64,000 nucleotides of DNA from Blastocladiella emersonii ATCC 22665. Its lineage: Eukaryota; Fungi; Blastocladiomycota. The notes beneath the pieces were generated by a model, which had not been told where the DNA came from, did no database searches, and worked only from the letters and a program-made list of their open reading frames with translations. The DNA is taken from the NCBI GenBank assembly GCA_025594325.1, contig JANHCV010000001.1:3782001-3846000 (forward strand), in the 5' to 3' direction. Shown piece after piece: positions 1 through 64,000 of this stretch. The stretch's first letter is position 1, and every line of letters starts with the position of its first letter. Position numbers and translations under genes: made by a program.

Positions 1-1
1 A

Positions 2-874
2 CCCGACGAGCTCCTTGTCAACGTGATGCAGCACCTTTCGGCCGAGGCGCTCGCCGAGCTCGGGCAGTGCAACCGGCGGCTGCACCGGCTCAGTGAGAGC
101 GAGGAGGTGTGGCGGCACTTGTTGGAACGCGACTTTGGTTCGCGGATCGGCAAGGCGTTCCCGATGACGCCGCTTGACTTTCGGCGTTCAACCAAGTCGG
201 GTGGCCGGCTCGGCAAGGCCTCGGCACCGCGGCGCAAGTGGCAGTACCGCGTTCTCGCTGAGACGGCGGCGCTATGCGGGCCGTGCGACTGCCCTCCGCC
301 AGCGCCGCTCCCGACAGGCTGGCGCCGGTGGCTCTTGCTCACGTCCGGCAACCACCCCAACTGCTGCTACACGCGGTTCGCGCGGCTGCGGTCGCGGTGG
401 CTTGGGCGGCACCGCGCCAAGTGGTCCGAGGCGAGCGACCCGCCGCGCGTGCTGCTGGCGCGCCTGGCGCTGCACGCGCGGGCGAACCTGTACCATCTGC
501 CGCTGACGCCGGTCAAGCTGCTCGGGCTCGCCATCAGTCCGCTGTGCGTCGGTCTACTGCACGTGCGGCTGTCGCACATGGTCGTGCACGGTGTGTTCGG
601 GTCGATCGCGCGCGACCTGCACCAGACAACGCTCAGCATCCTTCGCGACGCGCCGGTCGAGGACGGACACTGGCTCGCGGTGACGGGCCCGCTCGCGGTC
701 GCGGCGCTGTGCCTGCGCGACGTGGACTGGGCGCTGTCCAGGATCGTGCGGTCGCCGCACCTCGCCATGGTGTGCCGCGTCGTCCTCGCGGTCGCGGCGC
801 TGGGGTCCGCGGGTGTGTCGCTGTTCGTCCTGTGGCAGATCTATTGCCGCGGCGCGTCGCCGTACGCGTTCTGA
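2..874 (+). CDS. F-box domain protein with hydrophobic C-terminal segments (5' end lies before the window)
   Basis: Frame is open from nt 2: PDELLVNVMQHLSAEALAELGQCNRRLHRLSESEEVWRHLLERDF fits the F-box consensus (LP.ELL..I...L....L..V.RR...L...E..W). The C-terminus has 2-3 hydrophobic stretches. Confidence 0.75.
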   Translation, partial: PDELLVNVMQHLSAEALAELGQCNRRLHRLSESEEVWRHLLERDFGSRIGKAFPMTPLDFRRSTKSGGRLGKASAPRRKWQYRVLAETAALCGPCDCPPPAPLPTGWRRWLLLTSGNHPNCCYTRFARLRSRWLGRHRAKWSEASDPPRVLLARLALHARANLYHLPLTPVKLLGLAISPLCVGLLHVRLSHMVVHGVFGSIARDLHQTTLSILRDAPVEDGHWLAVTGPLAVAALCLRDVDWALSRIVRSPHLAMVCRVVLAVAALGSAGVSLFVLWQIYCRGASPYAF

Positions 875-1616
875 GCACCCGAGGAGCAATGTATTCGTGA
901 TTTAGTGTCTGATTGGGATCTGATTGCCCGCGTTTCATTCATGCAGCCCGCACGTGATGGTCTTGCAACGGCAAACGTCTCCCTCTCGTCGAGCAGGCCG
1001 CAGCAGCCTTCCCTCGGCGTTCTGGAAGTCGGTGCATTAATCGCCCACGCATTTCACGAATCAGTCGCCGCAACGTCGCGGCCCATCGCGCACACACTCG
1101 AGGTCGGCGCCATCCAACGCGAGCGAGCGAGTGCTTGAGCTTGAGAGTGTGGCTGAGCCGCTGCGGCGTCCCTGCGTTGCCAACGGCCAAGCCACGGATG
1201 TAGGTAGGGCTCGGGAACGGCAGCAGCGGGGGGTGGGCGCGGGAGGGCTCGCTGTGCGCATCCGCGGGAGGAGGCGGCGGGGGGCGGGCTGGGCTTGACG
1301 CTTGCGCCCTCGGAACACCACTTCCGCCCGCCTCCGACCTAGGTCCGCTCACCGCGGACTTGACGTTCGCGCTGGGCCCGACCGGCGACACATAAATACC
1401 GGCAGGTCCCCCGCACACCCTCGCAAGCTCCCGCAACGGAGCGTGCGCGCTCTCTGTTCGCCCGCGTCCCCTCCTCCTCACGATGATCACTTCACGCATC
1501 AATTCGCTGGCGCGGGAGCGAACATGTATCGCACCCGTCGCCCGCCGCACCGCAACAACGAATTAATAACAAGACTAGACTTACTTGTATTCAAACCTTG
1601 ACGTTAAAGGAGAAAA

Positions 1617-3545
1617 CTAGTGCAGGGGGGAGCTCGATCCCCAACCTACATTCAGGTCGAGGCCAGGCCCGCCTGCTGGGTTGTAGCGCGGCACCTTGGG
1701 GTCGGACCCGGCGGTGAGTGCGCTCGGAGAAGCGATGGAAGCCCACGTCCGCTTCTCGCCAAACGCGAGTTGCTGGAACTGCGACGGGTCAGTCATCGCC
1801 GAAGCGTTCCACATGACGCCCAAAGGCGGCATCGGAGAGGAGTTTGAGCCACCGAGCGGAGTGGAGCTCGAAACGACGGGTCGAGGAGCGGCGGCCATCG
1901 CGGCCATCGCGGCCATCGCGTGGTGAAGCGGGTTGGCGGCCGCGGGACTCGATGCGACAGGTTGAGGAGCGGCGGCCATCGCAGCCATCGAGCCTGACAC
2001 GTGGTGAAGCGGGACTGGAGCCAGCGCGGCCATCGCGGCCGACGCGTAAGAAAGCGGGGCGGCGGCCGCGGGACTCGATGCGACGATAGGTCGGGGAGCG
2101 GCGGCCATCGCACCGGACGCGCGAGGAAGCAGGGCGGCGGCCAGCGCGGTCATCGAGCCGGACGCGTGAGGAAGCGGGGCGGGGGCCGCGGGACTCGAAG
2201 CGACAACAGGTCGAGGAGCGGCGGCCATCGAGCCGGACGCGTGAGGAAGCTGGACGGTGGCCGCGGGAATCGGCGCGGCGGGTCGAGGAGCGGCGGCCAT
2301 CGCGTGAGGAAGCGAGACCGCGGCCGCGGGACTCGGCGCGACGGGTTGAGGAGCGTCAGAAGACGAGGAACCGGTAATGAGAGCAGGCGACTCGCGCGCA
2401 ATGGGAGCGTTCGAGCACAGGCACGAGAGAGCCTCCTTGATGTCGCTCTTCTTCGCGTCCAGGTTGATGGGTTTGGCGAAAAGCTCCTTGTCGCCCACGA
2501 TGAGCCGCGTACGGTCAGCAATGGTGAGGGCAGAAACGGCACCAACGGCCATGCTGTCGCCAGAGAAAATGTGCTCCACAAACTGCACGATCGTAACGTG
2601 AAGCGACGCGGCATGGCGCACCACGGCCAGAAGCTCGCCAAGAACCGAACGTTGCGACTCTTTGCAGCACGACATGGCGCGGCTACCGAACACGTTCAGA
2701 TCAACGTTGGGGTTCAAGAGGGCGAACAAGAGAGCCACGCGAAGAGCATGGGACTTCAAGTTGGACACGTTGGTAAAAAGGCGACTTTTCTCGTCTGGTC
2801 TCAAGTTGTGTCAGTAAATTCATGATCGAACCGAGGAGCTCCATTTAAGAAGGAAACGTACTCATCGCGGGGTTCTTGACAAGGGCCGCCTTCAAGACGT
2901 GGCCGTGAAGCGTCTTGCACAGCTCGCCCGACAAAGCGCCGAGAGCGACGTACAAGTACTCGAGGAGGTCCGCAAGCGAGATGCTCTCCAAGAGAGGGTG
3001 GGCAGCTGCACCGGAGCGCGACGCGGGGGGCTCGGGAGGGCTGCCATTCCGAACGGCATGGAAGAGATTGTACAGAGCGTCTTTCGCGGCCTGGAACAGC
3101 AGCGGGTACTTGAGCTCATCCACAGCATTCAGGAGGCCCGAGTAGTCGTATTCAAATTTACCCGTAGTTGAGTTAAAAGTGGCAAGAAAGTGCGAGTACT
3201 CGTTTGAAGTTTTGAAGGAGTCGCTCTGAATCGTCAAGGCGAGCTTCGTTGAGTTCCGGGCGTGGCTCTGGACGCGAAGCGGGTGTAGGAACGGGAGTGG
3301 TGAGAGTTGTGCTTCACACCCAACGACGAGGCGACACGTACGGCATTCTTCTGTTTCTTCTCGGTTTTGCTGTAGGGGGTGTCGCGCGGACCCCTCCTGT
3401 CCGTGACGGCGTTGTTGACGACATTCCGTTGCGTGCCCTTGGCGCGTTGAGATGAAGGACCCGACGACGAAGTTGAGTCGTCGTGCGCGGCGCCAAGGCC
3501 CACGCCGGCGCCCAACTCGGCGCCCGAAGCAAAGTTGGAGGACAT
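1617..3545 (-). CDS. Orphan ~595-aa protein (3 exons: 3545-3342, 3267-2862, 2794-1617) with C-terminal MAAAPRP-type repeats
   Basis: Three ORF-track pieces join in frame through canonical introns (gtacgt...ccag 3341-3268; gtacgt...ctgac...ccag 2861-2795). Total 1788 nt. No recognisable family. Confidence 0.6.
1880..2335 (-). repeat. Degenerate coding tandem repeat (~60-75 nt units) encoding MAAAPRPxxASSPAAxxPLPHASG
   Basis: Recurrent gcggcggccatcg / ggccgcgggactcga blocks on the + strand, about 7 units. Confidence 0.85.
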
Positions 3546-3717
3546 GTCGTTGGATAAAAGGTTTGAGATAAAGTCGTGCTACGAGTTACAAGGCCGTATG
3601 AAGGCAAGTTGCATCAGGTTACATGCGCGGGGGGAGAAGCAGCCGAAGGGCCGAAGGGAGCCGCAGAAAGCAGAAAGGGGTGGCGGTCGGTCAGTTCATA
3701 ACGCGTGCGGTGCCACT

Positions 3718-3760
3718 CACGTGCTACTCGCATCCGCTCACGTGCTACTCGCATCCGCTC
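3718..3760. repeat. 21-bp tandem duplication (cacgtgctactcgcatccgct x2) in the intergenic spacer
   Basis: Seen directly. Confidence 0.9.
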
Positions 3761-3838
3761 CTGCGAGACACTCTGCGAGACACCTCGCTTCTGCGAGGTG
3801 AGACACTCGGAGAGACATGAATACTATTGAATTAATAA

Positions 3839-6800
3839 CTAGATTGACTTCTTCACCTCGTGGTGGTTCAGAGTCGCGACCGCGTAGCGCAGCATACCCG
3901 AGTACAACGGGTACGACCAGAACGGCGCGAGGCGCTTGAGACGCGCAATCGAGGCATTTTTGATCTCGTGGAGGACCGAGATGGCGCCGTGCATGTCCTG
4001 GAACGACTTGATGTTGAACGACGGCGCGCACGCCGAGTGGTTCGGCATGTGGAACGCGTCAACGGCGAAAATCGTGTCCTTGAACGCCGCCGGGTTACGG
4101 TTCAAGCAGTACTCGAGCGCGTTGCACGCGTTGTCATAAATGACGTACTGGGGCATTTTCTCGAAGCGAGTAAGCAGCGTTTGGTACACGACGCGCGGGG
4201 ACTCCTTGTTTGAGAGCACCTGGAACCCGATACACTTGCGGCAGCACAAGCACGAAAACAGAACGACGCCAGGCGCAAGTTTCCGAGCGCCGCGCGTATG
4301 CTTGGTGCATGAGACCGCGTCGTCGTCCTCGTCCGGCGGCTTCGACGAGTTGGGCTTCATGTACTCGACGAGCTGGCGGACGACCTCGCGGTACGGGAAG
4401 TAGCGACCATTGTCGCGAAGGTCACGGCGAGGCTCGGTCTTGATTCGCTCGCGGGTGGCATGGTCAGCGAGCGGAAGGTCGCCAAGCGGCGCGCCCGAAC
4501 TCGAGTCGAAGAAGATGGAGCGCGCGCGGTTGAGAATATGGGCCACGACGCGTTGCACAAGCTGCATGCCTGGAAGTTGGGCGAGAGCAAAGCCATTTAG
4601 TCGCTCTGCACGAGAAGCAGCGTGAAGCTCGGCTTTGCGTTGCGCGGCCCGGTACTCGATAGCAGCAAGCTTCGTTTTGAGGTCCTCGGACGCACCATAA
4701 AACGCAAACTCGTAGCTGTCGTGAATCGGTCTCGAAGCTGGATTTGGATCCAAGCAAACGAGCTCGTTCAAGTCACGGTGCAATGTCCCCTCGTGCTGAA
4801 CGAAGTCGGACAGGGTGTGCACGCCCTTGAACTTCAAGAAGTTGAAGACGTAAGGGTACTTGTTGAGCAGTTCTCCAAGTCGGTTCCAGAACTCGTTGAA
4901 AGCGTTAATACTCGCTGTACTGCGCTCGCTTTCGACCACCGCCTCCGCTTCCTGTTGAGCAGCAAGGAGATGCCGAACGGCCGCGTCAAAGGCATCGAGG
5001 TGAGCAGCAGCTGAGACGGAGCTGGGCAACAGGGGACCCGAGTGCGGGACGCGAGCGACTTCGTCGACGAGCGCGGCGATCGTTGGTGCGTACCGACGCA
5101 GCGCCTGGTGATGATGAAAGTCGAGCGACTGGCCTACGTTGAGCGAGGCGAAGGCGTGCGCGGCGTCCCATGCTGCACACGGAATGAGATGAGAGCACGA
5201 GTTGATTTGCTTACCAAGAGTAAGCGCGAACTCGGTCAGCGCGTTCGGGGCCGACGGCGCGAGTACCACGCGATGAGCATCGGACGGGTCAATAGCGAGG
5301 AAGCGCGAGACGAGGTGGATGCTCGGGTCCTCGGCCGCAGCCGCCTTGAGAGGATCCGCAACGACAGGCTTCTTGTGAGCGAGATCGACAAGGGCGGCGG
5401 TGATGGTGGCGACGTTGAACTGCGAGAGGAGCGGGGTGCGAAGAGCGCGCCGGTAGGGGTTCGCCCTTGTCGAGACCTCCGTAATGAGGTAGCTGGGCGA
5501 AGAAAAGTCGGGCAGCCTGCGCGTCTCCGTCGAGAACTCGATACCGTCGAGGCAGATGCCCGTGACGGACGGGCACTCGCAAAAGTTGTTCACAGGAAGC
5601 TTGAGCAGGTGCAAGAAGCCGGCGAGGGCGGCTGAGATGTAGCTGCGCAAGCGCACGAGTTGCTCGAGTTTGCGGTCCGCTAGCGTGTCGTCCGCAATGA
5701 GCTCCTCCACAAGCGGTCGAGCATACGAGTCGGTCCACCACGCGTGCGTCGGGTAGGCATGCAGCGTCGCCGCGGCGAGCTCGTAGAGCAGGGTCGCGTC
5801 CACAAGCACATAATTTGAAACGTTGATGAGCCCGTCGTCGCGGCCGTCATAACAGATGCGAGTACTGCATGCGTTGCATCGAGCGTCGTAGACGGTGAGG
5901 CCGTGGTACATGTCCGAGCGCAAGAAGAGGTGCGCGCGCGTCGCGACCTTGACGAGCTCCGCGCGGCCGTGACATTTTGGACAGACGACCACACGCGCGC
6001 GCGAGGAGTCACTCGCACGTGGGGACGCCGCCGTCGCTGCCGCCGAGTCGTCGACGCCGTGCTGCTGCTGCTGCTGCTGCTGCTGCTGCGTCGCCGCACC
6101 GGCCATGGATGTAGCCAGCGATCCCTCGGGGTAGATGCAAAGCGTCGGGAAGAGGTCACGGACACGCCGTTCCCGCATGAGCCGCGAGCGCAGCTTCAGG
6201 TCGTCGCGGCGAAGGAGCGGATACATGCGCAGCGAGTGCACGACCCGTTGGCCGAGCGTCGTCTTCTCGCACGTGTGGCCGTCTTCGTCGGCCTGCTTGT
6301 CGGCCTCCGCCTCTGCCTCTGCCTCTGCCTCCGCCTCTGCCTCTGCCTCTGCCTCCGCCTCTGCCTCCGCCTCTGCGGCGGCGGCGGCTGCAGCTGCGTC
6401 GGGGGACAGCTGCTCGTCGACCTCGTCGACCTCGTCGCCGTCCGCTGCTGCGCCAGCCTCGAGCGCGCTGGCCAAGTGCAGCAGGTCCACCGCGCGACGA
6501 ATGTGTGCCGCGTGCATGCAGCCCGACTTGCGCTTCTTCGTGTACTTCTCGCTGTGCGACTTGGGCCCGCACGTGAAGCACAGCGGGGGCTGCTGCGACT
6601 TGCCGCCCTCGCGACCGCGAAGCATGAAGACCTGCGGCGGTTCGTCGGAGGTGAAGGAGACGAAGATGCTCGCGTTGAGTTCAGGGTCGAGCCGAGTCGA
6701 CGGGAACTGGATGGTGGTGCAAATCGCGACAGGTCGAGAGGGCGACGCGGTGAGCAGGTTGCCGAGTTCGCCGCGGTTACCCGCAAAGAGGTTTGGAAGA

Positions 6801-7802
6801 GTCGCGAGAGTGACCTGAGTGCCGCCGAGCACGAGGTCGTTGAGGAACGACACGACGACGTGGCGCGAGTGGTCGCACGGCGCAAGTGATGGAATAGGAT
6901 CGGCGGGCGGAGCGGCACTTGAGCTCCGATCCCACAGCGCGTCTGTAAAGTTGGAGGGCGTGCTGCAGAGAGTACACGCCGAGTGGACCATCGGCTGGCC
7001 CGCGTAGTGGATGAGGTGCATCGTGACGACCGCGACCCGCCGTTTCGGGTGGGTGATAAAGTTACCCTCCTTGTTGCGCTCCATGTGGGGCACGAGGAAC
7101 ACCTTGATGCGCGAGCGCTGCGTGTCGCCATAGATCTGCTGGATCGGAATCCAGACGTTGCAGTTGGCTCGAACTACAGAGATGAAGGTCGAGACGATGA
7201 ACATGGGCGGTGGGGACGGATCAAGCGCGAGACGTACGGTCGCGAAGCTCAGCAGGAAAGTTCGCAGGGGCGACTTGAGGGACAGGACACTCCACTGCCA
7301 TAGGACTATGAACCGGAGAAATGCTTGGTGGATCATGTTGGTGCGGGCAAGAGCCGGGTTGTTCAACTGCGTCGTCATGCGGGAGCGGCCCAGCGGATCC
7401 CTGCTCGCGATGGTCAGGTTGACGCGCTGCTGCATCCCGACCTGCGGTGCGGTGTGGTTGAGCTGTTGTGACTTGGGGTGCAGGCGTAGATGAAGTTGCA
7501 CGTGCGGCCCGAACGGCGTTGACCTCGGCAAGAACGTCATCGCTCAGGTCCAGCGCCGCGATGTTGTATCCGTGATCAAGGCGGAATACAGCGCGTTCGA
7601 TCAGCGACTGACGCTCCTTGGCGGCCCTTTCCGCACGCAGCTCGACAGCAGACTTCATCCTTGTCCAAGTTGGTTGAGCCTAAATGTAGTGTACGGGCGT
7701 GAGCAGGAGCTCGAGCTCGCGTCGCTTCAGCGGCGGGACTCTCACCTCAGGGCCTGAGCTCTGACCACGGCCGCGGCCGCGACCTCGGCCTCCCGGAGCC
7801 AT
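3839..7802 (-). CDS. KDZ-family transposase, ~1277 aa (exons 7802-7746, 7679-7238, 7173-3839)
   Basis: SWIM-like CFTC...CMH; CxC-type cluster CPKCH...CNAC...YDGRDDGLIN; catalytic-type ICLDG, YDNAC, VDAFHMPNHSAC and HEIKN motifs; SCTKH/CLCC. Introns gtgag...ttag (7745-7680) and gtacgt...tgtag (7237-7174) join the frames exactly (3834 nt). Confidence 0.85.
6061..6395. repeat. Coding microsatellites in the transposase: (CTG)n = poly-Q at ~6061-6088 and hexamer repeat = poly-(AE) at ~6303-6375
   Basis: Seen directly. Confidence 0.9.
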
Positions 7803-8657
7803 GATGATCAAGCTGAAAATGACGTTGCAGCAGGTTGAGGCGATGACCCTGTGGCAATGAGCGCTTCGACGTGATGATGTCTCGCCGCGCTTCGCTCACA
7901 GCACGCGTTCCGATATCACCTGAGACGCGTGACCACTGTCTCATGTCTCACGTTTCGCTTCTCGCGTCGCGCGCCTCAAGTCGACGACCCTCAACCGCGT
8001 TCCACGACAAGAACATCTGGCGCCTCGCCTCGAAGGAGGGCCGAACGAGTAATCGGATGAGATCCACACGAGGGAACACCTCATCCTCTCGCCCAAGTCC
8101 TTTGCGCTAAGTCGACTCTGACCCTTCCTTGCTCACAAGTCAAAGTAGAAGGAAAAACGTGAGTCCACACGAGCCATGACAACACTCCAACGGTGAGCCC
8201 GAGCGCGTGAATGCGCGGCCTGCATCAGCGCGGCACCAGCCCTGCGGCCTGCCTGTCAGCGCCTGCAGGCGTAATGAAGACGGTCAGGTGGCCGCCCTGA
8301 GCCACACCCCTAGGCTGCACACACGCATCCCTCCCTGGGATGCAGTCAGAGAGTCTCAACCGGGCTGCACGGCCTTTTCCCCTCCGCCTTGGAGCTGAGC
8401 AAGCGTCCCTTCTCTCCTTCGCACCTCCACATCCAACGCGCTCGCTGGTCCCCGGCTCCCAAAGGCTTCGCGCCGCGCTCCTCCTGCATCTCTCCGTCCC
8501 CTCCCCTTCCCTTCCCCTTCGTAACGCCGCTGGTTGGCCGCCCTCCTCTCCCCCTTTCACTCCACCCACCCGCAAGATCCCACCCGTTACAATGTACGCG
8601 CGCACCATCGCCCTGCTGCACGGGCCACCTCTGACCCACCCCGTGCCCGCGCGTAGC

Positions 8658-11600
8658 ATGTCGTCCGTCACGCTGGCCGTCGACGGCATGACGTGCCAGT
8701 CGTGCGTGCGCGGCGTCACCTTCGCCGCGACCTCGGTCCCTGGCGTCACGGGCGCCGACGTGTCGCTCGAGCTCAAGTCGGCGACGCTGCACCTCGCGCC
8801 CGACGCCGCGTGCATGGCGACCGTCGACGCGGCCGCCGCCGCCATCTACGACGCCGGGTTCGATGTCGTCGTCCCGCCCTCGGCCGCCGCGTCGCTGCCC
8901 GCCACGCTCGCGCCCGTGACCGCTGCGCACGACGCGGCGCTCGTGCCCATCTTCATGTCCTCGTCGTCGCCGACGCTTGCGCCCACGCCGCCGCCACTGG
9001 CCTCGGTCGCGTCCCTCGCTCCCGCTTCCCCCAACGCGCTCCACAAGTGCGCCATCTCGGTGCAGGGCATGACGTGCACCGCGTGCGTGGCCGCCATCGA
9101 GGGCGTCGTCGGCGCGCTGCCGGGCGTCCACGCCATCTCCGTGTCGCTGCTCGCCGAGCGCGCCAACATCGACTACGACGCGGCCCTGACGTCCGCCGAG
9201 ACCCTCGCCGAGGCCATCTACGACGCCGGGTTCGACTCGCAGGTCCTATCCGTCGACGCGCCGCTGCCCGTCGCCTCTTCGGCCTCGGCCACTTCGAAAG
9301 CAGCGAGCGCGCAGCCCGTGCTCATCGAGCTCGACGTGTACGGCATGACGTGTACCGTGTGCTCGGGCACCATCGAGCGCGAGGTCGGCAAGATGCCCGG
9401 CGTCACGGCCGTCGACGTGGCCCTGACGACCAAGCGCGCGCGCATCGTGGCCGTCCCCGGCACGGTCGGGATCCGCGACGTGATGCACCGCATCGAGGAG
9501 CTCGGCTTCACCCCGCTCGTCCCCGACCAAAACATGCAGGTCCAGACCGACTCGCTCCAGCGCACCCGCGAGATTGTCGAGTGGCGCAACGCGTTCCGCT
9601 GGTGCCTCGTCTTCGCCGTCCCCAACATGCTCATCGGCATGATCCTGCCCATGCTCTGGCCGCAGCCTGCTGCTGCCGCCGCTCCGGGTATGGGACACGG
9701 CGGCGGCATGGGTATGGCTCCGGGCTCCGACAGCGGCGCGGGGATGAAGATGCACTCGACGTTCCCGCTCGACAACATCTTCGTCGTGCCCGGCCTCTCG
9801 CTCAACCACCTGATCCAGCTCGGCCTCACGGTGCCCGTCCAGTTCGGCGCCGTCGGCCGCAAGTTCTACCGCTCCGCGTACAAGTCGCTGCGGCTCGGGA
9901 CCGCGACCATGGACGTGCTCGTCGCGCTCGGCACCACGGCGGCTTTCGTCGCGTCGATCGGGTCCCTCATCCACTCCATGGTCGTCAGCACCCACCCGCA
10001 CGCCACCACCTTCTTCGACACGTGCACCATGCTGCTCTTCTTCATCTCGCTCGGCAAGTACCTCGAGAACTCGGCCAAGGGCAAGACGTCCTCGGCCCTC
10101 ACCAAGCTGCTCTCCCTGAAACCCGCTTCGGCCACGCTGCTCACCGTCGACCCGACCGACGCGTCGGTCGTCCTGCGCGAGGAGCAGGTCGCCGCCGAGC
10201 TGATCCAGGTCGGCGATATCCTGCGCGTGCTCCCCGGCGAGCGCGTCCCCGCCGACGGCGAGGTCGTGTTCGGGACCACGGCCGTCGACGAGTCGCTCGT
10301 CACGGGCGAGGCGGTGCCCGTCGCCAAGAAGGTAGGGTCGCAGCTGATCGCCGGTACCGTCAACGGGGCCGGCGCCGTGCACCTGCGCGCGTCGCACGTC
10401 GGCAGCGATACCGCCCTGTCGCGCATCGTGTCGCTCGTCGAGCAGGCGCAGGCGTCCAAGGCGCCGATCCAGCGGTGGGCCGACCTGATCGCGTCGTACT
10501 TTGTGCCCGTGGTCGTCTCGCTCGCCGTCCTCACGCTCATCCTGTGGCTCTCGGTCACCCGCGCGACCGGCCACTTCCCGTACCGCGCCGTCGCCGAGGA
10601 CGAGTCCGACGACGTGTTCCTGTGCCTGCAGATCTGCATCTCGGTCATCGTCGTCGCGTGCCCGTGCACGCTCGGGCTGTCGGTGCCGACCGCCGTCATG
10701 GTCGGGACCGGCGTCGGCGCGCAGCTCGGGATCCTGATCAAGGGCGGCGAGCCGCTCGAGCGCGTGCACAAGCTCGACCACGTCGTCTTCGACAAGACCG
10801 GCACGCTGACCGAGGGCAAGATGACCGTCATGGCGTCCGAGATCTACGTGCCCGCGCCGCCCGCCGATGCGGGAAAGCGCGCCGCGCGCGAGTTCCACCT
10901 GTCCGAGTCCGACTTCTGGGCCATTGTCGGCGCCGCCGAGGCCAACTCGGAGCACCCGCTCGCGCGCGCCATGACCGCGCACGCATCGGCGTTCCTCGGC
11001 GGCGACATGCGCGCGTCGCACGCCGCCGTGCACGTCACCGACTTCGAGGTGCGCCCCGGGCTGGGGATCCGGTGCACGGCCGCGCTCCAGGACGGCCGCG
11101 CCGTCGACGTGGCCATCGGCTCCATGGCGTTCCTCGACCACCTCGGGATCCCGACGTCCGCGCGCGCCGCGGCTGCCCGCGGGATCGCCGCGCCCGTCGC
11201 CGGCGGCGTCGACGTGCACCACCGCGAGCAGACGCACGCGCAGCGCGGACACACGGTCGTCTTTGTCGCGGTCGCGGGGAACGTCGCCGGGCTCATCGCC
11301 ATGGGCGACAACCTCAAGCCGCACGCGGCGCGCGTCGTGCGCGCGCTCCAGGAGGATATGGGCGTCGAGGTGTCCATGGTCACGGGCGATAACCCGACGA
11401 CCGCGCTCGTCCTCGCGCGCCAGGCCGGGATCCCACCGCACCGCGTTTTCGCGGGTGTCTCGCCCGCGGGCAAGGCCGACATCATCCGCGCGCTCCAGGC
11501 CAACGACCCCGAGGCGCTCGCGCAGTTCGTGCCCGCAGCAAGTGCGTCGCCGATGCTCGAGCCCTCGTCCGACTCGCTCCCGCCGACCCCCACGATGCGC

Positions 11601-12350
11601 GCGCGCTCGCTCCTGCGCCGCATGTCGGCCAACGTCGCGGTCGCCCTGCGCCGCCCGTTCTCGGGGTCCGCGCAGCGGTACCAGTCGCTGTTCCACCTCG
11701 ACGAGCACGCTGCCGGGTCGTCGCAGGGTGGCGCGACGCCGCTCACGTCCTTGCCCGTCCTCCCCGTCTCGTTCAAGCCCGCGGCGCCGTCGCACCAGGC
11801 GGTCCTGACGACGGACCCCGACGAGGTCGCCCCCGCTGCCGCCCCCACTGCCGCCGCGCCCATCACGGCGTCGGTCGTGGCCATGGCCGGCGACGGGATC
11901 AACGACTCAATCGCGCTCGCCGCAGCGGATATTGGTATCGCTCTCGGCACGGGGACGGACGTGGCCATGGAGGCCGCGGACCTGGTGATCCTGCACTCGT
12001 CGCTGCTCGACCTCGTGGTCGCGATCGACCTGGCGCGGTGCATCTTCCGGCGGATCCAGGCCAACTTCTTCTGGGCCGGAGTCTACAACGTGGTCATGAT
12101 CCCGCTCGCCATGGGGCTCGGGCTGCCGTGGGGGATCGTCCTCCACCCGATGGCGGCCGGCGCCGCTATGGCGTTCTCGTCGGTCTCGGTCGTCCTCTCG
12201 TCGCTCCTCCTCAAGCGGTACTCGCGCCCGCGCTGGGTCCAGCGTGCCCGCGAGGCCGAAGTTGCCGAGAAGGAGGGTGCGAGCGAGGAGGTGTACGCTG
12301 TCGGCATGAACGGCAAGCACGCTGCCCCGCTGCTCGCGGATACCGAGTAA
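8658..12350 (+). CDS. CCC2: P1B-type copper-transporting ATPase (Ccc2/ATP7-like)
   Basis: Three GMTCxxC HMA domains, TGE, CPC, DKTGT, HP, GDGIND, YN..P and MAFSS motifs. Start taken at ATG 8658; ATG 8592 is an alternative. Confidence 0.97.
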   Translation: MSSVTLAVDGMTCQSCVRGVTFAATSVPGVTGADVSLELKSATLHLAPDAACMATVDAAAAAIYDAGFDVVVPPSAAASLPATLAPVTAAHDAALVPIFMSSSSPTLAPTPPPLASVASLAPASPNALHKCAISVQGMTCTACVAAIEGVVGALPGVHAISVSLLAERANIDYDAALTSAETLAEAIYDAGFDSQVLSVDAPLPVASSASATSKAASAQPVLIELDVYGMTCTVCSGTIEREVGKMPGVTAVDVALTTKRARIVAVPGTVGIRDVMHRIEELGFTPLVPDQNMQVQTDSLQRTREIVEWRNAFRWCLVFAVPNMLIGMILPMLWPQPAAAAAPGMGHGGGMGMAPGSDSGAGMKMHSTFPLDNIFVVPGLSLNHLIQLGLTVPVQFGAVGRKFYRSAYKSLRLGTATMDVLVALGTTAAFVASIGSLIHSMVVSTHPHATTFFDTCTMLLFFISLGKYLENSAKGKTSSALTKLLSLKPASATLLTVDPTDASVVLREEQVAAELIQVGDILRVLPGERVPADGEVVFGTTAVDESLVTGEAVPVAKKVGSQLIAGTVNGAGAVHLRASHVGSDTALSRIVSLVEQAQASKAPIQRWADLIASYFVPVVVSLAVLTLILWLSVTRATGHFPYRAVAEDESDDVFLCLQICISVIVVACPCTLGLSVPTAVMVGTGVGAQLGILIKGGEPLERVHKLDHVVFDKTGTLTEGKMTVMASEIYVPAPPADAGKRAAREFHLSESDFWAIVGAAEANSEHPLARAMTAHASAFLGGDMRASHAAVHVTDFEVRPGLGIRCTAALQDGRAVDVAIGSMAFLDHLGIPTSARAAAARGIAAPVAGGVDVHHREQTHAQRGHTVVFVAVAGNVAGLIAMGDNLKPHAARVVRALQEDMGVEVSMVTGDNPTTALVLARQAGIPPHRVFAGVSPAGKADIIRALQANDPEALAQFVPAASASPMLEPSSDSLPPTPTMRARSLLRRMSANVAVALRRPFSGSAQRYQSLFHLDEHAAGSSQGGATPLTSLPVLPVSFKPAAPSHQAVLTTDPDEVAPAAAPTAAAPITASVVAMAGDGINDSIALAAADIGIALGTGTDVAMEAADLVILHSSLLDLVVAIDLARCIFRRIQANFFWAGVYNVVMIPLAMGLGLPWGIVLHPMAAGAAMAFSSVSVVLSSLLLKRYSRPRWVQRAREAEVAEKEGASEEVYAVGMNGKHAAPLLADTE

Positions 12351-12572
12351 GGGCGATTGGAATGTATTATGCGATATTGCAGAGCGAAATCATCATCATA
12401 ACATGTATTGCGATACACTTCGGGATGGCGTCAGGTGGAGCGGTGTGACGCCGCGAATCGAGGGCGATCAACGCTTTCTTTCGAGTTGCAGAGTGCCTCC
12501 ACCTTACTCTAGCGCCATCAGGCCAACTGCCACGAATCAACGACCCACAGTCCCTGCAACGTAACCGCCACC

Positions 12573-13217
12573 ATGATGCTCGGCCTGCGCTCCATGGCCG
12601 CCGCCGCCATCGCGCGGCCCGCCCTGCTGCGGCCCACGACCGCCGCTGCGCCCGTGGCGACCGCCATGGCGGCGCGCGACTACATGCGCGGGATCGACAA
12701 GTCGCCAACACGCAAGGCGCTGGCAATGTCGCAGAAGTTTTCGGCGGACGCGCCGCACCTGCTGCGGACGGACGCGCTGCTGGCGCAGGCGACGAACCTG
12801 ATCATGCGCGACGGCAAGAAGGCCAAGGCGGCCAACATGCTGAGCTCCGCGCTCGAGCACGTGCGCGTGATGGCGAGCTCGCCGACGTCGACGCTGCCGC
12901 AGGGCGTGGCGCCGCCCGCGCTGTTCGCCGAGGCCGTCGACCGCGTCGCGCCGCTGCTGGAGACCAAGGCGTTCAAGCGCGGCACCAAGGTCCTCCAGAT
13001 CCCCAAGGCCCTCAACGAGCGCCAGCGCAACCGCCGCGCGATTGTGTGGATCCTCGATGCCGCGAGCAAGCGGCCCGAGAAGGAGTTTGCCAAGCGGCTC
13101 GCCAACGAGCTCGTGGCCGTCCTCGAGGGGGCTTCTGAGGCTGTCAAGCGGAAGAACACGCTGTACAAGCTCGCCCTCGCTAACCGCGTCAACGTCAACA
13201 TCAAGATGAACATTTGA
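12573..13217 (+). CDS. RSM7: Mitochondrial ribosomal protein S7 (uS7m)
   Basis: Presequence-like N-terminus, then NLIMRDGKKAKA, APLLETKAFKRG, RQRNRRAIVWILDAA, LANELVAV, KRKNTLYKLALANR. Confidence 0.93.
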   Translation: MMLGLRSMAAAAIARPALLRPTTAAAPVATAMAARDYMRGIDKSPTRKALAMSQKFSADAPHLLRTDALLAQATNLIMRDGKKAKAANMLSSALEHVRVMASSPTSTLPQGVAPPALFAEAVDRVAPLLETKAFKRGTKVLQIPKALNERQRNRRAIVWILDAASKRPEKEFAKRLANELVAVLEGASEAVKRKNTLYKLALANRVNVNIKMNI

Positions 13218-13363
13218 GCGCCGTTCTTGTTGTCTGTTTTTGTCATTTCTTCACCCCTACCTCATCTTCAAAGTACACCTGTCCTAGCACCATATCGCAC
13301 GGGGGAAAACGAAGCATCGATTTGGGAAAGCAAGACGTGGCGGGGAAAGACAGCAGCAGCAGC

Positions 13364-13942
13364 TTACAGGGAGCGGCCGCCACGGAGCGCCAGGACAAGG
13401 TGAAGCACCGAGCCGCCCTGGATGTTGAAGTCGGCGAGCGTCTTGTCGTCGGCCCTACATCGGATCGGGGGTCAGGGGCCCGCCACGCAGACGAGGGCGT
13501 GAGGAAGTTGTACATCTGCTTGCCGCCGAAAATGAGACTAGAGAACGGGCGGCTGCGAGTCAGCACAGGTCAGTTCACGAGTGAGCACGATCGGACGTAC
13601 CGCTGCTGCGGGGGAGGAATACCTTCCTTCTCCTCGACCTTCTCCTTGATGCGGGTGACCTATGGCGGAGGAGCGAGACACGTCAGCGCCAAGCAAGCAG
13701 CGCGGGCGAGCGGGGCGGCGGGCGTACCTTGTCCTCGGGCTTGACGTCGATCTCAATCTACGCGCGCAGCGAGTTGAGCGACCTATACGTGGTGCTGAGA
13801 GAGCAGCAGCGCCGTGTACCTCCTTGCCGGTCAGGGTCTAGGGCGGCGCAGGCGCAGGCGACGGGCGGCGTTATTAGCGTTCACGTCCATCAAACTCCAT
13901 GGCGCGGTAGCGGCAGCGGGCTACCTTGACTTTGATCTGCAT
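13364..13942 (-). CDS. NEDD8: NEDD8/Rub1 ubiquitin-like protein (multi-exon)
   Basis: Exon 1 MQIKVK (13942-13925); later exons give [64 protein letters not shown]. Confidence 0.93.
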
Positions 13943-14178
13943 GGTGGGGCGATTGCGGGTGGTTTCGTTCTGTTGTCCAGAGCAAGGGCGCGAGCTGGGA
14001 GGAGAAAGAGGGCAAAGGCAAGATGGCGCGGCGACCGAGCGAGCGACGCGCCGACTCACTCGGCGGCATCAGCTGACACTCGCGCGCTTCTCACCTCTTC
14101 GCGGCGGCGGTCGCGTTCTCCCTGCCCGACGACCTGCTGCCGCTGCCCGCGCAGCACCTGCAACCCACGCACCACTCC

Positions 14179-17100
14179 ATGCAATCCCCGCCCCTGCGCG
14201 GCCGCGACCTCGTCTCGCGCGGCACCGACGCCCTCGGCGAGCTGCTGATCCGCGTCGTCGATGAGCCCGAGTACAAGACCGTCGCCGAGCACGTCCGTGA
14301 CCTGCTCGGCCCGCTCGCCCGCGAGTTCGCCGCCGCGACCCCGGTCTCGGACCGCCGCGGGCGCGTCCTTGACGCCGCTTGGAACCTGATCTGGGCCGCG
14401 AGCCTCGTCGAGATCAAGGACCGCACCGCCGACGCGCCCAACGAGTTCTTCAAGCTCGGCGTCTTCTACCTCGACGCCCTGCTGTGCTGGCTCGAGTCCG
14501 GCTTTGCGCCCGCGACGCCTGCTATGGGTACGGTCTCCATCACGCCGCTCCGTCATCACCACGCGCGTGCTGACACGACCTCGACCCGCGCCGTGTGTCC
14601 AGACTCGATCTTCCTGCGCTCGTTTGAGAGCCTGCTACAGATGGCCACGCTCGCGACGTGCACGCAGTTCCTCGACTTTTTCGTCGACGAGCTCGACCGC
14701 ATCAAGCTGGTCGTCCTGCACCGCGGCGACGCCCAGGCCAACCGCCTGCACCTGTCGGCCATCTCCACGGCGCTGCTCAAGCGCGCCTCGTCGCTGCTCC
14801 ACCCCGAGGTCGCCTCGGCCGTCCTGCAGATCAACTCGCTCGCGTTTGACCTCAACCTCAACTGTGCGTTCCTGCCGCTCCTCCGCCACCGGCACCGCCG
14901 CCGCCGCGCCTTCTCGTCGTCGCCGATTCTGACGAGCTGCCGCCACCGCGCCCACTTCTCCCCGCAGCGCTCAACCCGCGCGCCGCCGTCAACGAGAGCA
15001 ACGTCATCACCCTCGACAAGAACCTGCCGACCGACCCCGAGGCGCAGGAGCTCAACGCCCTCTACGTCAAGCTGTGGGAGCTCCAGAACGCTGTGCGCGA
15101 CCCGCGTCGGTTTCTCCACGAGGTCGTCGCGGGCCGTCCCGGCACCCCCGCGGGCGCTGCCGGAAAGGATAAGGCCAAGGAGATCCGCGCCACGCTCGCG
15201 TCGGTCCTCGCGGCGACCAACCAGCTCGTCCTCGAGTTCGCCAAGGTCGCCCAGGCCGCCAAGGAGCACCTCCGCAACCCCGCCAAGGAGCGACTCATCG
15301 AGCCCGCCCACTCGGACTTTTTCTGCGCAAAGTACCTCGTGTCGCGCGAGCTGTTCGATTCGCAGGCACGTCACTTTGCCTGTCCGCCCTCGTCGCGATG
15401 GCTGTTGACACGAACTCGTGCTGTGTATAGCTCAAGGACGCCGCGTTCCGCCGCCAGGTCCTCGTCCAGCTGCTCCTGACCTGCGAGCTGCTCCTCTTCT
15501 TTGCCGACGACCGCGTCAAGCTGTACGAGGCCTCGTTCACCTCCGGCGAGAAGCGCCGCAACAAGAACATTCTGCCCGATAACCGGTGCTGGTTCACCGA
15601 CGCCGAGGTACGCTCGTGCGTGCGCGGTCATCGTGGCGAGTGTGCTGACGCCTTTGCGCGTAGGTCAACGAGATCAAGGCGACCCGCGCCCGCATCATCA
15701 TGGTGCTCTCGCGCATCCCGCCCAACGGCACCGAGTTTGTCACCACCATCGTCCAGCTCGTGCGCGATGAGGCCACCTGGGTACGTTCCGCTACTCCGTA
15801 GCAGCACTCAACTCAGACCACTGACCCGCCTCGTTGCCGACACTAGATGGCGTGGAAGATGCGCTTCTACAGCCCCTCGATCATCGCGAAATCGATCGAC
15901 CCGCTGCCCGCGCCCGACGCGCCCGCCCTCCCCGGCGCCGCGTGGGGTCTCGGCCGCCGCCTCGGCAACCCGCGCCTCAACGAGCTCCTCAACCCGACCC
16001 AGCACCCGCTGCCCACCGACCTCCCCGACCCGGACCTCGCCAAGTGGACCGAGCAGGTCGAGGACGAGGCCCGCGGCGATTTCGACGCCGAGTATATGCT
16101 CACGCGCAAGGAGGTACGCGATATCGCTTCCACCTTGCCACTCCCGCCAGACCTAACCCTCGGTTCCCGCGTCTAGCAATGGTCGTGGCAAACCTTCCGC
16201 CTGTTCGTCCGCCACCACTGCACCGAGACAATGACGGCGCCCACGACCAAGCACCACGTGCGCGACGTGGTCCGCCGCGCGCGCGGCGACCCGGACCTGA
16301 CGCAGCAGGAGATGGACGACGACGCCGCGCGCCGCCGCGCCGCCGACGAGCGCCGCGCCGCGTACCTCGCCGAGCGCAAGGCCGAAGCCGACCGCCTCGC
16401 CCGCGAGGCCGCGCTCGAGCGCGAACGCGCCGCCGAGGCCGAACGCGTTGCGGCCGCAGAACGCGAGCGGGTCGCCGAAATCGAGCGTGCTGCCGAGGCC
16501 GAGCGCCAACGGCTCGCCGAGATCGAGCGCGCCACCGAAGCCGAGCGCCAGGAGGCCATCGACTTGCAGCGCCGCAAGGACGCCGAGCCCGAGGCCGAGC
16601 GGGTCCGCGCAGAGGAGCTCGAGCGCAAGGCCGAAGCTGCGCGCAAGGCTGAGGCCGAACGCGTCGCGGAAGCCCCGCACAAAGCCGAGGCCGACCGCAA
16701 GGCCGCGCTCGCCGAGGAGCAGCGGCTCCGCGACGAGGTGTCGGCCCGCGCCGGCTCGGAAATGGCCGCCACCGCCCAGACGGCTCGCGACGCGGGGAAC
16801 AGCTCCAAAATCGCGGAGCGTAAGGCCCAGCGCGAGCGCGACGCGCCGCGTGAACGCGACGCCCAGCGTGAGCGTGACGCGCCGCGTGAACGCGACGCCC
16901 AGCGTGAGCGTGACGCGCCGCGTGAGCGTGACGCGCAGCGTGAGCGTGACGCGCCGCGTGAGCGTGACGCGCAGCGTGAGCGTGACGCGCCGCGTGAGCG
17001 TGACGCGCAGCGTGAGCGTGACGCGCCGCGTGAGCGTGACGCGCAGCGCGACCGCGAGGCCCAGCGCGACCGCGAGGCCCAGCGCGACCGCGAGGCCCAG

Positions 17101-19791
17101 CGCGAACGCGACGCCCAGCGTGACCGCGAGGCGCAGGAGCAGGAGCAGCGCGAACGCGAAGTGCAGGCGCAGGCTGCAGCGTACGCTCAAGTTGCAGCGG
17201 GCGCTCAGGCCGCCCAAGGTCTCGCCGCCTTTGCGGCACTCTCCGTCATCACGCAGAGTGCCCCCATACTTCCTTTCGGACCTCTCGGCATGCCGCCGCT
17301 CATGAACTTCGTCGGCGCCAGTACCAGCCCCGGCCTGCCAGCCGCCGCGCACGCCCCCTCCCCCACGTCCAAGTCGCCCCTCCGATCGCCCACGCTCTCG
17401 GACGCGTCCTCTCGCGCACGCACCCGCGACCGCGACTACATGGACGTCGACGACCAGACCACCGACGACGACAGCAGCCACGATCGCCGCGACCGCGAGC
17501 GGATCTGCGACCGTGACCGCGACCGCCGCACCGACCCCGAGGTTCGCCCGCCCACATCGCGCACCGCACGCACCAACGGGAGCTCGGCGCCCGACCGCCG
17601 CGGGTTCTCGCCGCGCGCCGGCGACGCTGATGCCGACTCGCGCCGCCGCACCAGCCGCAGCCTCAGTCGCGAGCGCGACCGGAGCCGTAGCCACGACGAC
17701 CGCGACGCGCGGCCCCGCAACGGCCGCGACTTTGACCGGCGCACCGCGGCCGACCGCGACCGCGACCCGCGCGACCCGCGCGACCAGCGCTCCGGCAGCC
17801 GCGTGTACGACCGCGATGCGCGTGCCGACGGCCGCCGCGACGAGCGGGATCGCGCTACCGGCGACCGCAACGGTGACGCTGCCGACCGCCGCCGCCGCGA
17901 GGACGAGCGGACCGGGCGCGACCGCCGCCGTGAATCGCCGCCCCCAGCCGGTGCGCGTGACGCCCGCTCGCCTAACTCGCGGCGCACGACGCGCGAGGAT
18001 TCCGTGTCGACGCTCGGCGGCCGCCGGTCCAGCTTCGACCTCGGCTCGCCCAACAACCGCGACGCGCGCCGCGAGGAGCCGCTCGCTCGCCGCACCGACC
18101 AGCCCGCGACGGCCACCGTGTCGCGCCAGCCGTCGGAGGCGGACCTCGCCGAGGCCAGGGCTGCGCGCCAGCGTGAGCTCGACCGCGTGGCCGAGGAGGC
18201 CGCTGCACAGCGCGCGAACCGCGAGCGCCCTGCGGAGCCCGTTGCCTCCGGCGCCGGCAAGACGACGGCATCCGCGGCGCCCGGTCGGTCGGCGGAAGCG
18301 GACCTCCCCGAGGATAGGGCTGCGCGTCAGCGCGCACTCGATCGCGTGGCCGCGGAAGCTGCCGCCCAGCACGGCCGCAGCACGGAGTCCGCTACTGGCC
18401 GCGACGAACCGAGCTCGTCCACCGCCACCGTAACCGTGCAGGCGCCAGCTCGTCCGCAGTCCGCCGAGGAGGCCGCCGCAGACCGCCGCCGTGAACTCGT
18501 GCGCAGCATGAGCCCGGGGACCGCCGCGCGTAACCGCCGCGCTGCGCAGTCCGTCTCGCCGGTCAAGGCCAGCTCCATCTCGCCCGTCAAGTCCACGAGC
18601 GGCGAGCCCCCGATCCCCGTCGTGCTGCCGCCGAGCGCGCCCGCCCACCCGCCGACGTCGCCGTCCGCGCCTGCTCCTGCGGCGGCGGCGCCCGTCTCCT
18701 CGCCCGGCCTCGCCCCGCCACCCCTCGCGCGCACCACGACCACGAGCCCGAGCGCCGAGACGCTTGAGTCCCTGCGCCGCACCGCCATGCAGTCGATGCC
18801 GAAAAAGCCGCACGACTCAGCCGCCACGGCTCCTGCGCCCGACGCGGCAGCAGCTGCGGCGCCCCCGACCGAGCCGGGCTCCGCACCCGCGCCTACGCCC
18901 GCACCTGCCTCTTCGGCGCCAGCCTCCGCGTCCGCGCAGGAGGTCGACCTCGATCTCCGCGACTTCCACCCGACGCGCGCTGCGGCCATCATGCGCGAGC
19001 GCGAGCTCGAGGCGCAGCAGAAACTGCGGCAGCAGCAGCAGCAGCAGGGTCCGGCCCGGCCTCCCCACCACCAGCAGCAGCAGCAGCAGAACCAGCGGCT
19101 GCGCCGCAACTCGGGCCAGGGCGGTCGCCGTGGCGGTGGCGGCGGGCTCAACAGTACCGGCAGCGGCCGCGACCTCGCGCCGCCAGCGCCGGTGCAGGGG
19201 CCGATCGGCCCGCTCGCTCCTCCCGCTGGCCGCGATAGTGGACCGATGTCGGACCGCTTCTTCACGGGCCCGGGCTCGCCGCCACCCAGCGCCGGTTCCG
19301 ACGAGCCGCGCCCGCGCGGCGCTGGTGGCGCTGGTGGTCGTGGCGGCCGCGGGCGGTACGGCGGCAACGGCAACGACATGCGCGACGTGCGCGACGTGCG
19401 CGACCGCGACCGCAGCAGTAGCCGCGCGAGCGCGGTCGAGGTGGTCCCGCCGCGGCGCGACGACTGGGAAGGCTCTTCGTCCCGCAACGGGAACGGCAGC
19501 CACAGCATTGTGCGCGAGTGGGACCGCGAGCGCGACCGCGAGCGTGACCGCGGCGCCAACGATCGCGGGTGGGACCATCACCACGGCGGCAGTGATCACC
19601 GCGGCGCGCGCATGGGACCCATGTCCCCGCCGCGCGACGCGTGGCCGCGCGGGAACGAGCGTGACCGGGTACAACTTCCGCGCATTACCCGAGCTGAGAT
19701 GCGAATACTGACTGATTCACACGTGTAGAAACGCGAGGGCGATCATCCGCCGCGCGACGACCACCGCGGCGGCAAGCGGCGCCGGAACTAG
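14179..19791 (+). CDS. THOC1: THO complex subunit 1 (THOC1/Hpr1-like) with a very long RD/RE-rich low-complexity C-terminal extension
   Basis: DFFCAKYLVSRELFDSQ-LKDAAFRRQVLVQLL, ...LARDEATW-MAWK, and WSWQTFRL after intron gtacgc...tctag, which runs in frame into the 16231-19728 ORF. A final intron 19668-19728 gives KREGD...RRRN*. Confidence 0.8.
16825..17130 (+). repeat. Coding minisatellite: 6 x 36 bp (AQRERDAPRERD) then ~5 x 18 bp (AQRDRE)
   Basis: Seen directly; units start at 16825, 16861, 16897, 16933, 16969 and 17005. Confidence 0.95.
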
Positions 19792-19856
19792 TTCCGCGAG
19801 CGAGCGAGCATATACGTGGTAAACGAATGAATGAATTAAGTTATGTACGACACGTC

Positions 19857-20894
19857 TTACGCTGCACTCGCGACACCCGCCTTGGCCGGTGAAGAAGAAG
19901 CGCGCCCGCCGCGCGACAGGAACCACCAGCTCGTCCACGTCGCGAGCGCGACGGCGGCGAGCGACCACAGCAGCCAGACGAGCGCACACACGGCGCGCAG
20001 GTTGGTCTGCATCGACGCAGCGAGGACCGCGAGGCACGGCGCGTCCATGGCGCCCGACGTGGTGGTCCCGTGCAGGAACTCGGGGACAGCCGGGACGGGT
20101 CCGTCGACTCCTGCTGTTGGTGGCGCGATGGTCCGCGGGACAGCCGACGCAGCGAGGGCAGCCGCAACGACGCGGGGTCCCTGCGTCGACGGACACTGCA
20201 GGTCAAACGCGGCCTTTGCCGCGGTCGCGGCGTCCCAGTCAGCCGCGATGCCCGCGATCCGGTCGGCGCGCGTGAGCGAGTCGGGCCACGCGATGACGGG
20301 GCCCGTGACGAAGAGCGCGAGCGAGAGCGAGACCAGCGCGAGGGCGATGGGGAGCAGGCCGGTCGCGAGCATGCGGCCGCGGCAGTACTGCATCGCGCTC
20401 GATCCAGCACCGATACCCGCGAGTGCGGCGAGGAGGCCCGACGCGAGGAGCAGCGGGATCGTGGGCGGCGCGCCGTTCAAGGGAATGTCGCCGTTGACGA
20501 CGAGGCCGCGGTTGGCGAGGACCATGGTGCACACGCCGGCCAGCGTCAGGCCGGCGGACGCGGCGAGGACGGCGACGAGGACGGCGACGGCGCGGGTGCG
20601 GTGGAGTAGCGTCACGCGCGAGCGCCATGCCGAGGTGTAGGTTGGGGAGGATGGAGCTGAGAGCGGTTTCGCGTCGACGACGACGGTGAAGAAGAATGCG
20701 GGCCGGTCGCTCCCCACTCCCAGAGCCGGATCGGGGCGCGCGGGCGACGATGGCACGGTCGGCGGGCGGCGCGATGGACTCGGGCTCGCCATGCGTGGGG
20801 TCCGGGTGCGGGCCTGGATCGGCGCCAGGCGTGGCGCAGCGCGTGCGTCGGGGTGGTGCGCCTCCCCCGCGTCGAGATCGAGTGGTGGCTGCAT
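19857..20894 (-). CDS. Four-TM membrane protein, tetraspanin-like topology
   Basis: 345-aa ORF with three close hydrophobic helices, a long loop containing LQCP and PCL, then a fourth helix. Confidence 0.6.
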   Translation of the reverse strand: MQPPLDLDAGEAHHPDARAAPRLAPIQARTRTPRMASPSPSRRPPTVPSSPARPDPALGVGSDRPAFFFTVVVDAKPLSAPSSPTYTSAWRSRVTLLHRTRAVAVLVAVLAASAGLTLAGVCTMVLANRGLVVNGDIPLNGAPPTIPLLLASGLLAALAGIGAGSSAMQYCRGRMLATGLLPIALALVSLSLALFVTGPVIAWPDSLTRADRIAGIAADWDAATAAKAAFDLQCPSTQGPRVVAAALAASAVPRTIAPPTAGVDGPVPAVPEFLHGTTTSGAMDAPCLAVLAASMQTNLRAVCALVWLLWSLAAVALATWTSWWFLSRGGRASSSPAKAGVASAA

Positions 20895-21943
20895 GGTCTA
20901 GTCGTTGTCCGTGATGCGCGGCTCTAGCTGGCACGGGGAGAGGAGAGAGCCCTGCCGTCGTCCCTTGACACAGTCCATGGCCGCGGCCGGCGCCCGTGTC
21001 AGCGGCCGGATTCTCATCGCGCAACAAGGTTGACGTTGCAAGCACGGCAAATCAAGTTGCTCGGGCGGGGAGGGGAGCGTGAGAGCGGGGGCATGGCCAG
21101 GGCGAGATCAGGCAAGCGCGGCCCCGCAGATTCGCGAGCAAGTTGCGCGTGGGAATCGCGTCGCGTTTCAGCGCTGCGATGCGTCCGCGGACGGCAACCC
21201 GCACGCGTCTCTGACTCGACGAACGGCCGGCGAGCGGATCACTCTTGCCATCACCGACCGACGCGTCGCGCGACGCGCCCAAGCTCCCCTCTCGCATCAC
21301 GTCACGCGGCGCCTGCAGCAACACAACGACGCGCCGAATCTGTAAGCTGAAACGCGCCCGATCGGATGCCGAAAACCAATGGGCCGCGCGTCACGTGCCG
21401 CGGCACCACCCGGCAAGCCTGCATGAGCCACCCGCGCAAATGATCGACGCTGGCGCGCCGCCACCGCCTCGTCCGCCCGTCCGCCCGCGCCGCGCCGTAT
21501 GACGAGGGCGCTGACGGAGATCGGGCACGAATGCGGTCGTGATGAAATGTTGACACGCTTCATTACGGAGTGCTTGCGCATTTCTGCCCTGGCCCAGACG
21601 GGCTGGAGCAGCACGCGCCTGGGCAAGCTCGCTTGCGCAGCAGCGGCAGCCGCTGAGAGTTGAGTGGGCAGGGCACACTTTGACCGCACGGAGCGGGGAG
21701 CGGCGAGCGGCAACGCAGCGAGGTGCCACACCCGCGGCCGCCACCGCCCTATTTTGGCCTGCCGGCCCGCGCTGCTCCTGCTGCCACAAAGCCCGCGCGC
21801 GCCCCGCTCGCTCTCTCTCCCGCTCCAGCTTGCCCGCCACAGCAATACTTCGTCCTACCCAACTCGAATCTCGGCCGTCGAGTTGCTTAGCACGAACACC
21901 CTCCACCAACATTAGACCCCCCACCCTCACCACGACCGCCACC

Positions 21944-23411
21944 ATGTTCCGCTCCCGTCGCAAGGCCGCTACCCCCCTCAACGTCATGGTACGCTGCTCC
22001 CCCCGCGCGCTTGACTGCCCTCCGCCCTGTCCTGCTCTCTAGCGCCGTCGTCCTGTCTACTGCACTGCTGCTGCCCCACCCAGTCCCCGCGAGCGCCGTC
22101 CCGAGCACCGGCATGGAGACGTCGCCTGCGCCACCCATGCCCCCTGCATCGCGAGCTCCGCAGCAACCGCTTCGGCCCGCGAGGCAGCGTGGCCTTGGTG
22201 CCGGTTATGGAAGGCATTCATCCCGCCGACCTCGTCCAGCTGCTCGGCGCCGATGCTCGGGCTGCCGCCGTGTCGACCGCCGCTGCACCATCGGGTAGCG
22301 TGCTGCCACGGCCGTGGTCGCATCGACAGCACATGTGGCCCATGAGCCCGGCCTACCAGCAACACATTCAGCAGCAGTCGCAGCAGCAGTCGTGGTGGAC
22401 AGACGAGCGGACGGGACGCAGAACGCCACCCGTCGCCAACTCTACTCTCCCGCTACCCCAAGTCATGAAACGATGCACTGACCCACCATCTCTCCTCTCC
22501 GCTCCCATTAGGTTGTGGGCCGTGAGGGCGTGGGCAAGTCCACGTTCCTGCGCACGCTGCTGGCGTCGCTGTCGCTCAACGGCAAGGTGGACCCGTCCAA
22601 GGCCACGCCCGTGCCCGTGTCGACCGAGACGCGCATCAAGGTGCACCACCCGGTCGAGGTCGAGTGCCAGGGCCACAAGGTCGCCCTGACCCTCATCGAC
22701 ACCCCCGGCCTGCCCTACTCGGCCGAGCAGGGCACCGAGCTCGCCACCGTCATGGGCTACATCGAGTCGCAGTTCGAGACCTCGCTCATCGAGGAGCTCA
22801 AGGTCAAGCGTAACCCCAAGTCGGCCGACACCATGGTCCACGCCATCCTGTACCTCCTGCCGCCCATGCTCCCCTTCCACCCCGTCGACCTGTCGGCCAT
22901 CCGCACCCTGTCGAACCGCGCCAACGTGATCCCGCTCCTCGCCCACGCCGACTCGATCACCAACCGCCAGCTCGAGAACCTCAAGGCTTCGCTCTTCAAG
23001 ACGCTGCAGGAGAACCTCGACCTGCTGTCCTTCGCCACGGCCGACATTGACGGCGACGGCATCATCGAGGACGAGGAGGAGGAGGAGTTCACGCGCGAGA
23101 TCACCAAGCTCAAGCAGTCCATGCCCTACACGGTCATTGGCGCCGAGTTCCCGCTCCCCGGCCAGAAGGCGACCTCCGAGTTCCTCGAGGTCGACGGCCA
23201 GAAGATCCTCGGCCGCGAGTACAAGTGGGGTGTCGTCAACGTCGACGACGAGCAGCACTGCGAGCTGCACCTCGCCAAGTTCCTCATCTTCGAGTTCGCC
23301 CTCCCCGGCCTCCGCTCCTTCACCCGCAACGTGCTCTACGAGCGCTACCGTACCGAGCGCCTCATGGCCCACGCCGGCAAGGCCGACCCCTCGGGCGCCA
23401 AGGAGGAGTAA
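21944..23411 (+). CDS. Septin (exon 1 21944-21988, exon 2 22512-23411)
   Basis: The splice gives LNVM-VVGREGVGKST (septin FNLMVVG + P-loop). Also LIDTPG, VHAILYLL, NVIPLLAHAD and GREYKWG. Confidence 0.92.
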
Positions 23412-23709
23412 GTCGTCGGTCGACTCTCCTGCTCCCCTCTTTTGTGTACTTCTAGCTCCCCCCCGCCATCCACTCGCACGACACTTTATCCTCCCTCTTC
23501 CAAAAACAAGCCATAGATGTCGATTTCATTTCTCATCTCAGTCCGATGCGCGACTGGTGCCGATGCTGATGAGGCGCACGAGGGATGAAGCTTCGAATCT
23601 GGTGCATCGGCTCCGAAGCAAGGACGAATCCCTCGCCACGCTGATCGGCGCGACCTTACGCTCGCCTCTCGCCCCCTCCACATCACGAAGACGAAGCAAC
23701 AGCCTCTCC

Positions 23710-24544
23710 ATGCACTCTCTCCGCCGCGGCCTCGCCGTCAGCACGGCGGCGCGCGCTCGGCACTTCCACGCGCAGCGCCCTCAGCTCGACGACGACTTGG
23801 GTAGCAGCGGCGACTCCGACACGACGAGGGACACCGATTCCAGCAGCAACACGTCGTGGCGCGACTTTGCCCTGCTGCACCTCTGGACCGACTCGTCGCC
23901 AACATCAACGACGGCCGCTACCCGCGACGTTCACGGCAGGATCGTCGCGCGCCAGACGCGGCGCAGGGACGCGGTGATGCAGCCGTGGTCGACGGTACCC
24001 GCGGTGCCCAAGTACCTCGGACTGGCGGGCTTGCTCCCGTTCCTCGCGACCACGCTTGGCGCGTACACTTGCGTGCCGACGGATATCTTGGGCTACCAGC
24101 TGCTCCAGGCGACGTACGGCGCGTCGATCTTGAGCTTCATGGGCGCGATCCACTGGGGGTCGGCTATGGCGGGCACCGGCTGTACGTCCCTTCAGTGCGA
24201 GTCCGCTGCGCACTCAAGTCCTCACGTTGCACGCGAGTGTAGCACCTGCGACGGCCAACAAGCGGTACCTCATCTCGGTCGTCCCGAGCCTGGCCGGGTT
24301 CGCGAGCCTCAACATGCCGCCGGACCTCGCGCTCCCGCTGCAGCTGACGGGTTTCGGCCTGCTCCTCGCGCAAGACGTGCACGCGTGGCGGTACCGCGAG
24401 CTGCCGCTCTGGTACCCGACCCTGCGCGTGCTCCTCACGTCGGTCGTCGTCGGCACGCTCGGGGCGACGTGGTACGCCAACAAGCGGCCGCTCGAGGTGG
24501 TCGCGGATATCAAGGAGGGCAAGCGCGTGCGCGAGCGCGAGTAA
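23710..24544 (+). CDS. DUF3429/TMEM69-like mitochondrial membrane protein, copy 1 (intron 24182-24242)
   Basis: Presequence-like N-terminus; PKYLGLAGLLPF, YGASILSFMGAIHWG, YLISVVPSL, LPLWYPTLRVLLT. Confidence 0.8.
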
Positions 24545-24770
24545 CTGCGGAGGCGTTCTCAGCGGTAACGGGAGTGTTTGAGGAGATGAAACCATGGCGC
24601 GACGCGTCGTTCACGATGTACATAGACCAAGTGGTGGCTTGAGGATGCGCATCAAGGACGCGTCGTTCATCGACTTCGACGCGATTTTCTGCAGCACCCT
24701 CGGCTGGCAGCCACTCGTCGCCGGCCCTCTCTCGCACTCTCTCACCCCTGCACAGCACGAACGCAAGCGA

Positions 24771-25763
24771 ATGAAGCTTTCAAGCAGTCACTACATTCGC
24801 CGCGGCCTCGCCGTCTCGCCAGCGGCGTCGCGCTTCCGTTGGCTTCACCCGCGGTTCAAGTCCACCGGCAAGGACTCCCGCGATTCCACCACCACGCCCG
24901 ACACGTCCAACACCGCGGCCGACGACCCTGAGGCCCGCGCGTATCGGGAGGGAAGGAAACGCGCCGTTTCGGCGCTAGTCTCGGCGGTGAAAGCCATGGA
25001 GGCCGACCCGTCCAAAATGGCCAAAGGTATCCTCAACGTCGACAAGAAGGACCTCGACATCTTGTTTCGCCCCGCTCCGCCCGAGATGGAAGAGCGCCTC
25101 CGCAAGCTTCCGCCCGCGGCGACCAAAAAGTAGGGCATCGCGATGCGCCGCAACGACCAGCTGCTGCAGCCGTGGTCGAAAATCCCCGTGGCGCCCAAGT
25201 ACTTTATCTTTGCGATCCTGGTGCCGTTCATCGTCAACACGATCAACGCCTACACGTGTGTGTTCCGAACGACATCTTCAGCTACCAGCTGCAGCAGGTC
25301 GCGTACGGCGGGTCGCTTCTCTGTCTCTACCGGCGCGTTCCACTGGAGATCCGTCGCGGCATACTCAAACTGTACGTTTCCCGCCCTTCGCTGCCACCCG
25401 CGCGTACACTCACGTCACTCGCTGACCGCGTAGCACTCGTGGCAGGCAGGCAGTAAGTGGTACCTCATCTCGCCGGTCCCGCTCATGGCCGGTTTCGCGA
25501 GCTTTTACGTGGCGCCGGACTTTGCGCTGCCCATGCAGATGATCGGGTACGGAGTGATGCTGGCGCAGACGATCCGCATGTGGTGGATCTACCGTGCGCC
25601 GCTGTGGTTCCCGACCCTGCGCGGGCTGCTCGCGATGGTTGCAGTGGGCGCGCTCGGCGCAACGTGGTTCGCCAACAAGTGGACGATCGCACGGCGCGCT
25701 GTACTCGCCGACATCAAGGAGAGTGGTGGTGAGCAGAAGAAGCGGGAGCAGCAGAAGGAATGA
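24771..25763 (+). pseudogene. DUF3429/TMEM69-like copy 2, disrupted
   Basis: In-frame TAG at 25131-25133 before LLQPWS, plus +2 and +1 insertions (~25258 and ~25330) relative to the paralogues. Confidence 0.75.
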
Positions 25764-25924
25764 TGTGCGACGAATACATGGCCTGTGCTGTGCGAGCGAC
25801 GCGTCGTTCATGCCGCCTTCGAACAGTGGCGTGGCTTGGAGCGTTTGCGCGGCGGCCTCGGCAGCCAGTTCTCGTTCGTCTCCTCGCACTCCCTCTCGCC
25901 CATGATCTTCAGAATCACGGAACC

Positions 25925-26961
25925 ATGAATCTTGCACGCAGCCTCTCCATGCAATCTCTCTGCCGCGGCCTTGCCATCACGCCCGCGCCCGCGGCGGCGT
26001 CGCGCTTCCATCTGCTTCACGCGCGGTTCAAGTCGAGCAAGGCCGGCAAGGCCCGCAAAACGCCCGCCGGCAAGACCCGCGACAGGCCCATCGCCATGAG
26101 CGACGGTCCTGGCGTCCGTGGCGACCGTGACGATGTTGACGTCCGTGCGCACCGAGCGGAGAGGGCGCGCGCTATGGAGAAGCTCGTCTCGGCGTTGGAA
26201 GCTAGGAAGGCCGACCCGTCCAAGAAGCTCAACACGGTCCTCACCCCCAAGGAAGTTGACCTTCTGGTCTGGCCCGCCCCGGGCGGTAAGGAGGAGCGCC
26301 TCCGCAAGCTCGAGGCTGCGATGGCCAAAGAAGAGAACCCCGAGACGTGGCGCACCGACGCGCTGCTGCAGCCGTGGTCAACGATCCCCACAACGGACAA
26401 GTACTTGGGGCTCGCGTGGTTGCCGCCATTCCTCGTCAACGCTTATAACGCGTACACGTGCGTTCCGGCGGCCATCTTGAACCACCAGCTGATGCAGGCG
26501 ACGTACGGCGCGACGATCCTCTGCGTCATGGGCTTCTTTCACGGGGTAGTTGTCGAGGTTACCGGTACCAACGACGGTGCGTCTGCCTCTCGTCAATACG
26601 AAGCGCACGCACTCCGCTGACATCGGTCCCTACCCGACCATCCCGTACAGACGGCAAGGAGATCGTGAAGCCATATGTCGTCACGGTGGTACCGCTCCTG
26701 GCTGGCGTCGCGAGCTTCTTCATGCAGCCCGACTACGCGCTTCCCGTTCAGATGGCCGGCCTCAGCCTGCTCTTGGTAAAGGGAGTGCGCACCTGGCGGC
26801 GCGGCCATATGCAGCTGTGGTACCCGACGCTGCGCATCGTGCTCACGACCGTGGCCGTCGGCGCGCTTGGCGTGACGTGGTACGCCGACAAGCGGTCGCC
26901 CGCGCAGTACGACGTGGTCGCCGACATCAAGGAGGGCTTGCGCGTGCTCGAGATCGAGTAG
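25925..26961 (+). CDS. DUF3429/TMEM69-like copy 3 (intron ~26577-26650)
   Basis: MNLARSLSMQSLCRG..., LLQPWS, YGATILCVMGFFHG, LWYPTLRIVLTT. Confidence 0.8.
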
Positions 26962-28272
26962 CCGCGGACGCCCCAGCGGCGGCAGCAGCAGTAGTAGCGT
27001 TGGGTGGGTCGGAATACACGCGGTGTGGCGCAACGCGTCGTCGTTTAGGACCTGAAACTGGGAGACGGTTGGACGGGGAACACGAGCGCTTGAGGACAAG
27101 CTCAGGGGCCACGGTTTTAAGCTCACATCGATCCTCAGTAATCGCACCATGGAAGTTGATGAATCGTTCGCGCGGACCGTCGCCCGCATCGTGGCCGCGC
27201 GAGAGCAGATCGAGGGCGTCGGAGTTACGGTCCGTCGCACGTTGGGCACTGTCGGAATGCCCAACCTCGACCCGTTCCTGCTCCTCGACGATTTTGCGTA
27301 AGAGAGCGCGTGCTGTCGCGGAAGACCTGAAATTCTTACACGAACGAACGGTAGCGTCGATCCGCCGGCGGGGTTCGCGGATCACCCGCACCGCGGGTTC
27401 GAGACGGTCTCGTACCTCCTCTCGGGCAGCAGCGAGCACGAGGACTTTGCCGGGCATCGTGGTCGCCTCGGACCGGGCGACCTGCAGTGGGTGCGTCAGC
27501 ACCGATCACGCCTTGCACGCCGGCTTACACCGCAAGAGTAGATGACAGCGGGCCGCGGGATCGTGCACGCCGAGGTGCCCACGGGCAAGACCACGGCCAC
27601 GGGCCTGCAGCTGTGGGTCAACCTGCCCGCGTCCGAGAAGATGTGCGAGCCGCGGTACCAGGAGCTGCGCGGCGCCAACCTGCCGCGCGTGTCGCCGTCT
27701 CCCGGAATCGACGTGATCGTGCTTGCGGGCGATGCGTTCGGCGCAGCGGCCAAGGTGCGCACCGCCACGCCCATGTGCTACTTTGACGTGACGGTGCAGC
27801 CCGGGTCCCGCGTCGCGGTGCCGCTGCCGCCCGCGTACAATGCGCTCGTGTACGTGCTCTCGGGCGCGGTGGTCGTGAGCGGGTCGCGTGAGGCCAAGGC
27901 GCATGAGTGCATCGTCCTAGACTCGGTGCCAAACGGCGCGACCGCATCGCACGTCGACGCGGCCGTGGCCATCGACGCGACCTGTCCCGCGCGTCTCGTC
28001 GTGCTCGGCGGTGAGCCCATCAATGGTGCGTCTTAGGCGCGAGCATGCGTCCGATCAGCTCACATATCACGACCCGAATAGAGCCGATCGTGCGCCACGG
28101 ACCGTTCGTGATGAACACGTACGACGAGATCCGCGAGGCCATGGACGACTACCACAACGGCCGCAACGGGTTCGAGCGCGCGCCCAGGTTCCGCAGCAAG
28201 ATCGGGAAGCGTGTTGCCGCGGCAGCGGCGGCCTCGGCTGCTTCGACGCGATCCCGAAGCGGGTCGGCCGCC
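26823..28272 (+). repeat. Direct repeat, copy A (1450 bp; partner 43732-45181)
   Basis: Constant offset 16909; identical ORF translations; identical intron and intergenic lines where compared. Confidence 0.95.
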
Positions 28273-28281
28273 GCGAAGTGA
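27149..28281 (+). CDS. Pirin (cupin), copy A, multi-exon
   Basis: EQIEGVGVTVRR, LDPFLLLDDF, GFADHPHRGFETVSY, GDLQW/MTAGRGIVHAE, GLQLWVNLP, EPIVRHGPFVMNT. Confidence 0.95.
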
Positions 28282-28297
28282 GGTTTGTTGTCTCGCA

Positions 28298-29368
28298 GGC
28301 ACGCGCTGCGCCGCAATGCGTTCTTTCCGCGGGAGTCGCAGTTCAGGGATCCGCGGCGAATCTGGTGCACACACCTCTGTGCCCTGTTCTCCTCTCTCCC
28401 TCCCTGCTCTCCGCACAAATATCACTACCATGTATCTCGCACGAACCTCACTCTATGCATCGACTCGAGGTCTGAGCGCACGGGCGCGGGCCGTAACCCT
28501 GGCCGGCTCGCTTCGCGGTCGCCGCGGCGGACCCGCTGCCGCCGCCGCATTCATGGTCCAGCCACCCTCGTAAACACGCAAAACGAGCGAGCTGACACTG
28601 TCGTGCGTAGCGACACGCATCCACCGACGCGGCTGCGCCCGCTGCAAGCACCACCGACGCTTCAAGCGAACCGGCAGCGATCCTCCGCCCCAAGCACTGG
28701 ACCTACTCGCGGCCCGCGATCCTTGCCATAGCCACGGTGTGGGCCGCGCCACACGCCATGGCCGTCATGGGCCTCGTCGTCGATGCGCCGTGGACCATGC
28801 TGCCGACCACGGGCGCCGCGCTGCTCGCCGTGTCGGGTGCCGCGCACACCTTCTCGCTCAACAACTACGATCTCGGTCCGTACTTGTTTTCTTGTTAAGC
28901 AATGGAACCGCACCGCACTCGTCCATTCACGCCCGTACTCGTATCCCCGCGTAGAGCCCAAGCTGCGCACGCACCAGGCCGTCGCGAGCTTCCTCGCGCC
29001 CGTTGGCGCGTTCGCGTCCGTTGCCGTGGCGCCGACCTCGGTCCTGGCCGCCATCTCGATCCAGTTCGCGTCGCACGTCTACATCGACCACGTCGACGAC
29101 CTCGCCATCACGTACGGCGTGCTGCCGCGGTGGTACCGCCTGCGCTTCGCGTACATGTTCCTGTCGGGCGTGGCCCTCGGCGCGCTCGGCTGGCGCAAGT
29201 TCTACCTCGGCGAGGAGCTCGTCATGATCGATACGGCCTTGGACGAGGAAGAGAACGAGGCCGAGGTCGAGGTCGAGGTCGAGCGAGAGGATGTGACTGA
29301 GCCGGAAGGCGGCGAGGAGGAGGCGAGCTTGAGTTGAGGATGATCGTCGCTGATCTGAACGCGCAATA
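28298..29368 (+). repeat. Inverted repeat, left arm (partner ~33003-34079)
   Basis: Position sum is constant at 62377 from 28298/34079 to 29326/33051; diverged homology continues ~40 bp further. Confidence 0.95.
28430..29337 (+). CDS. Divergent DUF3429/TMEM69-like protein, copy 4 (2 introns; acidic C-tail)
   Basis: Presequence-like MYLARTSL...; TTGAALLAVSGAAH matches YGAxILSFxGAIH; VLPRWYRLRF matches LPLWYPTLR. Confidence 0.6.
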
Positions 29369-29498
29369 GAAGCCTGCGAAATCTCGCGCACTCACGATGA
29401 AGTCGTTGATGATGCTCAACCATGATGCTCTGCACGAACAGTCGCGACCCTAAGGCGAGCTCAACGCTAGACGACGAGTGAACGCGAGAAAACACGAT

Positions 29499-30669
29499 CT
29501 ATTCGAAGAGCGACGCGAGCGAGATGCTCCCGCCGTCAGCGCTGCGCGTCGAACGCACAGGCGTGACCTTGAACGACTCGTAGAGCGCCGGTGCCTTGTC
29601 GCCCGACGACGACGCGTCCGCGCCGATCCGCTCGCCGTCAGCGTTGCGCTTGAGAAACTTGGCCATACCCGCAGAACCCGCCGCCTCCTTTTCGGCGCGC
29701 TCGGCCGGCCAGTCGTCGACCACGACGTCGTTCTTGAGCAGGTTCTCGGTTGTCGACCAGCTGAAGCGGATGACGCCCGGCCAGCCAAACACGGGATCGA
29801 GGGTGCGCTTGAGCCACGCGACCGTGTTCGGGTCTACATGTCGCAAGTGTTCGCGTTAGAAGCGAGGCTGGATCGCGCTGCCGTGGGGGAACGAACGCAC
29901 CAGACGGATAACCCGATCCCCAGGTCGTGTCGATCTCCTCGGTGAGAGCGGACTCGACAAACTCCCAGCGCGAGAGGACGTGGTCGCGGACGACCTTGGC
30001 CACGATACTCGCGGCACTGACCGTCGCGTACAGCGAGTCGGCCTTCTTGGCGACGGTGAAGCCAATCTTCGGGAAGCGCGCCTTGAGCTTGCGCTGGTAC
30101 GAGTCTGGCGGGCCGACCGTGTCGACGTAGACGTGCTCGAGATTCACGCCGCGGTCGACGAGCGACTGGATCAGCGACATGGTGGTGTCGTGTGCGATCG
30201 CGTTCAGGTTGTACTTGGACCGCTGCAGCATCCACTCGGAGAGGTCCTGCGGCGACAAGGCATTGTACGCGAAGCCGAGCTGCGGTTCGCTCGTGATGGC
30301 CTCCTCGTCCTGCGAGTCCAGCGCGAGGTCGCCGAGCGACGGAAGCGCGGCGCCGTTGCCCATGGCGGCGGAGGCAATCTTGGCAAAGCGCGTCGCGCGC
30401 TGCTCCTCGTTGAGCACCTTGGAGTCGTCGACGGCCATGTCACGCAGGATCTGCTCGCTCGGCTTGGGGAGGTAGCACACGGCGTAGACCATGGGGCCGA
30501 GGACGGGTCCACGACCAGCCTCGTCGACACCGAGAATGCAGGGCTCGGTGCGGCACGCAGCGGGGACCTCGCTGAAGTACTGGACCGACCGGACCATGGG
30601 CAGTGGCGGGAACGTCGCCGCGTGCGCATCCGTCGGGTGCGGTGGCGGATCCATGGGTGTTGATGACAT
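29499..30669 (-). CDS. RNH201: Ribonuclease H2 subunit A
   Basis: CILGVDEAGRGPVLGPMVY, DDSKVL, HVYVDTVG, KKADSLYATVSAASIVAKVVRD, GSGYPS-DPNT, RFSWST; one intron. Confidence 0.96.
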
Positions 30670-30883
30670 TGCAGCAAGTGGTAGAGTGCGGATGGGGCTC
30701 TCGTCGTGATGAACGAGTTGATCAGGTCGCAGCAGCGCGGTCACGCCGCCCAAGCCGACGATTCCGAGAGCGCGTCGCGCCCACCGTGTGCGACCATGAT
30801 TTCTCCCCTCTCCTCCGTCCCTGCCTCTGGACCAACGCCAGAGTGCTCCATGAATCGTTGCTGAAGCCATCGCATAGACAGCC

Positions 30884-32407
30884 ATGACCTCCGTCTTCGC
30901 CGCGCGCGCGCCCGCAGTCGGCGCCTCGGCCAAGGCCGCTGCCGCTGCCGCCGCGAGCGTCCCGATGCTGGTCGGCGCCGACTCGAGCCCCTACGTCCAC
31001 AAGCTGCGCATGTACTTCAAGTACCGCGGCATCGAGATCGAGGAGGTCCAGAACAACCCGGATATCTTCGCCAGCTTGATCCTGCCTCGCACGAACCTCA
31101 CCATGATCCCTGTCGTTGTGGACGGCGATGCCGTCCTTTCGGACACGTACGCGATCTCTCCGTCGAAGGATTACACGCAACATACTAACTTAACGACCTA
31201 TCACGTTCAGGGGTCTCATCATGGACCACTACGAGGGCAAGCTACCCATCGGCAGTCCGCAGTACCCGTCGCTCGTGCCGGCCACGCCCAAACAGCGCTT
31301 CGTCTCGCAGGCGTTCGAGTTCATGTCCGAGGACTGGTTCTTCCTCGTCGGCTTCGCGCAGCGGTTCGGTCACCTCGAGGAGCACGAGCGCTACCTGCTC
31401 AACATGGTGGCCGAGGGGACGGGCCGCTCGACGGGTCTGATCCCAAAGTACGCCAAGTCGCGCGAGCTACTCGACCAGCGCTTCCTTCGCGCGCGCAAGC
31501 CGTGGGGCGTCACCGAGGAGACCATGCCCGTGTTCGACGCGTACCTCGAGCGCTTCCTCGTCCAGCTCTCGGCCCACTTTGACACGCACCGCTACCTGCT
31601 GTCCGACGAGGTGCCGTGCCGCGGCGACTTTGCGCTCGCTGGCCAGCTGTCGGGGTTCATTGCACGGTACGCCATCGCGTTCGTCTCGAGAGAATCGAGT
31701 GAAGCTCGCTCACGCTTTGCGAATCGTGTAATCACACTTGTAGCGATCCCGTCCCGTCGTACGTGCTCAAGACCAAGGCGCCCAACCTGATGCGGTACCT
31801 CGCGCGCATGCAGAACGCGCCCGAGGCCGCCTACGAGTACCCGAACCGCGTCGTGCACCTCGACGGCGTTGCCAACGCGCCCGCCGTGACTGTGACGCGT
31901 GCCGACACCAAAACGTCAGCCGCCCCGACCTTCCTCGCCAACGACGTGATCCCGCCGACCTTGTACCCGGCGCTGTCGGCGCTAGTCGACCTGACTACCC
32001 ACGTCGAGCAGACGCACGCGCTGGCCGTCAAGCACGCGACCACGGCCGCGGCCAAGAGCGGGACCAGCGGCACCGAGTGGGTCGAGCTGCCGCGCGCTGT
32101 CGGGTACCCGCGCTTCACCGTCGGCGGCGAGGAGAAGGGCACGCGCATGGCGCAGGTCTTCTCGCTCTTTGCCTGGGCTCGCATGTGGCGCGGCGGAGTC
32201 GATCCTCACTCGGCCGCCGAGGCTGACGTGGTCCTCGGGATCGCTGCTGCCACGTCAAGCAGCGACACGACCGCAGCCGCCGATCCCGACGCGTTTTTGG
32301 CCAAGGTGCGCGGGCTCGCGTCCAAGCTGGTCCTCGACAAGTCGGTGCGCCGCAACGCCGAGAACCAGATCGAAATCCGTGCGGTCGCGGCCACGGCCAA
32401 GCTGTGA
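30884..32407 (+). CDS. Glutathione S-transferase-like protein (introns ~31147-31210 and ~31667-31744)
   Basis: GADSSPYVHKLRMYFKYRGI, MIPVV...LSDT, YLLSDEVPCRGDFALAGQL, RDPVPS...APNLMRYLARM. Confidence 0.8.
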
Positions 32408-33002
32408 GCGATCACGACACGGGATAGTCGTAGCAAGAACGGGATACGTGATGAAATCAACTACAATACAACTTGCTTGCATCTGACCACACGGGAGTGA
32501 AGAATGCGGGCAAGGACACGGAAAGGACGTTCAGGGATCGCCCTGACGACCAGTCACGCGGCGCGCCACACACATGAGACGCCCAGTGGCGCCGGCGTCG
32601 AGGTACAAAACCGCTCGCTGGGCCCCGCTCCCCTCTGCTCTGATCCTCAGGATTTGTGTAACTTAACCGGGCTATACAGTGCCCTGTCGAGCAAGGAAAA
32701 TCCGGCCAGCAGCCCATCGGCGAGGTCCTCCAACAGCTTTCCAGGCGCGCTTTCAACGTGCTGGAGCCTAGTTGGAGGGCCTTACACTTCTAGCTCGCGC
32801 TAAACCCGCGGCCGCTATACGTTGCTACTTTGGCCCCGAGCTCGCCGACTCGTGAGGGGATTCGCTTCGTTTGTGAGGTAGGACTTGCATGGCTCGCACG
32901 CCGACCGCGAACCTCGCGGCGACGAGAGAGTCGCCCTGACGGTCGCTCACGATCCTCGCATGGTGGGGCATCGACCGCGACTTAATAATTGTAGGCACGC
33001 AA

Positions 33003-34079
33003 TCTATTTGCACGTTCAGATCAGCGACGATCATCATCAGCTCGAGGTCGTCGCCTCCTCCTCGCCGCCTTCCGGCTCAGTCACATCCTCTCGCTCGACC
33101 TCGACCTCGACCTCGGCCTCGTTCTCTTCCTCGTCCAAGGCCGTATCGATCATGACGAGCTCCTCGCCGAGGTAGAACTTGCGCCAGCCGAGCGCGCCGA
33201 GGGCCACGCCCGACAGGAACATGTACGCGAAGCGCAGGCGGTACCACCGCGGCAGCACGCCGTACGTGATGGCGAGGTCGTCGACGTGGTCGATGTAGAC
33301 GTGCGACGCGAACTGGATCGAGATGGCGGCCAGGACCGAGGTCGGCGCCACGGCAACGGACGCGAACGCGCCAACGGGCGCGAGGAAGCTCGCGACGGCC
33401 TGGTGCGTGCGCAGCTTGGGCTCTACGCGGGGATACGAGTACGGGCGTGAATGGACGAGTGCGGTGCGGTTCCATTGCTTAACAAGAAAACAAGTACGGA
33501 CCGAGATCGTAGTTGTTGAGCGAGAAGGTGTGCGCGGCACCCGACACGGCGAGCAGCGCGGCGCCCGTGGTCGGCAGCATGGTCCACGGCGCATCGACGA
33601 CGAGGCCCATGACGGCCATGGCGTGTGGCGCGGCCCACACCGTGGCTATGGCAAGGATCGCGGGCCGCGAGTAGGTCCAGTGCTTGGGGCGGAGGATCGC
33701 TGCCGGTTCGCTTGAAGCGTCGGTGGTGCTTGCAGCGGGCGCAGCCGCGTCGGTGGATGCGTGTCGCTACGCACGACAGTGTCAGCTCGCTCGTTTTGCG
33801 TGTTTACGAGGGTGGCTGGACCATGAATGCGGCGGCGGCAGCGGGTCCGCCGCGGCGACCGCGAAGCGAGCCGGCCAGGGTTACGGCCCGCGCCCGTGCG
33901 CTCAGACCTCGAGTCGATGCATAGAGTGAGGTTCGTGCGAGATACATGGTAGTGATATTTGTGCGGAGAGCAGGGAGGGAGAGAGGAGAACAGGGCACAG
34001 AGGTGTGTGCACCAGATTCGCCGCGGATCCCTGAACTGCGACTCCCGCGGAAAGAACGCATTGCGGCGCAGCGCGTGCC
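33003..34079 (-). repeat. Inverted repeat, right arm
   Basis: Reverse complement of 28298-29368. Confidence 0.95.
33037..33947 (-). CDS. Divergent DUF3429/TMEM69-like protein, copy 5 (same as copy 4 except the last residues)
   Basis: Lies within the inverted arm; ends EEEATTSS* versus EEEASLS* in copy 4. Confidence 0.6.
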
Positions 34080-34182
34080 CACGAGCACTGAGCGAGAGAG
34101 ACGTGACGAGACGAGTGTTCGGTGCGCAAGGAGGTATTTTATACGTGTAGCTCATGGGTATGACACAGCTCGCCCACTATCA

Positions 34183-35996
34183 TCACGCCACGACGCCGAC
34201 GAACACGGCGGCCACCAGCGCCAGGACTATGGTCGCGATGCCCGCGACGGTCTGCGGCGCGGCCACCGACGCCGCCGTCTCGGCCTCGGTCCCCGTGTCG
34301 GCGGCGCCCGTGTCGGCCATGGCCGCGTCCGGCCCAGCCGCAGTCACGACGGTGGCGGCGGGGTCAGCCGACGCCTCGAGAGCGGCGTCGAGGTCCCAGT
34401 CGCGCAGGGCCTTGAACTTGGACGCCTCGTTCTCGTTGTTGAGGAAGGCGGCGAGGTACTTTGCGGGGTCGTCCGAGTTGGCGCGGTTCGGGATGGCGTG
34501 GGCGGCGGGCCACTCGTCGGGGCTGCGCGGGTCGGCCTCCATCTTGTCGATCCACGCGTTGAACACGTCGCACGCCTTCTGCGCGCGCTCGACGGGGATC
34601 TCGAGCAGGTCGAGGCGCCACTTGGGCAGCGGCGTGCACCGGTGCAGCGGGCCCGTGCCCGTGTGGTTGAAGATGCGGAAGTCCTTGCCGCCGCCGTTGG
34701 TGCCGTGGCCGTCCATGTCGCGGCGGCGCAGCTCGGTCGGCGCCGTCGTCGAGGACAGCTCGGCGTAGTCGTAGCACATGACGTTGTAGACGTCAGCGAC
34801 CGTGCCGACGAGATCTTGCCACGGCGGGATCCGGGTGTTGAGGGTGACGGTGCCGACGCCGCCGGGGGCGTGCGTGCCCGAGTAGTCCCAGTACAGGCGC
34901 TCGACGTCGAGCCACTGGCGCTTGTACCAGATCTGGTCGACTAAGGGCGCGGCGAGCGAGTTTCATGGGGTTAGATGTCGATTTCATGGGCGGGGGAGGT
35001 GCGTGTGGGGCGAGGGGGTGGGCCGGAGCAGGGGCGGAGTGAAAAGCGCACCGTGGCTGCAGGTCAGGGAGGTGGCGCGGGGTCGGGGTGGCCGAGTCGG
35101 TCGTCGTCGTCGGCGGTCATACACGCAGTCCGAGCGTTAGTACACCCCTTCCGCGGCGTAGGTACAAGGAGCCGCGCCATCCCTGTGGTGGGCGTAGAAG
35201 AGTAAATCGTTGGGGGAGTACTGCAGCGTCATCATCTGGCCGCCCACGGCCGAGTGGACGTCGGCGTGCTGACCATTCTCGTAGGCGATCGCGAAGTCGG
35301 AGAACGCGGCGTCGCCCATGACCATGGCGGCGATCGTGCGCGGATCGACAAAGGTCGTGGCCGACGTCAGGGCGTGCTGGAGGCACTGGCCGTCGGTCGA
35401 GCGCCAGCCGGCGAACGGGCCCGAGATGACGCACCCGTTGCTGTCGCCGACGTAGCGCGGGCTCGTCGGGTTGAAGATGCTACGAGGGCGAGATCGGGAG
35501 ACGTGCGTCAGTCGTCTGCGCACGACGCTGCAGAGGCACAGGTGAAGAGGGAGACGGAGGGGAGAGAAGCGAGAGAGGGAGCGTACTCGTAGCTCATGAA
35601 CGGGTCGAAATAGGGCAGGCCCTTGACGGCGCCGTTGGTGACGGCGATGAGCTCGGTCTCGAACTGGTAGATGAACCGTCGGTGCCACGCCAGGAACAGC
35701 ACGCCGCCGTGCGCCGGCTGCGTCCACTGCTGGTGGATGGCCACGTACTGGTCCATGCGCCCGGACCGCTTGAGCGCGTTCATGCCGGCCGTCAGCGCGG
35801 CCCACTCGGTGTCGTCGAGGTCGCGGATCTCCTTACGCAGGCGCGGCGCCTTGCACGACGGCGCCGCGGCGTCGGCCGGGCTAGCCGCGAGCAGGACGGC
35901 GAGGACGATGGCGGTCACGGCCGTGGCCACGAGCAGCGCGCGGGCGCGTGGGCGGCGCGGCGCCGTGGACGCCGTCGGTGGTGGTGCGCGATGCAT
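34183..35996 (-). CDS. Secreted tyrosinase-family (type 3 copper) protein with C-terminal hydrophobic tail
   Basis: Signal peptide; RLRKEIRDL, AIH...AHGGVLFLAWHRRFI, LPYFD, HADVHSAVGG, SPNDLLFYAHH, VDQIW, MCYDY. One splice junction is unresolved. Confidence 0.88.
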
Positions 35997-37016
35997 GGCG
36001 AGTGTGTGTGTGATGCCGACGATGGCGAGGAGCGGGGGAGGAGCGAGAGGTGCGAGAGGTGCGCGAGGGCGAGGGGGAGTGTGCAATGTGCGAGGGGGTG
36101 CTCGAGGAGCGATCGTGTAGCGAGGCGTCTCTTGTGCTAAGGGGGGCGCGGGGAGGAGCGATCCGCTCAGGCCTTATGAGGTCCGACTCGTTGGCGCGGT
36201 GCGCGGGAAGTGGACCCAAGGTCGGCCGACCGCGAAATGGCGCAGTCGGCCGGAATTGGAGCTTGACTCCACTCGGCGCACCGCCGCCGCTGCTCGCCGA
36301 GCCACGCAGCACCGCTCGCCAAGAGCCGCAGCTGCACCGGCAGTTGCCGCGGTGCGCACGGCCAGTCACCGCTCCCTTGGACCCAGATCTGCCGCCGGCG
36401 GACGTGGTCCAGGGAGGGAAGGTCGGTCAAGGCGGGAAGAAATGGCGCAGTCGCTTCCCTTCTTGGCATCGGGCCTGTGCGTCCGCGCACGCTCTCAGAC
36501 AAGGGATTGCGATGCCGCATGTGCAGCCGCATCGCTCGGCCGCGCGCGCGGAGGCGGCAGAGCTCTGCTGCCTCGCTCCCACGGGCCCATGGCGCAGCGT
36601 CAACGCGCGTCATACTTGCCTCAGACGGTGTCATCCAGTGAGGCATTTGTGGAGCTCCGACGGGTTCCATCAGTGTTCACGAGGGCCGCGAGACGGCGGT
36701 CTGGACCTAGCTGCACGAGCCGGATCATGGCGCCTCGCATGCTTCACGCTCACGTCGCTCCAGCGTCCAGCTCACGGGCTTGGTGTTCGTCGGCGGTATG
36801 TGGCGACGAGACGTGCGAGACCGTGCGAGCGATCCGGAACAGGGCGCGGGCGCCGCGTCGGGGCAGCAGCGGGACGCGCCGACGCGTTGCGCATCCGCAC
36901 GTGGTGCTGTCGGTGCCCGCGCTCGAGGAGTTCTACGCCGTCGCCGAGCAGGGCCACCCGCCCCTCGCCTTTCCGCTCGCCCACCCCGACCACCAATCCC
37001 CTCCCCTCCTCACACG

Positions 37017-38418
37017 ATGCAACGCATGAAAAAACCGCGATCGCGGTCCAACTCGCCGCACCGGCGCAGCGCGCCCTCGCCACCCGCCCCAGCGGCCCCC
37101 GCAGCGGCACAACCCGAGGCCGACCTGGCGTGGCCATGGGTCCTCGCCGCGTCCGTCGCACTCCGCTTCGGAATGCTGGTATACGGCGCGTGGCAGGACG
37201 CGAACCTGGCCGTGCCGTACACGGACATTGACTACCGCGTCTTCACCGGCGCCGCGCGGGCCGTGTCCCGTGGCCGCCCGCCGTACGACCGCGCGACGTA
37301 CCGGTACACGCCGCTGCTCGCGTGGCTGCTGGTGCCGGGCACGGTGCTCGGCCTCGAGGCCGTCTGGGGCAAGCTGCTGTTTGTCGCCGCCGACCTCGTC
37401 ACGGGCGTTCTCGTCCGCGAGCTCGCCGTCACCGCCGTCGCGCGGTGCGGACTGCCGGCGGGGAGTGCGCGACGGCGCGCGACGGGGCTCGTGGCGGCGG
37501 CGTGGCTGCTCAACCCGTTTGTCGCCAACATCTCGACGCGCGGCAGCGCCGAGAGCCTCATGTGCGCGCTGTGCGTCGCGGTCCCGCTGCTCATGGCGCG
37601 CGGACGGTCGTTTACGGCCGCCGCGGTGCTCGGGCTCGCGGTCCACCTCAAGATCTACCCGGGCGTGTACGCCATCCCGATCGCATGGCGGATCCTGTTC
37701 GGTTACGGCGACGCTCCAGCAAGCTGGCCGAAACGGGTCGGCCGGCTGGTAGCGTTCGGCGGCACTGCGCTCGCCGTATTCGCTGGGCTGTCGGCCGCCA
37801 TGTGGGCCGTGTACGGGTGGCCGTTCGTCGAGCACACGTACCTGTACCACGTCACGCGCACCGACCACCGGCACAACTTCAGCGTCTACTTTTACCTCAT
37901 GTACCTCTCGCTCAAGGACGAGGTCGCGACCGCGGCCGCAGCAGCTGTCCCTGCGGCGTCGTGGGTCGCGCTCGCCCCGTTCGCCGCGCAGGCCGGCGTC
38001 ACGGCGCTCCTCGGCGTAGCGACGGCGCGGCTCGACCTGACCGTGGCCATGTTCCTGCAGACGTTTGCGTTCGTGGCGTTCAACAAGGTCATGACGTCGC
38101 AGTATTTCATGTGGTGGCTGTGCTACGTGCCCGTGGTCGCCGTGTACCTCAGCGGGCGCGTCTCGGCGCGCACGGTCGTGGTGCTGGTCGCGGCGTGGGT
38201 CGGCGCGCAGGTACAATCTGACGGACTTACGGCATGTGGGCGGGATCACTCACAATCGTTCGTGTGTGCGATGGTAGGCGGCGTGGCTGCACCAGGCGTA
38301 CTGGCTCGAGTTCCGCGGCATGCCGACGTTCCGCGGGCTCTTTTTCGCGGGCGCGGCGCTGTTTGTCGTGCACATTGCGATCCTGGTCGTCATTCTCCGG
38401 CGCCTGCCGCGGCCGTGA
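37017..38418 (+). CDS. GPI14: GPI mannosyltransferase I (PIG-M/Gpi14), intron 38211-38277
   Basis: YTDIDYRVF, RATYRYTPLLAWLL, NISTRGSAES, VHLKIYP, YHVTRTDHRHNFS, FVAFNKVMTSQYFMWW. Confidence 0.96.
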
Positions 38419-38478
38419 TAAACAAGGAAATGTGTTCACTATTTGGTTAACTCTCACGCTCCTCCGACAAACCGTCAG

Positions 38479-39267
38479 TCAATCCATGGCCTTGTCAAAG
38501 TAATTCGGGTCGTTCTTGACGCGCTGTACGGCGCGCGAGTACCACGCCTCGAACGCCTTGACGGGGATCCAGCTGTCGTCGCGGACCTGCGTCGTTGGCG
38601 CCGCGCCGCCGCCGAACCCGAACGCGTTGACCGCCGCCGCGGGGACGCCGCCGACCGTGTGCGCCATGGGCGGCAGCGCCGTGGTCGCAAACGACGTCAC
38701 GTAGTTGTACAGGTTCTGTAGAATGTGCGTCGACTGCGATAGTGCCGACGACGCGCTGCCGCCGCTGCCGCCGCTCATGGACATGGCGGATTGCCGCGAC
38801 GACGGGAGCGCGGCGAGCTGCTGCATGACGAGGTCTACAGTGCGCGGGTCGCGTGGGGAAGGGTGAGCGACGGCCATCACTCGGTCTGCGCGAGAGAACG
38901 TACCAATCGGCTCGACCGAGATCCCGAGGTTCGCAGGCGGCAGCGCGAGCGCCGTAGCCGCGTCGGTCATGTCCATATCCTCGGTACTGCCGGCCGCGCT
39001 GCCGTCGAGCCCGCGCAGGCCCGAGAGGCGGAAGATGGCGCTGGGCTTGTCGTTGGAGAGGGCGCCGAGCATCTGCCAGTCGCGGCCGGGCAGCTGGATG
39101 TGGACCGTGGCGGCAAAGCCGGCGGGGAACGGGTCCGAGACGAACACGACGAGGTGGTTGACGCGCTCGGACCCGGCCACCATGGTCGCGAACTTGGTCA
39201 GCGTCGGGTCGACGGGCGCAAAGTCGGCCTGCACGGGCCGCCCGGCGCAGATGAGGCCGAACTGCAT
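38479..39267 (-). CDS. OPI10: Hikeshi/OPI10 (DUF775) family protein, one intron
   Basis: MQFGLICAGRPV, NHLVVF, WQMLGALSNDKPSAIF, GISVEP, NLYNYVTSF, AFEAWYSRAVQRVKNDP. Confidence 0.9.
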   Translation of the reverse strand: MQFGLICAGRPVQADFAPVDPTLTKFATMVAGSERVNHLVVFVSDPFPAGFAATVHIQLPGRDWQMLGALSNDKPSAIFRLSGLRGLDGSAAGSTEDMDMTDAATALALPPANLGISVEPIGTFSRADRVMAVAHPSPRDPRTVDLVMQQLAALPSSRQSAMSMSGGSGGSASSALSQSTHILQNLYNYVTSFATTALPPMAHTVGGVPAAAVNAFGFGGGAAPTTQVRDDSWIPVKAFEAWYSRAVQRVKNDPNYFDKAMD

Positions 39268-39894
39268 GGTTGTCGATGCGTGAGGTTACGATGCGTTGCG
39301 TTGCGTTGCGTAGAGCGTGGAGGAACGCGGACAGTGCGCGGCGGAGCGCTTTATAGCGGCAACGGGTGCATGGCATTCGCGGCGCGTCCAGAAGCTTGAG
39401 GATGGTCGGCGGCGGCCGCGCACGTGGCGCAGCGCGCGGCGCGGCGATCGCTGTCTCGCGCGTTGTCTCGCGGCCAGCGTGCTGCCCGCGGCCCACGGTG
39501 GCCATCGCCGCCGCGCCCGCCTTGGCCAATCGGGCGACATTGCCGGCAACCTGCTCGCGCGCATGAAAGGGCCCACGCGCGCTACAGTAGATCCAGCGAT
39601 GAACAAGGGCGGCCGTCGCGGCGCCGCTGTTGCAGCGACGCCACAGAGCACCGGCTGCCTGGGCGGCCTTTCGACCTGCTGCCCCTTCCCGCACACCCGC
39701 CCTCCACCTCCTCTCTCTCCCCGCACACAACCGCATACGACCGCACTCGCTTCATAAGACAGCGTCGTAAGCGGCGTGAGCCCGCACCGCAGACACCCTA
39801 GACGACCCGGCTTGCCACGCGCGCTCGCGAACACCCTGGTCCCTGGCCGTCCGTCCCTTCATAACCCCCGCCCGCGCTCCCACCACCCCCGCCT

Positions 39895-41528
39895 ATGGCC
39901 ACTACCCCGAAGCCTTCTGCGACTATGACCTCGGGCAACAAGTCGTCCGGCTCGCGCCGCACCCTCATCGCCGTCGTGGTCGTCGTGGTCCTCGCCGCGG
40001 CCGCCGCCGGCATCTACTTTGGCGTCGTCAAACCAAAGTCGGCCGACTCCTCCGCGACGAATGGTAGGTCTTCCTCCTCCTCCCCGACGCCCGTCCCGGG
40101 CGCCCCGACCACCAGTCCCAGCGGTAACGGCCAACCAGCGACTCCAGTCGCTCCGCCCACCGTCAACTTCCCCATCTCGAGCCCCATCAGCGTTCGTGCG
40201 TACACCCTTCTTTCGTCGTTGTTGTTGTTGTTGCGCGCTCGGCGGGCTGGACGGGGCCCTCGCATCGCCCGGGACCCGTCGGGTGGCGACGCCCACGCAC
40301 GCAGCGCGCCGTTTCACAGAATTCGAAACTGACCGACCGCTTCCCGTGCGCGTAGCCATGACGGGTCTGCCGCTCAAAAAGTTTGGCAACGGCGTCGTCT
40401 GGGGCTCGCACATCTGGGGGTACGCCCGCCGCCCTCCTCTATCAGCCGCCATCGCATCCCTGACCCTGGCCCTGGCCCTGGCCCTGACACTCACGCGAAC
40501 GTGTAGCGACAACTACGTGTGGGCGCCGACCGTGGCCGAGATCTCGCGCCGGTACGGCTCGGTGCCGGGCGCGCTGGGCGGCTTCTACCACACGGACGCG
40601 GCGACGGGGATCCAGTACCCGGACGCGTTCCTGGACCAGGCGCGGCAGGCGCGCGCGGCCGGCACCTGGTTCTACGTGACGCTGGAGCCGCGGGCCGTCG
40701 GGCTCAACGTGACGGCCGACACGCTGGCCAAGTGCGTCGAGCTGCTGCGCAAGGCCAGCGTCGAGATCGGCGCGCCGGTGCTGCTGCGGTGGGCGCACGA
40801 GATGAACGGCAACTGGTACCCGTGGTCGCAGCAGCCCATCAAGTACAAGCAGGTGTGGATGCAGCTGCGCGACATGCTCAAGAAGGCCGCGCCCAAGGTC
40901 GCCATGGTGTGGTCGCCCAACATCGGGTTCCCCGCCGAGATCAAGTTCACCGCGCCCGGGTCCCCCGAGTACCTCGCCATGGACACGGACAAGAACGGCA
41001 AGGTTGACGAGCTCGATGACCCGTACGAGCCCTTCTTCCCGGGCGCCGCCAACGTCGACTTCATCTCGGTGTCCATGTTCTGGTTCGGCAACGAGTACCC
41101 GAACTTCAAGAACCAGATGCCGCCCGCCGACCACGTCGCCAAGAAGCTCCGCGAGCCGCACGACCTCACCCGCTTCTACCGCGACAGCAAGTTGCCCTTC
41201 ATCATCTCCGAGACCGCCTCCACCTTCTTCCGCGACGCGCGCGCCGCCGGCGTCGACGAGGTCGCCATGAAGCAGACGTGGTGGCGCCAGCTCATTGCCG
41301 AGGACCCGACCATGGTCATGTGGTACGTGTCTCCTCTCGCGTCGTTGTTGCGAGCGATTGCCGCCGTGGATTGACACGACGACGCTCCGGGACTGTAGGT
41401 TCGAGTTCACAAAGCAGGAGGACAACTACCTCAAGGACTCGTGCATCACCAACAACACCGCTGTCATCAACGCCTTCAAGGACGACATGAAGACGCGCCC
41501 GCTCGTGTTCGGCCCGCCCGCGGCATAG
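39895..41528 (+). CDS. Glycoside hydrolase family 26-like protein with N-terminal TM anchor, multi-exon
   Basis: TM LIAVVVVVVLAAAAAGIYF; LLRWAHEMNGNWYPW; AMVWSPN; PFIISET. Confidence 0.85.
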
Positions 41529-41793
41529 ATGGCGCGAGCTTCCAGATCAGTTTTGGTTCATCTCGCATACACGCCGCACTTGCATATCCCGTCACTCTTG
41601 TGCGTTGCATGAGCTTTCGTCGTCTTACCGGCGTTGAGGAAGGAGAGACTTGGAGACGAAGGGTCGGTGGAGAGAAAGCGCGGCGGCGGCGTGACCCGTC
41701 AAGTCGCGTCGATCGCGGAGACGCCTCGATCTCAGCCCTCGCCCGGCACCCCGACTCTCGCTCCCCACAAACAACAACCCCAACTTATGAAAC

Positions 41794-42576
41794 ATGTTGA
41801 TCGCGACTAGTATCCGCACGCAGACCCTCCGTCGCGGCCTCGCCGTCACCACGATGTCGCGCCAGCGGCTGTTCCACGCGCAGCGGCCGCTCCTGTCCAC
41901 TTCGAGCACCGAGGACACGGCTACCGCGACAGCCACCACCGCTAAGGTCTCCGCCGCTGAGGGCGCCGTGACGCGGCGCACGGACGCGCTGCTGCAGCCG
42001 TGGTCGACGGTTCCCGCGGTGCCCAAGTACCTCGGCCTCGCGGGCCTGCTCCCGTTCCTCGCGACCACGCTTGGCGCGTACACTTGCGTGCCGACGGACA
42101 TTATGAGCTACCAGCTGCTCCAGGCGACGTACGGCGCGTCGATCTTGAGCTTCATGGGCGCGATCCACTGGGGGTCGGCTATGGCGGGCACCGGCTGTGC
42201 GTCCCTTCAGTGCGAGTGAATCCGCGCGTGCGTTGGACTAACGTCGCACGCGAGTGTAGCGCCTGCGACGGCCAACAAGCGGTACCTCATCTCGGTCGTC
42301 CCGAGCCTGGCCGGGTTCGCGAGCCTCAACATGCCGCCGGACCTCGCGCTGCCGCTGCAGCTGACGGGTTTCGGCCTGCTCCTCGCGCAAGACGTGCACG
42401 CGTGGCGGTACCGCGAGCTGCCGCTTTGGTACCCGACCCTGCGCGTGCTGCTCACGTCGGTCGTGGTCGGCACGCTTGGCGCGACGTGGTACGCCAACAA
42501 GCGACCGCTCGCGCAGTGCGACATGCTCGCGGACATCAAGGAGGACGCTCCGCGCAAGGGTTTGAAGAAGCAGTAA
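41794..42576 (+). CDS. DUF3429/TMEM69-like copy 6 (closest to copy 1)
   Basis: The core PKYLGLAGLLPF...YGASILSFMGAIHWG...LPLWYPTLR is nearly identical to copy 1; the N-terminus differs. Confidence 0.8.
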
Positions 42577-42825
42577 CGTGGAAAAAATGTAATACAAACT
42601 ATCGTGGCGCAACGCGCCGTACATGCATGCATGCTTCGGGACGTGGTGGCGGCTTGCAGGAGCGCGCGCGCGGCCGAACGCGTTCGTTGCAGCGTCGACG
42701 CATTCAGGGGCAAAGAAGACCGACCCCCTGACGCCGCATCCGCCGCCCACCTCTCGCCCTTCCTCAAAGGTTTCTGCACTTCCCTCGCTCTTCCTCTCGT
42801 CCATGATCTTCAGAAACACGAAACC

Positions 42826-43870
42826 ATGAATCTAGCACGCAGTCTCTCCATGCAATCTCTCCGCCGCGGCCTCACCGCCACGCCCGCGGCGGGGTCGCGC
42901 TTCCATCTGCTTCATGCGCGGTTCAAGTCGAGCAAGTCGGCCAAGGCCCGCAAGAAGGCCGCCGGTAAGACCCGCGACAAGTCCACCGCCACGCCCGACC
43001 ACCCGGCCATCCGTGACGCCCGCGGAGTCCGTGACCATCCTGCCGTCCGTGACGATGCCGACATCCGCGCGTATCGAGCGGAGAAGGCGCGCGCCCTGGA
43101 GAAGTACACCGCGGCAATGGAAGCCAAGAAGGCCGACCCGTCCAAGAATGTCCTCAAGTCGCTCACCCCCAAGGAGATCGACCTTCTGATCCGGCCCGCC
43201 CCGGACGGGATAAAGGACGAGCGCCGCCGCAAGATCGAGGCTGCAATGGCCAAGGACCAGAGCGACGAGACGTGGCGCGAGGACGCGCTGCTGCAGCCAT
43301 GGTCAACGGTACCCGCAGAGAAAAAGTACCTTGGGCTCGCGTGCCTGCCGCCGTTCCTCGTCAACGCGTACAGCGCGTACACGTGTGTGCCGGCTGCCAT
43401 CTTGAGCCACCAGATGATGCAGGCGACGTATGGCGGATCGGTCCTTTGCTTCCTCGGCCTGTGTCATCGGGTCGTTGTTGAGGTCTATGACGACGGTGCG
43501 CCCTTTCTTGTCCGTTCAGACGCGCATGCACTCGCGCTGACGTCGCTCCCATCCATACAGGAGAAGTGCAGGTCACGAGGCCGTACATCATCTCGGTGAT
43601 TCCGTTCCTGGCCGGCGCCGCGAGCTTCTTCATGCAGCCCGACTACGCGCTTCCCGTCCAGATGGCGGGGCTCGGCTTGCTGTTCGCGCAGAGCATCCCG
43701 CGTGGAGGCGCGGCCACCTGCCGCCGTGGTTCCCGACGCTGCGCATCGTGCTCACGACCGTGGCCGTCGGCGCGCTTGGCGTGACGTGGTACGCCGACAA
43801 GCGGTCGCCCGCGCAGTACGACGTGGTCGCCGACATCAAGGAGGGCTTGCGCGTGCTCGAGATCGAGTAG
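42826..43870 (+). pseudogene. DUF3429/TMEM69-like copy 7 (closest to copy 3) with a -1 frameshift near 43698-43702 (or a sequencing error)
   Basis: ATC ccgcg TGG AGG CGC GGC CAC has only 5 nt where the paralogue needs 6; the downstream frame matches copy 3. Confidence 0.65.
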
Positions 43871-45181
43871 CCGCGGACGCCCCAGCGGCGGCAGCAGCAG
43901 TAGTAGCGTTGGGTGGGTCGGAATACACGCGGTGTGGCGCAACGCGTCGTCGTTTAGGACCTGAAACTGGGAGACGGTTGGACGGGGAACACGAGCGCTT
44001 GAGGACAAGCTCAGGGGCCACGGTTTTAAGCTCACATCGATCCTCAGTAATCGCACCATGGAAGTTGATGAATCGTTCGCGCGGACCGTCGCCCGCATCG
44101 TGGCCGCGCGAGAGCAGATCGAGGGCGTCGGAGTTACGGTCCGTCGCACGTTGGGCACTGTCGGAATGCCCAACCTCGACCCGTTCCTGCTCCTCGACGA
44201 TTTTGCGTAAGAGAGCGCGTGCTGTCGCGGAAGACCTGAAATTCTTACACGAACGAACGGTAGCGTCGATCCGCCGGCGGGGTTCGCGGATCACCCGCAC
44301 CGCGGGTTCGAGACGGTCTCGTACCTCCTCTCGGGCAGCAGCGAGCACGAGGACTTTGCCGGGCATCGTGGTCGCCTCGGACCGGGCGACCTGCAGTGGG
44401 TGCGTCAGCACCGATCACGCCTTGCACGCCGGCTTACACCGCAAGAGTAGATGACAGCGGGCCGCGGGATCGTGCACGCCGAGGTGCCCACGGGCAAGAC
44501 CACGGCCACGGGCCTGCAGCTGTGGGTCAACCTGCCCGCGTCCGAGAAGATGTGCGAGCCGCGGTACCAGGAGCTGCGCGGCGCCAACCTGCCGCGCGTG
44601 TCGCCGTCTCCCGGAATCGACGTGATCGTGCTTGCGGGCGATGCGTTCGGCGCAGCGGCCAAGGTGCGCACCGCCACGCCCATGTGCTACTTTGACGTGA
44701 CGGTGCAGCCCGGGTCCCGCGTCGCGGTGCCGCTGCCGCCCGCGTACAATGCGCTCGTGTACGTGCTCTCGGGCGCGGTGGTCGTGAGCGGGTCGCGTGA
44801 GGCCAAGGCGCATGAGTGCATCGTCCTAGACTCGGTGCCAAACGGCGCGACCGCATCGCACGTCGACGCGGCCGTGGCCATCGACGCGACCTGTCCCGCG
44901 CGTCTCGTCGTGCTCGGCGGTGAGCCCATCAATGGTGCGTCTTAGGCGCGAGCATGCGTCCGATCAGCTCACATATCACGACCCGAATAGAGCCGATCGT
45001 GCGCCACGGACCGTTCGTGATGAACACGTACGACGAGATCCGCGAGGCCATGGACGACTACCACAACGGCCGCAACGGGTTCGAGCGCGCGCCCAGGTTC
45101 CGCAGCAAGATCGGGAAGCGTGTTGCCGCGGCAGCGGCGGCCTCGGCTGCTTCGACGCGATCCCGAAGCGGGTCGGCCGCC
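43732..45181 (+). repeat. Direct repeat, copy B
   Basis: Matches 26823-28272. Confidence 0.95.
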
Positions 45182-45199
45182 AACGCCGCCTCCAAGTGA
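44058..45199 (+). CDS. Pirin, copy B
   Basis: Same as copy A except the C-terminus (SAANAASK* versus SAAAK*). Confidence 0.95.
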
Positions 45200-45355
45200 A
45201 GCTTGCTGGGCGTGTCTCGCGGGCCAGCTGGCCTCAGCGGCCCGTCTTCGCGCGCGTCAAGCATCCACGGCTGCCTCGCGAATCGTGCTGCGTGACCTGA
45301 CGAGCGAGTCGCGCGAGTGTACAATCAAAAACTACATTTCTACTAGCCCAACCAC

Positions 45356-46401
45356 TCACAACCGACGACCCTTGACGCCCGCGAACCCGGACTGCGCCGC
45401 CTGCCGCGCGGCCGCGGAGCGGCGGCGCATGACGAGCATGGCGGTGGTCGCGGCCGACAGCATGTACCAGGTGACGGCGTACTCGAGGTGGTTGTTGCGC
45501 AGGTTGGCCGTCGGCTCCTTGGGGATCGGCAGGCCGCGCTCGGCGCGCGCCGTCGCGGTCGGGTCCGAGACTAGAGAGAGCGGGACGTGTGAGTTTAACG
45601 GTCAGGGAGAGAAGAGGGGCGGCGTACGCTTGTCACACTGCTCGACGAGCAGCGGCTCGGTGCGCGCGAGCTTGGCCATGGTCGAAACGTCGAGCCAGTA
45701 CCACGTGTTACTCGCCGGTTCGTTCTCGTGGGCCCACGACGGGCGCTAGACGGGCGCAAGGGTCAGCGACGCGAAGCCGATCGTTTCGATGCTAGGACGC
45801 ACCTCGCCAGCGCGCTTGAGCAGACCCACGACGGGGCCCTGGTTCTCGGGGACGGCAGCGTCGAACCGGTCGCGCGACGTGCCGGCGGCCGACCGCGCGA
45901 CCCACCCGCGGTTCACGAGGACCCGCTCGCTACACGGTCCGCGCGCATCAGCCTTACGCTGTCCGACAATTTAAACCTCATCACGCACCCAGTCGCGAGC
46001 TCAAAAGGCGCGACGGCGTGAAACCCGGGCTGTCCCTCGCGCACGCGCGGGCCGACAAGGAACTCGGCCGCGAGGTCGAACTGGCCGTCGAGCCGGACCT
46101 TGGTGTGGTCCGACGGCAAATCCGCGTCGGCAGCGCGCACGGCGAGCGGGACCGGGTCGCGCGCGAGTGCCGCCTCGGTCTGCTTGATCAGGTCCAGCTT
46201 CCACTGCAGCCGGTACACTTGCCACGACCCGAGGCAGAAGGCGGCGGCGGGGAAGGCGGCGAGGAGCGTCATGGGTTGATGCGTTGGGTTGCGTTGCGGG
46301 TAGTCTATCGCCCAAGTTACATGGAGGGGGAGTTGCTTGAAGGGAGGAGAGCGGTCGCTGCGTTGATGGTCGCCGCTTGACGCGATGGGCCTCGCTGCCA
46401 T
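45356..46401 (-). CDS. SHY1: SURF1/Shy1 cytochrome c oxidase assembly protein, multi-exon
   Basis: FCLGSWQVYRLQWK, EFLVGPR, VLVNRGWV, NTWYWLDV, NLRNNHLEYAVTWY. Confidence 0.95.
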
Positions 46402-46600
46402 CGCGTCGTTCAAGCCCGGCAGAGGAATATGACTAGGATTGTTGTATGAACACAGATAGAATGTACAGACTCAACAAAATGAAAGGGGGGCAAAAGGTGA
46501 GGAAGGTGAGGGGGTGATTGGTGTGTGCGGGGGTGAGGGGGGGAATGAGTTACAAGGAGGGGGAGGGGACGGCCAGCCGACGAGACGAGGACGACGTCGC

Positions 46601-48652
46601 TTACGCCGTCACGGCGGCCGACATGGAGTCGATCGAGTCGCGGACGATGCGGGCGACGCGCTCGAGGCTGATGCGCTGGGCAATCGAGACGGACCAGTCG
46701 GTGACGACGTGGTCGCTGTATCCCTCGGCCACGGCCACGTCGATCATGGCGAGGGCCTCGCGCAAGTCGCGGGCCGTGCCGACGCCGTTGTCGAGGCACC
46801 ACGCGAGCGCGATGCACGCCGACGGGTAGCGCTGCGCGGCCGACAGCCGGTACCAGTAGACGGCCGTCTCCGTGTCGACGTCGGTGCCCGTGCCGTGCTG
46901 GTACGAGTGCGCGAGCTTGTTTTGGGCGCCCGCGTGGCCCTGCTCGGCGGCGCGCCGGTACCAGTACAGCGCCTGCTTGTGGTCCTGGTCGACGCCCGTG
47001 CCCGTCGAGTACATGTACGCGAGGTTGTGCTCGGCCCACGGGTTGCCCTGCTCGGCCGCGAACCGGTACCAGCGCACCGCCTCGTCCACGTTCTTGTCGT
47101 CCATGCCGAGCCCCTCCTCGTAAAAGTACCCGAGGCTGTTGGCCGCCAGCGCGTTGCCGCACTCGGCCGCGCGCTTGTACCAGTAGTAGGCCTCGCGCAG
47201 GTCCTTCTCGACGCCGATCGCCTCCTCGCGGCAGTACCCGAGGTTGTACATGGCGACCGTCTCGCCCTTGTGCGCGGCCCGCTCGTAGTACTGGTACGCG
47301 AGCTCCGCGTCCTTGGCGATGCCGAACCCCTCGCCGTAGCAGTACCCCATGATGCCCTCGCCGCGCGGCGAGCCCTGCGCCGCGCTCTGCGCGTACCAGT
47401 GGACCGCCTCCTCGGGCGATTTCTCGACGCCGACGCCGTCGTGGAAGCAGGTGCCGAGCGAGTACTGGGCGGACGCGTCGCCCATGATGGCCGCGGCCCA
47501 CCACAGCCACGCGAGCGGATCGGGTGCGCCGTCGGCGCGGCGGCGCGGGTGTGGGTCGAAGACTGAGGGGTCGTTGCACTCGAGGACGGGCTCGTTGGGC
47601 TCGGCGAGCTGGCGCACGCGCGCCTGCCACTGCTCCGACTCGGCGCGGTTCATGTGCACGTAGGGCCGGCCGTAGCGGCGCAGGAACGAGAGCCGCGCCA
47701 TGGCGAGGGCGCTCCCCGCCTGGGCCGCGCCCATGTAGTAGGGCTCGCACGCGCGGAACGACTGCTCGGTGCCGAGCCCAAATTCGTGGCAGAATCCGAC
47801 CAGCGCGCTCGCCTTGGCCACGCCCGCATCGTCGGCGAGCGCGCGCAGCACGCGGAACGCGCGCGCGTGGTCCTTGGCGCACCCGTCGAGACCGAACAGG
47901 TACGCCTCGGCCGCGCGCAGGTAGTCGGCCTGCACCGTCGGCGAGGTCAGGTCGAGCTGCTGCATCAGGCGGTCCACGTCCGCCAGCGCGGCCGCGTGCA
48001 GCGGCGCGTGCGCGGCGCGCAGGTGCGAGTGGAAGTGGCGGCGCACGGGCGACGACGGCTCGGCCGCCACGGCGTGACCGTAGATTTCGTCCTCGGCGGC
48101 CGCCATGAGCATGTCGGCGACGGCGACCGAGGCGGGCGACTTGGGCTGCGCGTCCCACAGCGACGGGAGCTCGGCGGCCAACGGGGCCGTGATGGCGGGG
48201 GAACGCGGGCTGAGCGGCAGCGCGTAGCCCGAGGCCGAGGCAATGGCGATGGCGGCCTCGAGCTCCTCGGCGAGGGCCATGGTGAAGGAAACCGACGCGG
48301 CCGTGGCCGTCGACGAGTTGGCCAGCGGGGTGCGCGGCAGCGTGCGAGCGGTGCGCAGGCCCGACGACGGGCGCGGCGACACGCTGGGCGACGGCAGCGG
48401 CGTGTGGCGCGAGACGGCGTGCGCGGCGCCGACGGCGGGGCCGCCCGACGTGGTGGTGGTGGCGGAGGTGAGGGACGGGCCGGCCACGTCCGACACTTCA
48501 AGGTCGAGGGCGGACGCCGACGAGGCGAACTTGGGCGACTCGAGCGCGGGCTCGATGGCGGCCACGGCGTCCGGGGCGGTGGCGGTGGACAGGTCGATGC
48601 GCAGGAACGAGGCGGCGCTGGGGGTGGTGCTCGACGTGTCCGTGTTGATCAT
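46601..48652 (-). CDS. Sel1-like repeat protein (Skt5/Chs4-like)
   Basis: Multiple SLR repeats (AQYSLGTCFHDGVGVEKSPEEAVHWYAQSAAQG, AMYNLGYC, AEHNLAYMYSTG) after a Ser/Pro/Ala-rich N-terminus. Confidence 0.9.
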   Translation of the reverse strand: MINTDTSSTTPSAASFLRIDLSTATAPDAVAAIEPALESPKFASSASALDLEVSDVAGPSLTSATTTTSGGPAVGAAHAVSRHTPLPSPSVSPRPSSGLRTARTLPRTPLANSSTATAASVSFTMALAEELEAAIAIASASGYALPLSPRSPAITAPLAAELPSLWDAQPKSPASVAVADMLMAAAEDEIYGHAVAAEPSSPVRRHFHSHLRAAHAPLHAAALADVDRLMQQLDLTSPTVQADYLRAAEAYLFGLDGCAKDHARAFRVLRALADDAGVAKASALVGFCHEFGLGTEQSFRACEPYYMGAAQAGSALAMARLSFLRRYGRPYVHMNRAESEQWQARVRQLAEPNEPVLECNDPSVFDPHPRRRADGAPDPLAWLWWAAAIMGDASAQYSLGTCFHDGVGVEKSPEEAVHWYAQSAAQGSPRGEGIMGYCYGEGFGIAKDAELAYQYYERAAHKGETVAMYNLGYCREEAIGVEKDLREAYYWYKRAAECGNALAANSLGYFYEEGLGMDDKNVDEAVRWYRFAAEQGNPWAEHNLAYMYSTGTGVDQDHKQALYWYRRAAEQGHAGAQNKLAHSYQHGTGTDVDTETAVYWYRLSAAQRYPSACIALAWCLDNGVGTARDLREALAMIDVAVAEGYSDHVVTDWSVSIAQRISLERVARIVRDSIDSMSAAVTA

Positions 48653-49588
48653 GGTCGAGCAGGTCGAGGGCGGGTGGAGCGAGAGAGAGGGCTCTGGAGG
48701 AAGCGAGGAACGAGACGGAATCCGCGACGAGCAGACGGTGGTGGCGCGCGTCGGCCGAGCAGCAGTGAGTAATCAGTCGGCGAACGGCGAACTTCGGACG
48801 ACGAGCTCTGCGTCTGCGTACCGCTCGTCTATGCGTGGGGGGAATGTGGCCGGTCGACGGCGCACGCTCGTGGAATGCAGGCCCCCAGGTCTATCGACGG
48901 TGGCGCGGGGAGTGGCGAATGCTGCTGCAGGCGGAGAAGCAGTGCGGCGAGGCGCAGTGTGCAGGGCAGCGATGGGGGCGTGCTTGAGGAGGGTGCGCGA
49001 GTCGACGGCGATGGGCAAGTTGGGGATTCGTTGGCGAGAGAGGGGGGAGAAGCGGGGAGAAGAGCGAGGGCGGCGGCCAGCAGCCAGCGGCAGCGGTGGT
49101 GGTGGCGCACTCCTCCTGCCGGCTCGCCTTCCTTGCCGTCCCGTCCGTGCTCGCGGCCTGCCCGCCTGGCCAACGACCTCCGCCTCGCACGCTTCCAAGT
49201 CACGGTTCACGAAAATGAATGCGGCTATGCGCTGGCGTCAGCGCACTCGCGTCACGGACGCCTGTGACGCGACGCCACGTCCGCCTGCGCCGCTGAGCAC
49301 CGAGCAACAAGCCCAAGCGGGCCCCCTGAGCGCTCATCTGCCCCGAATGCCGGTTCTGCGATTGTATCGCGAAATTCGGCATCGACCCGGTGCCGCCTGC
49401 GCGAGGACGGCCAAGGCGGATACGAATGCGGACCAGTTCGAGGTCGCGTTCGGCAGCGATCGGCCAGCCAATCAGGAACGCGTCTGCTCACCTGACTGTG
49501 GCTGAGTCGCCTGGCAACGCGTCGCGTGATGTCAGCCACGCGTCCCCGGCAGCCCTGGCGCCCCTCGCTCCGCGATCAATAAAACCAG

Positions 49589-50266
49589 TTGGCGGGCCCC
49601 GCCCACCCACGTCTTGTTTCATTAACACTTATTATCCAGCACAACTTCAAAAGCACCTTTCTCGAGGCGACTCTCGCGAGTTGTCGAAGACGGTCCTGGG
49701 TCGTCCAGTTGATGCAGGAGCGATGCCGCTACGTCGGACACGCAGACAGATTGGGTGCGAGATTGCTGCGGTCAAAGACCGGGTGGGCTTTCTCGCAATT
49801 CTGCTGTGACAATCGCGATCCCTTTGCCGGGGATGTTTTGCTACTTTGGCCTTTGTTTGACGTGAGGGTGGTAGTGTGCGATTGCGCACGGCGACGACTT
49901 GACTTGAGCGGAAATGGTCTTCATGACCAAGTAAGCTTCTACTTCAGCGCGTTCAGCTCGTTGAAGGCCACAGCAAGCTCTCACGGGCATGGATGCCTTC
50001 AGCGACCGACCGCTAACTGCATACCATCAACGGCACCCTCGCCGCCCTCACCTCCCGCGGCCACCGGCAGCCTCCCTGTCCCCTCGATCCCAATCCTGCA
50101 GCTGCCCGACGACGCGCCGCCGCTCAGCCCCGTCGAGACGGACGCGCCGCCGCCCGTGTTCGTGATCACCAGCACGCCATCGTCAGAGTCGCTCGCGAGA
50201 GATGACGGCGACGGCGATGGGCCACCAGTTGTGATTGTTGCTCCGCCTAATGGAGACGAGCTATAG
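49589..50266 (+). CDS. Possible orphan or fragmentary gene
   Basis: 225-aa open frame; only the 3' part (PDDAPPLSPVETDAPPPVFVITSTP) looks coding. Structure unresolved. Confidence 0.2.
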   Translation: MAGPAHPRLVSLTLIIQHNFKSTFLEATLASCRRRSWVVQLMQERCRYVGHADRLGARLLRSKTGWAFSQFCCDNRDPFAGDVLLLWPLFDVRVVVCDCARRRLDLSGNGLHDQVSFYFSAFSSLKATASSHGHGCLQRPTANCIPSTAPSPPSPPAATGSLPVPSIPILQLPDDAPPLSPVETDAPPPVFVITSTPSSESLARDDGDGDGPPVVIVAPPNGDEL

Positions 50267-50286
50267 ACATGCAATTGTTTGGTATA

Positions 50287-53200
50287 TCAACGCTGCTTAC
50301 AGAAGAGCTCGGCGATCTTGATGCTGACCGCTTGCCCAATCTTTTGCTGTGTGGTGAGGCGAACCTGCTTCTCCTTCTCGTAGTCTTCGCTCCAGTTGCT
50401 GAGGAACAGGCCCCGCTCGTCCTCGGCCAGCGCCTGGTAGTTGTCGCGCAGCGCCCGCGGCGTCTTGAAGTAGTTGGCGATGAAGGTGGCCTTCTCCGCC
50501 GTCACGCCGTTCACCATCATGAGCTGCTTGACAAGGTAGGTGTGGACCGTGATCTGGGGCTGCTTGACGAACAGCGCCTGGAAGTCCTCGTACAGCAGGT
50601 GCGGCGAGTGCACGCACCGGTCGATGCTCGCCGCCGTGTTGCAGAACTCGTCCGCGGCGTCGGCTGAGACGGGCCGCAGCGTGCCGTCGGCGGGGTCGAC
50701 GCACCCGTACGACTTGAACTGGGCCCACTCGTCGGCCGAGCGAAACTGGTTCGACGACAGGTAGTACACGGGGCGGCCCGCCCACAGCCGCGCAATCGAC
50801 TTGGTCATCTGCGCGATCAGCGCGACCGTCTCGTCGGCGGACCGCGTCGTCTGCAGGTTCATGCTGTGCCACGCCACGACCTTGGTCGTGGCCGTGACCG
50901 CGGCCTTGCGCTTCGACTCGTCGTTGTCCTTGACCTGGTGGTTCTTGGGCTCGGCCTCGACCAGGTACGTGATCTGCGGCAGCGCCGTCGCCTGCATGCG
51001 CGCCTTTTGCTCGTACCACCGCTTGTCGTTGATGCTGCTGTACAGGTCGTCGAGCCGCTTGCGCTCGGCAATGTAGTCGAGCACAACGTACCCGCACCGG
51101 GCAGCGGCGGCGGCGGTCCCGGGACGCGGCCGCGCGACCCACAGCATGTCGCCGATCGCGAGCGCCTGCTGCTCGACATGGACGCCGAACTCGTTGCGGT
51201 ACCGCGCCATGGACTCGGAGTGGCCCTTGGACGCAAACTCGCGGTGGTCGACGAGCAGGACGACGTCGTACGAGTTGGGCGGTAGCACGTTGATGCGGAA
51301 CGGGGTCCACGTCGGGACAGCGGGCGGCGCGGGCGGCGGTGGCGTCGAGATCAGGCGGGCCTGCGCGATCTGGCTCGACGGCTGGCTCGAGGACGGCTGC
51401 GACGAGGACGGCGGCGACGAGGTCGATGACGAGCGGGAGAGGGAAGAGGATGCCGAGGATGGACGTGACGAGGGTGCTGGTTGGGAGTGCGACTGGGAGT
51501 GTGACTGCGACTGCGACTTGGACTGCGACTGGGACGAGGCGGAAGCGCGAGGCATCGGACTCGCGGTCGCGTGCCGACGCGAAGCTGCAGTTGCTGCTGC
51601 GGCCGATGCGGCGGCAGCGAGTTTGGACGAGGCCGCCTGCGTGCCGTTGGCCTTTTTCTGCGACGCGGGCTGCGGCCGAGGCGGCGAAGATCGAGGTGAC
51701 GGAGCGGCGGCGGAACCGAGCTGCAGGTGCTCGCTGATGAACAACGAATCGCGCCAACCGTCAGCCCTGCCGAGCGAATCGATCATGGGCGACGGGCCGC
51801 AGCGGTTCCGGTTCTGCTCGAGGATCGGCCGAGCCGTGGCGAGACGCGGCTCGAGAATCTCGAGGTTGTCGTCCGAGTCGCTGGACGACTGCGCCGCGGG
51901 CGGACGCCGAGTAGATCGGCCGCCCGCGATGCTGTCGTCGTCGCTGTCGTCGAGGACAACGACCTGGCTCGACGTCGACTTGACCGAGGACTGGCTCGCG
52001 GGGAGGTCGCGCCCGCGCGTGCCCGTGCGGTGCTGGCTCGACTGCGAACCCGAAACCTCCTGCGAGCGGGCTGACGGCGGCGGGCGGGGCTGCGACTCGA
52101 GCTCGTACGGCACCTCCCACTGCGCCTCCATCTCCTTGTCCCAGCGGTCGAGCGGCGACGGACCGATAACGGGAGCGGGACGGGGTGGACGTTGGGCTGA
52201 TGAACTTGCGCCCGTCGAAGCCGACGACGAGGTGCTGGGGCGAACGACAGTCGGAGCGGGTGGCGGCACGCCGTCGAGGGCGGGGATCGACTGCACCTCG
52301 CGGTTGAGCCGGCGCAGCTCGTGGTAAATGGATCGGGCGAGGTCGGTGCCGGCCGCCGTGAGCGAGTGCAGTTTGCCGCTCTCGTCTGACGAGATCATCT
52401 CGTGTTCCCGCAGCCGCTTGATAACGGCCGTCGCCTGGTTATCGACCTTGGCGGTACAGAAGCGGCGCGCGCGCAGAATGAGATCGGCGCGCGTGACCAT
52501 GGCGCGCGGAGGCGTCTCGACCGACCACTCGAGAAAGGCCATAAGGAGCGCGTAGGGGACCGAGCCCTGCATCGGCGGGTTCGCCCGCGAGATGCCGCCG
52601 CGGCTGCGTTTCGGGGCGGGTTCGGCGGCGGCGGCCGAGTCGGTCGAAGCAGCATTCGAGCGTTTGCGCCCGTTTGAGGAGGCAGCAGCCGGCGACGAGG
52701 ACGAAGAAGAAGTAGCAGCGGGAGGTCGCGGGACCGGCTGGACGGCAACAATCTCGTCATCGTCGTCGAACTCGGACTCGGACTCGGGCCGAGGTGGGTT
52801 GCCGAGATGAGCAAAGATTTCAGACGCCGCCTTCTGCGCGTGTGCAGCCGCGGAGAGATTCGTGCGAGGTGCAGCCGCGCTGCTGCGCGAAGACGTCAAG
52901 TCCGGCAGTGGCGGGATCTCGAGCGGCGGCCGTTTCGAGGAGGTCCGCTTCGCAGGTGCGCGTTGCGGCGAGGTTGAGGCTATAAGCGGTCCGAAGCGGT
53001 CAAGATCGCATCGAGCATTGCGTGTCCCAGGAAGGCGTACCTGAGGCCGATCCGCGCTTCGAGCTAGAGGCACCGACGCTGTCGCCGTCTACCCCAAGCA
53101 TGGCGAGCTCCTCATCGATAATCGCGCCGACTACTGGGCCAATACCGTCGACCTTCTGCGCATCCTTCCCGTTTGTAACGAGGGTCGGGTACTGTTTCAG

Positions 53201-53393
53201 CGACCGAATGGCCTTCTCGTAGACGAAGCGCATCCTCGAGTCTGGCTGCTCCCTGAGATAGTACGCCAGTTTATCCTGCGGAGGAGAGCCTGCCATCGTC
53301 AACCACGAAAGCGATGTGGCGGCGTCACCTCACACACACCTGAAGGATCCCGACGATGCGGTCATTGACGCAGCGGCCAGCCTTTGGCGCCAT
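50287..53393 (-). CDS. MUS81: Crossover junction endonuclease Mus81
   Basis: N-terminal HhH (YEKAIRSLKQYP...KVDGIGP), winged helix, ERCC4 domain (LLVDHRE, IGDMLWV, IAERKRLDDL, EQKARM) and C-terminal HhH. Exon 1 starts MAPKAGRCVN at 53393. Confidence 0.95.
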
Positions 53394-54088
53394 GATTCAT
53401 TCGTTTGCATAGACTCTGGGTTGTGATCAAGGTGAAGGGAGTAGTGAGACGCGCAGGTTGAGGCGCCAAGTCGCGGTCGCTCGAAGCGGGAGCAGCCCAA
53501 GTGCCACATGCGCGCGTGATCAGGACGTGATATCGCGACGCGAACCTGTGAGACACGCCGCGAGACATTCGTTCCTGATCACACCCGCACATCCGCGGGT
53601 CCCTCACTATGACGTGCTTGCATCCGGCAGTCACGCTGGGGCCACCAGACGCTCGCCCGTCGCTGAGCCGAGTGGCCCGGACCCAGAACTTCCGTTCGTT
53701 CGCTCATGGGCAATCCCGAGCTCGCGGACGCCACAAGCATCGACGCATCGTCCGCGCACTAAACGCTTACCGAAATGAACTGCCGGAACGGGCGGAGTCC
53801 CGGCGGCGGTGGCGTAGTGGCGGAAGCCCGGAACTACGAACCATGGCGCGCGGCAAGCCATAGCCGTGCACCATCATCCCGCCTGCTCGTTGGATCATTC
53901 ATTACTACACGCGACGCCCCAACGACGTAAATACCCGTGGCCCGCGCTCAGTTTCGTATCCTTACCCGTGGCACGATCTGCTCTCCTTCTCCTCTCCCTC
54001 ACACATCTACCGGCCTGGTGGCCATCCCTACCATTAACGCCCTCCTCAACTGCCCTGCGGCGCACCCCTCACCAACCAGCGCGTCGCC

Positions 54089-55371
54089 ATGGCCGTCAAG
54101 TTCACGGCAGACCTCTCCACGGCAAAGGACTTTATTTTCTTGTGCGGGCTGTGCCTGCAGTTCCTCTCCTTCGTCGCCCTCCTGTACAACCTCTCTGTCG
54201 TCTTTCCACAGTGGAAAAAGAACCGAAGTACATTCTGGCACGCGAGTCTCATCGGCTCCTTGCTGCTCCTGCCCGTCCCGCTCTTCGAGATCTCCTTCGT
54301 GTTGTCGCGGTTCACCAGCGGCACGCTGTGGCCGTTCCCGTCGTACCTGACGATCATCGGCGACGTATTCGTGCGCACCGGTACGTGTTTCGCGTGTGTG
54401 CGGCGCAGCGCGACGTGGCGCGTCCCTGATACTGATCGTGACTCTGATCTCCCTCTAGGCTACGGTATCATCACTGTGTGCCGGTTCCACCGCCTGCGCA
54501 TCGTGTCCCCGCTCCGGCGAAAGACGTCGACGCGCGTCTTCTACGTGGCCGCGACGCTGATCTTCTGCGTGGCGGCGGCGTGCATCTACTCGTCATTCGC
54601 GCTCCGCCTCGCCGAGCTCCCGCTCAAGCTCGGGCAGGCTCCACCCCAGCACGTCCTGGCGCTGCGCGAGCAGGACCGCCTCATCAACTTCATCGCGTTC
54701 TCGTGCTCGACGCTGGCCTCGCTCGCCACCGACTTCCTCTTCTACAACGTGATTGTCGCGAGCACGCTGAGCGTGCAGGATCGGTCCGCGATCTCGCTGC
54801 GCGTCAAGCTCGAGATCATTGGCCCGTACCTGCCCGCCATCGTGACGGGATTCGTGTACATTACGTGCCTTCTCCTCTCGTTCTTCGCGCCATCAATCCC
54901 GTCGATGCAGTTCTCGTCGAACACGCTCGGCAAGCTGATCCCGGCCATCGACTCGGTCATCTTCTACCGGTTCTCGATCCAGCAGACCAAGACGCTGCTC
55001 AAGTCGCTCTCTAGCGGGTCCGGGTCCGCGACGCGGTCGTACGGCGCGTCCTCGATCCCGCTGTCCAAGGTGCGCGGCGGGCACCTCACCTCGTCCACGC
55101 CGTACACGACCACCTCGTCGGTCCCGATGCCGACCTACGCGCCATCGTCTACGGCGCCGTACGTGCCCGACCACAAGGCCGCGTACCCGGCCGTCGGCCC
55201 GCCGCCCGTGTCGACCAACTCGATCCGCAACGAGCCGTACCGTCTGTCGCCCGCCGGCGGGCCTGGTCAGTACCCGCAGCATCAGCAGCCGCAGGCGCCG
55301 CCGGGAGCACGGTACGCGAGCGCGCCATCGCCGCAACCCGCGACACGGTCTGCGCACCGGCCACACCCTCA

Positions 55372-55402
<31 letters not shown>

Positions 55403-55495
55403 TACAGCGCACCAGCATCTCGTGGTCGGAGCCTCCAGGCCAGTCAGAACCGCGACGACGTGTACGAGAGCTTCCCGCGGTCGCGAGGCTTCTGA
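54089..55495 (+). CDS. Orphan 7-TM membrane protein with a Pro/Gln-rich cytoplasmic tail (intron ~54382-54458)
   Basis: Seven hydrophobic segments counted by eye, then a long S/P/Q-rich tail. Confidence 0.7.
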
Positions 55496-55538
55496 GACGG
55501 CGTGCTGTCGTGTAAAATCCTTCATATATCTGCCCCCA

Positions 55539-56873
55539 CTAGAGCTCCTGAATCAACACCTTGCTCGTCTTTGTCTGCGGTACGCGCCGCACCTGTGCCG
55601 CGGCCTCAGCGATCTCGCGCGCGTCGGCCTCGCGAGTATCGACGGCCCGCGTGAGGTCAATGACGAGCGGGGCGAGGATCTCCGGGTTAACCGCAGACCA
55701 CTTCGCGAGGGCGAGGTAGAACGCGACCTTCTTCTCGGTGAGGAACGCGCGGCGGCGGAGCTTCTGCATCGCGAGAGCCGATGCGTCGGTCAGCGCGGCC
55801 TTGGCGCGGCGCTTGGCCGCGTCGAGGCACCCCTGGAACATGAGCCGCAGGTGCTCGAGCGCGCGCAGCGGGTGCGTCGACGTGAGCGGGGTCACGAGCG
55901 CGAGCACGTCGCGCAGCAGGATCGGCAGGCGGTGCACGGACAGGAAGTAGGTCGGGTTCTCCATGGCGACGTGGACCGCGTGCTCGACAAACTCCTCGAC
56001 GTCTGAGTACGCGAACGCCTCGTTGGTGCCCAGGACCCGCGACACGGTCCAGACCACCTCGCACGCGTCGTCGCAGTTGCTCCCCGGGACGCCGAGCTCG
56101 CCGTTCATGAGCCGCGCCGCCGTCACGTACGCGAACAGGATCTCGAGCAGGTTGATGGCGAGCGACGGGTCCGCCGGGTCGGCGTGTGCGAACATGGGCG
56201 GGATCGCGGCGGGTAGAGGCGGCAGCGGTGACGGTTCGGTGGGCTCCGAGGGCTCGAGCTCGGGCTCCTCGGGGTCGAGTATCTGCACCTTGGGCCGCTT
56301 ATCAGCTGCGCCCGTCCACCACGGCTCCCACAGCGGGATCAGCTCGGTGAGCGCGGTCGGCAGCGCGTCCCGCTCAAGCAGCTGCTCGAATCGTTGCCGC
56401 TCCGCGGGCGTCATGCGCGCCAGTATCTGCTCGGGCGTTGCCGACTCTACGGTACACGCCTTGAGCGTCAGTGCGACACTCACGACCCGCGGTGAAAGCG
56501 GGCGTACCGAGCGTGATATCGCTAAACCTTGCCTGCGCCGAGTCCGGATCCTCGGCCTCGTCCTCGTCCATACCGTCCTCGGCAAGATCGAGGTTCTTGA
56601 GCGCGCGGACGACCGTCTCCTGCAGCTTGCGGTCGTCGACCTCGCCCGGCTTGGCCGTCATGTCGGTGATGGCCTCCTCGAGCTTAAACTGGTCGGCGCA
56701 CGCATCGTGTGCGGCCGACTTGTAGCACGCGAGCGAGCAGTAGCGGATCCCGCACCGCGGACACCGGTAGCTCGCGGATCGATCCGCCGCGGAGCAGCTA
56801 GTCGGTGATGCGGGTTAGGGTCTCATCCATAAGTTGCAGCTAGTCCTAGTTACATTTGGCAAGTTTGGTTCAT
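55539..56873 (-). CDS. HIT zinc-finger protein (ZNHIT2-like), multi-exon
   Basis: MNQTCQI/CSAADRSASYRCPRCGIRYCSLACYKSAAHDAC; WEPWW; LAINLLEILFAYV. Confidence 0.85.
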
Positions 56874-57020
56874 GGTGGTGCGTGCGTGAGGGAGAGAAGT
56901 CGGATCACGGCGACCGGCTTGACTTGACTTCACGAGCGCGACGCTCATCTTCAGACATGATATACATTGCATTGCAGCAAAACGAGCAATTGGGATCAAA
57001 ACGGGGGTTCTCTCTCACTC

Positions 57021-58981
57021 TCAAGATGTGGAAGCTGAAGCTGCTGGCTGGGGCGGCGGGATCGCCAGCGTAGCCTGGTACGCGGGCGGCTCGTCGAGCT
57101 CGATGGCGCTGAGGACACGGGACCGGCGCACCGAGAGGGACGGGATGCGCGCGGGGAGCGGGCCGGGCAGGGGCGGGGTGAAGACGCCCGAGTCAGGCCG
57201 GCGCGCCGACGGGGACGGCGGCGCGAGGTCCTCGTCGAGCGACATGGACGAGCTGGCGCGGCTCACGTCCATGCTCGGGTGCGGCGAGTCCTCGTACGGC
57301 TGCGCAAAGAAGGAGACCGTCGACGGCGTCGTCAGCGAGTAGTGCGGCAGCACGTCGAGCGCGAACGACGAGTGCCGATCGTTGGCCTCCTGCCACACAA
57401 ACGGCGAGGTGCCGAAGTTGACGGTCACCTGGCACGGGCCGTCGGCGCCGATGCACGGGTGGATCGGACACGCGGGCGCCGGCAGCCGCGTGGTGGCCTG
57501 CACGGGCGACACGGGCGGGGTATGTTGGGGCTGGATGTCGTCGTCGGTGCTGGCGGTGCTGTTGCTGCTGCTGTTGTTGGCGAGGGTGGTGGTGGTGGCC
57601 GAGTTGGCGTTGGGGTTTGAGTTGGTGTTACTCCTGCTGTTGCTGTTAGACCGCGGCACGAGGCGGCCGTTGACCGTGTAGCGGACGTGGCCGAGGAGCG
57701 TGTCGATGGCGACGCCGACCACGTCGTTGAGGCGGAGCAGCTGCTTCTGCGACGCGCGGAGGCGCGGCAGCGACCCGCCGTGGTACATGTCGGACAGCGG
57801 GAAGGCCGAGAGTCCGACGCTCCAGTTGTGCCGGCCCGGCAAGCAGTGCGGCGGGTAGGGCACGGTGGCGAGGCCGACAACGAGGTTGGTGGCGGGCGCG
57901 AGGGCCGTGATGGTGACCTCAAAGTAGAGCAGCGAGCGCGGCGGTAGGGCCTCCTCCTCGGGCAGCCACGGCACGGGGAGCGAGGTGACGACGGCGGTCG
58001 GGCGCATGGCGAGCGAGCGCCGCTTCGAGTTGGGCGAGAACGGGTAGAAGGTGATGGCGTGTCCGTCGACGGCGACCGAGTGCGAAGACCGGTCGGGCAC
58101 CACAAAGTACCACCCAGCAGGCGACGACATCTGGTTGATGATGGCCATGGGTACGGCCGACGCGTCGTTGAGGGCGAGGTTGACGAGCAGCGGGTCGGCG
58201 GGCGGCTCCTGCTGCAGCGACGGGTCCGCGGAGGACGCGTTCGGCACGGTACGGCTGCTCGCATGGCGCTCGAGCGTGTTCCCTGCCGACGCGCGCGGCT
58301 GGCCCGTCTGAGTCATGAGCACCTCGTCGTCGGAAAGCAGCGAGGTGGCGCCGCCGCGGCGCGAGCGCACCGTGTTGAGCGTCGACGACTGGAACTCGGC
58401 CGCGTCGCCGGCGTCGCTGTGGATGCCGAGGCGGCGCTCAAACTTGCTGAACCGGCGGTGCACGCGGCACCACGAGATGAGCACGCACAGGATCGCGGCG
58501 GGCACGACGATGGCAGGGACCAGCCACCACTTGCCGCCGGTGCCGTCCGACGACGACGGCGACGACGCGCGGGTCGGACAGCTGGTGGCGCGGGCGGTCG
58601 GGTGGCGCGTGCCGTCGTCACGGATGAAGACGCAGCCGGACTCGCCCGGCGAGCCGCTCACGGCGAGATCGACCCAGTACCCCGAGGCGCCGTCGGGGCC
58701 CGAGGCGACGTGGTCGTAGAGGTCTAGGCAGCGGATCAAGGGACGCGTGGTGAGACTCGATCGACGTAGTGGAACCACGACGTCGAGTGCGCACCTCCGT
58801 ACTTGGCGGCGGCAGCCGATCCCGGTGATGGCGACGTCTGCGGGAGTGGAGCCGCGACGACGGGGGCCGGCAGCAGCAGCGCACAAGCCACGACCGCAGC
58901 GGCAGCGAGGATCAGGAGGGCCGCCGACCAGCTGGGCGGTCGTCTGCGCGGCCGCGCATGGGCGTGCAGTCGCCGAGTCAT
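57021..58981 (-). CDS. Single-pass membrane SPRY-domain protein (Ssh4-like)
   Basis: Signal peptide, TM WWLVPAIVVPAAILCVLISW, SPRY motifs LYFEVTI, VVGLATVPYP...LPGRHNWSVG, NDVVGV, PCIGADG, VNFGTSPFVW. Confidence 0.85.
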
Positions 58982-59350
58982 GGGCGGTGGTGATGGTAGT
59001 AGCCGTGCGACGGCGTGGAGGGTATCCGATGATGGGTTGAGCGCGGGCAGGGTATCACGGTGCAGCAAGTCGCGGGCGTCGTCCTCCATGGCGATACATC
59101 AGGCGGGGCGGGCGCGCGAGATTGCCGGGAGCGCGGGCGCGGCGATGGCGGCGCGACGGGCATGGCGGGAGGATGGAGGCAAGACAGGCAGGAGGTCTGC
59201 AGAGGAAACTCTGTGATCTCCGCTGGAACGCCGCTCACGTGCCGAGTGTGAGACGCGTTTTGAGTCGCGTCGGCCCGCCGAGCCACCCTCTCCTCACCTG
59301 CACCGCCCTCGAGAGTCGGCCACGTACCCGGACACCAAACCTACGCCGAA

Positions 59351-60868
59351 ATGCCACCAACAACTGCACCCCATGCATCCTCATCGCCCGCGTCCCCCGT
59401 CAAGGGCCAGCCGGCGCCGGGCGAGTGTCGCGCCGCGTCGCCGGGCGCCGTGACGCGATCGCTCGCTCCGCCGCCCACCACGTCGCAGGCGACCGCCATG
59501 GCGCAGACCCTATGTATGCGCCTGCTCACTGAGGGGCACGTCGCGGCCTTTGCCGAAGCGTTTGAGCTGCTCGGGCTCGGCGAGGACGCGGACCACGGCG
59601 GGAGCGGCGCTGGGGCGGACGGAGGCTCTGCCCACCCAGTCGTTGAGCCCGACGCCCGTGCGATCGCTCGCACCAAGCTTCGCGCGTCGCCCGCGCACGT
59701 CCAGCGGCTGTGCGTCCACCTCGCCGCGCGCGAGGACGCCCTGCTCCGCACCCCGCCCACCGCCAATGTGGTGCCGCCGGCCCTGTACACGGCCACGCGC
59801 ACGCTCGCGCTGTTCCTCCTTGAGGCGCTGCCGCACGCCGCGACCGAGTATGCCCGGCGCGCGCTGGATCTTGCCCTAGCGATGCGCGCTGTGCCCCCCA
59901 CGCCGGCTACTCCGTCAACGGAACGAGCGTCGCCCGCGACTCCAGCGGCGAGCGTGGATCCCGAGACGGCTGTGCTCGAGTCGCAGGTGACCATGGCCGA
60001 CAGCTTGGCAATGCTTGGTACGCTTCACTTCCTAGCTAGCACGAGAGCAGGACTGACGCTTGGACAGACATGCACGCCGAGGCCATCGCACAGTACAAGC
60101 ATGCCCTGTCGATTCCCGAGGCCGTCGACCGACTCGTCATCTCGGCTCACCGCCTCGTACAAGCTGTACGACATCCCGCTCCCCGCTCTCGCTTCCCACT
60201 CGCTCACACTCATGTTCTTAACGATAGGAGGAGCGCGCTGGCCGGTGGGACATGGCCGCGGCGCAGTACCTCGACGTGCTCGCGTGCATCTCGCCCGACC
60301 ACCCGCGCGCGACGCAGATCGACATGGAGCTGCGCCAGCGCCTCGGCCTCGTGCGCCTGAACCTCGGCGACCTGAAGACGGCTGAGACCGAGCTCGGCGC
60401 GTTCCTCGACTGGGCCCACACCTCGCCGCCGCCGCCCGTCGACCCCGCCAAGCTCGCCGCGGACATTGGCGCCGCCTCGCTCGCCCTTGCCGAGTGTCGA
60501 GAGCAGGCCGGCGACCTCGAGACCGCCGCCAAAGTTCTCACCGACTACCTCGATGCTGCTGGGTCGACCGACCACGACTCAACCCACACCCAGCGCGCGA
60601 CGGTGCTCCTCGGCAATCTGCTGAACCGGCTCGACCGCGTAGGGCACGCGTCCGAGCTGCTCGCCACGGCCCAGGGCGACGCGGCCGCGTGTCAGCTCGG
60701 TATCGCACGAGGCGCCGCGCTCTTTGACGAGTTCCTGGGTACGTTTCGCGTCGTGTGCACGTTGAGGACCCTGCTCACTCGTCTGAACATCTCGTAGCGG
60801 CCGTCAACACGTCCACGCGCGACGTCTACGCGTTCATGGACCAGATCCACACTCGCAACGCTGCATAA
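59351..60868 (+). CDS. Tetratricopeptide-like protein (TTC29-like), multi-exon
   Basis: QTLCMRLLTEGHVAAFAEAFELL resembles the TTC29 N-terminus; helical repeats follow; CQLGIARG. Confidence 0.6.
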
Positions 60869-60901
60869 GACGACTGGAAACATGCAATAGTGTTGTTCAT
60901 T

Positions 60902-63900
60902 TCATACCCGCCGCGTCGCGCCGGTGCACCGGGAACCCGTCCGCCCTGCCGCCGCTGAGCAGCACCGTGAAGAACCCGACCCAGTCGTGGCCATCGCTCT
61001 GCTCGTCGGACGCGCGCAGCACAATGTCGGTAGCTGCGCCGCTGGCCGTGCCCGACGCGGTCCCACCCGCCGCCTCGACGAGCCACTTGAGCTCGGTCGG
61101 CCGCGTCGCGTGCCGCGGGACGCGCTCGCACTCGGCAAAGAACGCCGGCGTCATGTACACGTGGCGGCCGCGGAACGGCGGGTGCACCCACCGCGTGCCG
61201 CCGTACTTGTGCTCGCTGAGGAACCGGCCCGCGGCCGCCGAGTCGGTGAGCCACGCCAGGTTGTGGATCAGCCATCCGCCGTTCGCGATCACCGTCATGG
61301 CCTTTTTGGTGCTCGTGCCCTCGGGGGTGATCAGGTGCTGGACGTGTTGGCGGTGGTGAGCGAGTGAGGTTCGAGCGAGGAGCGAGCGTGTGAGGAAGCG
61401 TACCGTGACGTTGGCCGCGTCGGCGTCCTGATCGATGACGCCGCCGAGCTGGATAACGAGGGGCAGCAATCTCTGCAGACGAGCGCCGTTAACACACCGA
61501 GACAGTGACAGATGACCGAAATCAGACGTACCGCGCGCTCGTCGAACGAAAAGACGGGGTGCTTGCCCGTGAACCCAGAGAACGCGATGCGGTACTGCGC
61601 CGGGCGTGCCGGCGACGACGACAGCGGAGCCGCCGCCACCGCCTCGGCGGCAGCAAGCGTCTCGGCAGTCGCCAACCGCTTGCGCTTCTTGCTCGCGGGT
61701 TCCGCCGGCTTCGGCGTCGCGGCATCGTCGGTTCGGAGCGGATGCTGCGCCGTCTCGGGCGTCATGCGCGCGCGTTTTCCCGATCGGCCGGGGATGGGTG
61801 TCGTCGCTCCGGACACGGACGCGCCCGAGAGCTGCGCGCGCAGGTGCTCGACCTCGGCGGCGAGCGACTGCGACTGGCGCGCCGCGTCGTCGCGCTCGGA
61901 CTCGACGCGCTGGGTCTGCGCACGCGCATCGGCGAGCTGGCGCATGAGGTCCGCGACGGCATCGGACTTGGCGCGGCCGTCGGCCGAAGCAGCGTCGACC
62001 TGCGACTGCAGCGCGGCGCACTTGGCGGTGAGCGCGTCGAGCTCGGCCTGTCGCGCCGCGTGCTGCTGGTACGCGCCGCTGGCCCCGGTTTCGGCGGCCT
62101 GCAGCTTGCTGCGCAGCGCCTCGACCTCGCTCGTGCGCGCCTGGCGCTCGCGTTCGGACTCGGCCTGCATCGCGGCGAGCTGCCCGCGGACCTGCTCGAC
62201 GGCGGCCCGAGCCTCGGTGGTCTCGGCGTTGGCGCGCTGGACAAGCTGCGTCATATCCTTTTCGAGCCGCGCGCGGTAATCCTTGAACGACGCCACCTGC
62301 TTGGAGAGCTCGGCGGCGCGCGACTCGGCGGCAGCCTTGGCATCCGCAACCGCGCGCATTTCGACCGTGTACGCGTGCATAGTCGCGTTATGCTCCTCAA
62401 CGCTGCGTTCGAGGCTAGCACGCCGCGCCTCGGCGGCAGTCGCGGCGTCGGACGCGGCCTTGGCGCGGGCCTCGGCGGCCGCGAGCCGCGCCTCGGCGGC
62501 CGCGAGCCGCGCCTCGAGGTCCTTGACCGTGACCTTGAGCGCCTCGTGCGCCTTGACGCTGGCGCGCGACTCGCCGCGCGTCTGGCGGAGCTCGGCCGAG
62601 AACGACTCGGCGTGGCCCTTGTGCATGGCGATCTCGACCGTCGCCTGCTTGACCTCCTGCTCGAGCTCGGCCTTGGCCGCGACCGCCGCGTCGCGCGCGG
62701 CCGTCGCCTGCTGCAGCTCGTCGCGGAGGACGCGCAGCTGCTCGCGCAGATCGCGCGCGGTGCCCTCGAGCGCCTGCACCTCCGCGGCGCGCGCGTGCTC
62801 GGCGGCGCGCAGCTTCTCCTTAAGCCGGCCCACGTCCTCGAGGTGCGCCTGCTTCGCGGCGCGCACCTCGGCGTCGTTGGACCCCGAGTCGACGATCTTG
62901 AGGTGCTCGTCGACAAGGATCTTGATCGCGGCGACGGCACGCTCGACAGCGATCGACTCGGGCGTCATGCCGACGCCCTTGGGCTGCGGCACCGGGTACA
63001 GCTGGCCGACCTGCTCGTCGATGGTGCGCAGGGCCTCGAGCAGCGCCGCCTTCTCCTCGCGCATCATGGAGTTGCGGAACGCCAGGTCCGTCTCGCGCGG
63101 CGTCATGGCACCCGCGGGCGGCCCGTGGTGGTGCTGCGGCGGCGTCTGCATGCCGGCCGGCGTCATGTTGCCCGAGACGGGGAACGCCGAGGACGGGCGC
63201 GACGGCGTCGAAACGCGCGACGCCGGCGCGTGCTGCTGCTGCGCGCGCTGCGTCTCGAGGTGCCGCTTCAGCGACCGGTTCTCGTCGTCGAGCTGCTTGC
63301 ACCGGTCCGCCGCCGGCTTGAGCCGCGATACGGTCTCGGCAAGACGCTTGTTCTCGGTCTCGAGGCGCGCTACATTTCACCATTGGTGAGTGATTTCATT
63401 GTAACACGGTAGATGAGGTTGGACTGTACCCTTTTCGCTCGACATGCGCTCCAGCTCAGCACGGACCCGCGCCAGCTCGTCGTTCGCCCGTGTATCCAAC
63501 ATCGACGTGGCTGGACTCTGCGGCAGCGAGTTACCGTCGCGGATCGGGTCGAACGGCTTGGCCCGCTGCGCGTCGCGCGCGTCCGGGCGGCCCGGCGTCC
63601 GCGACCCAGTCTGCGGCTGCGCTGGCGCCGCCGACGCGAGATCGCGGAGCACCTGGCCCATCTCGCGGGACGACGACGCGAGAGCGGCCGCGAAGGCCGA
63701 GTGGATACCCGTCAGCCGGTCCTGGACGTGACGGGGCAGCGGCACGTCGAACTGCGGGACCGGCGCGTGCACGCTCGGGTACCGTGCCGGCTGGCTCGCG
63801 AAAGCCGCCTGCTGCGTGTTGTCGGCGGTCGACTCGATCTCGGACAGCGTGACGGAGCCGCCCGAGTGGTGGCGCGCGCGCGACGTGAGCGGGCTCGCCC

Positions 63901-64000
63901 CGAACGACGTGTGCGTCGTGTCGCCTGGCAACTGCGGCGGCGGCTGTGATCCAGGCGGTGCCTGCGGTGCGCCGTTCGCGTACTGCTGCTGCTGCGGCGG
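60902..64000 (-). CDS. Coiled-coil protein with C-terminal tandem BRCT-like domains (5' end lies beyond the window)
   Basis: Long heptad region, NLS-like SKKRKR, then YRIAFSGF...QLGG...HLIT...STKKAMTVIANGGWLIHNLAWLTDSAAAGRFLSE, and a second repeat with LVEAAGG. Confidence 0.8.

Follow-up and report, generated by a model that had tools for sequence, protein, structure and literature searches.

A probable orphan gene, apparently missed by annotation, next to a KDZ-type transposase gene of Blastocladiella emersonii

Introduction

Among the passenger genes of the Kyakuja-Dileera-Zisupton (KDZ) transposons there are reportedly TET/JBP genes, as Iyer et al. are said to have described in 2014. A transposase accompanied by a separately encoded second protein is also familiar from the PIF/Harbinger elements, where the second protein is a Myb-like (Myb/SANT) DNA-binding protein. 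More generally, DNA transposons of other superfamilies are known to encode a second or a third protein, and the target-site duplication (TSD) of the Zisupton and Dileera elements among the KDZ transposons is 8 bp long (PMC12730594).

The genome of the blastocladiomycete fungus Blastocladiella emersonii ATCC 22665 comprises 32.65 Mb in 21 contigs, and its genome paper lists 10,031 genes, predicted with funannotate (PMC9730499). Because this genome is GC-rich, several frames are open over long stretches simultaneously, and the length of an open reading frame (ORF) is by itself uninformative. The stretch of DNA analysed here, referred to as the window, covers 64,000 nucleotides (C1:3,782,001-3,846,000), and all coordinates given below are window positions unless a contig is named. 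It contains, on the minus strand, a KDZ-type transposase-like ORF followed by a candidate gene of three exons.

This arrangement resembles that of KDZ transposons with TET/JBP passengers, in which a KDZ/CxC4-type transposase is followed by an intron-containing second gene on the same strand; however, the candidate gene has no Tet_JBP domain, and the pair is present in a single copy, without TIRs or an 8-bp TSD. With the two-gene PIF/Harbinger transposons it shares the idea of a transposase plus a separately encoded second protein, but neither a Myb/SANT nor any other DNA-binding domain was detected in the candidate product, and no recurrence of the pair was seen. Fungal orphan genes are the remaining comparison: the candidate is like them in having a coding signal, canonical introns, no detectable homologue or domain and low-complexity repeats, and in having apparently been missed by annotation, whereas it differs from them in adjoining a transposase gene and in being flanked by a unique 15-bp repeat, which hints at an insertion rather than at birth in place.

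Results

The candidate gene was modelled as three exons on the minus strand, from an ATG at 3545 to a TAG stop codon at 1619-1617, with a coding length of 1743 nt, or 581 codons. Exon 1 (3342..3545, 68 codons) begins at the earliest start codon that its frame offers and ends at the GTACGT donor at 3341, which opens intron 1 (3226..3341, 116 nt, GTACGT...TTGAC...CAG). Exon 2 (2862..3225, 364 nt), whose in-frame reference is 2863-3225 (121 aa), is separated from exon 3 by intron 2 (2795..2861, 67 nt, GTACGT...branch-like TACTGAC...AG), a phase 1 intron with AAC as the junction codon. Exon 3 (1620..2794) has 1620-2792 as its in-frame reference (391 aa) and runs to the TAG. None of the three frames is interrupted over exon 1, which is a common situation in so GC-rich a genome. 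The exon 1 frame meets a stop at 3236-3234, within intron 1, where no frame appears clearly coding, and a TAA interrupts the exon 2 frame within intron 2. The exon 2 frame is open for 246 codons and has no ATG, GTG or TTG upstream of 3237, and exon 2 is therefore dependent on exon 1 for a start codon. Neither a stop nor a frameshift was found across the 581 codons. The original prediction of a spliced gene of about 595 aa was thus right as to the three exons and the coding signal described below, and its size was corrected to 581 codons; the start, which had been placed about 290 bp past the transposase stop and on the same strand, lies 293 bp past the stop of the KDZ-type ORF (TAG 3841-3839).

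The coding signal was assessed with two codon tables, one derived from host ORFs in this window that Pfam had validated (ERCC4/MUS81, Sel1 and SPRY) and one from the neighbouring KDZ ORF. With both tables, the model frame was the only one of the six frames with a positive codon log-odds in exon 1, in exon 2 and in the exon 3 core, and the same was true of the exon 3 tail with the host table only, while the introns and the flanks of the gene contained no clearly positive frame. Using the host table, the model frame scored above the best of six frames in 500 of 500 dinucleotide shuffles for four of the five segments (exons 1, 2, 3N and 3C), and exon 2 and the exon 3 core lay about 8 SD above the shuffles. 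The switch in GC3 phase coincides exactly with the two modelled introns, the pattern GC1>GC2<GC3 is present, and the spacing of the repeat units in exon 3 is always a multiple of 3. Taking into consideration the GC3 phase, the codon log-odds, the shuffles, the need of exon 2 for a start codon and the multiple-of-3 repeats, we judge on these sequence signals that the candidate is a protein-coding gene, now or until very recently.

The GC3 of the candidate gene is 0.72-0.76 and that of the KDZ ORF 0.78, compared with 0.83-0.96 for most host ORFs. The AT-richer composition that had been noted for both genes is real in this respect, but it does not discriminate, because two host genes of the window, those for RNase HII (0.75) and PIG-M (0.79), have values just as low. 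In the helical core, codon and amino-acid usage agree more closely with the KDZ table (+0.32) than with the host table (+0.10), and the values for exon 2 were +0.33 with the KDZ table and +0.10 with the host table; in RNase HII and PIG-M the preference for the KDZ table was smaller or absent. The KDZ-like codon usage of the core gives weak support to a shared, that is, a common foreign, origin with the KDZ ORF.

The exon 1 product, with a net charge of +4, is rich in Ser, Gly and Ala, and its C-terminal end is the basic stretch KTEKKQK, which is where the basic N-terminus of the original prediction was found. In AF2 single-sequence models the Leu/Ala-rich exon 2 product forms five helices (pLDDT 56), and residues 1-137 of exon 3, also Leu/Ala-rich, are mostly helical (pLDDT 47), so that the helical-looking core that had been proposed is recovered as predicted helices, of low confidence in both segments. 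Residues ~138-307 of exon 3 (~170 aa) consist of degenerate Pro/Ala-rich repeats (35% Ala, 17% Pro), and residues 308-391 (84 aa) form a Ser/Pro/Gly-rich tail. The repetitive tail, likewise foreseen, is evident in the DNA as imperfect in-frame tandem repeats at 1891..2366 on the minus strand (families D1 and D2), with spacings of 63, 75, 120 and 126 nt and TRF periods of 45, 75 and 120 nt; the Ala/Pro-rich units contain LPHA, SGSM and AAAPRP. The product would thus have four parts: a short N-terminus, disordered and mildly basic; some 250 aa that are Leu/Ala-rich and probably helical; the Ala/Pro-rich tandem repeats of about 170 aa; and the Ser/Pro/Gly-rich tail. Our guess is that such a protein is largely disordered and non-enzymatic. 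A HALR stretch in exon 3 resembled box II of the tyrosine recombinases; a Crypton-like tyrosine recombinase was rejected, since the region lacks Tyr and Pfam gave no integrase match.

Relatives of the candidate were sought exon by exon, with each piece as a separate query. Scans of all three exons against Pfam, PHROGs and NCBIfam returned no family or domain match, and thus no DNA-binding domain, Myb/SANT or other; at E values up to 1, Pfam gave no Tet_JBP match for any exon, which agrees with the earlier statement that the gene does not belong to TET/JBP. For exon 2 and the exon 3 core, no match was found among PDB sequences at E values up to 5. The ESM Atlas gave best scores at chance level (0.82-0.85) or nothing usable. 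A word-indexed search of 5.8 billion proteins produced 0 matches for exon 2, which was entered within its 245-aa open frame to admit longer kin, and 0 for residues 1-137 of exon 3. In a full HMMER scan against 1.84 billion representatives those residues of exon 3 likewise had 0 matches, not even to the gene's own protein. For exon 1, for the repeats and for the tail, the coverage consisted of the family scans together with a search of the own genome. The candidate gene has one copy in its own genome, whether DNA or protein sequences are compared, and an Rfam scan of window positions 1-9000 gave no match. Across the family, PDB, ESM Atlas and protein-library searches the gene was without relatives, as its description as an orphan implied.

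The annotated protein of the neighbouring transposase is present in the searched protein collection, and exon 3 found no match to itself there; the public set is therefore evidently without this exon in this frame, and the public gene set of B. emersonii ATCC 22665 apparently has no model of the candidate gene.

The neighbouring transposase-like ORF (3839..7540, minus strand, 1233 codons) is the context of the candidate gene and not part of it. It matches Pfam CxC4 (1.5e-6, 28.5 bits, above the cutoff of 26.9), and its Pfam KDZ score of 14.8 bits is under the cutoff of 26.6. The public model H9P43_001428 shares its stop codon. At the DNA level this gene is single copy, with no fragments elsewhere in the genome. 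Its two paralogues are the transposases of a TIR-bounded KDZ element of the same genome, with which it shares 43-48% identity at the C-terminus. That element is a bona fide KDZ transposon, the only demonstrable one in this genome, found as two 8.4-kb copies that are 96.5% identical, at ~4.92 Mb of C1 and ~0.97 Mb of C21 (L011 and L012). Its TIRs are ~50-90 bp long, and its TSD of 7-8 bp (GGATCGCC and GTGAGCGG) agrees with the 8 bp known for Zisupton and Dileera (PMC12730594). Downstream of its transposase lie about 5 kb of passenger DNA, in which only Gln/His-rich open frames were seen.

The window locus is thus comparable to the 8.4-kb transposon in the C-terminus of the transposase and in the DNA carried downstream of it; however, the two copies, the TIRs and the TSD of that element are lacking at the window locus, and the passengers are unrelated by tblastx. 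The sole match between the candidate gene and the passenger DNA spanned 23 aa, and it was rejected as a sign of kinship, its frame differing from that of exon 3. An AT-rich motif 3' of the stop codon, considered as a feature common to the paralogous element, is absent there.

TIRs enclosing both genes were searched for by comparing 7541-9200 with 901-3838, and no significant inverted repeat was found (best E 0.29). No combination of an 8-bp direct repeat and a TIR pair was found around the KDZ gene, with or without the candidate gene, and the termini of the 8.4-kb KDZ family are absent from the window. Within the genome of B. emersonii the gene pair does not recur, and nothing like the candidate gene is present at either of the paralogous KDZ loci. 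Since the pair is single copy, the other passenger is unrelated and no TIR or TSD encloses the two genes, evidence for one mobile unit, whether based on copies or on ends, is nil.

A 15-bp direct repeat was found on either side of the candidate gene. Copy 1 (TCTAGTTATTAATTC, 3829..3843, minus strand, family D11) overlaps the stop codon of the KDZ ORF, and copy 2 (TCTTGTTATTAATTC, 1560..1574, minus strand) lies 42 nt beyond the candidate stop. The copies match at 14 of 15 positions, both variants being of the form TCT[A/T]GTTATTAATTC, and from our reading of the alignment the match may be extendable to ~20/23 with one gap. The repeat encloses a block of 2254 bp (3828..1575) that comprises the gene, the promoter-like spacer before it and the 42 nt after it, and nothing else. 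Its 11-mer core occurs nowhere but in these two flanks in the 32.65-Mb genome. Two genome-wide occurrences are at chance level, as the control also had two; two occurrences on the same strand, 2.27 kb apart and with matching flanks, were seen in 0 of 100 shuffles and are thus beyond chance. The repeat is much longer than the 8-bp TSD of KDZ elements.

The block itself has no poly(A) and keeps its introns; a 7-bp inverted GTATTCA near its ends is the only candidate for a TIR and is not a convincing one. An origin as a Helitron or a retrocopy was rejected on the absence of poly(A), of an insertion context between A and T and of a strong 3' hairpin, and on the retained introns. It was also considered that the transposase ORF had once run on beyond repeat copy 2, and this was discarded, that frame amounting to only 26 unremarkable codons. 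Because a unique 15-bp direct repeat brackets the gene together with its upstream region, the simplest reading suggests that the 2254-bp block is a one-off insertion at the transposase stop codon; as the repeat begins inside that stop codon, it points to an event separate from the transposase.

Upstream of the gene, two TGTCTC-N6-TGTCTC dimers lie at 3765..3817 on the minus strand, 220-270 bp from the ATG, with an 8-bp-stem hairpin between them at 3781-3800. A perfect 21-bp tandem duplication is present at 3713..3754 on the minus strand (family D8; TRF period 21, 100% match), with CACGTG in each copy. The dimer was found at 113 sites genome-wide, against 4 for a reversed control, with a consensus close to TGTCTCGCACCGTGTCTC. 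None of the 20 sampled sites or the three sites of the window falls within a coding-like ORF, and many of them precede a gene by a few hundred bp. The dimer is a host-wide intergenic motif and is probably promoter-associated, and TGTCTC/GAGACA clusters were accordingly rejected as transposon ends. Its presence upstream favours an independent, host-style transcription of the candidate gene, which would be transcribed separately from the 293-bp spacer that holds the TGTCTC dimers and the CACGTG duplication.

Discussion

On balance, we favour the view that the candidate is a genuine, taxonomically restricted (orphan) coding gene that was apparently missed by annotation, and that its adjacency to a KDZ gene is most likely a historical accident; this view is drawn from sequence comparison. 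The gene and its upstream region would then have been inserted or captured once, at the transposase stop, and would not be a conserved transposon module; the gene would have no role in transposition. No evidence was obtained that the gene and the transposase move or act together, and the candidate is therefore best filed as an ordinary orphan gene.

Other explanations have to be weighed against this one. The candidate could be non-functional, either a remnant in decay or an open frame that is not transcribed, of the kind that GC-rich DNA readily produces, and its absence from the public funannotate gene set (as judged by the protein library searches), its lack of relatives, the AF2 pLDDT values of 56 and 47 and the three frames open over exon 1 would all fit; nevertheless we consider this unlikely, since the model frame is the sole positive one in each exon and beats 500/500 shuffles in four of five segments, GC1>GC2<GC3 holds, the phase shifts exactly at canonical introns, the repeat-unit lengths are multiples of 3 and 581 codons contain no stop or frameshift. 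Somewhat more credible, though still doubtful, is that the gene came as cargo with a KDZ transposon that has lost its ends by decay or has ends too short to be recognized, again without a role in transposition. It lies on the same strand as the transposase and directly downstream of it, 293 bp from the stop, the codon usage of its core is closer to the KDZ table than to the host table, the bona fide KDZ element does hold ~5 kb of passenger DNA in the same position, and both genes are intact and unique, as would be expected of a recent single arrival. The pair, however, has no enclosing TIR or 8-bp TSD, the termini of the other KDZ family are missing from the window, the upstream TGTCTC motif is of the host type and the GC3 is inside the host range; moreover, the gene has a 15-bp flanking repeat of its own that begins in the transposase stop codon, which speaks for a separate event.

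A closer relationship between the two genes was also considered. The candidate might be a lineage-specific accessory or passenger of an undescribed KDZ lineage of early-diverging fungi, captured 3' of the transposase with a 15-bp duplication; we hold this to be quite improbable, and if it were true, the captured accessory gene would offer a view of the way in which DNA transposons gain second genes. Least likely of all, in our estimation, is that it acts as a functional accessory of a KDZ lineage, as a DNA- or chromatin-binding regulator analogous to the Myb-like protein of PIF/Harbinger. The tandem genes, the basic N-terminal stretch and the KDZ-like codon usage of the core are compatible with such a function, and so is the existence of second and third proteins in other DNA transposon superfamilies (PMC12730594); against it, the gene exists in one copy, with no homologue at the two other KDZ genes or in 1.84 billion representatives, no DNA-binding or other domain was detected with Pfam, PHROGs or NCBIfam, and the transposase itself has no definable mobile-element ends. 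The original prediction had proposed a new two-gene KDZ architecture whose second gene may regulate transposition or chromatin. The architecture is not borne out by a single-copy pair that has no enclosing TIR or TSD and shares no passenger with the other KDZ element, and the regulatory partnership has no positive support, neither a recurrence of the pair nor a DNA-binding domain having been found and the upstream motif being host-wide.

Returning to the orphan gene that we favour, its practical value is small: a gene of 581 codons apparently missing from the annotation of B. emersonii ATCC 22665. The locus also serves as a caution that adjacency to a transposase is no evidence of a transposon module. 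If the block flanked by the 15-bp repeat is a captured gene, it would illustrate how passengers are acquired at transposase loci. The most useful by-products of the analysis are the missing gene model and the TGTCTC dimer motif found genome-wide.

A repeated TGTCTC dimer in the host genome

The motif TGTCTC-N6-TGTCTC occurs 113 times in the B. emersonii genome, while the reversed control was found only four times, and the dimers conform to a consensus near TGTCTCGCACCGTGTCTC. Three stretches of the window carry it (3765-3817, 39452-39469 and 53550-53567). All 23 sites that we inspected are intergenic, and at these sites a gene often begins a few hundred bp 3' of the dimer. With its 12-bp period, TGTCTC-N6-TGTCTC probably acts as a cis-regulatory element of the host.

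Repeats around the candidate gene

The stop codon of the transposase and the ATG of the candidate three-exon gene are separated by a spacer of 293 bp, which contains both a perfect 21-bp tandem duplication (3713-3754), with the palindrome CACGTG in each copy, and a perfect hairpin with an 8-bp stem (3781-3800). On a larger scale, a 15-bp direct repeat (1560-1574 and 3829-3843; 14 of 15 positions matching) encloses a 2254-bp block in which the candidate gene lies together with its upstream region; the 11-bp core of this repeat is found nowhere else in the whole genome.

The transposase gene model and base composition

The public model of the transposase, H9P43_001428, comprises 892 aa, whereas the ORF at 3839-7540 (minus strand) spans 1233 codons; the two share their stop codon. 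Since H9P43_001428 splices out stretches, around 4562-4975 and upstream of 7204, that are open in this ORF, the transposase gene model is uncertain. As for base composition, GC3 is only 0.75-0.79 in the window's host housekeeping genes for RNase HII (29641-30990) and PIG-M mannosyltransferase (36711-38447), and therefore foreign DNA in this genome cannot be reliably recognised by a low GC3.

An 8.4-kb KDZ transposon elsewhere in the genome

Two copies of an 8.4-kb KDZ transposon, 96.5% identical to each other, lie outside the window, in locus L011 (1253-9663; contig C1 at ~4.92 Mb) and locus L012 (1493-9769; contig C21 at ~0.97 Mb). The element has TIRs of ~50-90 bp, a TSD of 7-8 bp (GGATCGCC and GTGAGCGG) and ~5 kb of passenger DNA of lower GC, within which lies a Gln/His-rich region. 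In one of the two copies, a deletion of ~24 bp adjoins the left end.

Follow-up and report, generated by a model that had tools for sequence, protein, structure and literature searches.

The DUF3429/TMEM69 family is widespread, from bacteria to humans, and is almost always represented by one gene per genome. Long and variable linkers before the first transmembrane helix (TM1) are normal in its eukaryotic members. In two related proteobacterial contexts the DUF3429 gene overlaps a DUF2805 gene and is followed by a photolyase gene, a DUF2256 gene and a photolyase-related gene; this neighbourhood is a lead, and nothing more, to a role in light or oxidative stress. Searches of the PDB with Foldseek gave no match at E<=0.001, and VIA-align returned generic helix bundles only, with Z up to 9.8, which is under the informative level for helical proteins. 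We found no literature linking TMEM69 with the inner membrane. Among fungi, the only DUF3429 member studied experimentally is Bcmimp1 of Botrytis cinerea, which has four TM helices and ends in an acidic C-terminal tail; its GFP fusion is mitochondrial, its knockout shows more ROS, and the published description is of one gene whose growth phenotype is not obvious (PMC4767927).

We analysed a window of 64 kb from contig JANHCV010000001.1 of Blastocladiella emersonii ATCC 22665 (assembly GCA_025594325.1), the whole stretch of DNA considered here. Searches with tblastn, using family members as queries, found exactly seven DUF3429/TMEM69-type loci and no eighth one in the window; the seven start at 23710, 24771, 25925, 28430, 33947 (minus strand), 41794 and 42826. 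These are the same seven places and starts that had been proposed from the sequence in the original prediction, and the three subtypes, presequence-like leaders and variable linkers and tails proposed with them are all present in the copies. Two copies are conserved (copies 1 and 6, type A), three are strongly altered (copy 3 of type B and copies 4 and 5 of type C) and two are broken (copies 2 and 7, grouped with type B). PacBio HiFi reads, on average 10.5 kb long and at ~185x depth, underlie the assembly, which was polished by Pilon with 65-bp short reads; BUSCO duplication is 1.2%, and tandem arrays of diverged paralogues are reported as a general feature of the genome (PMC9730499). Given reads of this type and length, the copies are not an artefact of collapse or expansion.

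Assignment to the DUF3429/TMEM69-like family, as first suggested, is upheld by types A and B passing the gathering score of Pfam PF11911, and the low copy number ascribed to the family elsewhere also holds: among the best 20 matches, with names checked, the 15 named ones outside B. emersonii represent 15 species, each by one 50%-identity representative, and the Catenaria, Sorochytrium and Allomyces loci each hold a single such gene. Two outcomes had been set beforehand as refutations of the cluster, a collapse of the copies in a long-read assembly and a stable paralogue set common to relatives; the assembly is already a HiFi long-read one, and the relatives, each with a solitary gene, do not share the paralogue set. 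Type A is 57-63% identical to the products of the zoosporic-fungal DUF3429/TMEM69 genes (Catenaria P0002, B. britannica P0003, Sorochytrium P0004, Allomyces AMAG_01000 P0029 and a Batrachochytrium “Transmembrane protein 69”), and like these homologues it has all of the conserved residues, with the position and phase of its intron as in Catenaria. The zoosporic-fungal loci, in contrast, are not syntenic with the B. emersonii cluster, and their products are without the B-type extension, the type-C core or the RRGLAV-type leader common to the cluster copies.

The leaders are rich in arginine, and in the five copies modelled from the start the first 26-52 positions are free of acidic residues; the leader of copy 2 has one, D35, at the edge of a 35-residue stretch. 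As all copies have presequence-like leaders, the most likely destination of their products would be the mitochondrial inner membrane, which is also the one proposed for Bcmimp1.

For all comparisons that follow, exons were joined only for alignment, trees and dN/dS, while searches and folds were run without joined spliced models, with X or NNN standing at every break of the damaged copies. Values of dN/dS come from protein-guided alignments; those from nucleotide alignments of distant pairs were discarded.

Type A is the canonical form and is under strong purifying selection. Copy 1 (23710..24544, plus strand; exons 23710-24181 and 24243-24544) is intact and encodes 257 aa, its intron lying in phase 1 in the loop between TM2 and TM3; copy 6 (41794..42576, plus strand; exons 41794-42196 and 42260-42576) is intact and encodes 239 aa. 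Their core proteins are 97% identical, whereas linker, tail and flanks are unalignable. Against the PF11911 gathering score of 39.1, the two exons of copy 1 score 56.2 and 58.0 bits and those of copy 6 score 57.2 and 35 bits. Each of the two copies has 34/34 family-conserved residues, including the two that are near-invariant as motifs, G-A-x-H-W-G where TM2 ends and W-Y-P-x-L-R ahead of TM4, and dN/dS between the two cores is 0.10 (interval 0.02-0.31). AF2 folds the domain of copy 1 with pLDDT 90 and pTM 0.82 into four long helices and two short N-terminal helices. The public annotation of copy 1 (H9P43_001434; P0001) is N-terminally truncated to 168 aa. The ancestral role is most likely performed by type A.

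Type B is represented by one intact and two broken copies. Copy 3 (25925..26961, plus strand; exons 25925-26576 and 26651-26961) encodes 320 aa. Copy 7 (42826..43871, plus strand) has lost 1 nt near 43698-43700, so that its frame runs into a premature stop and TM4 is missing, and the B-like copy 2 (24771..25763, plus strand) is disrupted by an in-frame TAG (25131-25133) and by two insertions, one of +2 near 25263 and one of +1 near 25328; these lesions confirm the original reading of copy 7 as frameshifted and copy 2 as a pseudogene. Exon 2 of copy 3 scores 42.0 bits against PF11911, above the gathering score; copies 7 and 2, at 22.0 and 17.5 bits, fall under it because they are broken or were searched piecewise. 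The family-conserved residues number 23/34 in copy 3, 23/34 in copy 7 and 19/34 in copy 2. The HWG motif is lost in type B, its position being occupied by H-GV in copy 3, HRV in copy 7 and HWR in copy 2; W-[YF]...R, unlike HWG, is retained in all copies, types B and C included. High GC3 persists in copy 2, although it is dead, so GC3 does not show function. In the NCBI models copy 2 appears as two separate genes (120 and 148 aa), the latter of which (P0044) omits TM2, copy 3 is truncated to 243 aa (P0027), and the break in copy 7 is bridged by an implausible 26-nt GT-AG “intron” (P0028).

Type B has also gained a predicted charged helical N-extension of ~110 aa. AF2 models the core of copy 3 at pLDDT 87-97 and the extension at 55-77, a low-confidence helical model. 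No Pfam domain matched the extension, its search against the ESM Atlas came back blank, and sequence search with the N-terminal exon found no relatives outside the B. emersonii genome. Between copies 3 and 7, dN/dS is 0.33 in the core (interval 0.19-0.54) and 0.89 in the extension (interval 0.51-1.69), the latter compatible with neutral drift. Branch dN, obtained by arithmetic from three pairwise dN values with Catenaria, is ~0.26 for B and ~0.06 for A; after the A/B split, type B thus changed about four times faster than type A, and it is constrained now. Over the B branch as a whole dN/dS averages near 0.9, and simple relaxation of constraint, with no new function, could account for much of the type-B change. 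The description of the cluster as rapidly evolving therefore holds only in part: it is true of type B in its past, does not apply to the type-A cores, and for the N-terminal segments agrees with neutral change.

Type C is the most altered. Copy 4 (28430..29337, plus strand; model exons 28430-28555, 28611-28875 and 28955-29337) is apparently intact and encodes 257 aa, though its intactness rests on a model whose first splice donor, GTCCAG, is weak. Copy 5 (33037..33947, minus strand; 258 aa) is its inverted duplicate; its first 254 residues are identical to those of copy 4 (254 of about 257), and both copies have an acidic tail. Copy 4 keeps 14/34 family-conserved residues, with H-T in place of HWG and with the WY..LR motif retained, and a hydropathy scan (threshold 1.3) marks two strongly hydrophobic segments in type C. 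The NCBI model fuses copy 4 to pirin in a product of 518 aa.

Matches of type C to the family were sought with the exons queried separately. Copy 4 scores 18.4 bits against PF11911 (E=0.0028), under the gathering score; with hhalign, its exon 3 matched, in register, a family profile from which copy 4 had been left out (E=5.6e-5, probability 66%), and its exon 2 gave E=0.04. In BLASTP against the 178 family proteins that we collected, only Allomyces was matched (E=6e-4). A word-based search among candidates of 101-322 aa found no relatives of exon 3 outside the B. emersonii genome, and the ESM Atlas returned no usable match for type C. Putative family membership draws support from the second intron of copy 4, which matches the intron of copy 1 and that of Catenaria in position and phase, by nucleotide homology of its 5′ end to type B, by a length equal to that of copy 1 and by its location within the cluster. 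Copy 4 sits on a branch of length 3.87, and the free tree excludes it from the B. emersonii clade, though with weak support (83/31); its placement inside the clade is neither rejected nor proved by the AU test (p=0.16). It is the 5′ end and the intron position that point to an origin of type C in common with types A and B.

Given the losses in types B and C, we considered plain decay, in which only type A is functional while B and C are redundant and drifting to pseudogenes, copies 3, 4 and 5 being simply those not yet stopped. Two of the five B and C copies are already broken, 11-20 of the 34 family-conserved residues are missing from these types, HWG included, the B branch averages ~0.9 in dN/dS as noted, and the high GC3 of the dead copy 2 means that GC3 in the other copies is no sign of function. 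Copy 4 compared with copy 1 has a nominal dN of 1.0, at or above its dS of 0.6, although this dS is judged unreliable, as the alignment is uncertain and synonymous sites are saturated and composition-biased (GC3 0.84-0.91). Set against this, the upper bound of dN/dS in the core of copies 3 and 7 is 0.54, and the core of copy 3 is folded confidently by AF2; the three exons of copy 4, each in a different frame, are all open, its intron phase is conserved, and it keeps hydrophobic TM segments, the WY..LR motif and an intact presequence-like leader. We regard decay of all B and C copies as unlikely, albeit the most credible of the alternatives.

The history of the cluster is one of repeated duplication. 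Phylogenetic analysis placed copies 1, 6, 2, 3 and 7 in one clade (support 99/98), and this B. emersonii A and B clade is sister to Catenaria and B. britannica, with joint support of 100/99; the A/B duplications are therefore lineage-specific. Copies 1, 3, 4, 6 and 7 have the phase-1 intron between TM2 and TM3 in common with Catenaria. The value of dS is 0.57 for A against B and 1.3-1.4 for A against Catenaria; concerted evolution within the cluster could make the A/B split look younger than it is. A tract of 1450 bp is identical at 26823..28272, where it holds the last 139 bp of copy 3 and a pirin gene, and at 43732..45181, where it holds the tail of copy 7 and a second pirin gene (both on the plus strand; both pirin genes are Pfam matches), and it is embedded in a larger duplication, ~80% identical, of 25882-28272 and 42783-45181. 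At copies 4 and 5, an exact inverted repeat of 1029 bp (28298-29326 / 34079-33051) flanks RNase H2A and GST genes. The two exact tracts are evidence of homogenisation, and together with the lineage-specific duplications and the dead copies 2 and 7 they bear out the birth-and-death evolution with homogenisation that had been proposed.

Exact identity over both tracts might also be expected if the near-identical copies (4 and 5, and the pirin tract) or the frameshifts came from mis-assembly or from mis-correction by Pilon, as 65-bp polishing reads can mis-map between paralogues. The 10.5-kb HiFi reads, however, span tracts of 1-1.5 kb at ~185x, and the identical tracts are bounded sharply by unique or ~80%-identical sequence; moreover, the deletion in copy 7 lies in diverged sequence, ~30 nt outside the identical tract, and copy 2 carries three separate lesions. 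We hold an artefact of assembly or polishing to be very improbable.

The original prediction went further and likened the cluster to conflict-driven families such as wtf-type drivers and mito-nuclear suppressors. On such a reading the diverged copies would be selfish or antagonistic elements, either a wtf-like poison/antidote pair or mito-nuclear suppressors, and their conflict would drive recurrent duplication, conversion and rapid change. The evidence in favour is circumstantial: lineage-restricted multi-copy membrane proteins with pseudogenes and gene conversion, and fast change of types B and C, for which our searches found no orthologues. The analysis lends this likeness no support, as dN/dS is not reliably >1 in any region (0.10 and 0.33 for the cores, 0.89 for the N-extension), type A is conserved like an ordinary housekeeping gene, and divergent tandem arrays are reported to be general in this genome (PMC9730499); genetic conflict has, in our estimation, very little to recommend it. 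A meiotic driver would need a sexual cycle. To our knowledge, none has been described for B. emersonii. It would equally surprise us if types B and C were antagonistic partners of type A, poisoning or modulating an ancestral complex, with the two-copy dosage of A as a counter-measure; were it so, the mitochondrial inner membrane would be the place of action of a nuclear-encoded module of conflict or toxin-antidote-like type, turned over by duplication, conversion and loss.

The cluster looks like an ordinary gene-family expansion, and we consider it probable that a four-helix DUF3429/TMEM69/Mimp1-type gene underwent a lineage-specific expansion from one copy to seven. The cluster would have arisen by duplication in several rounds, both tandem and segmental and in one case inverted, and gene conversion would have reshaped it later. 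After duplication types B and C each underwent a burst of protein change, and the near-invariant HWG was lost from both; type B acquired its charged helical N-extension and has since regained constraint, and type C acquired its acidic tail. These two types would most likely be sub- or neo-functionalised, for example as stage-specific forms or partner subunits of A, and the broken copies would be ordinary casualties of birth-and-death evolution.

No new biological principle is opened by the cluster alone; it does, nevertheless, provide in one organism a natural series of a conserved form, one that bears an added soluble extension and one so rebuilt that it is hardly recognisable, which shows which residues can change (HWG and the TM3 aspartate) and which are fixed (the histidine and W-Y...R). 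The variants could be compared by experiment in a model water mould with a striking mitochondrial life cycle. The locus further brings to light specific mistakes in the public gene models and is a clean case of gene conversion within an older duplication.

With regard to known systems, the cluster resembles the wtf killer meiotic drivers of Schizosaccharomyces pombe in consisting of multi-copy, lineage-restricted, multi-pass membrane genes with pseudogenes and gene conversion, but there is no relation in sequence or fold, and, unlike the wtf drivers, the cluster has no dN/dS >1 and its founding copies are conserved housekeeping-type genes. Bacterial DUF3429 proteins (~145-170 aa) have the same four-helix core and the motifs LGxAGLLPF, HWG and WYPxLR, whereas the presequence and linker of the B. 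emersonii copies are absent from them. Closest is Bcmimp1, which belongs to the same Pfam family and shares with the cluster an N-terminal presequence, a variable linker and four TM helices, its acidic C-terminal tail resembling those of copies 4 and 5; in contrast to that one gene, B. emersonii has seven clustered copies, with HWG lost in types B and C and an N-extension of ~110 aa in type B.

Seven places in the window, and none elsewhere in it, were identified by tblastn with DUF3429/TMEM69 family members, at the coordinates claimed in the original prediction; we number these copies 1-7 in order of position. The canonical type A comprises copy 1 (23710-24181 and 24243-24544, forward strand, 257 aa) and copy 6 (41794-42196 and 42260-42576, forward, 239 aa), both intact. 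Type B, distinguished by an N-extension of ~110 aa, has one intact member, copy 3 (25925-26576 and 26651-26961, forward, 320 aa). The damage predicted in the other two type B genes was located: copy 2 (24771-25763, forward), called a pseudogene, has an in-frame TAG at 25131, a +2 insertion at ~25263 and a +1 insertion at ~25328, and copy 7 (42826-43495 and 43561-43871, forward), called frameshifted, has a 1-nt deletion at ~43698-43700 that leads to a stop too early, before TM4. Type C consists of copy 4 (28430-28555, 28611-28875 and 28955-29337, forward), with an open model of 257 aa and a weak first donor (GTCCAG), and its mirror copy 5 (33947-33037, reverse), in which 254 of 258 residues are the same. 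Membership of DUF3429 (Pfam) held in part: copies 1, 6 and 3 score above the gathering threshold, whereas copies 7, 2 and 4 are weaker matches. Exon 3 of copy 4 is in register with a family profile built without that copy (hhalign E=5.6e-5); exon 2 aligns weakly (E=0.04).

The copies stand in what is already a long-read assembly, the setting in which it had been proposed that they might collapse: PacBio HiFi reads (mean 10.5 kb, 6.4 Gb, 34-Mb genome) were used, duplicate contigs were purged, and polishing was done by Pilon with 65-bp Illumina reads (PMC9730499). BUSCO duplication is 1.2% in B. emersonii, compared with 28% for Catenaria and 60% for Allomyces, and tandem duplication is a recurrent theme in the B. 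emersonii genome (PMC9730499). Across the cluster (23710-29337, 33037-34061 and 42826-43871), most of the public funannotate/NCBI models are in error: the model of copy 1 (168 aa) is missing N-terminal residues, that of copy 3 is cut short at 243 aa, copy 2 appears as two separate “genes” (120 and 148 aa), the latter without TM2, copy 4 shares a single 518-aa model with pirin, the 195 aa given for copy 5 cannot accommodate all three exons modeled here, and in copy 7 a 26-nt GT-AG “intron” spans the frameshift. The N-terminal exon of copy 1 is 100% identical to protein H9P43_001434 of B. emersonii ATCC 22665, encoded on contig JANHCV010000001.1 (5.14 Mb) of GCA_025594325.1.

Gene order from the left is septin, copies 1, 2 and 3, pirin, copy 4, RNase H2A, GST and the inverted copy 5, followed by tyrosinase, PIG-M, Hikeshi, GH26, copies 6 and 7 and a second pirin gene. 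Upstream of the septin gene, a very GC-rich stretch contains a tandem array of an 18-bp unit (16744-17208, ~26 units by spacing). Self-BLAST revealed a direct duplication of the type B gene with pirin (25882-28272 and 42783-45181), in which the first 940 bp are ~80% identical and, past a sharp boundary, the last 1450 bp are exactly identical (26823-28272 and 43732-45181); an exact tract within a duplication otherwise so diverged reads as the mark of gene conversion, acting within a duplication that is itself older. Beginning 26 bp past the end of this tract is the left arm of an exact 1029-bp inverted repeat (28298-29326 and 33051-34079), which contains copies 4 and 5; its arms lie on either side of a 3.7-kb spacer that holds RNase H2A and GST, each single-copy, and if they recombined the RNase H2A-GST segment could be inverted. 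Between copies 1 and 6, DNA identity of 92% is confined to the TM core (23954-24554 and 41970-42544); their introns are 72% identical, and leaders, linkers (between leader and TM1), tails and flanks can hardly be aligned. Synonymous divergence is graded, with dS of 0.12 for the A-A core, 0.26-0.52 for B-B, 0.57 for A-B and 1.3-1.4 between type A and Catenaria. Together, the graded dS, the duplications and the identical tracts indicate a cluster built in several steps and homogenized patch by patch; with the dead copies 2 and 7, they bear out the birth-and-death with homogenization that had been proposed.

A maximum likelihood tree of 28 family members placed copies 1, 6, 2, 3 and 7 in a single clade (support 99/98), sister to Catenaria anguillulae plus B. 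britannica (joint clade 100/99), with a long type B branch (0.45 + 0.56). “Blastocladiella” britannica itself pairs with Catenaria (97/95) and not with B. emersonii, consistent with the paraphyly of the genus noted previously (PMC9730499). The position of copy 4, on a branch of 3.87, is loose, and placement inside the B. emersonii clade was not rejected (AU p=0.16). Three independent characters would nonetheless tie copy 4 to the history of the cluster itself: its second intron matches, in both position and phase, the one in copies 1, 3, 6, 7 and Catenaria, at a site where Sorochytrium has none; its 5' end is homologous in DNA to type B, upstream ATG included (MYLAR versus MNLAR); and it has the RGL leader motif found in 7/7 copies and missing from relatives. 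The Sorochytrium intron is located elsewhere.

A paralog set kept stably by relatives had been named as evidence against a rapidly evolving family. In Catenaria, Sorochytrium and Allomyces the DUF3429 gene is solitary within ±10 kb, and none of these loci is syntenic with the cluster. An exhaustive profile search over 1.84 billion representatives returned 2886 matches at E<=0.001; names were sought for 20 of the best, and the 15 named outside B. emersonii belong to 15 species, with one representative apiece. B. emersonii has three 50%-identity clusters in this search, with copies 4 and 5 additional, below the listing score. Sequence searches found no match outside the B. emersonii genome for the type B N-terminal exon or type C exon 3. 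The tree, the solitary non-syntenic loci and the single representative per named species thus indicate that the paralog set is not common to relatives.

Selection was assessed by Nei-Gojobori dN/dS on protein-guided codon alignments with bootstrap intervals. Between copies 1 and 6 the core is 97% identical in protein, with dN/dS of 0.10 (0.02-0.31), and the linker and tail, which contain indels, give ~0.7-1.0 with a wide interval; between copies 3 and 7 the values are 0.33 (0.19-0.54) for the core and 0.89 (0.51-1.69) for the N-extension. In none of these regions is dN/dS reliably >1. A nominal value of 1.7 for copy 4 versus copy 1 is unreliable, as the alignment has 26% identity and synonymous sites are compressed at GC3 0.84-0.91. 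With Catenaria as third taxon, the B branch has accumulated a replacement distance of ~0.26 since types A and B separated, and the A branch ~0.06. Among 34 columns each at least 85% conserved in 22 other family members, bacteria included, copies 1 and 6 keep all 34, copies 3 and 7 keep 23, copy 2 keeps 19 and copy 4 keeps 14; the HWG motif at the end of TM2 is gone from all B and C copies, and the histidine and W-[YF]...R are retained. The pattern is one of rapid change once the genes had duplicated, with type B since back under constraint. Long, variable, low-complexity linkers ahead of TM1 are the rule in chytrid and blastoclad homologs, so linker variability in the cluster is not special.

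The copy 1 domain is modeled as two short and four long helices (AF2, pLDDT 90, pTM 0.82), and the copy 3 core equally well (pLDDT 87-97), its N-extension forming three low-confidence helices. PDB structure searches returned only generic helix bundles, so the fold gave no functional lead. The leaders are arginine-rich, with the first acidic residue at positions 27-53, a composition that is typical of matrix-targeting presequences and makes them presequence-like.

The cluster is real and unreported within the literature searched. It is best read as an ordinary expansion, specific to this lineage, of a gene that is normally single-copy and encodes a presumed mitochondrial membrane protein. It comprises two conserved founders, two dead copies and derived variants that, with some uncertainty, probably retain function, and gene conversion has shaped them all. 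The suggested resemblance to wtf-type drivers or mito-nuclear suppressors is unsupported: no test favors it, and it draws only on features that all young tandem families share.

Allomyces macrogynus has its single DUF3429 gene between two 220-aa beta-carbonic-anhydrase (Pro_CA) paralogs (L004, 8423-12647), and in Sorochytrium milnesiophthora the gene lies 160 bp upstream of that for the complex III 14-kDa subunit (UCR_14kD) and near a ribosomal S13 gene (L003, 7996-11573). In Catenaria anguillulae a DUF1365 gene (576 aa) is found ~4 kb downstream (L002, 14754-16484); bacterial DUF1365 genes are part of stress-lipid clusters, often close to photolyase genes. On proteobacterial contigs (L006, 5754-10129; L007; L008; L009, 5345-7323), in two related contexts, the beginning of DUF2805 is overlapped by DUF3429, with genes for DNA photolyase, DUF2256 and a photolyase-related protein (DPRP) coming next and uvrA and DUF2237 adjoining; this looks like a neighborhood of light or UV-damage genes. 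A third bacterial context (L005, 1260-6335) has DUF3429 beside a DEP-domain gene, GST, DUF302 and glucose-6-phosphate dehydrogenase (G6PD). GST and pirin neighbor the fungal cluster, and GST recurs at this bacterial locus, possibly by coincidence.

The bacterial contexts offer a weak lead to a light or oxidative-stress role for the family, consistent with the phenotype of the only member studied, Bcmimp1 of Botrytis, a DUF3429 protein with four TM helices: its deletion raises ROS and leaves growth and virulence unaffected, and Bcmimp1-GFP overlaps MitoTracker (PMC4767927). Bcmimp1 ends in an acidic C-tail (PMC4767927), which resembles the tail of copies 4 and 5.
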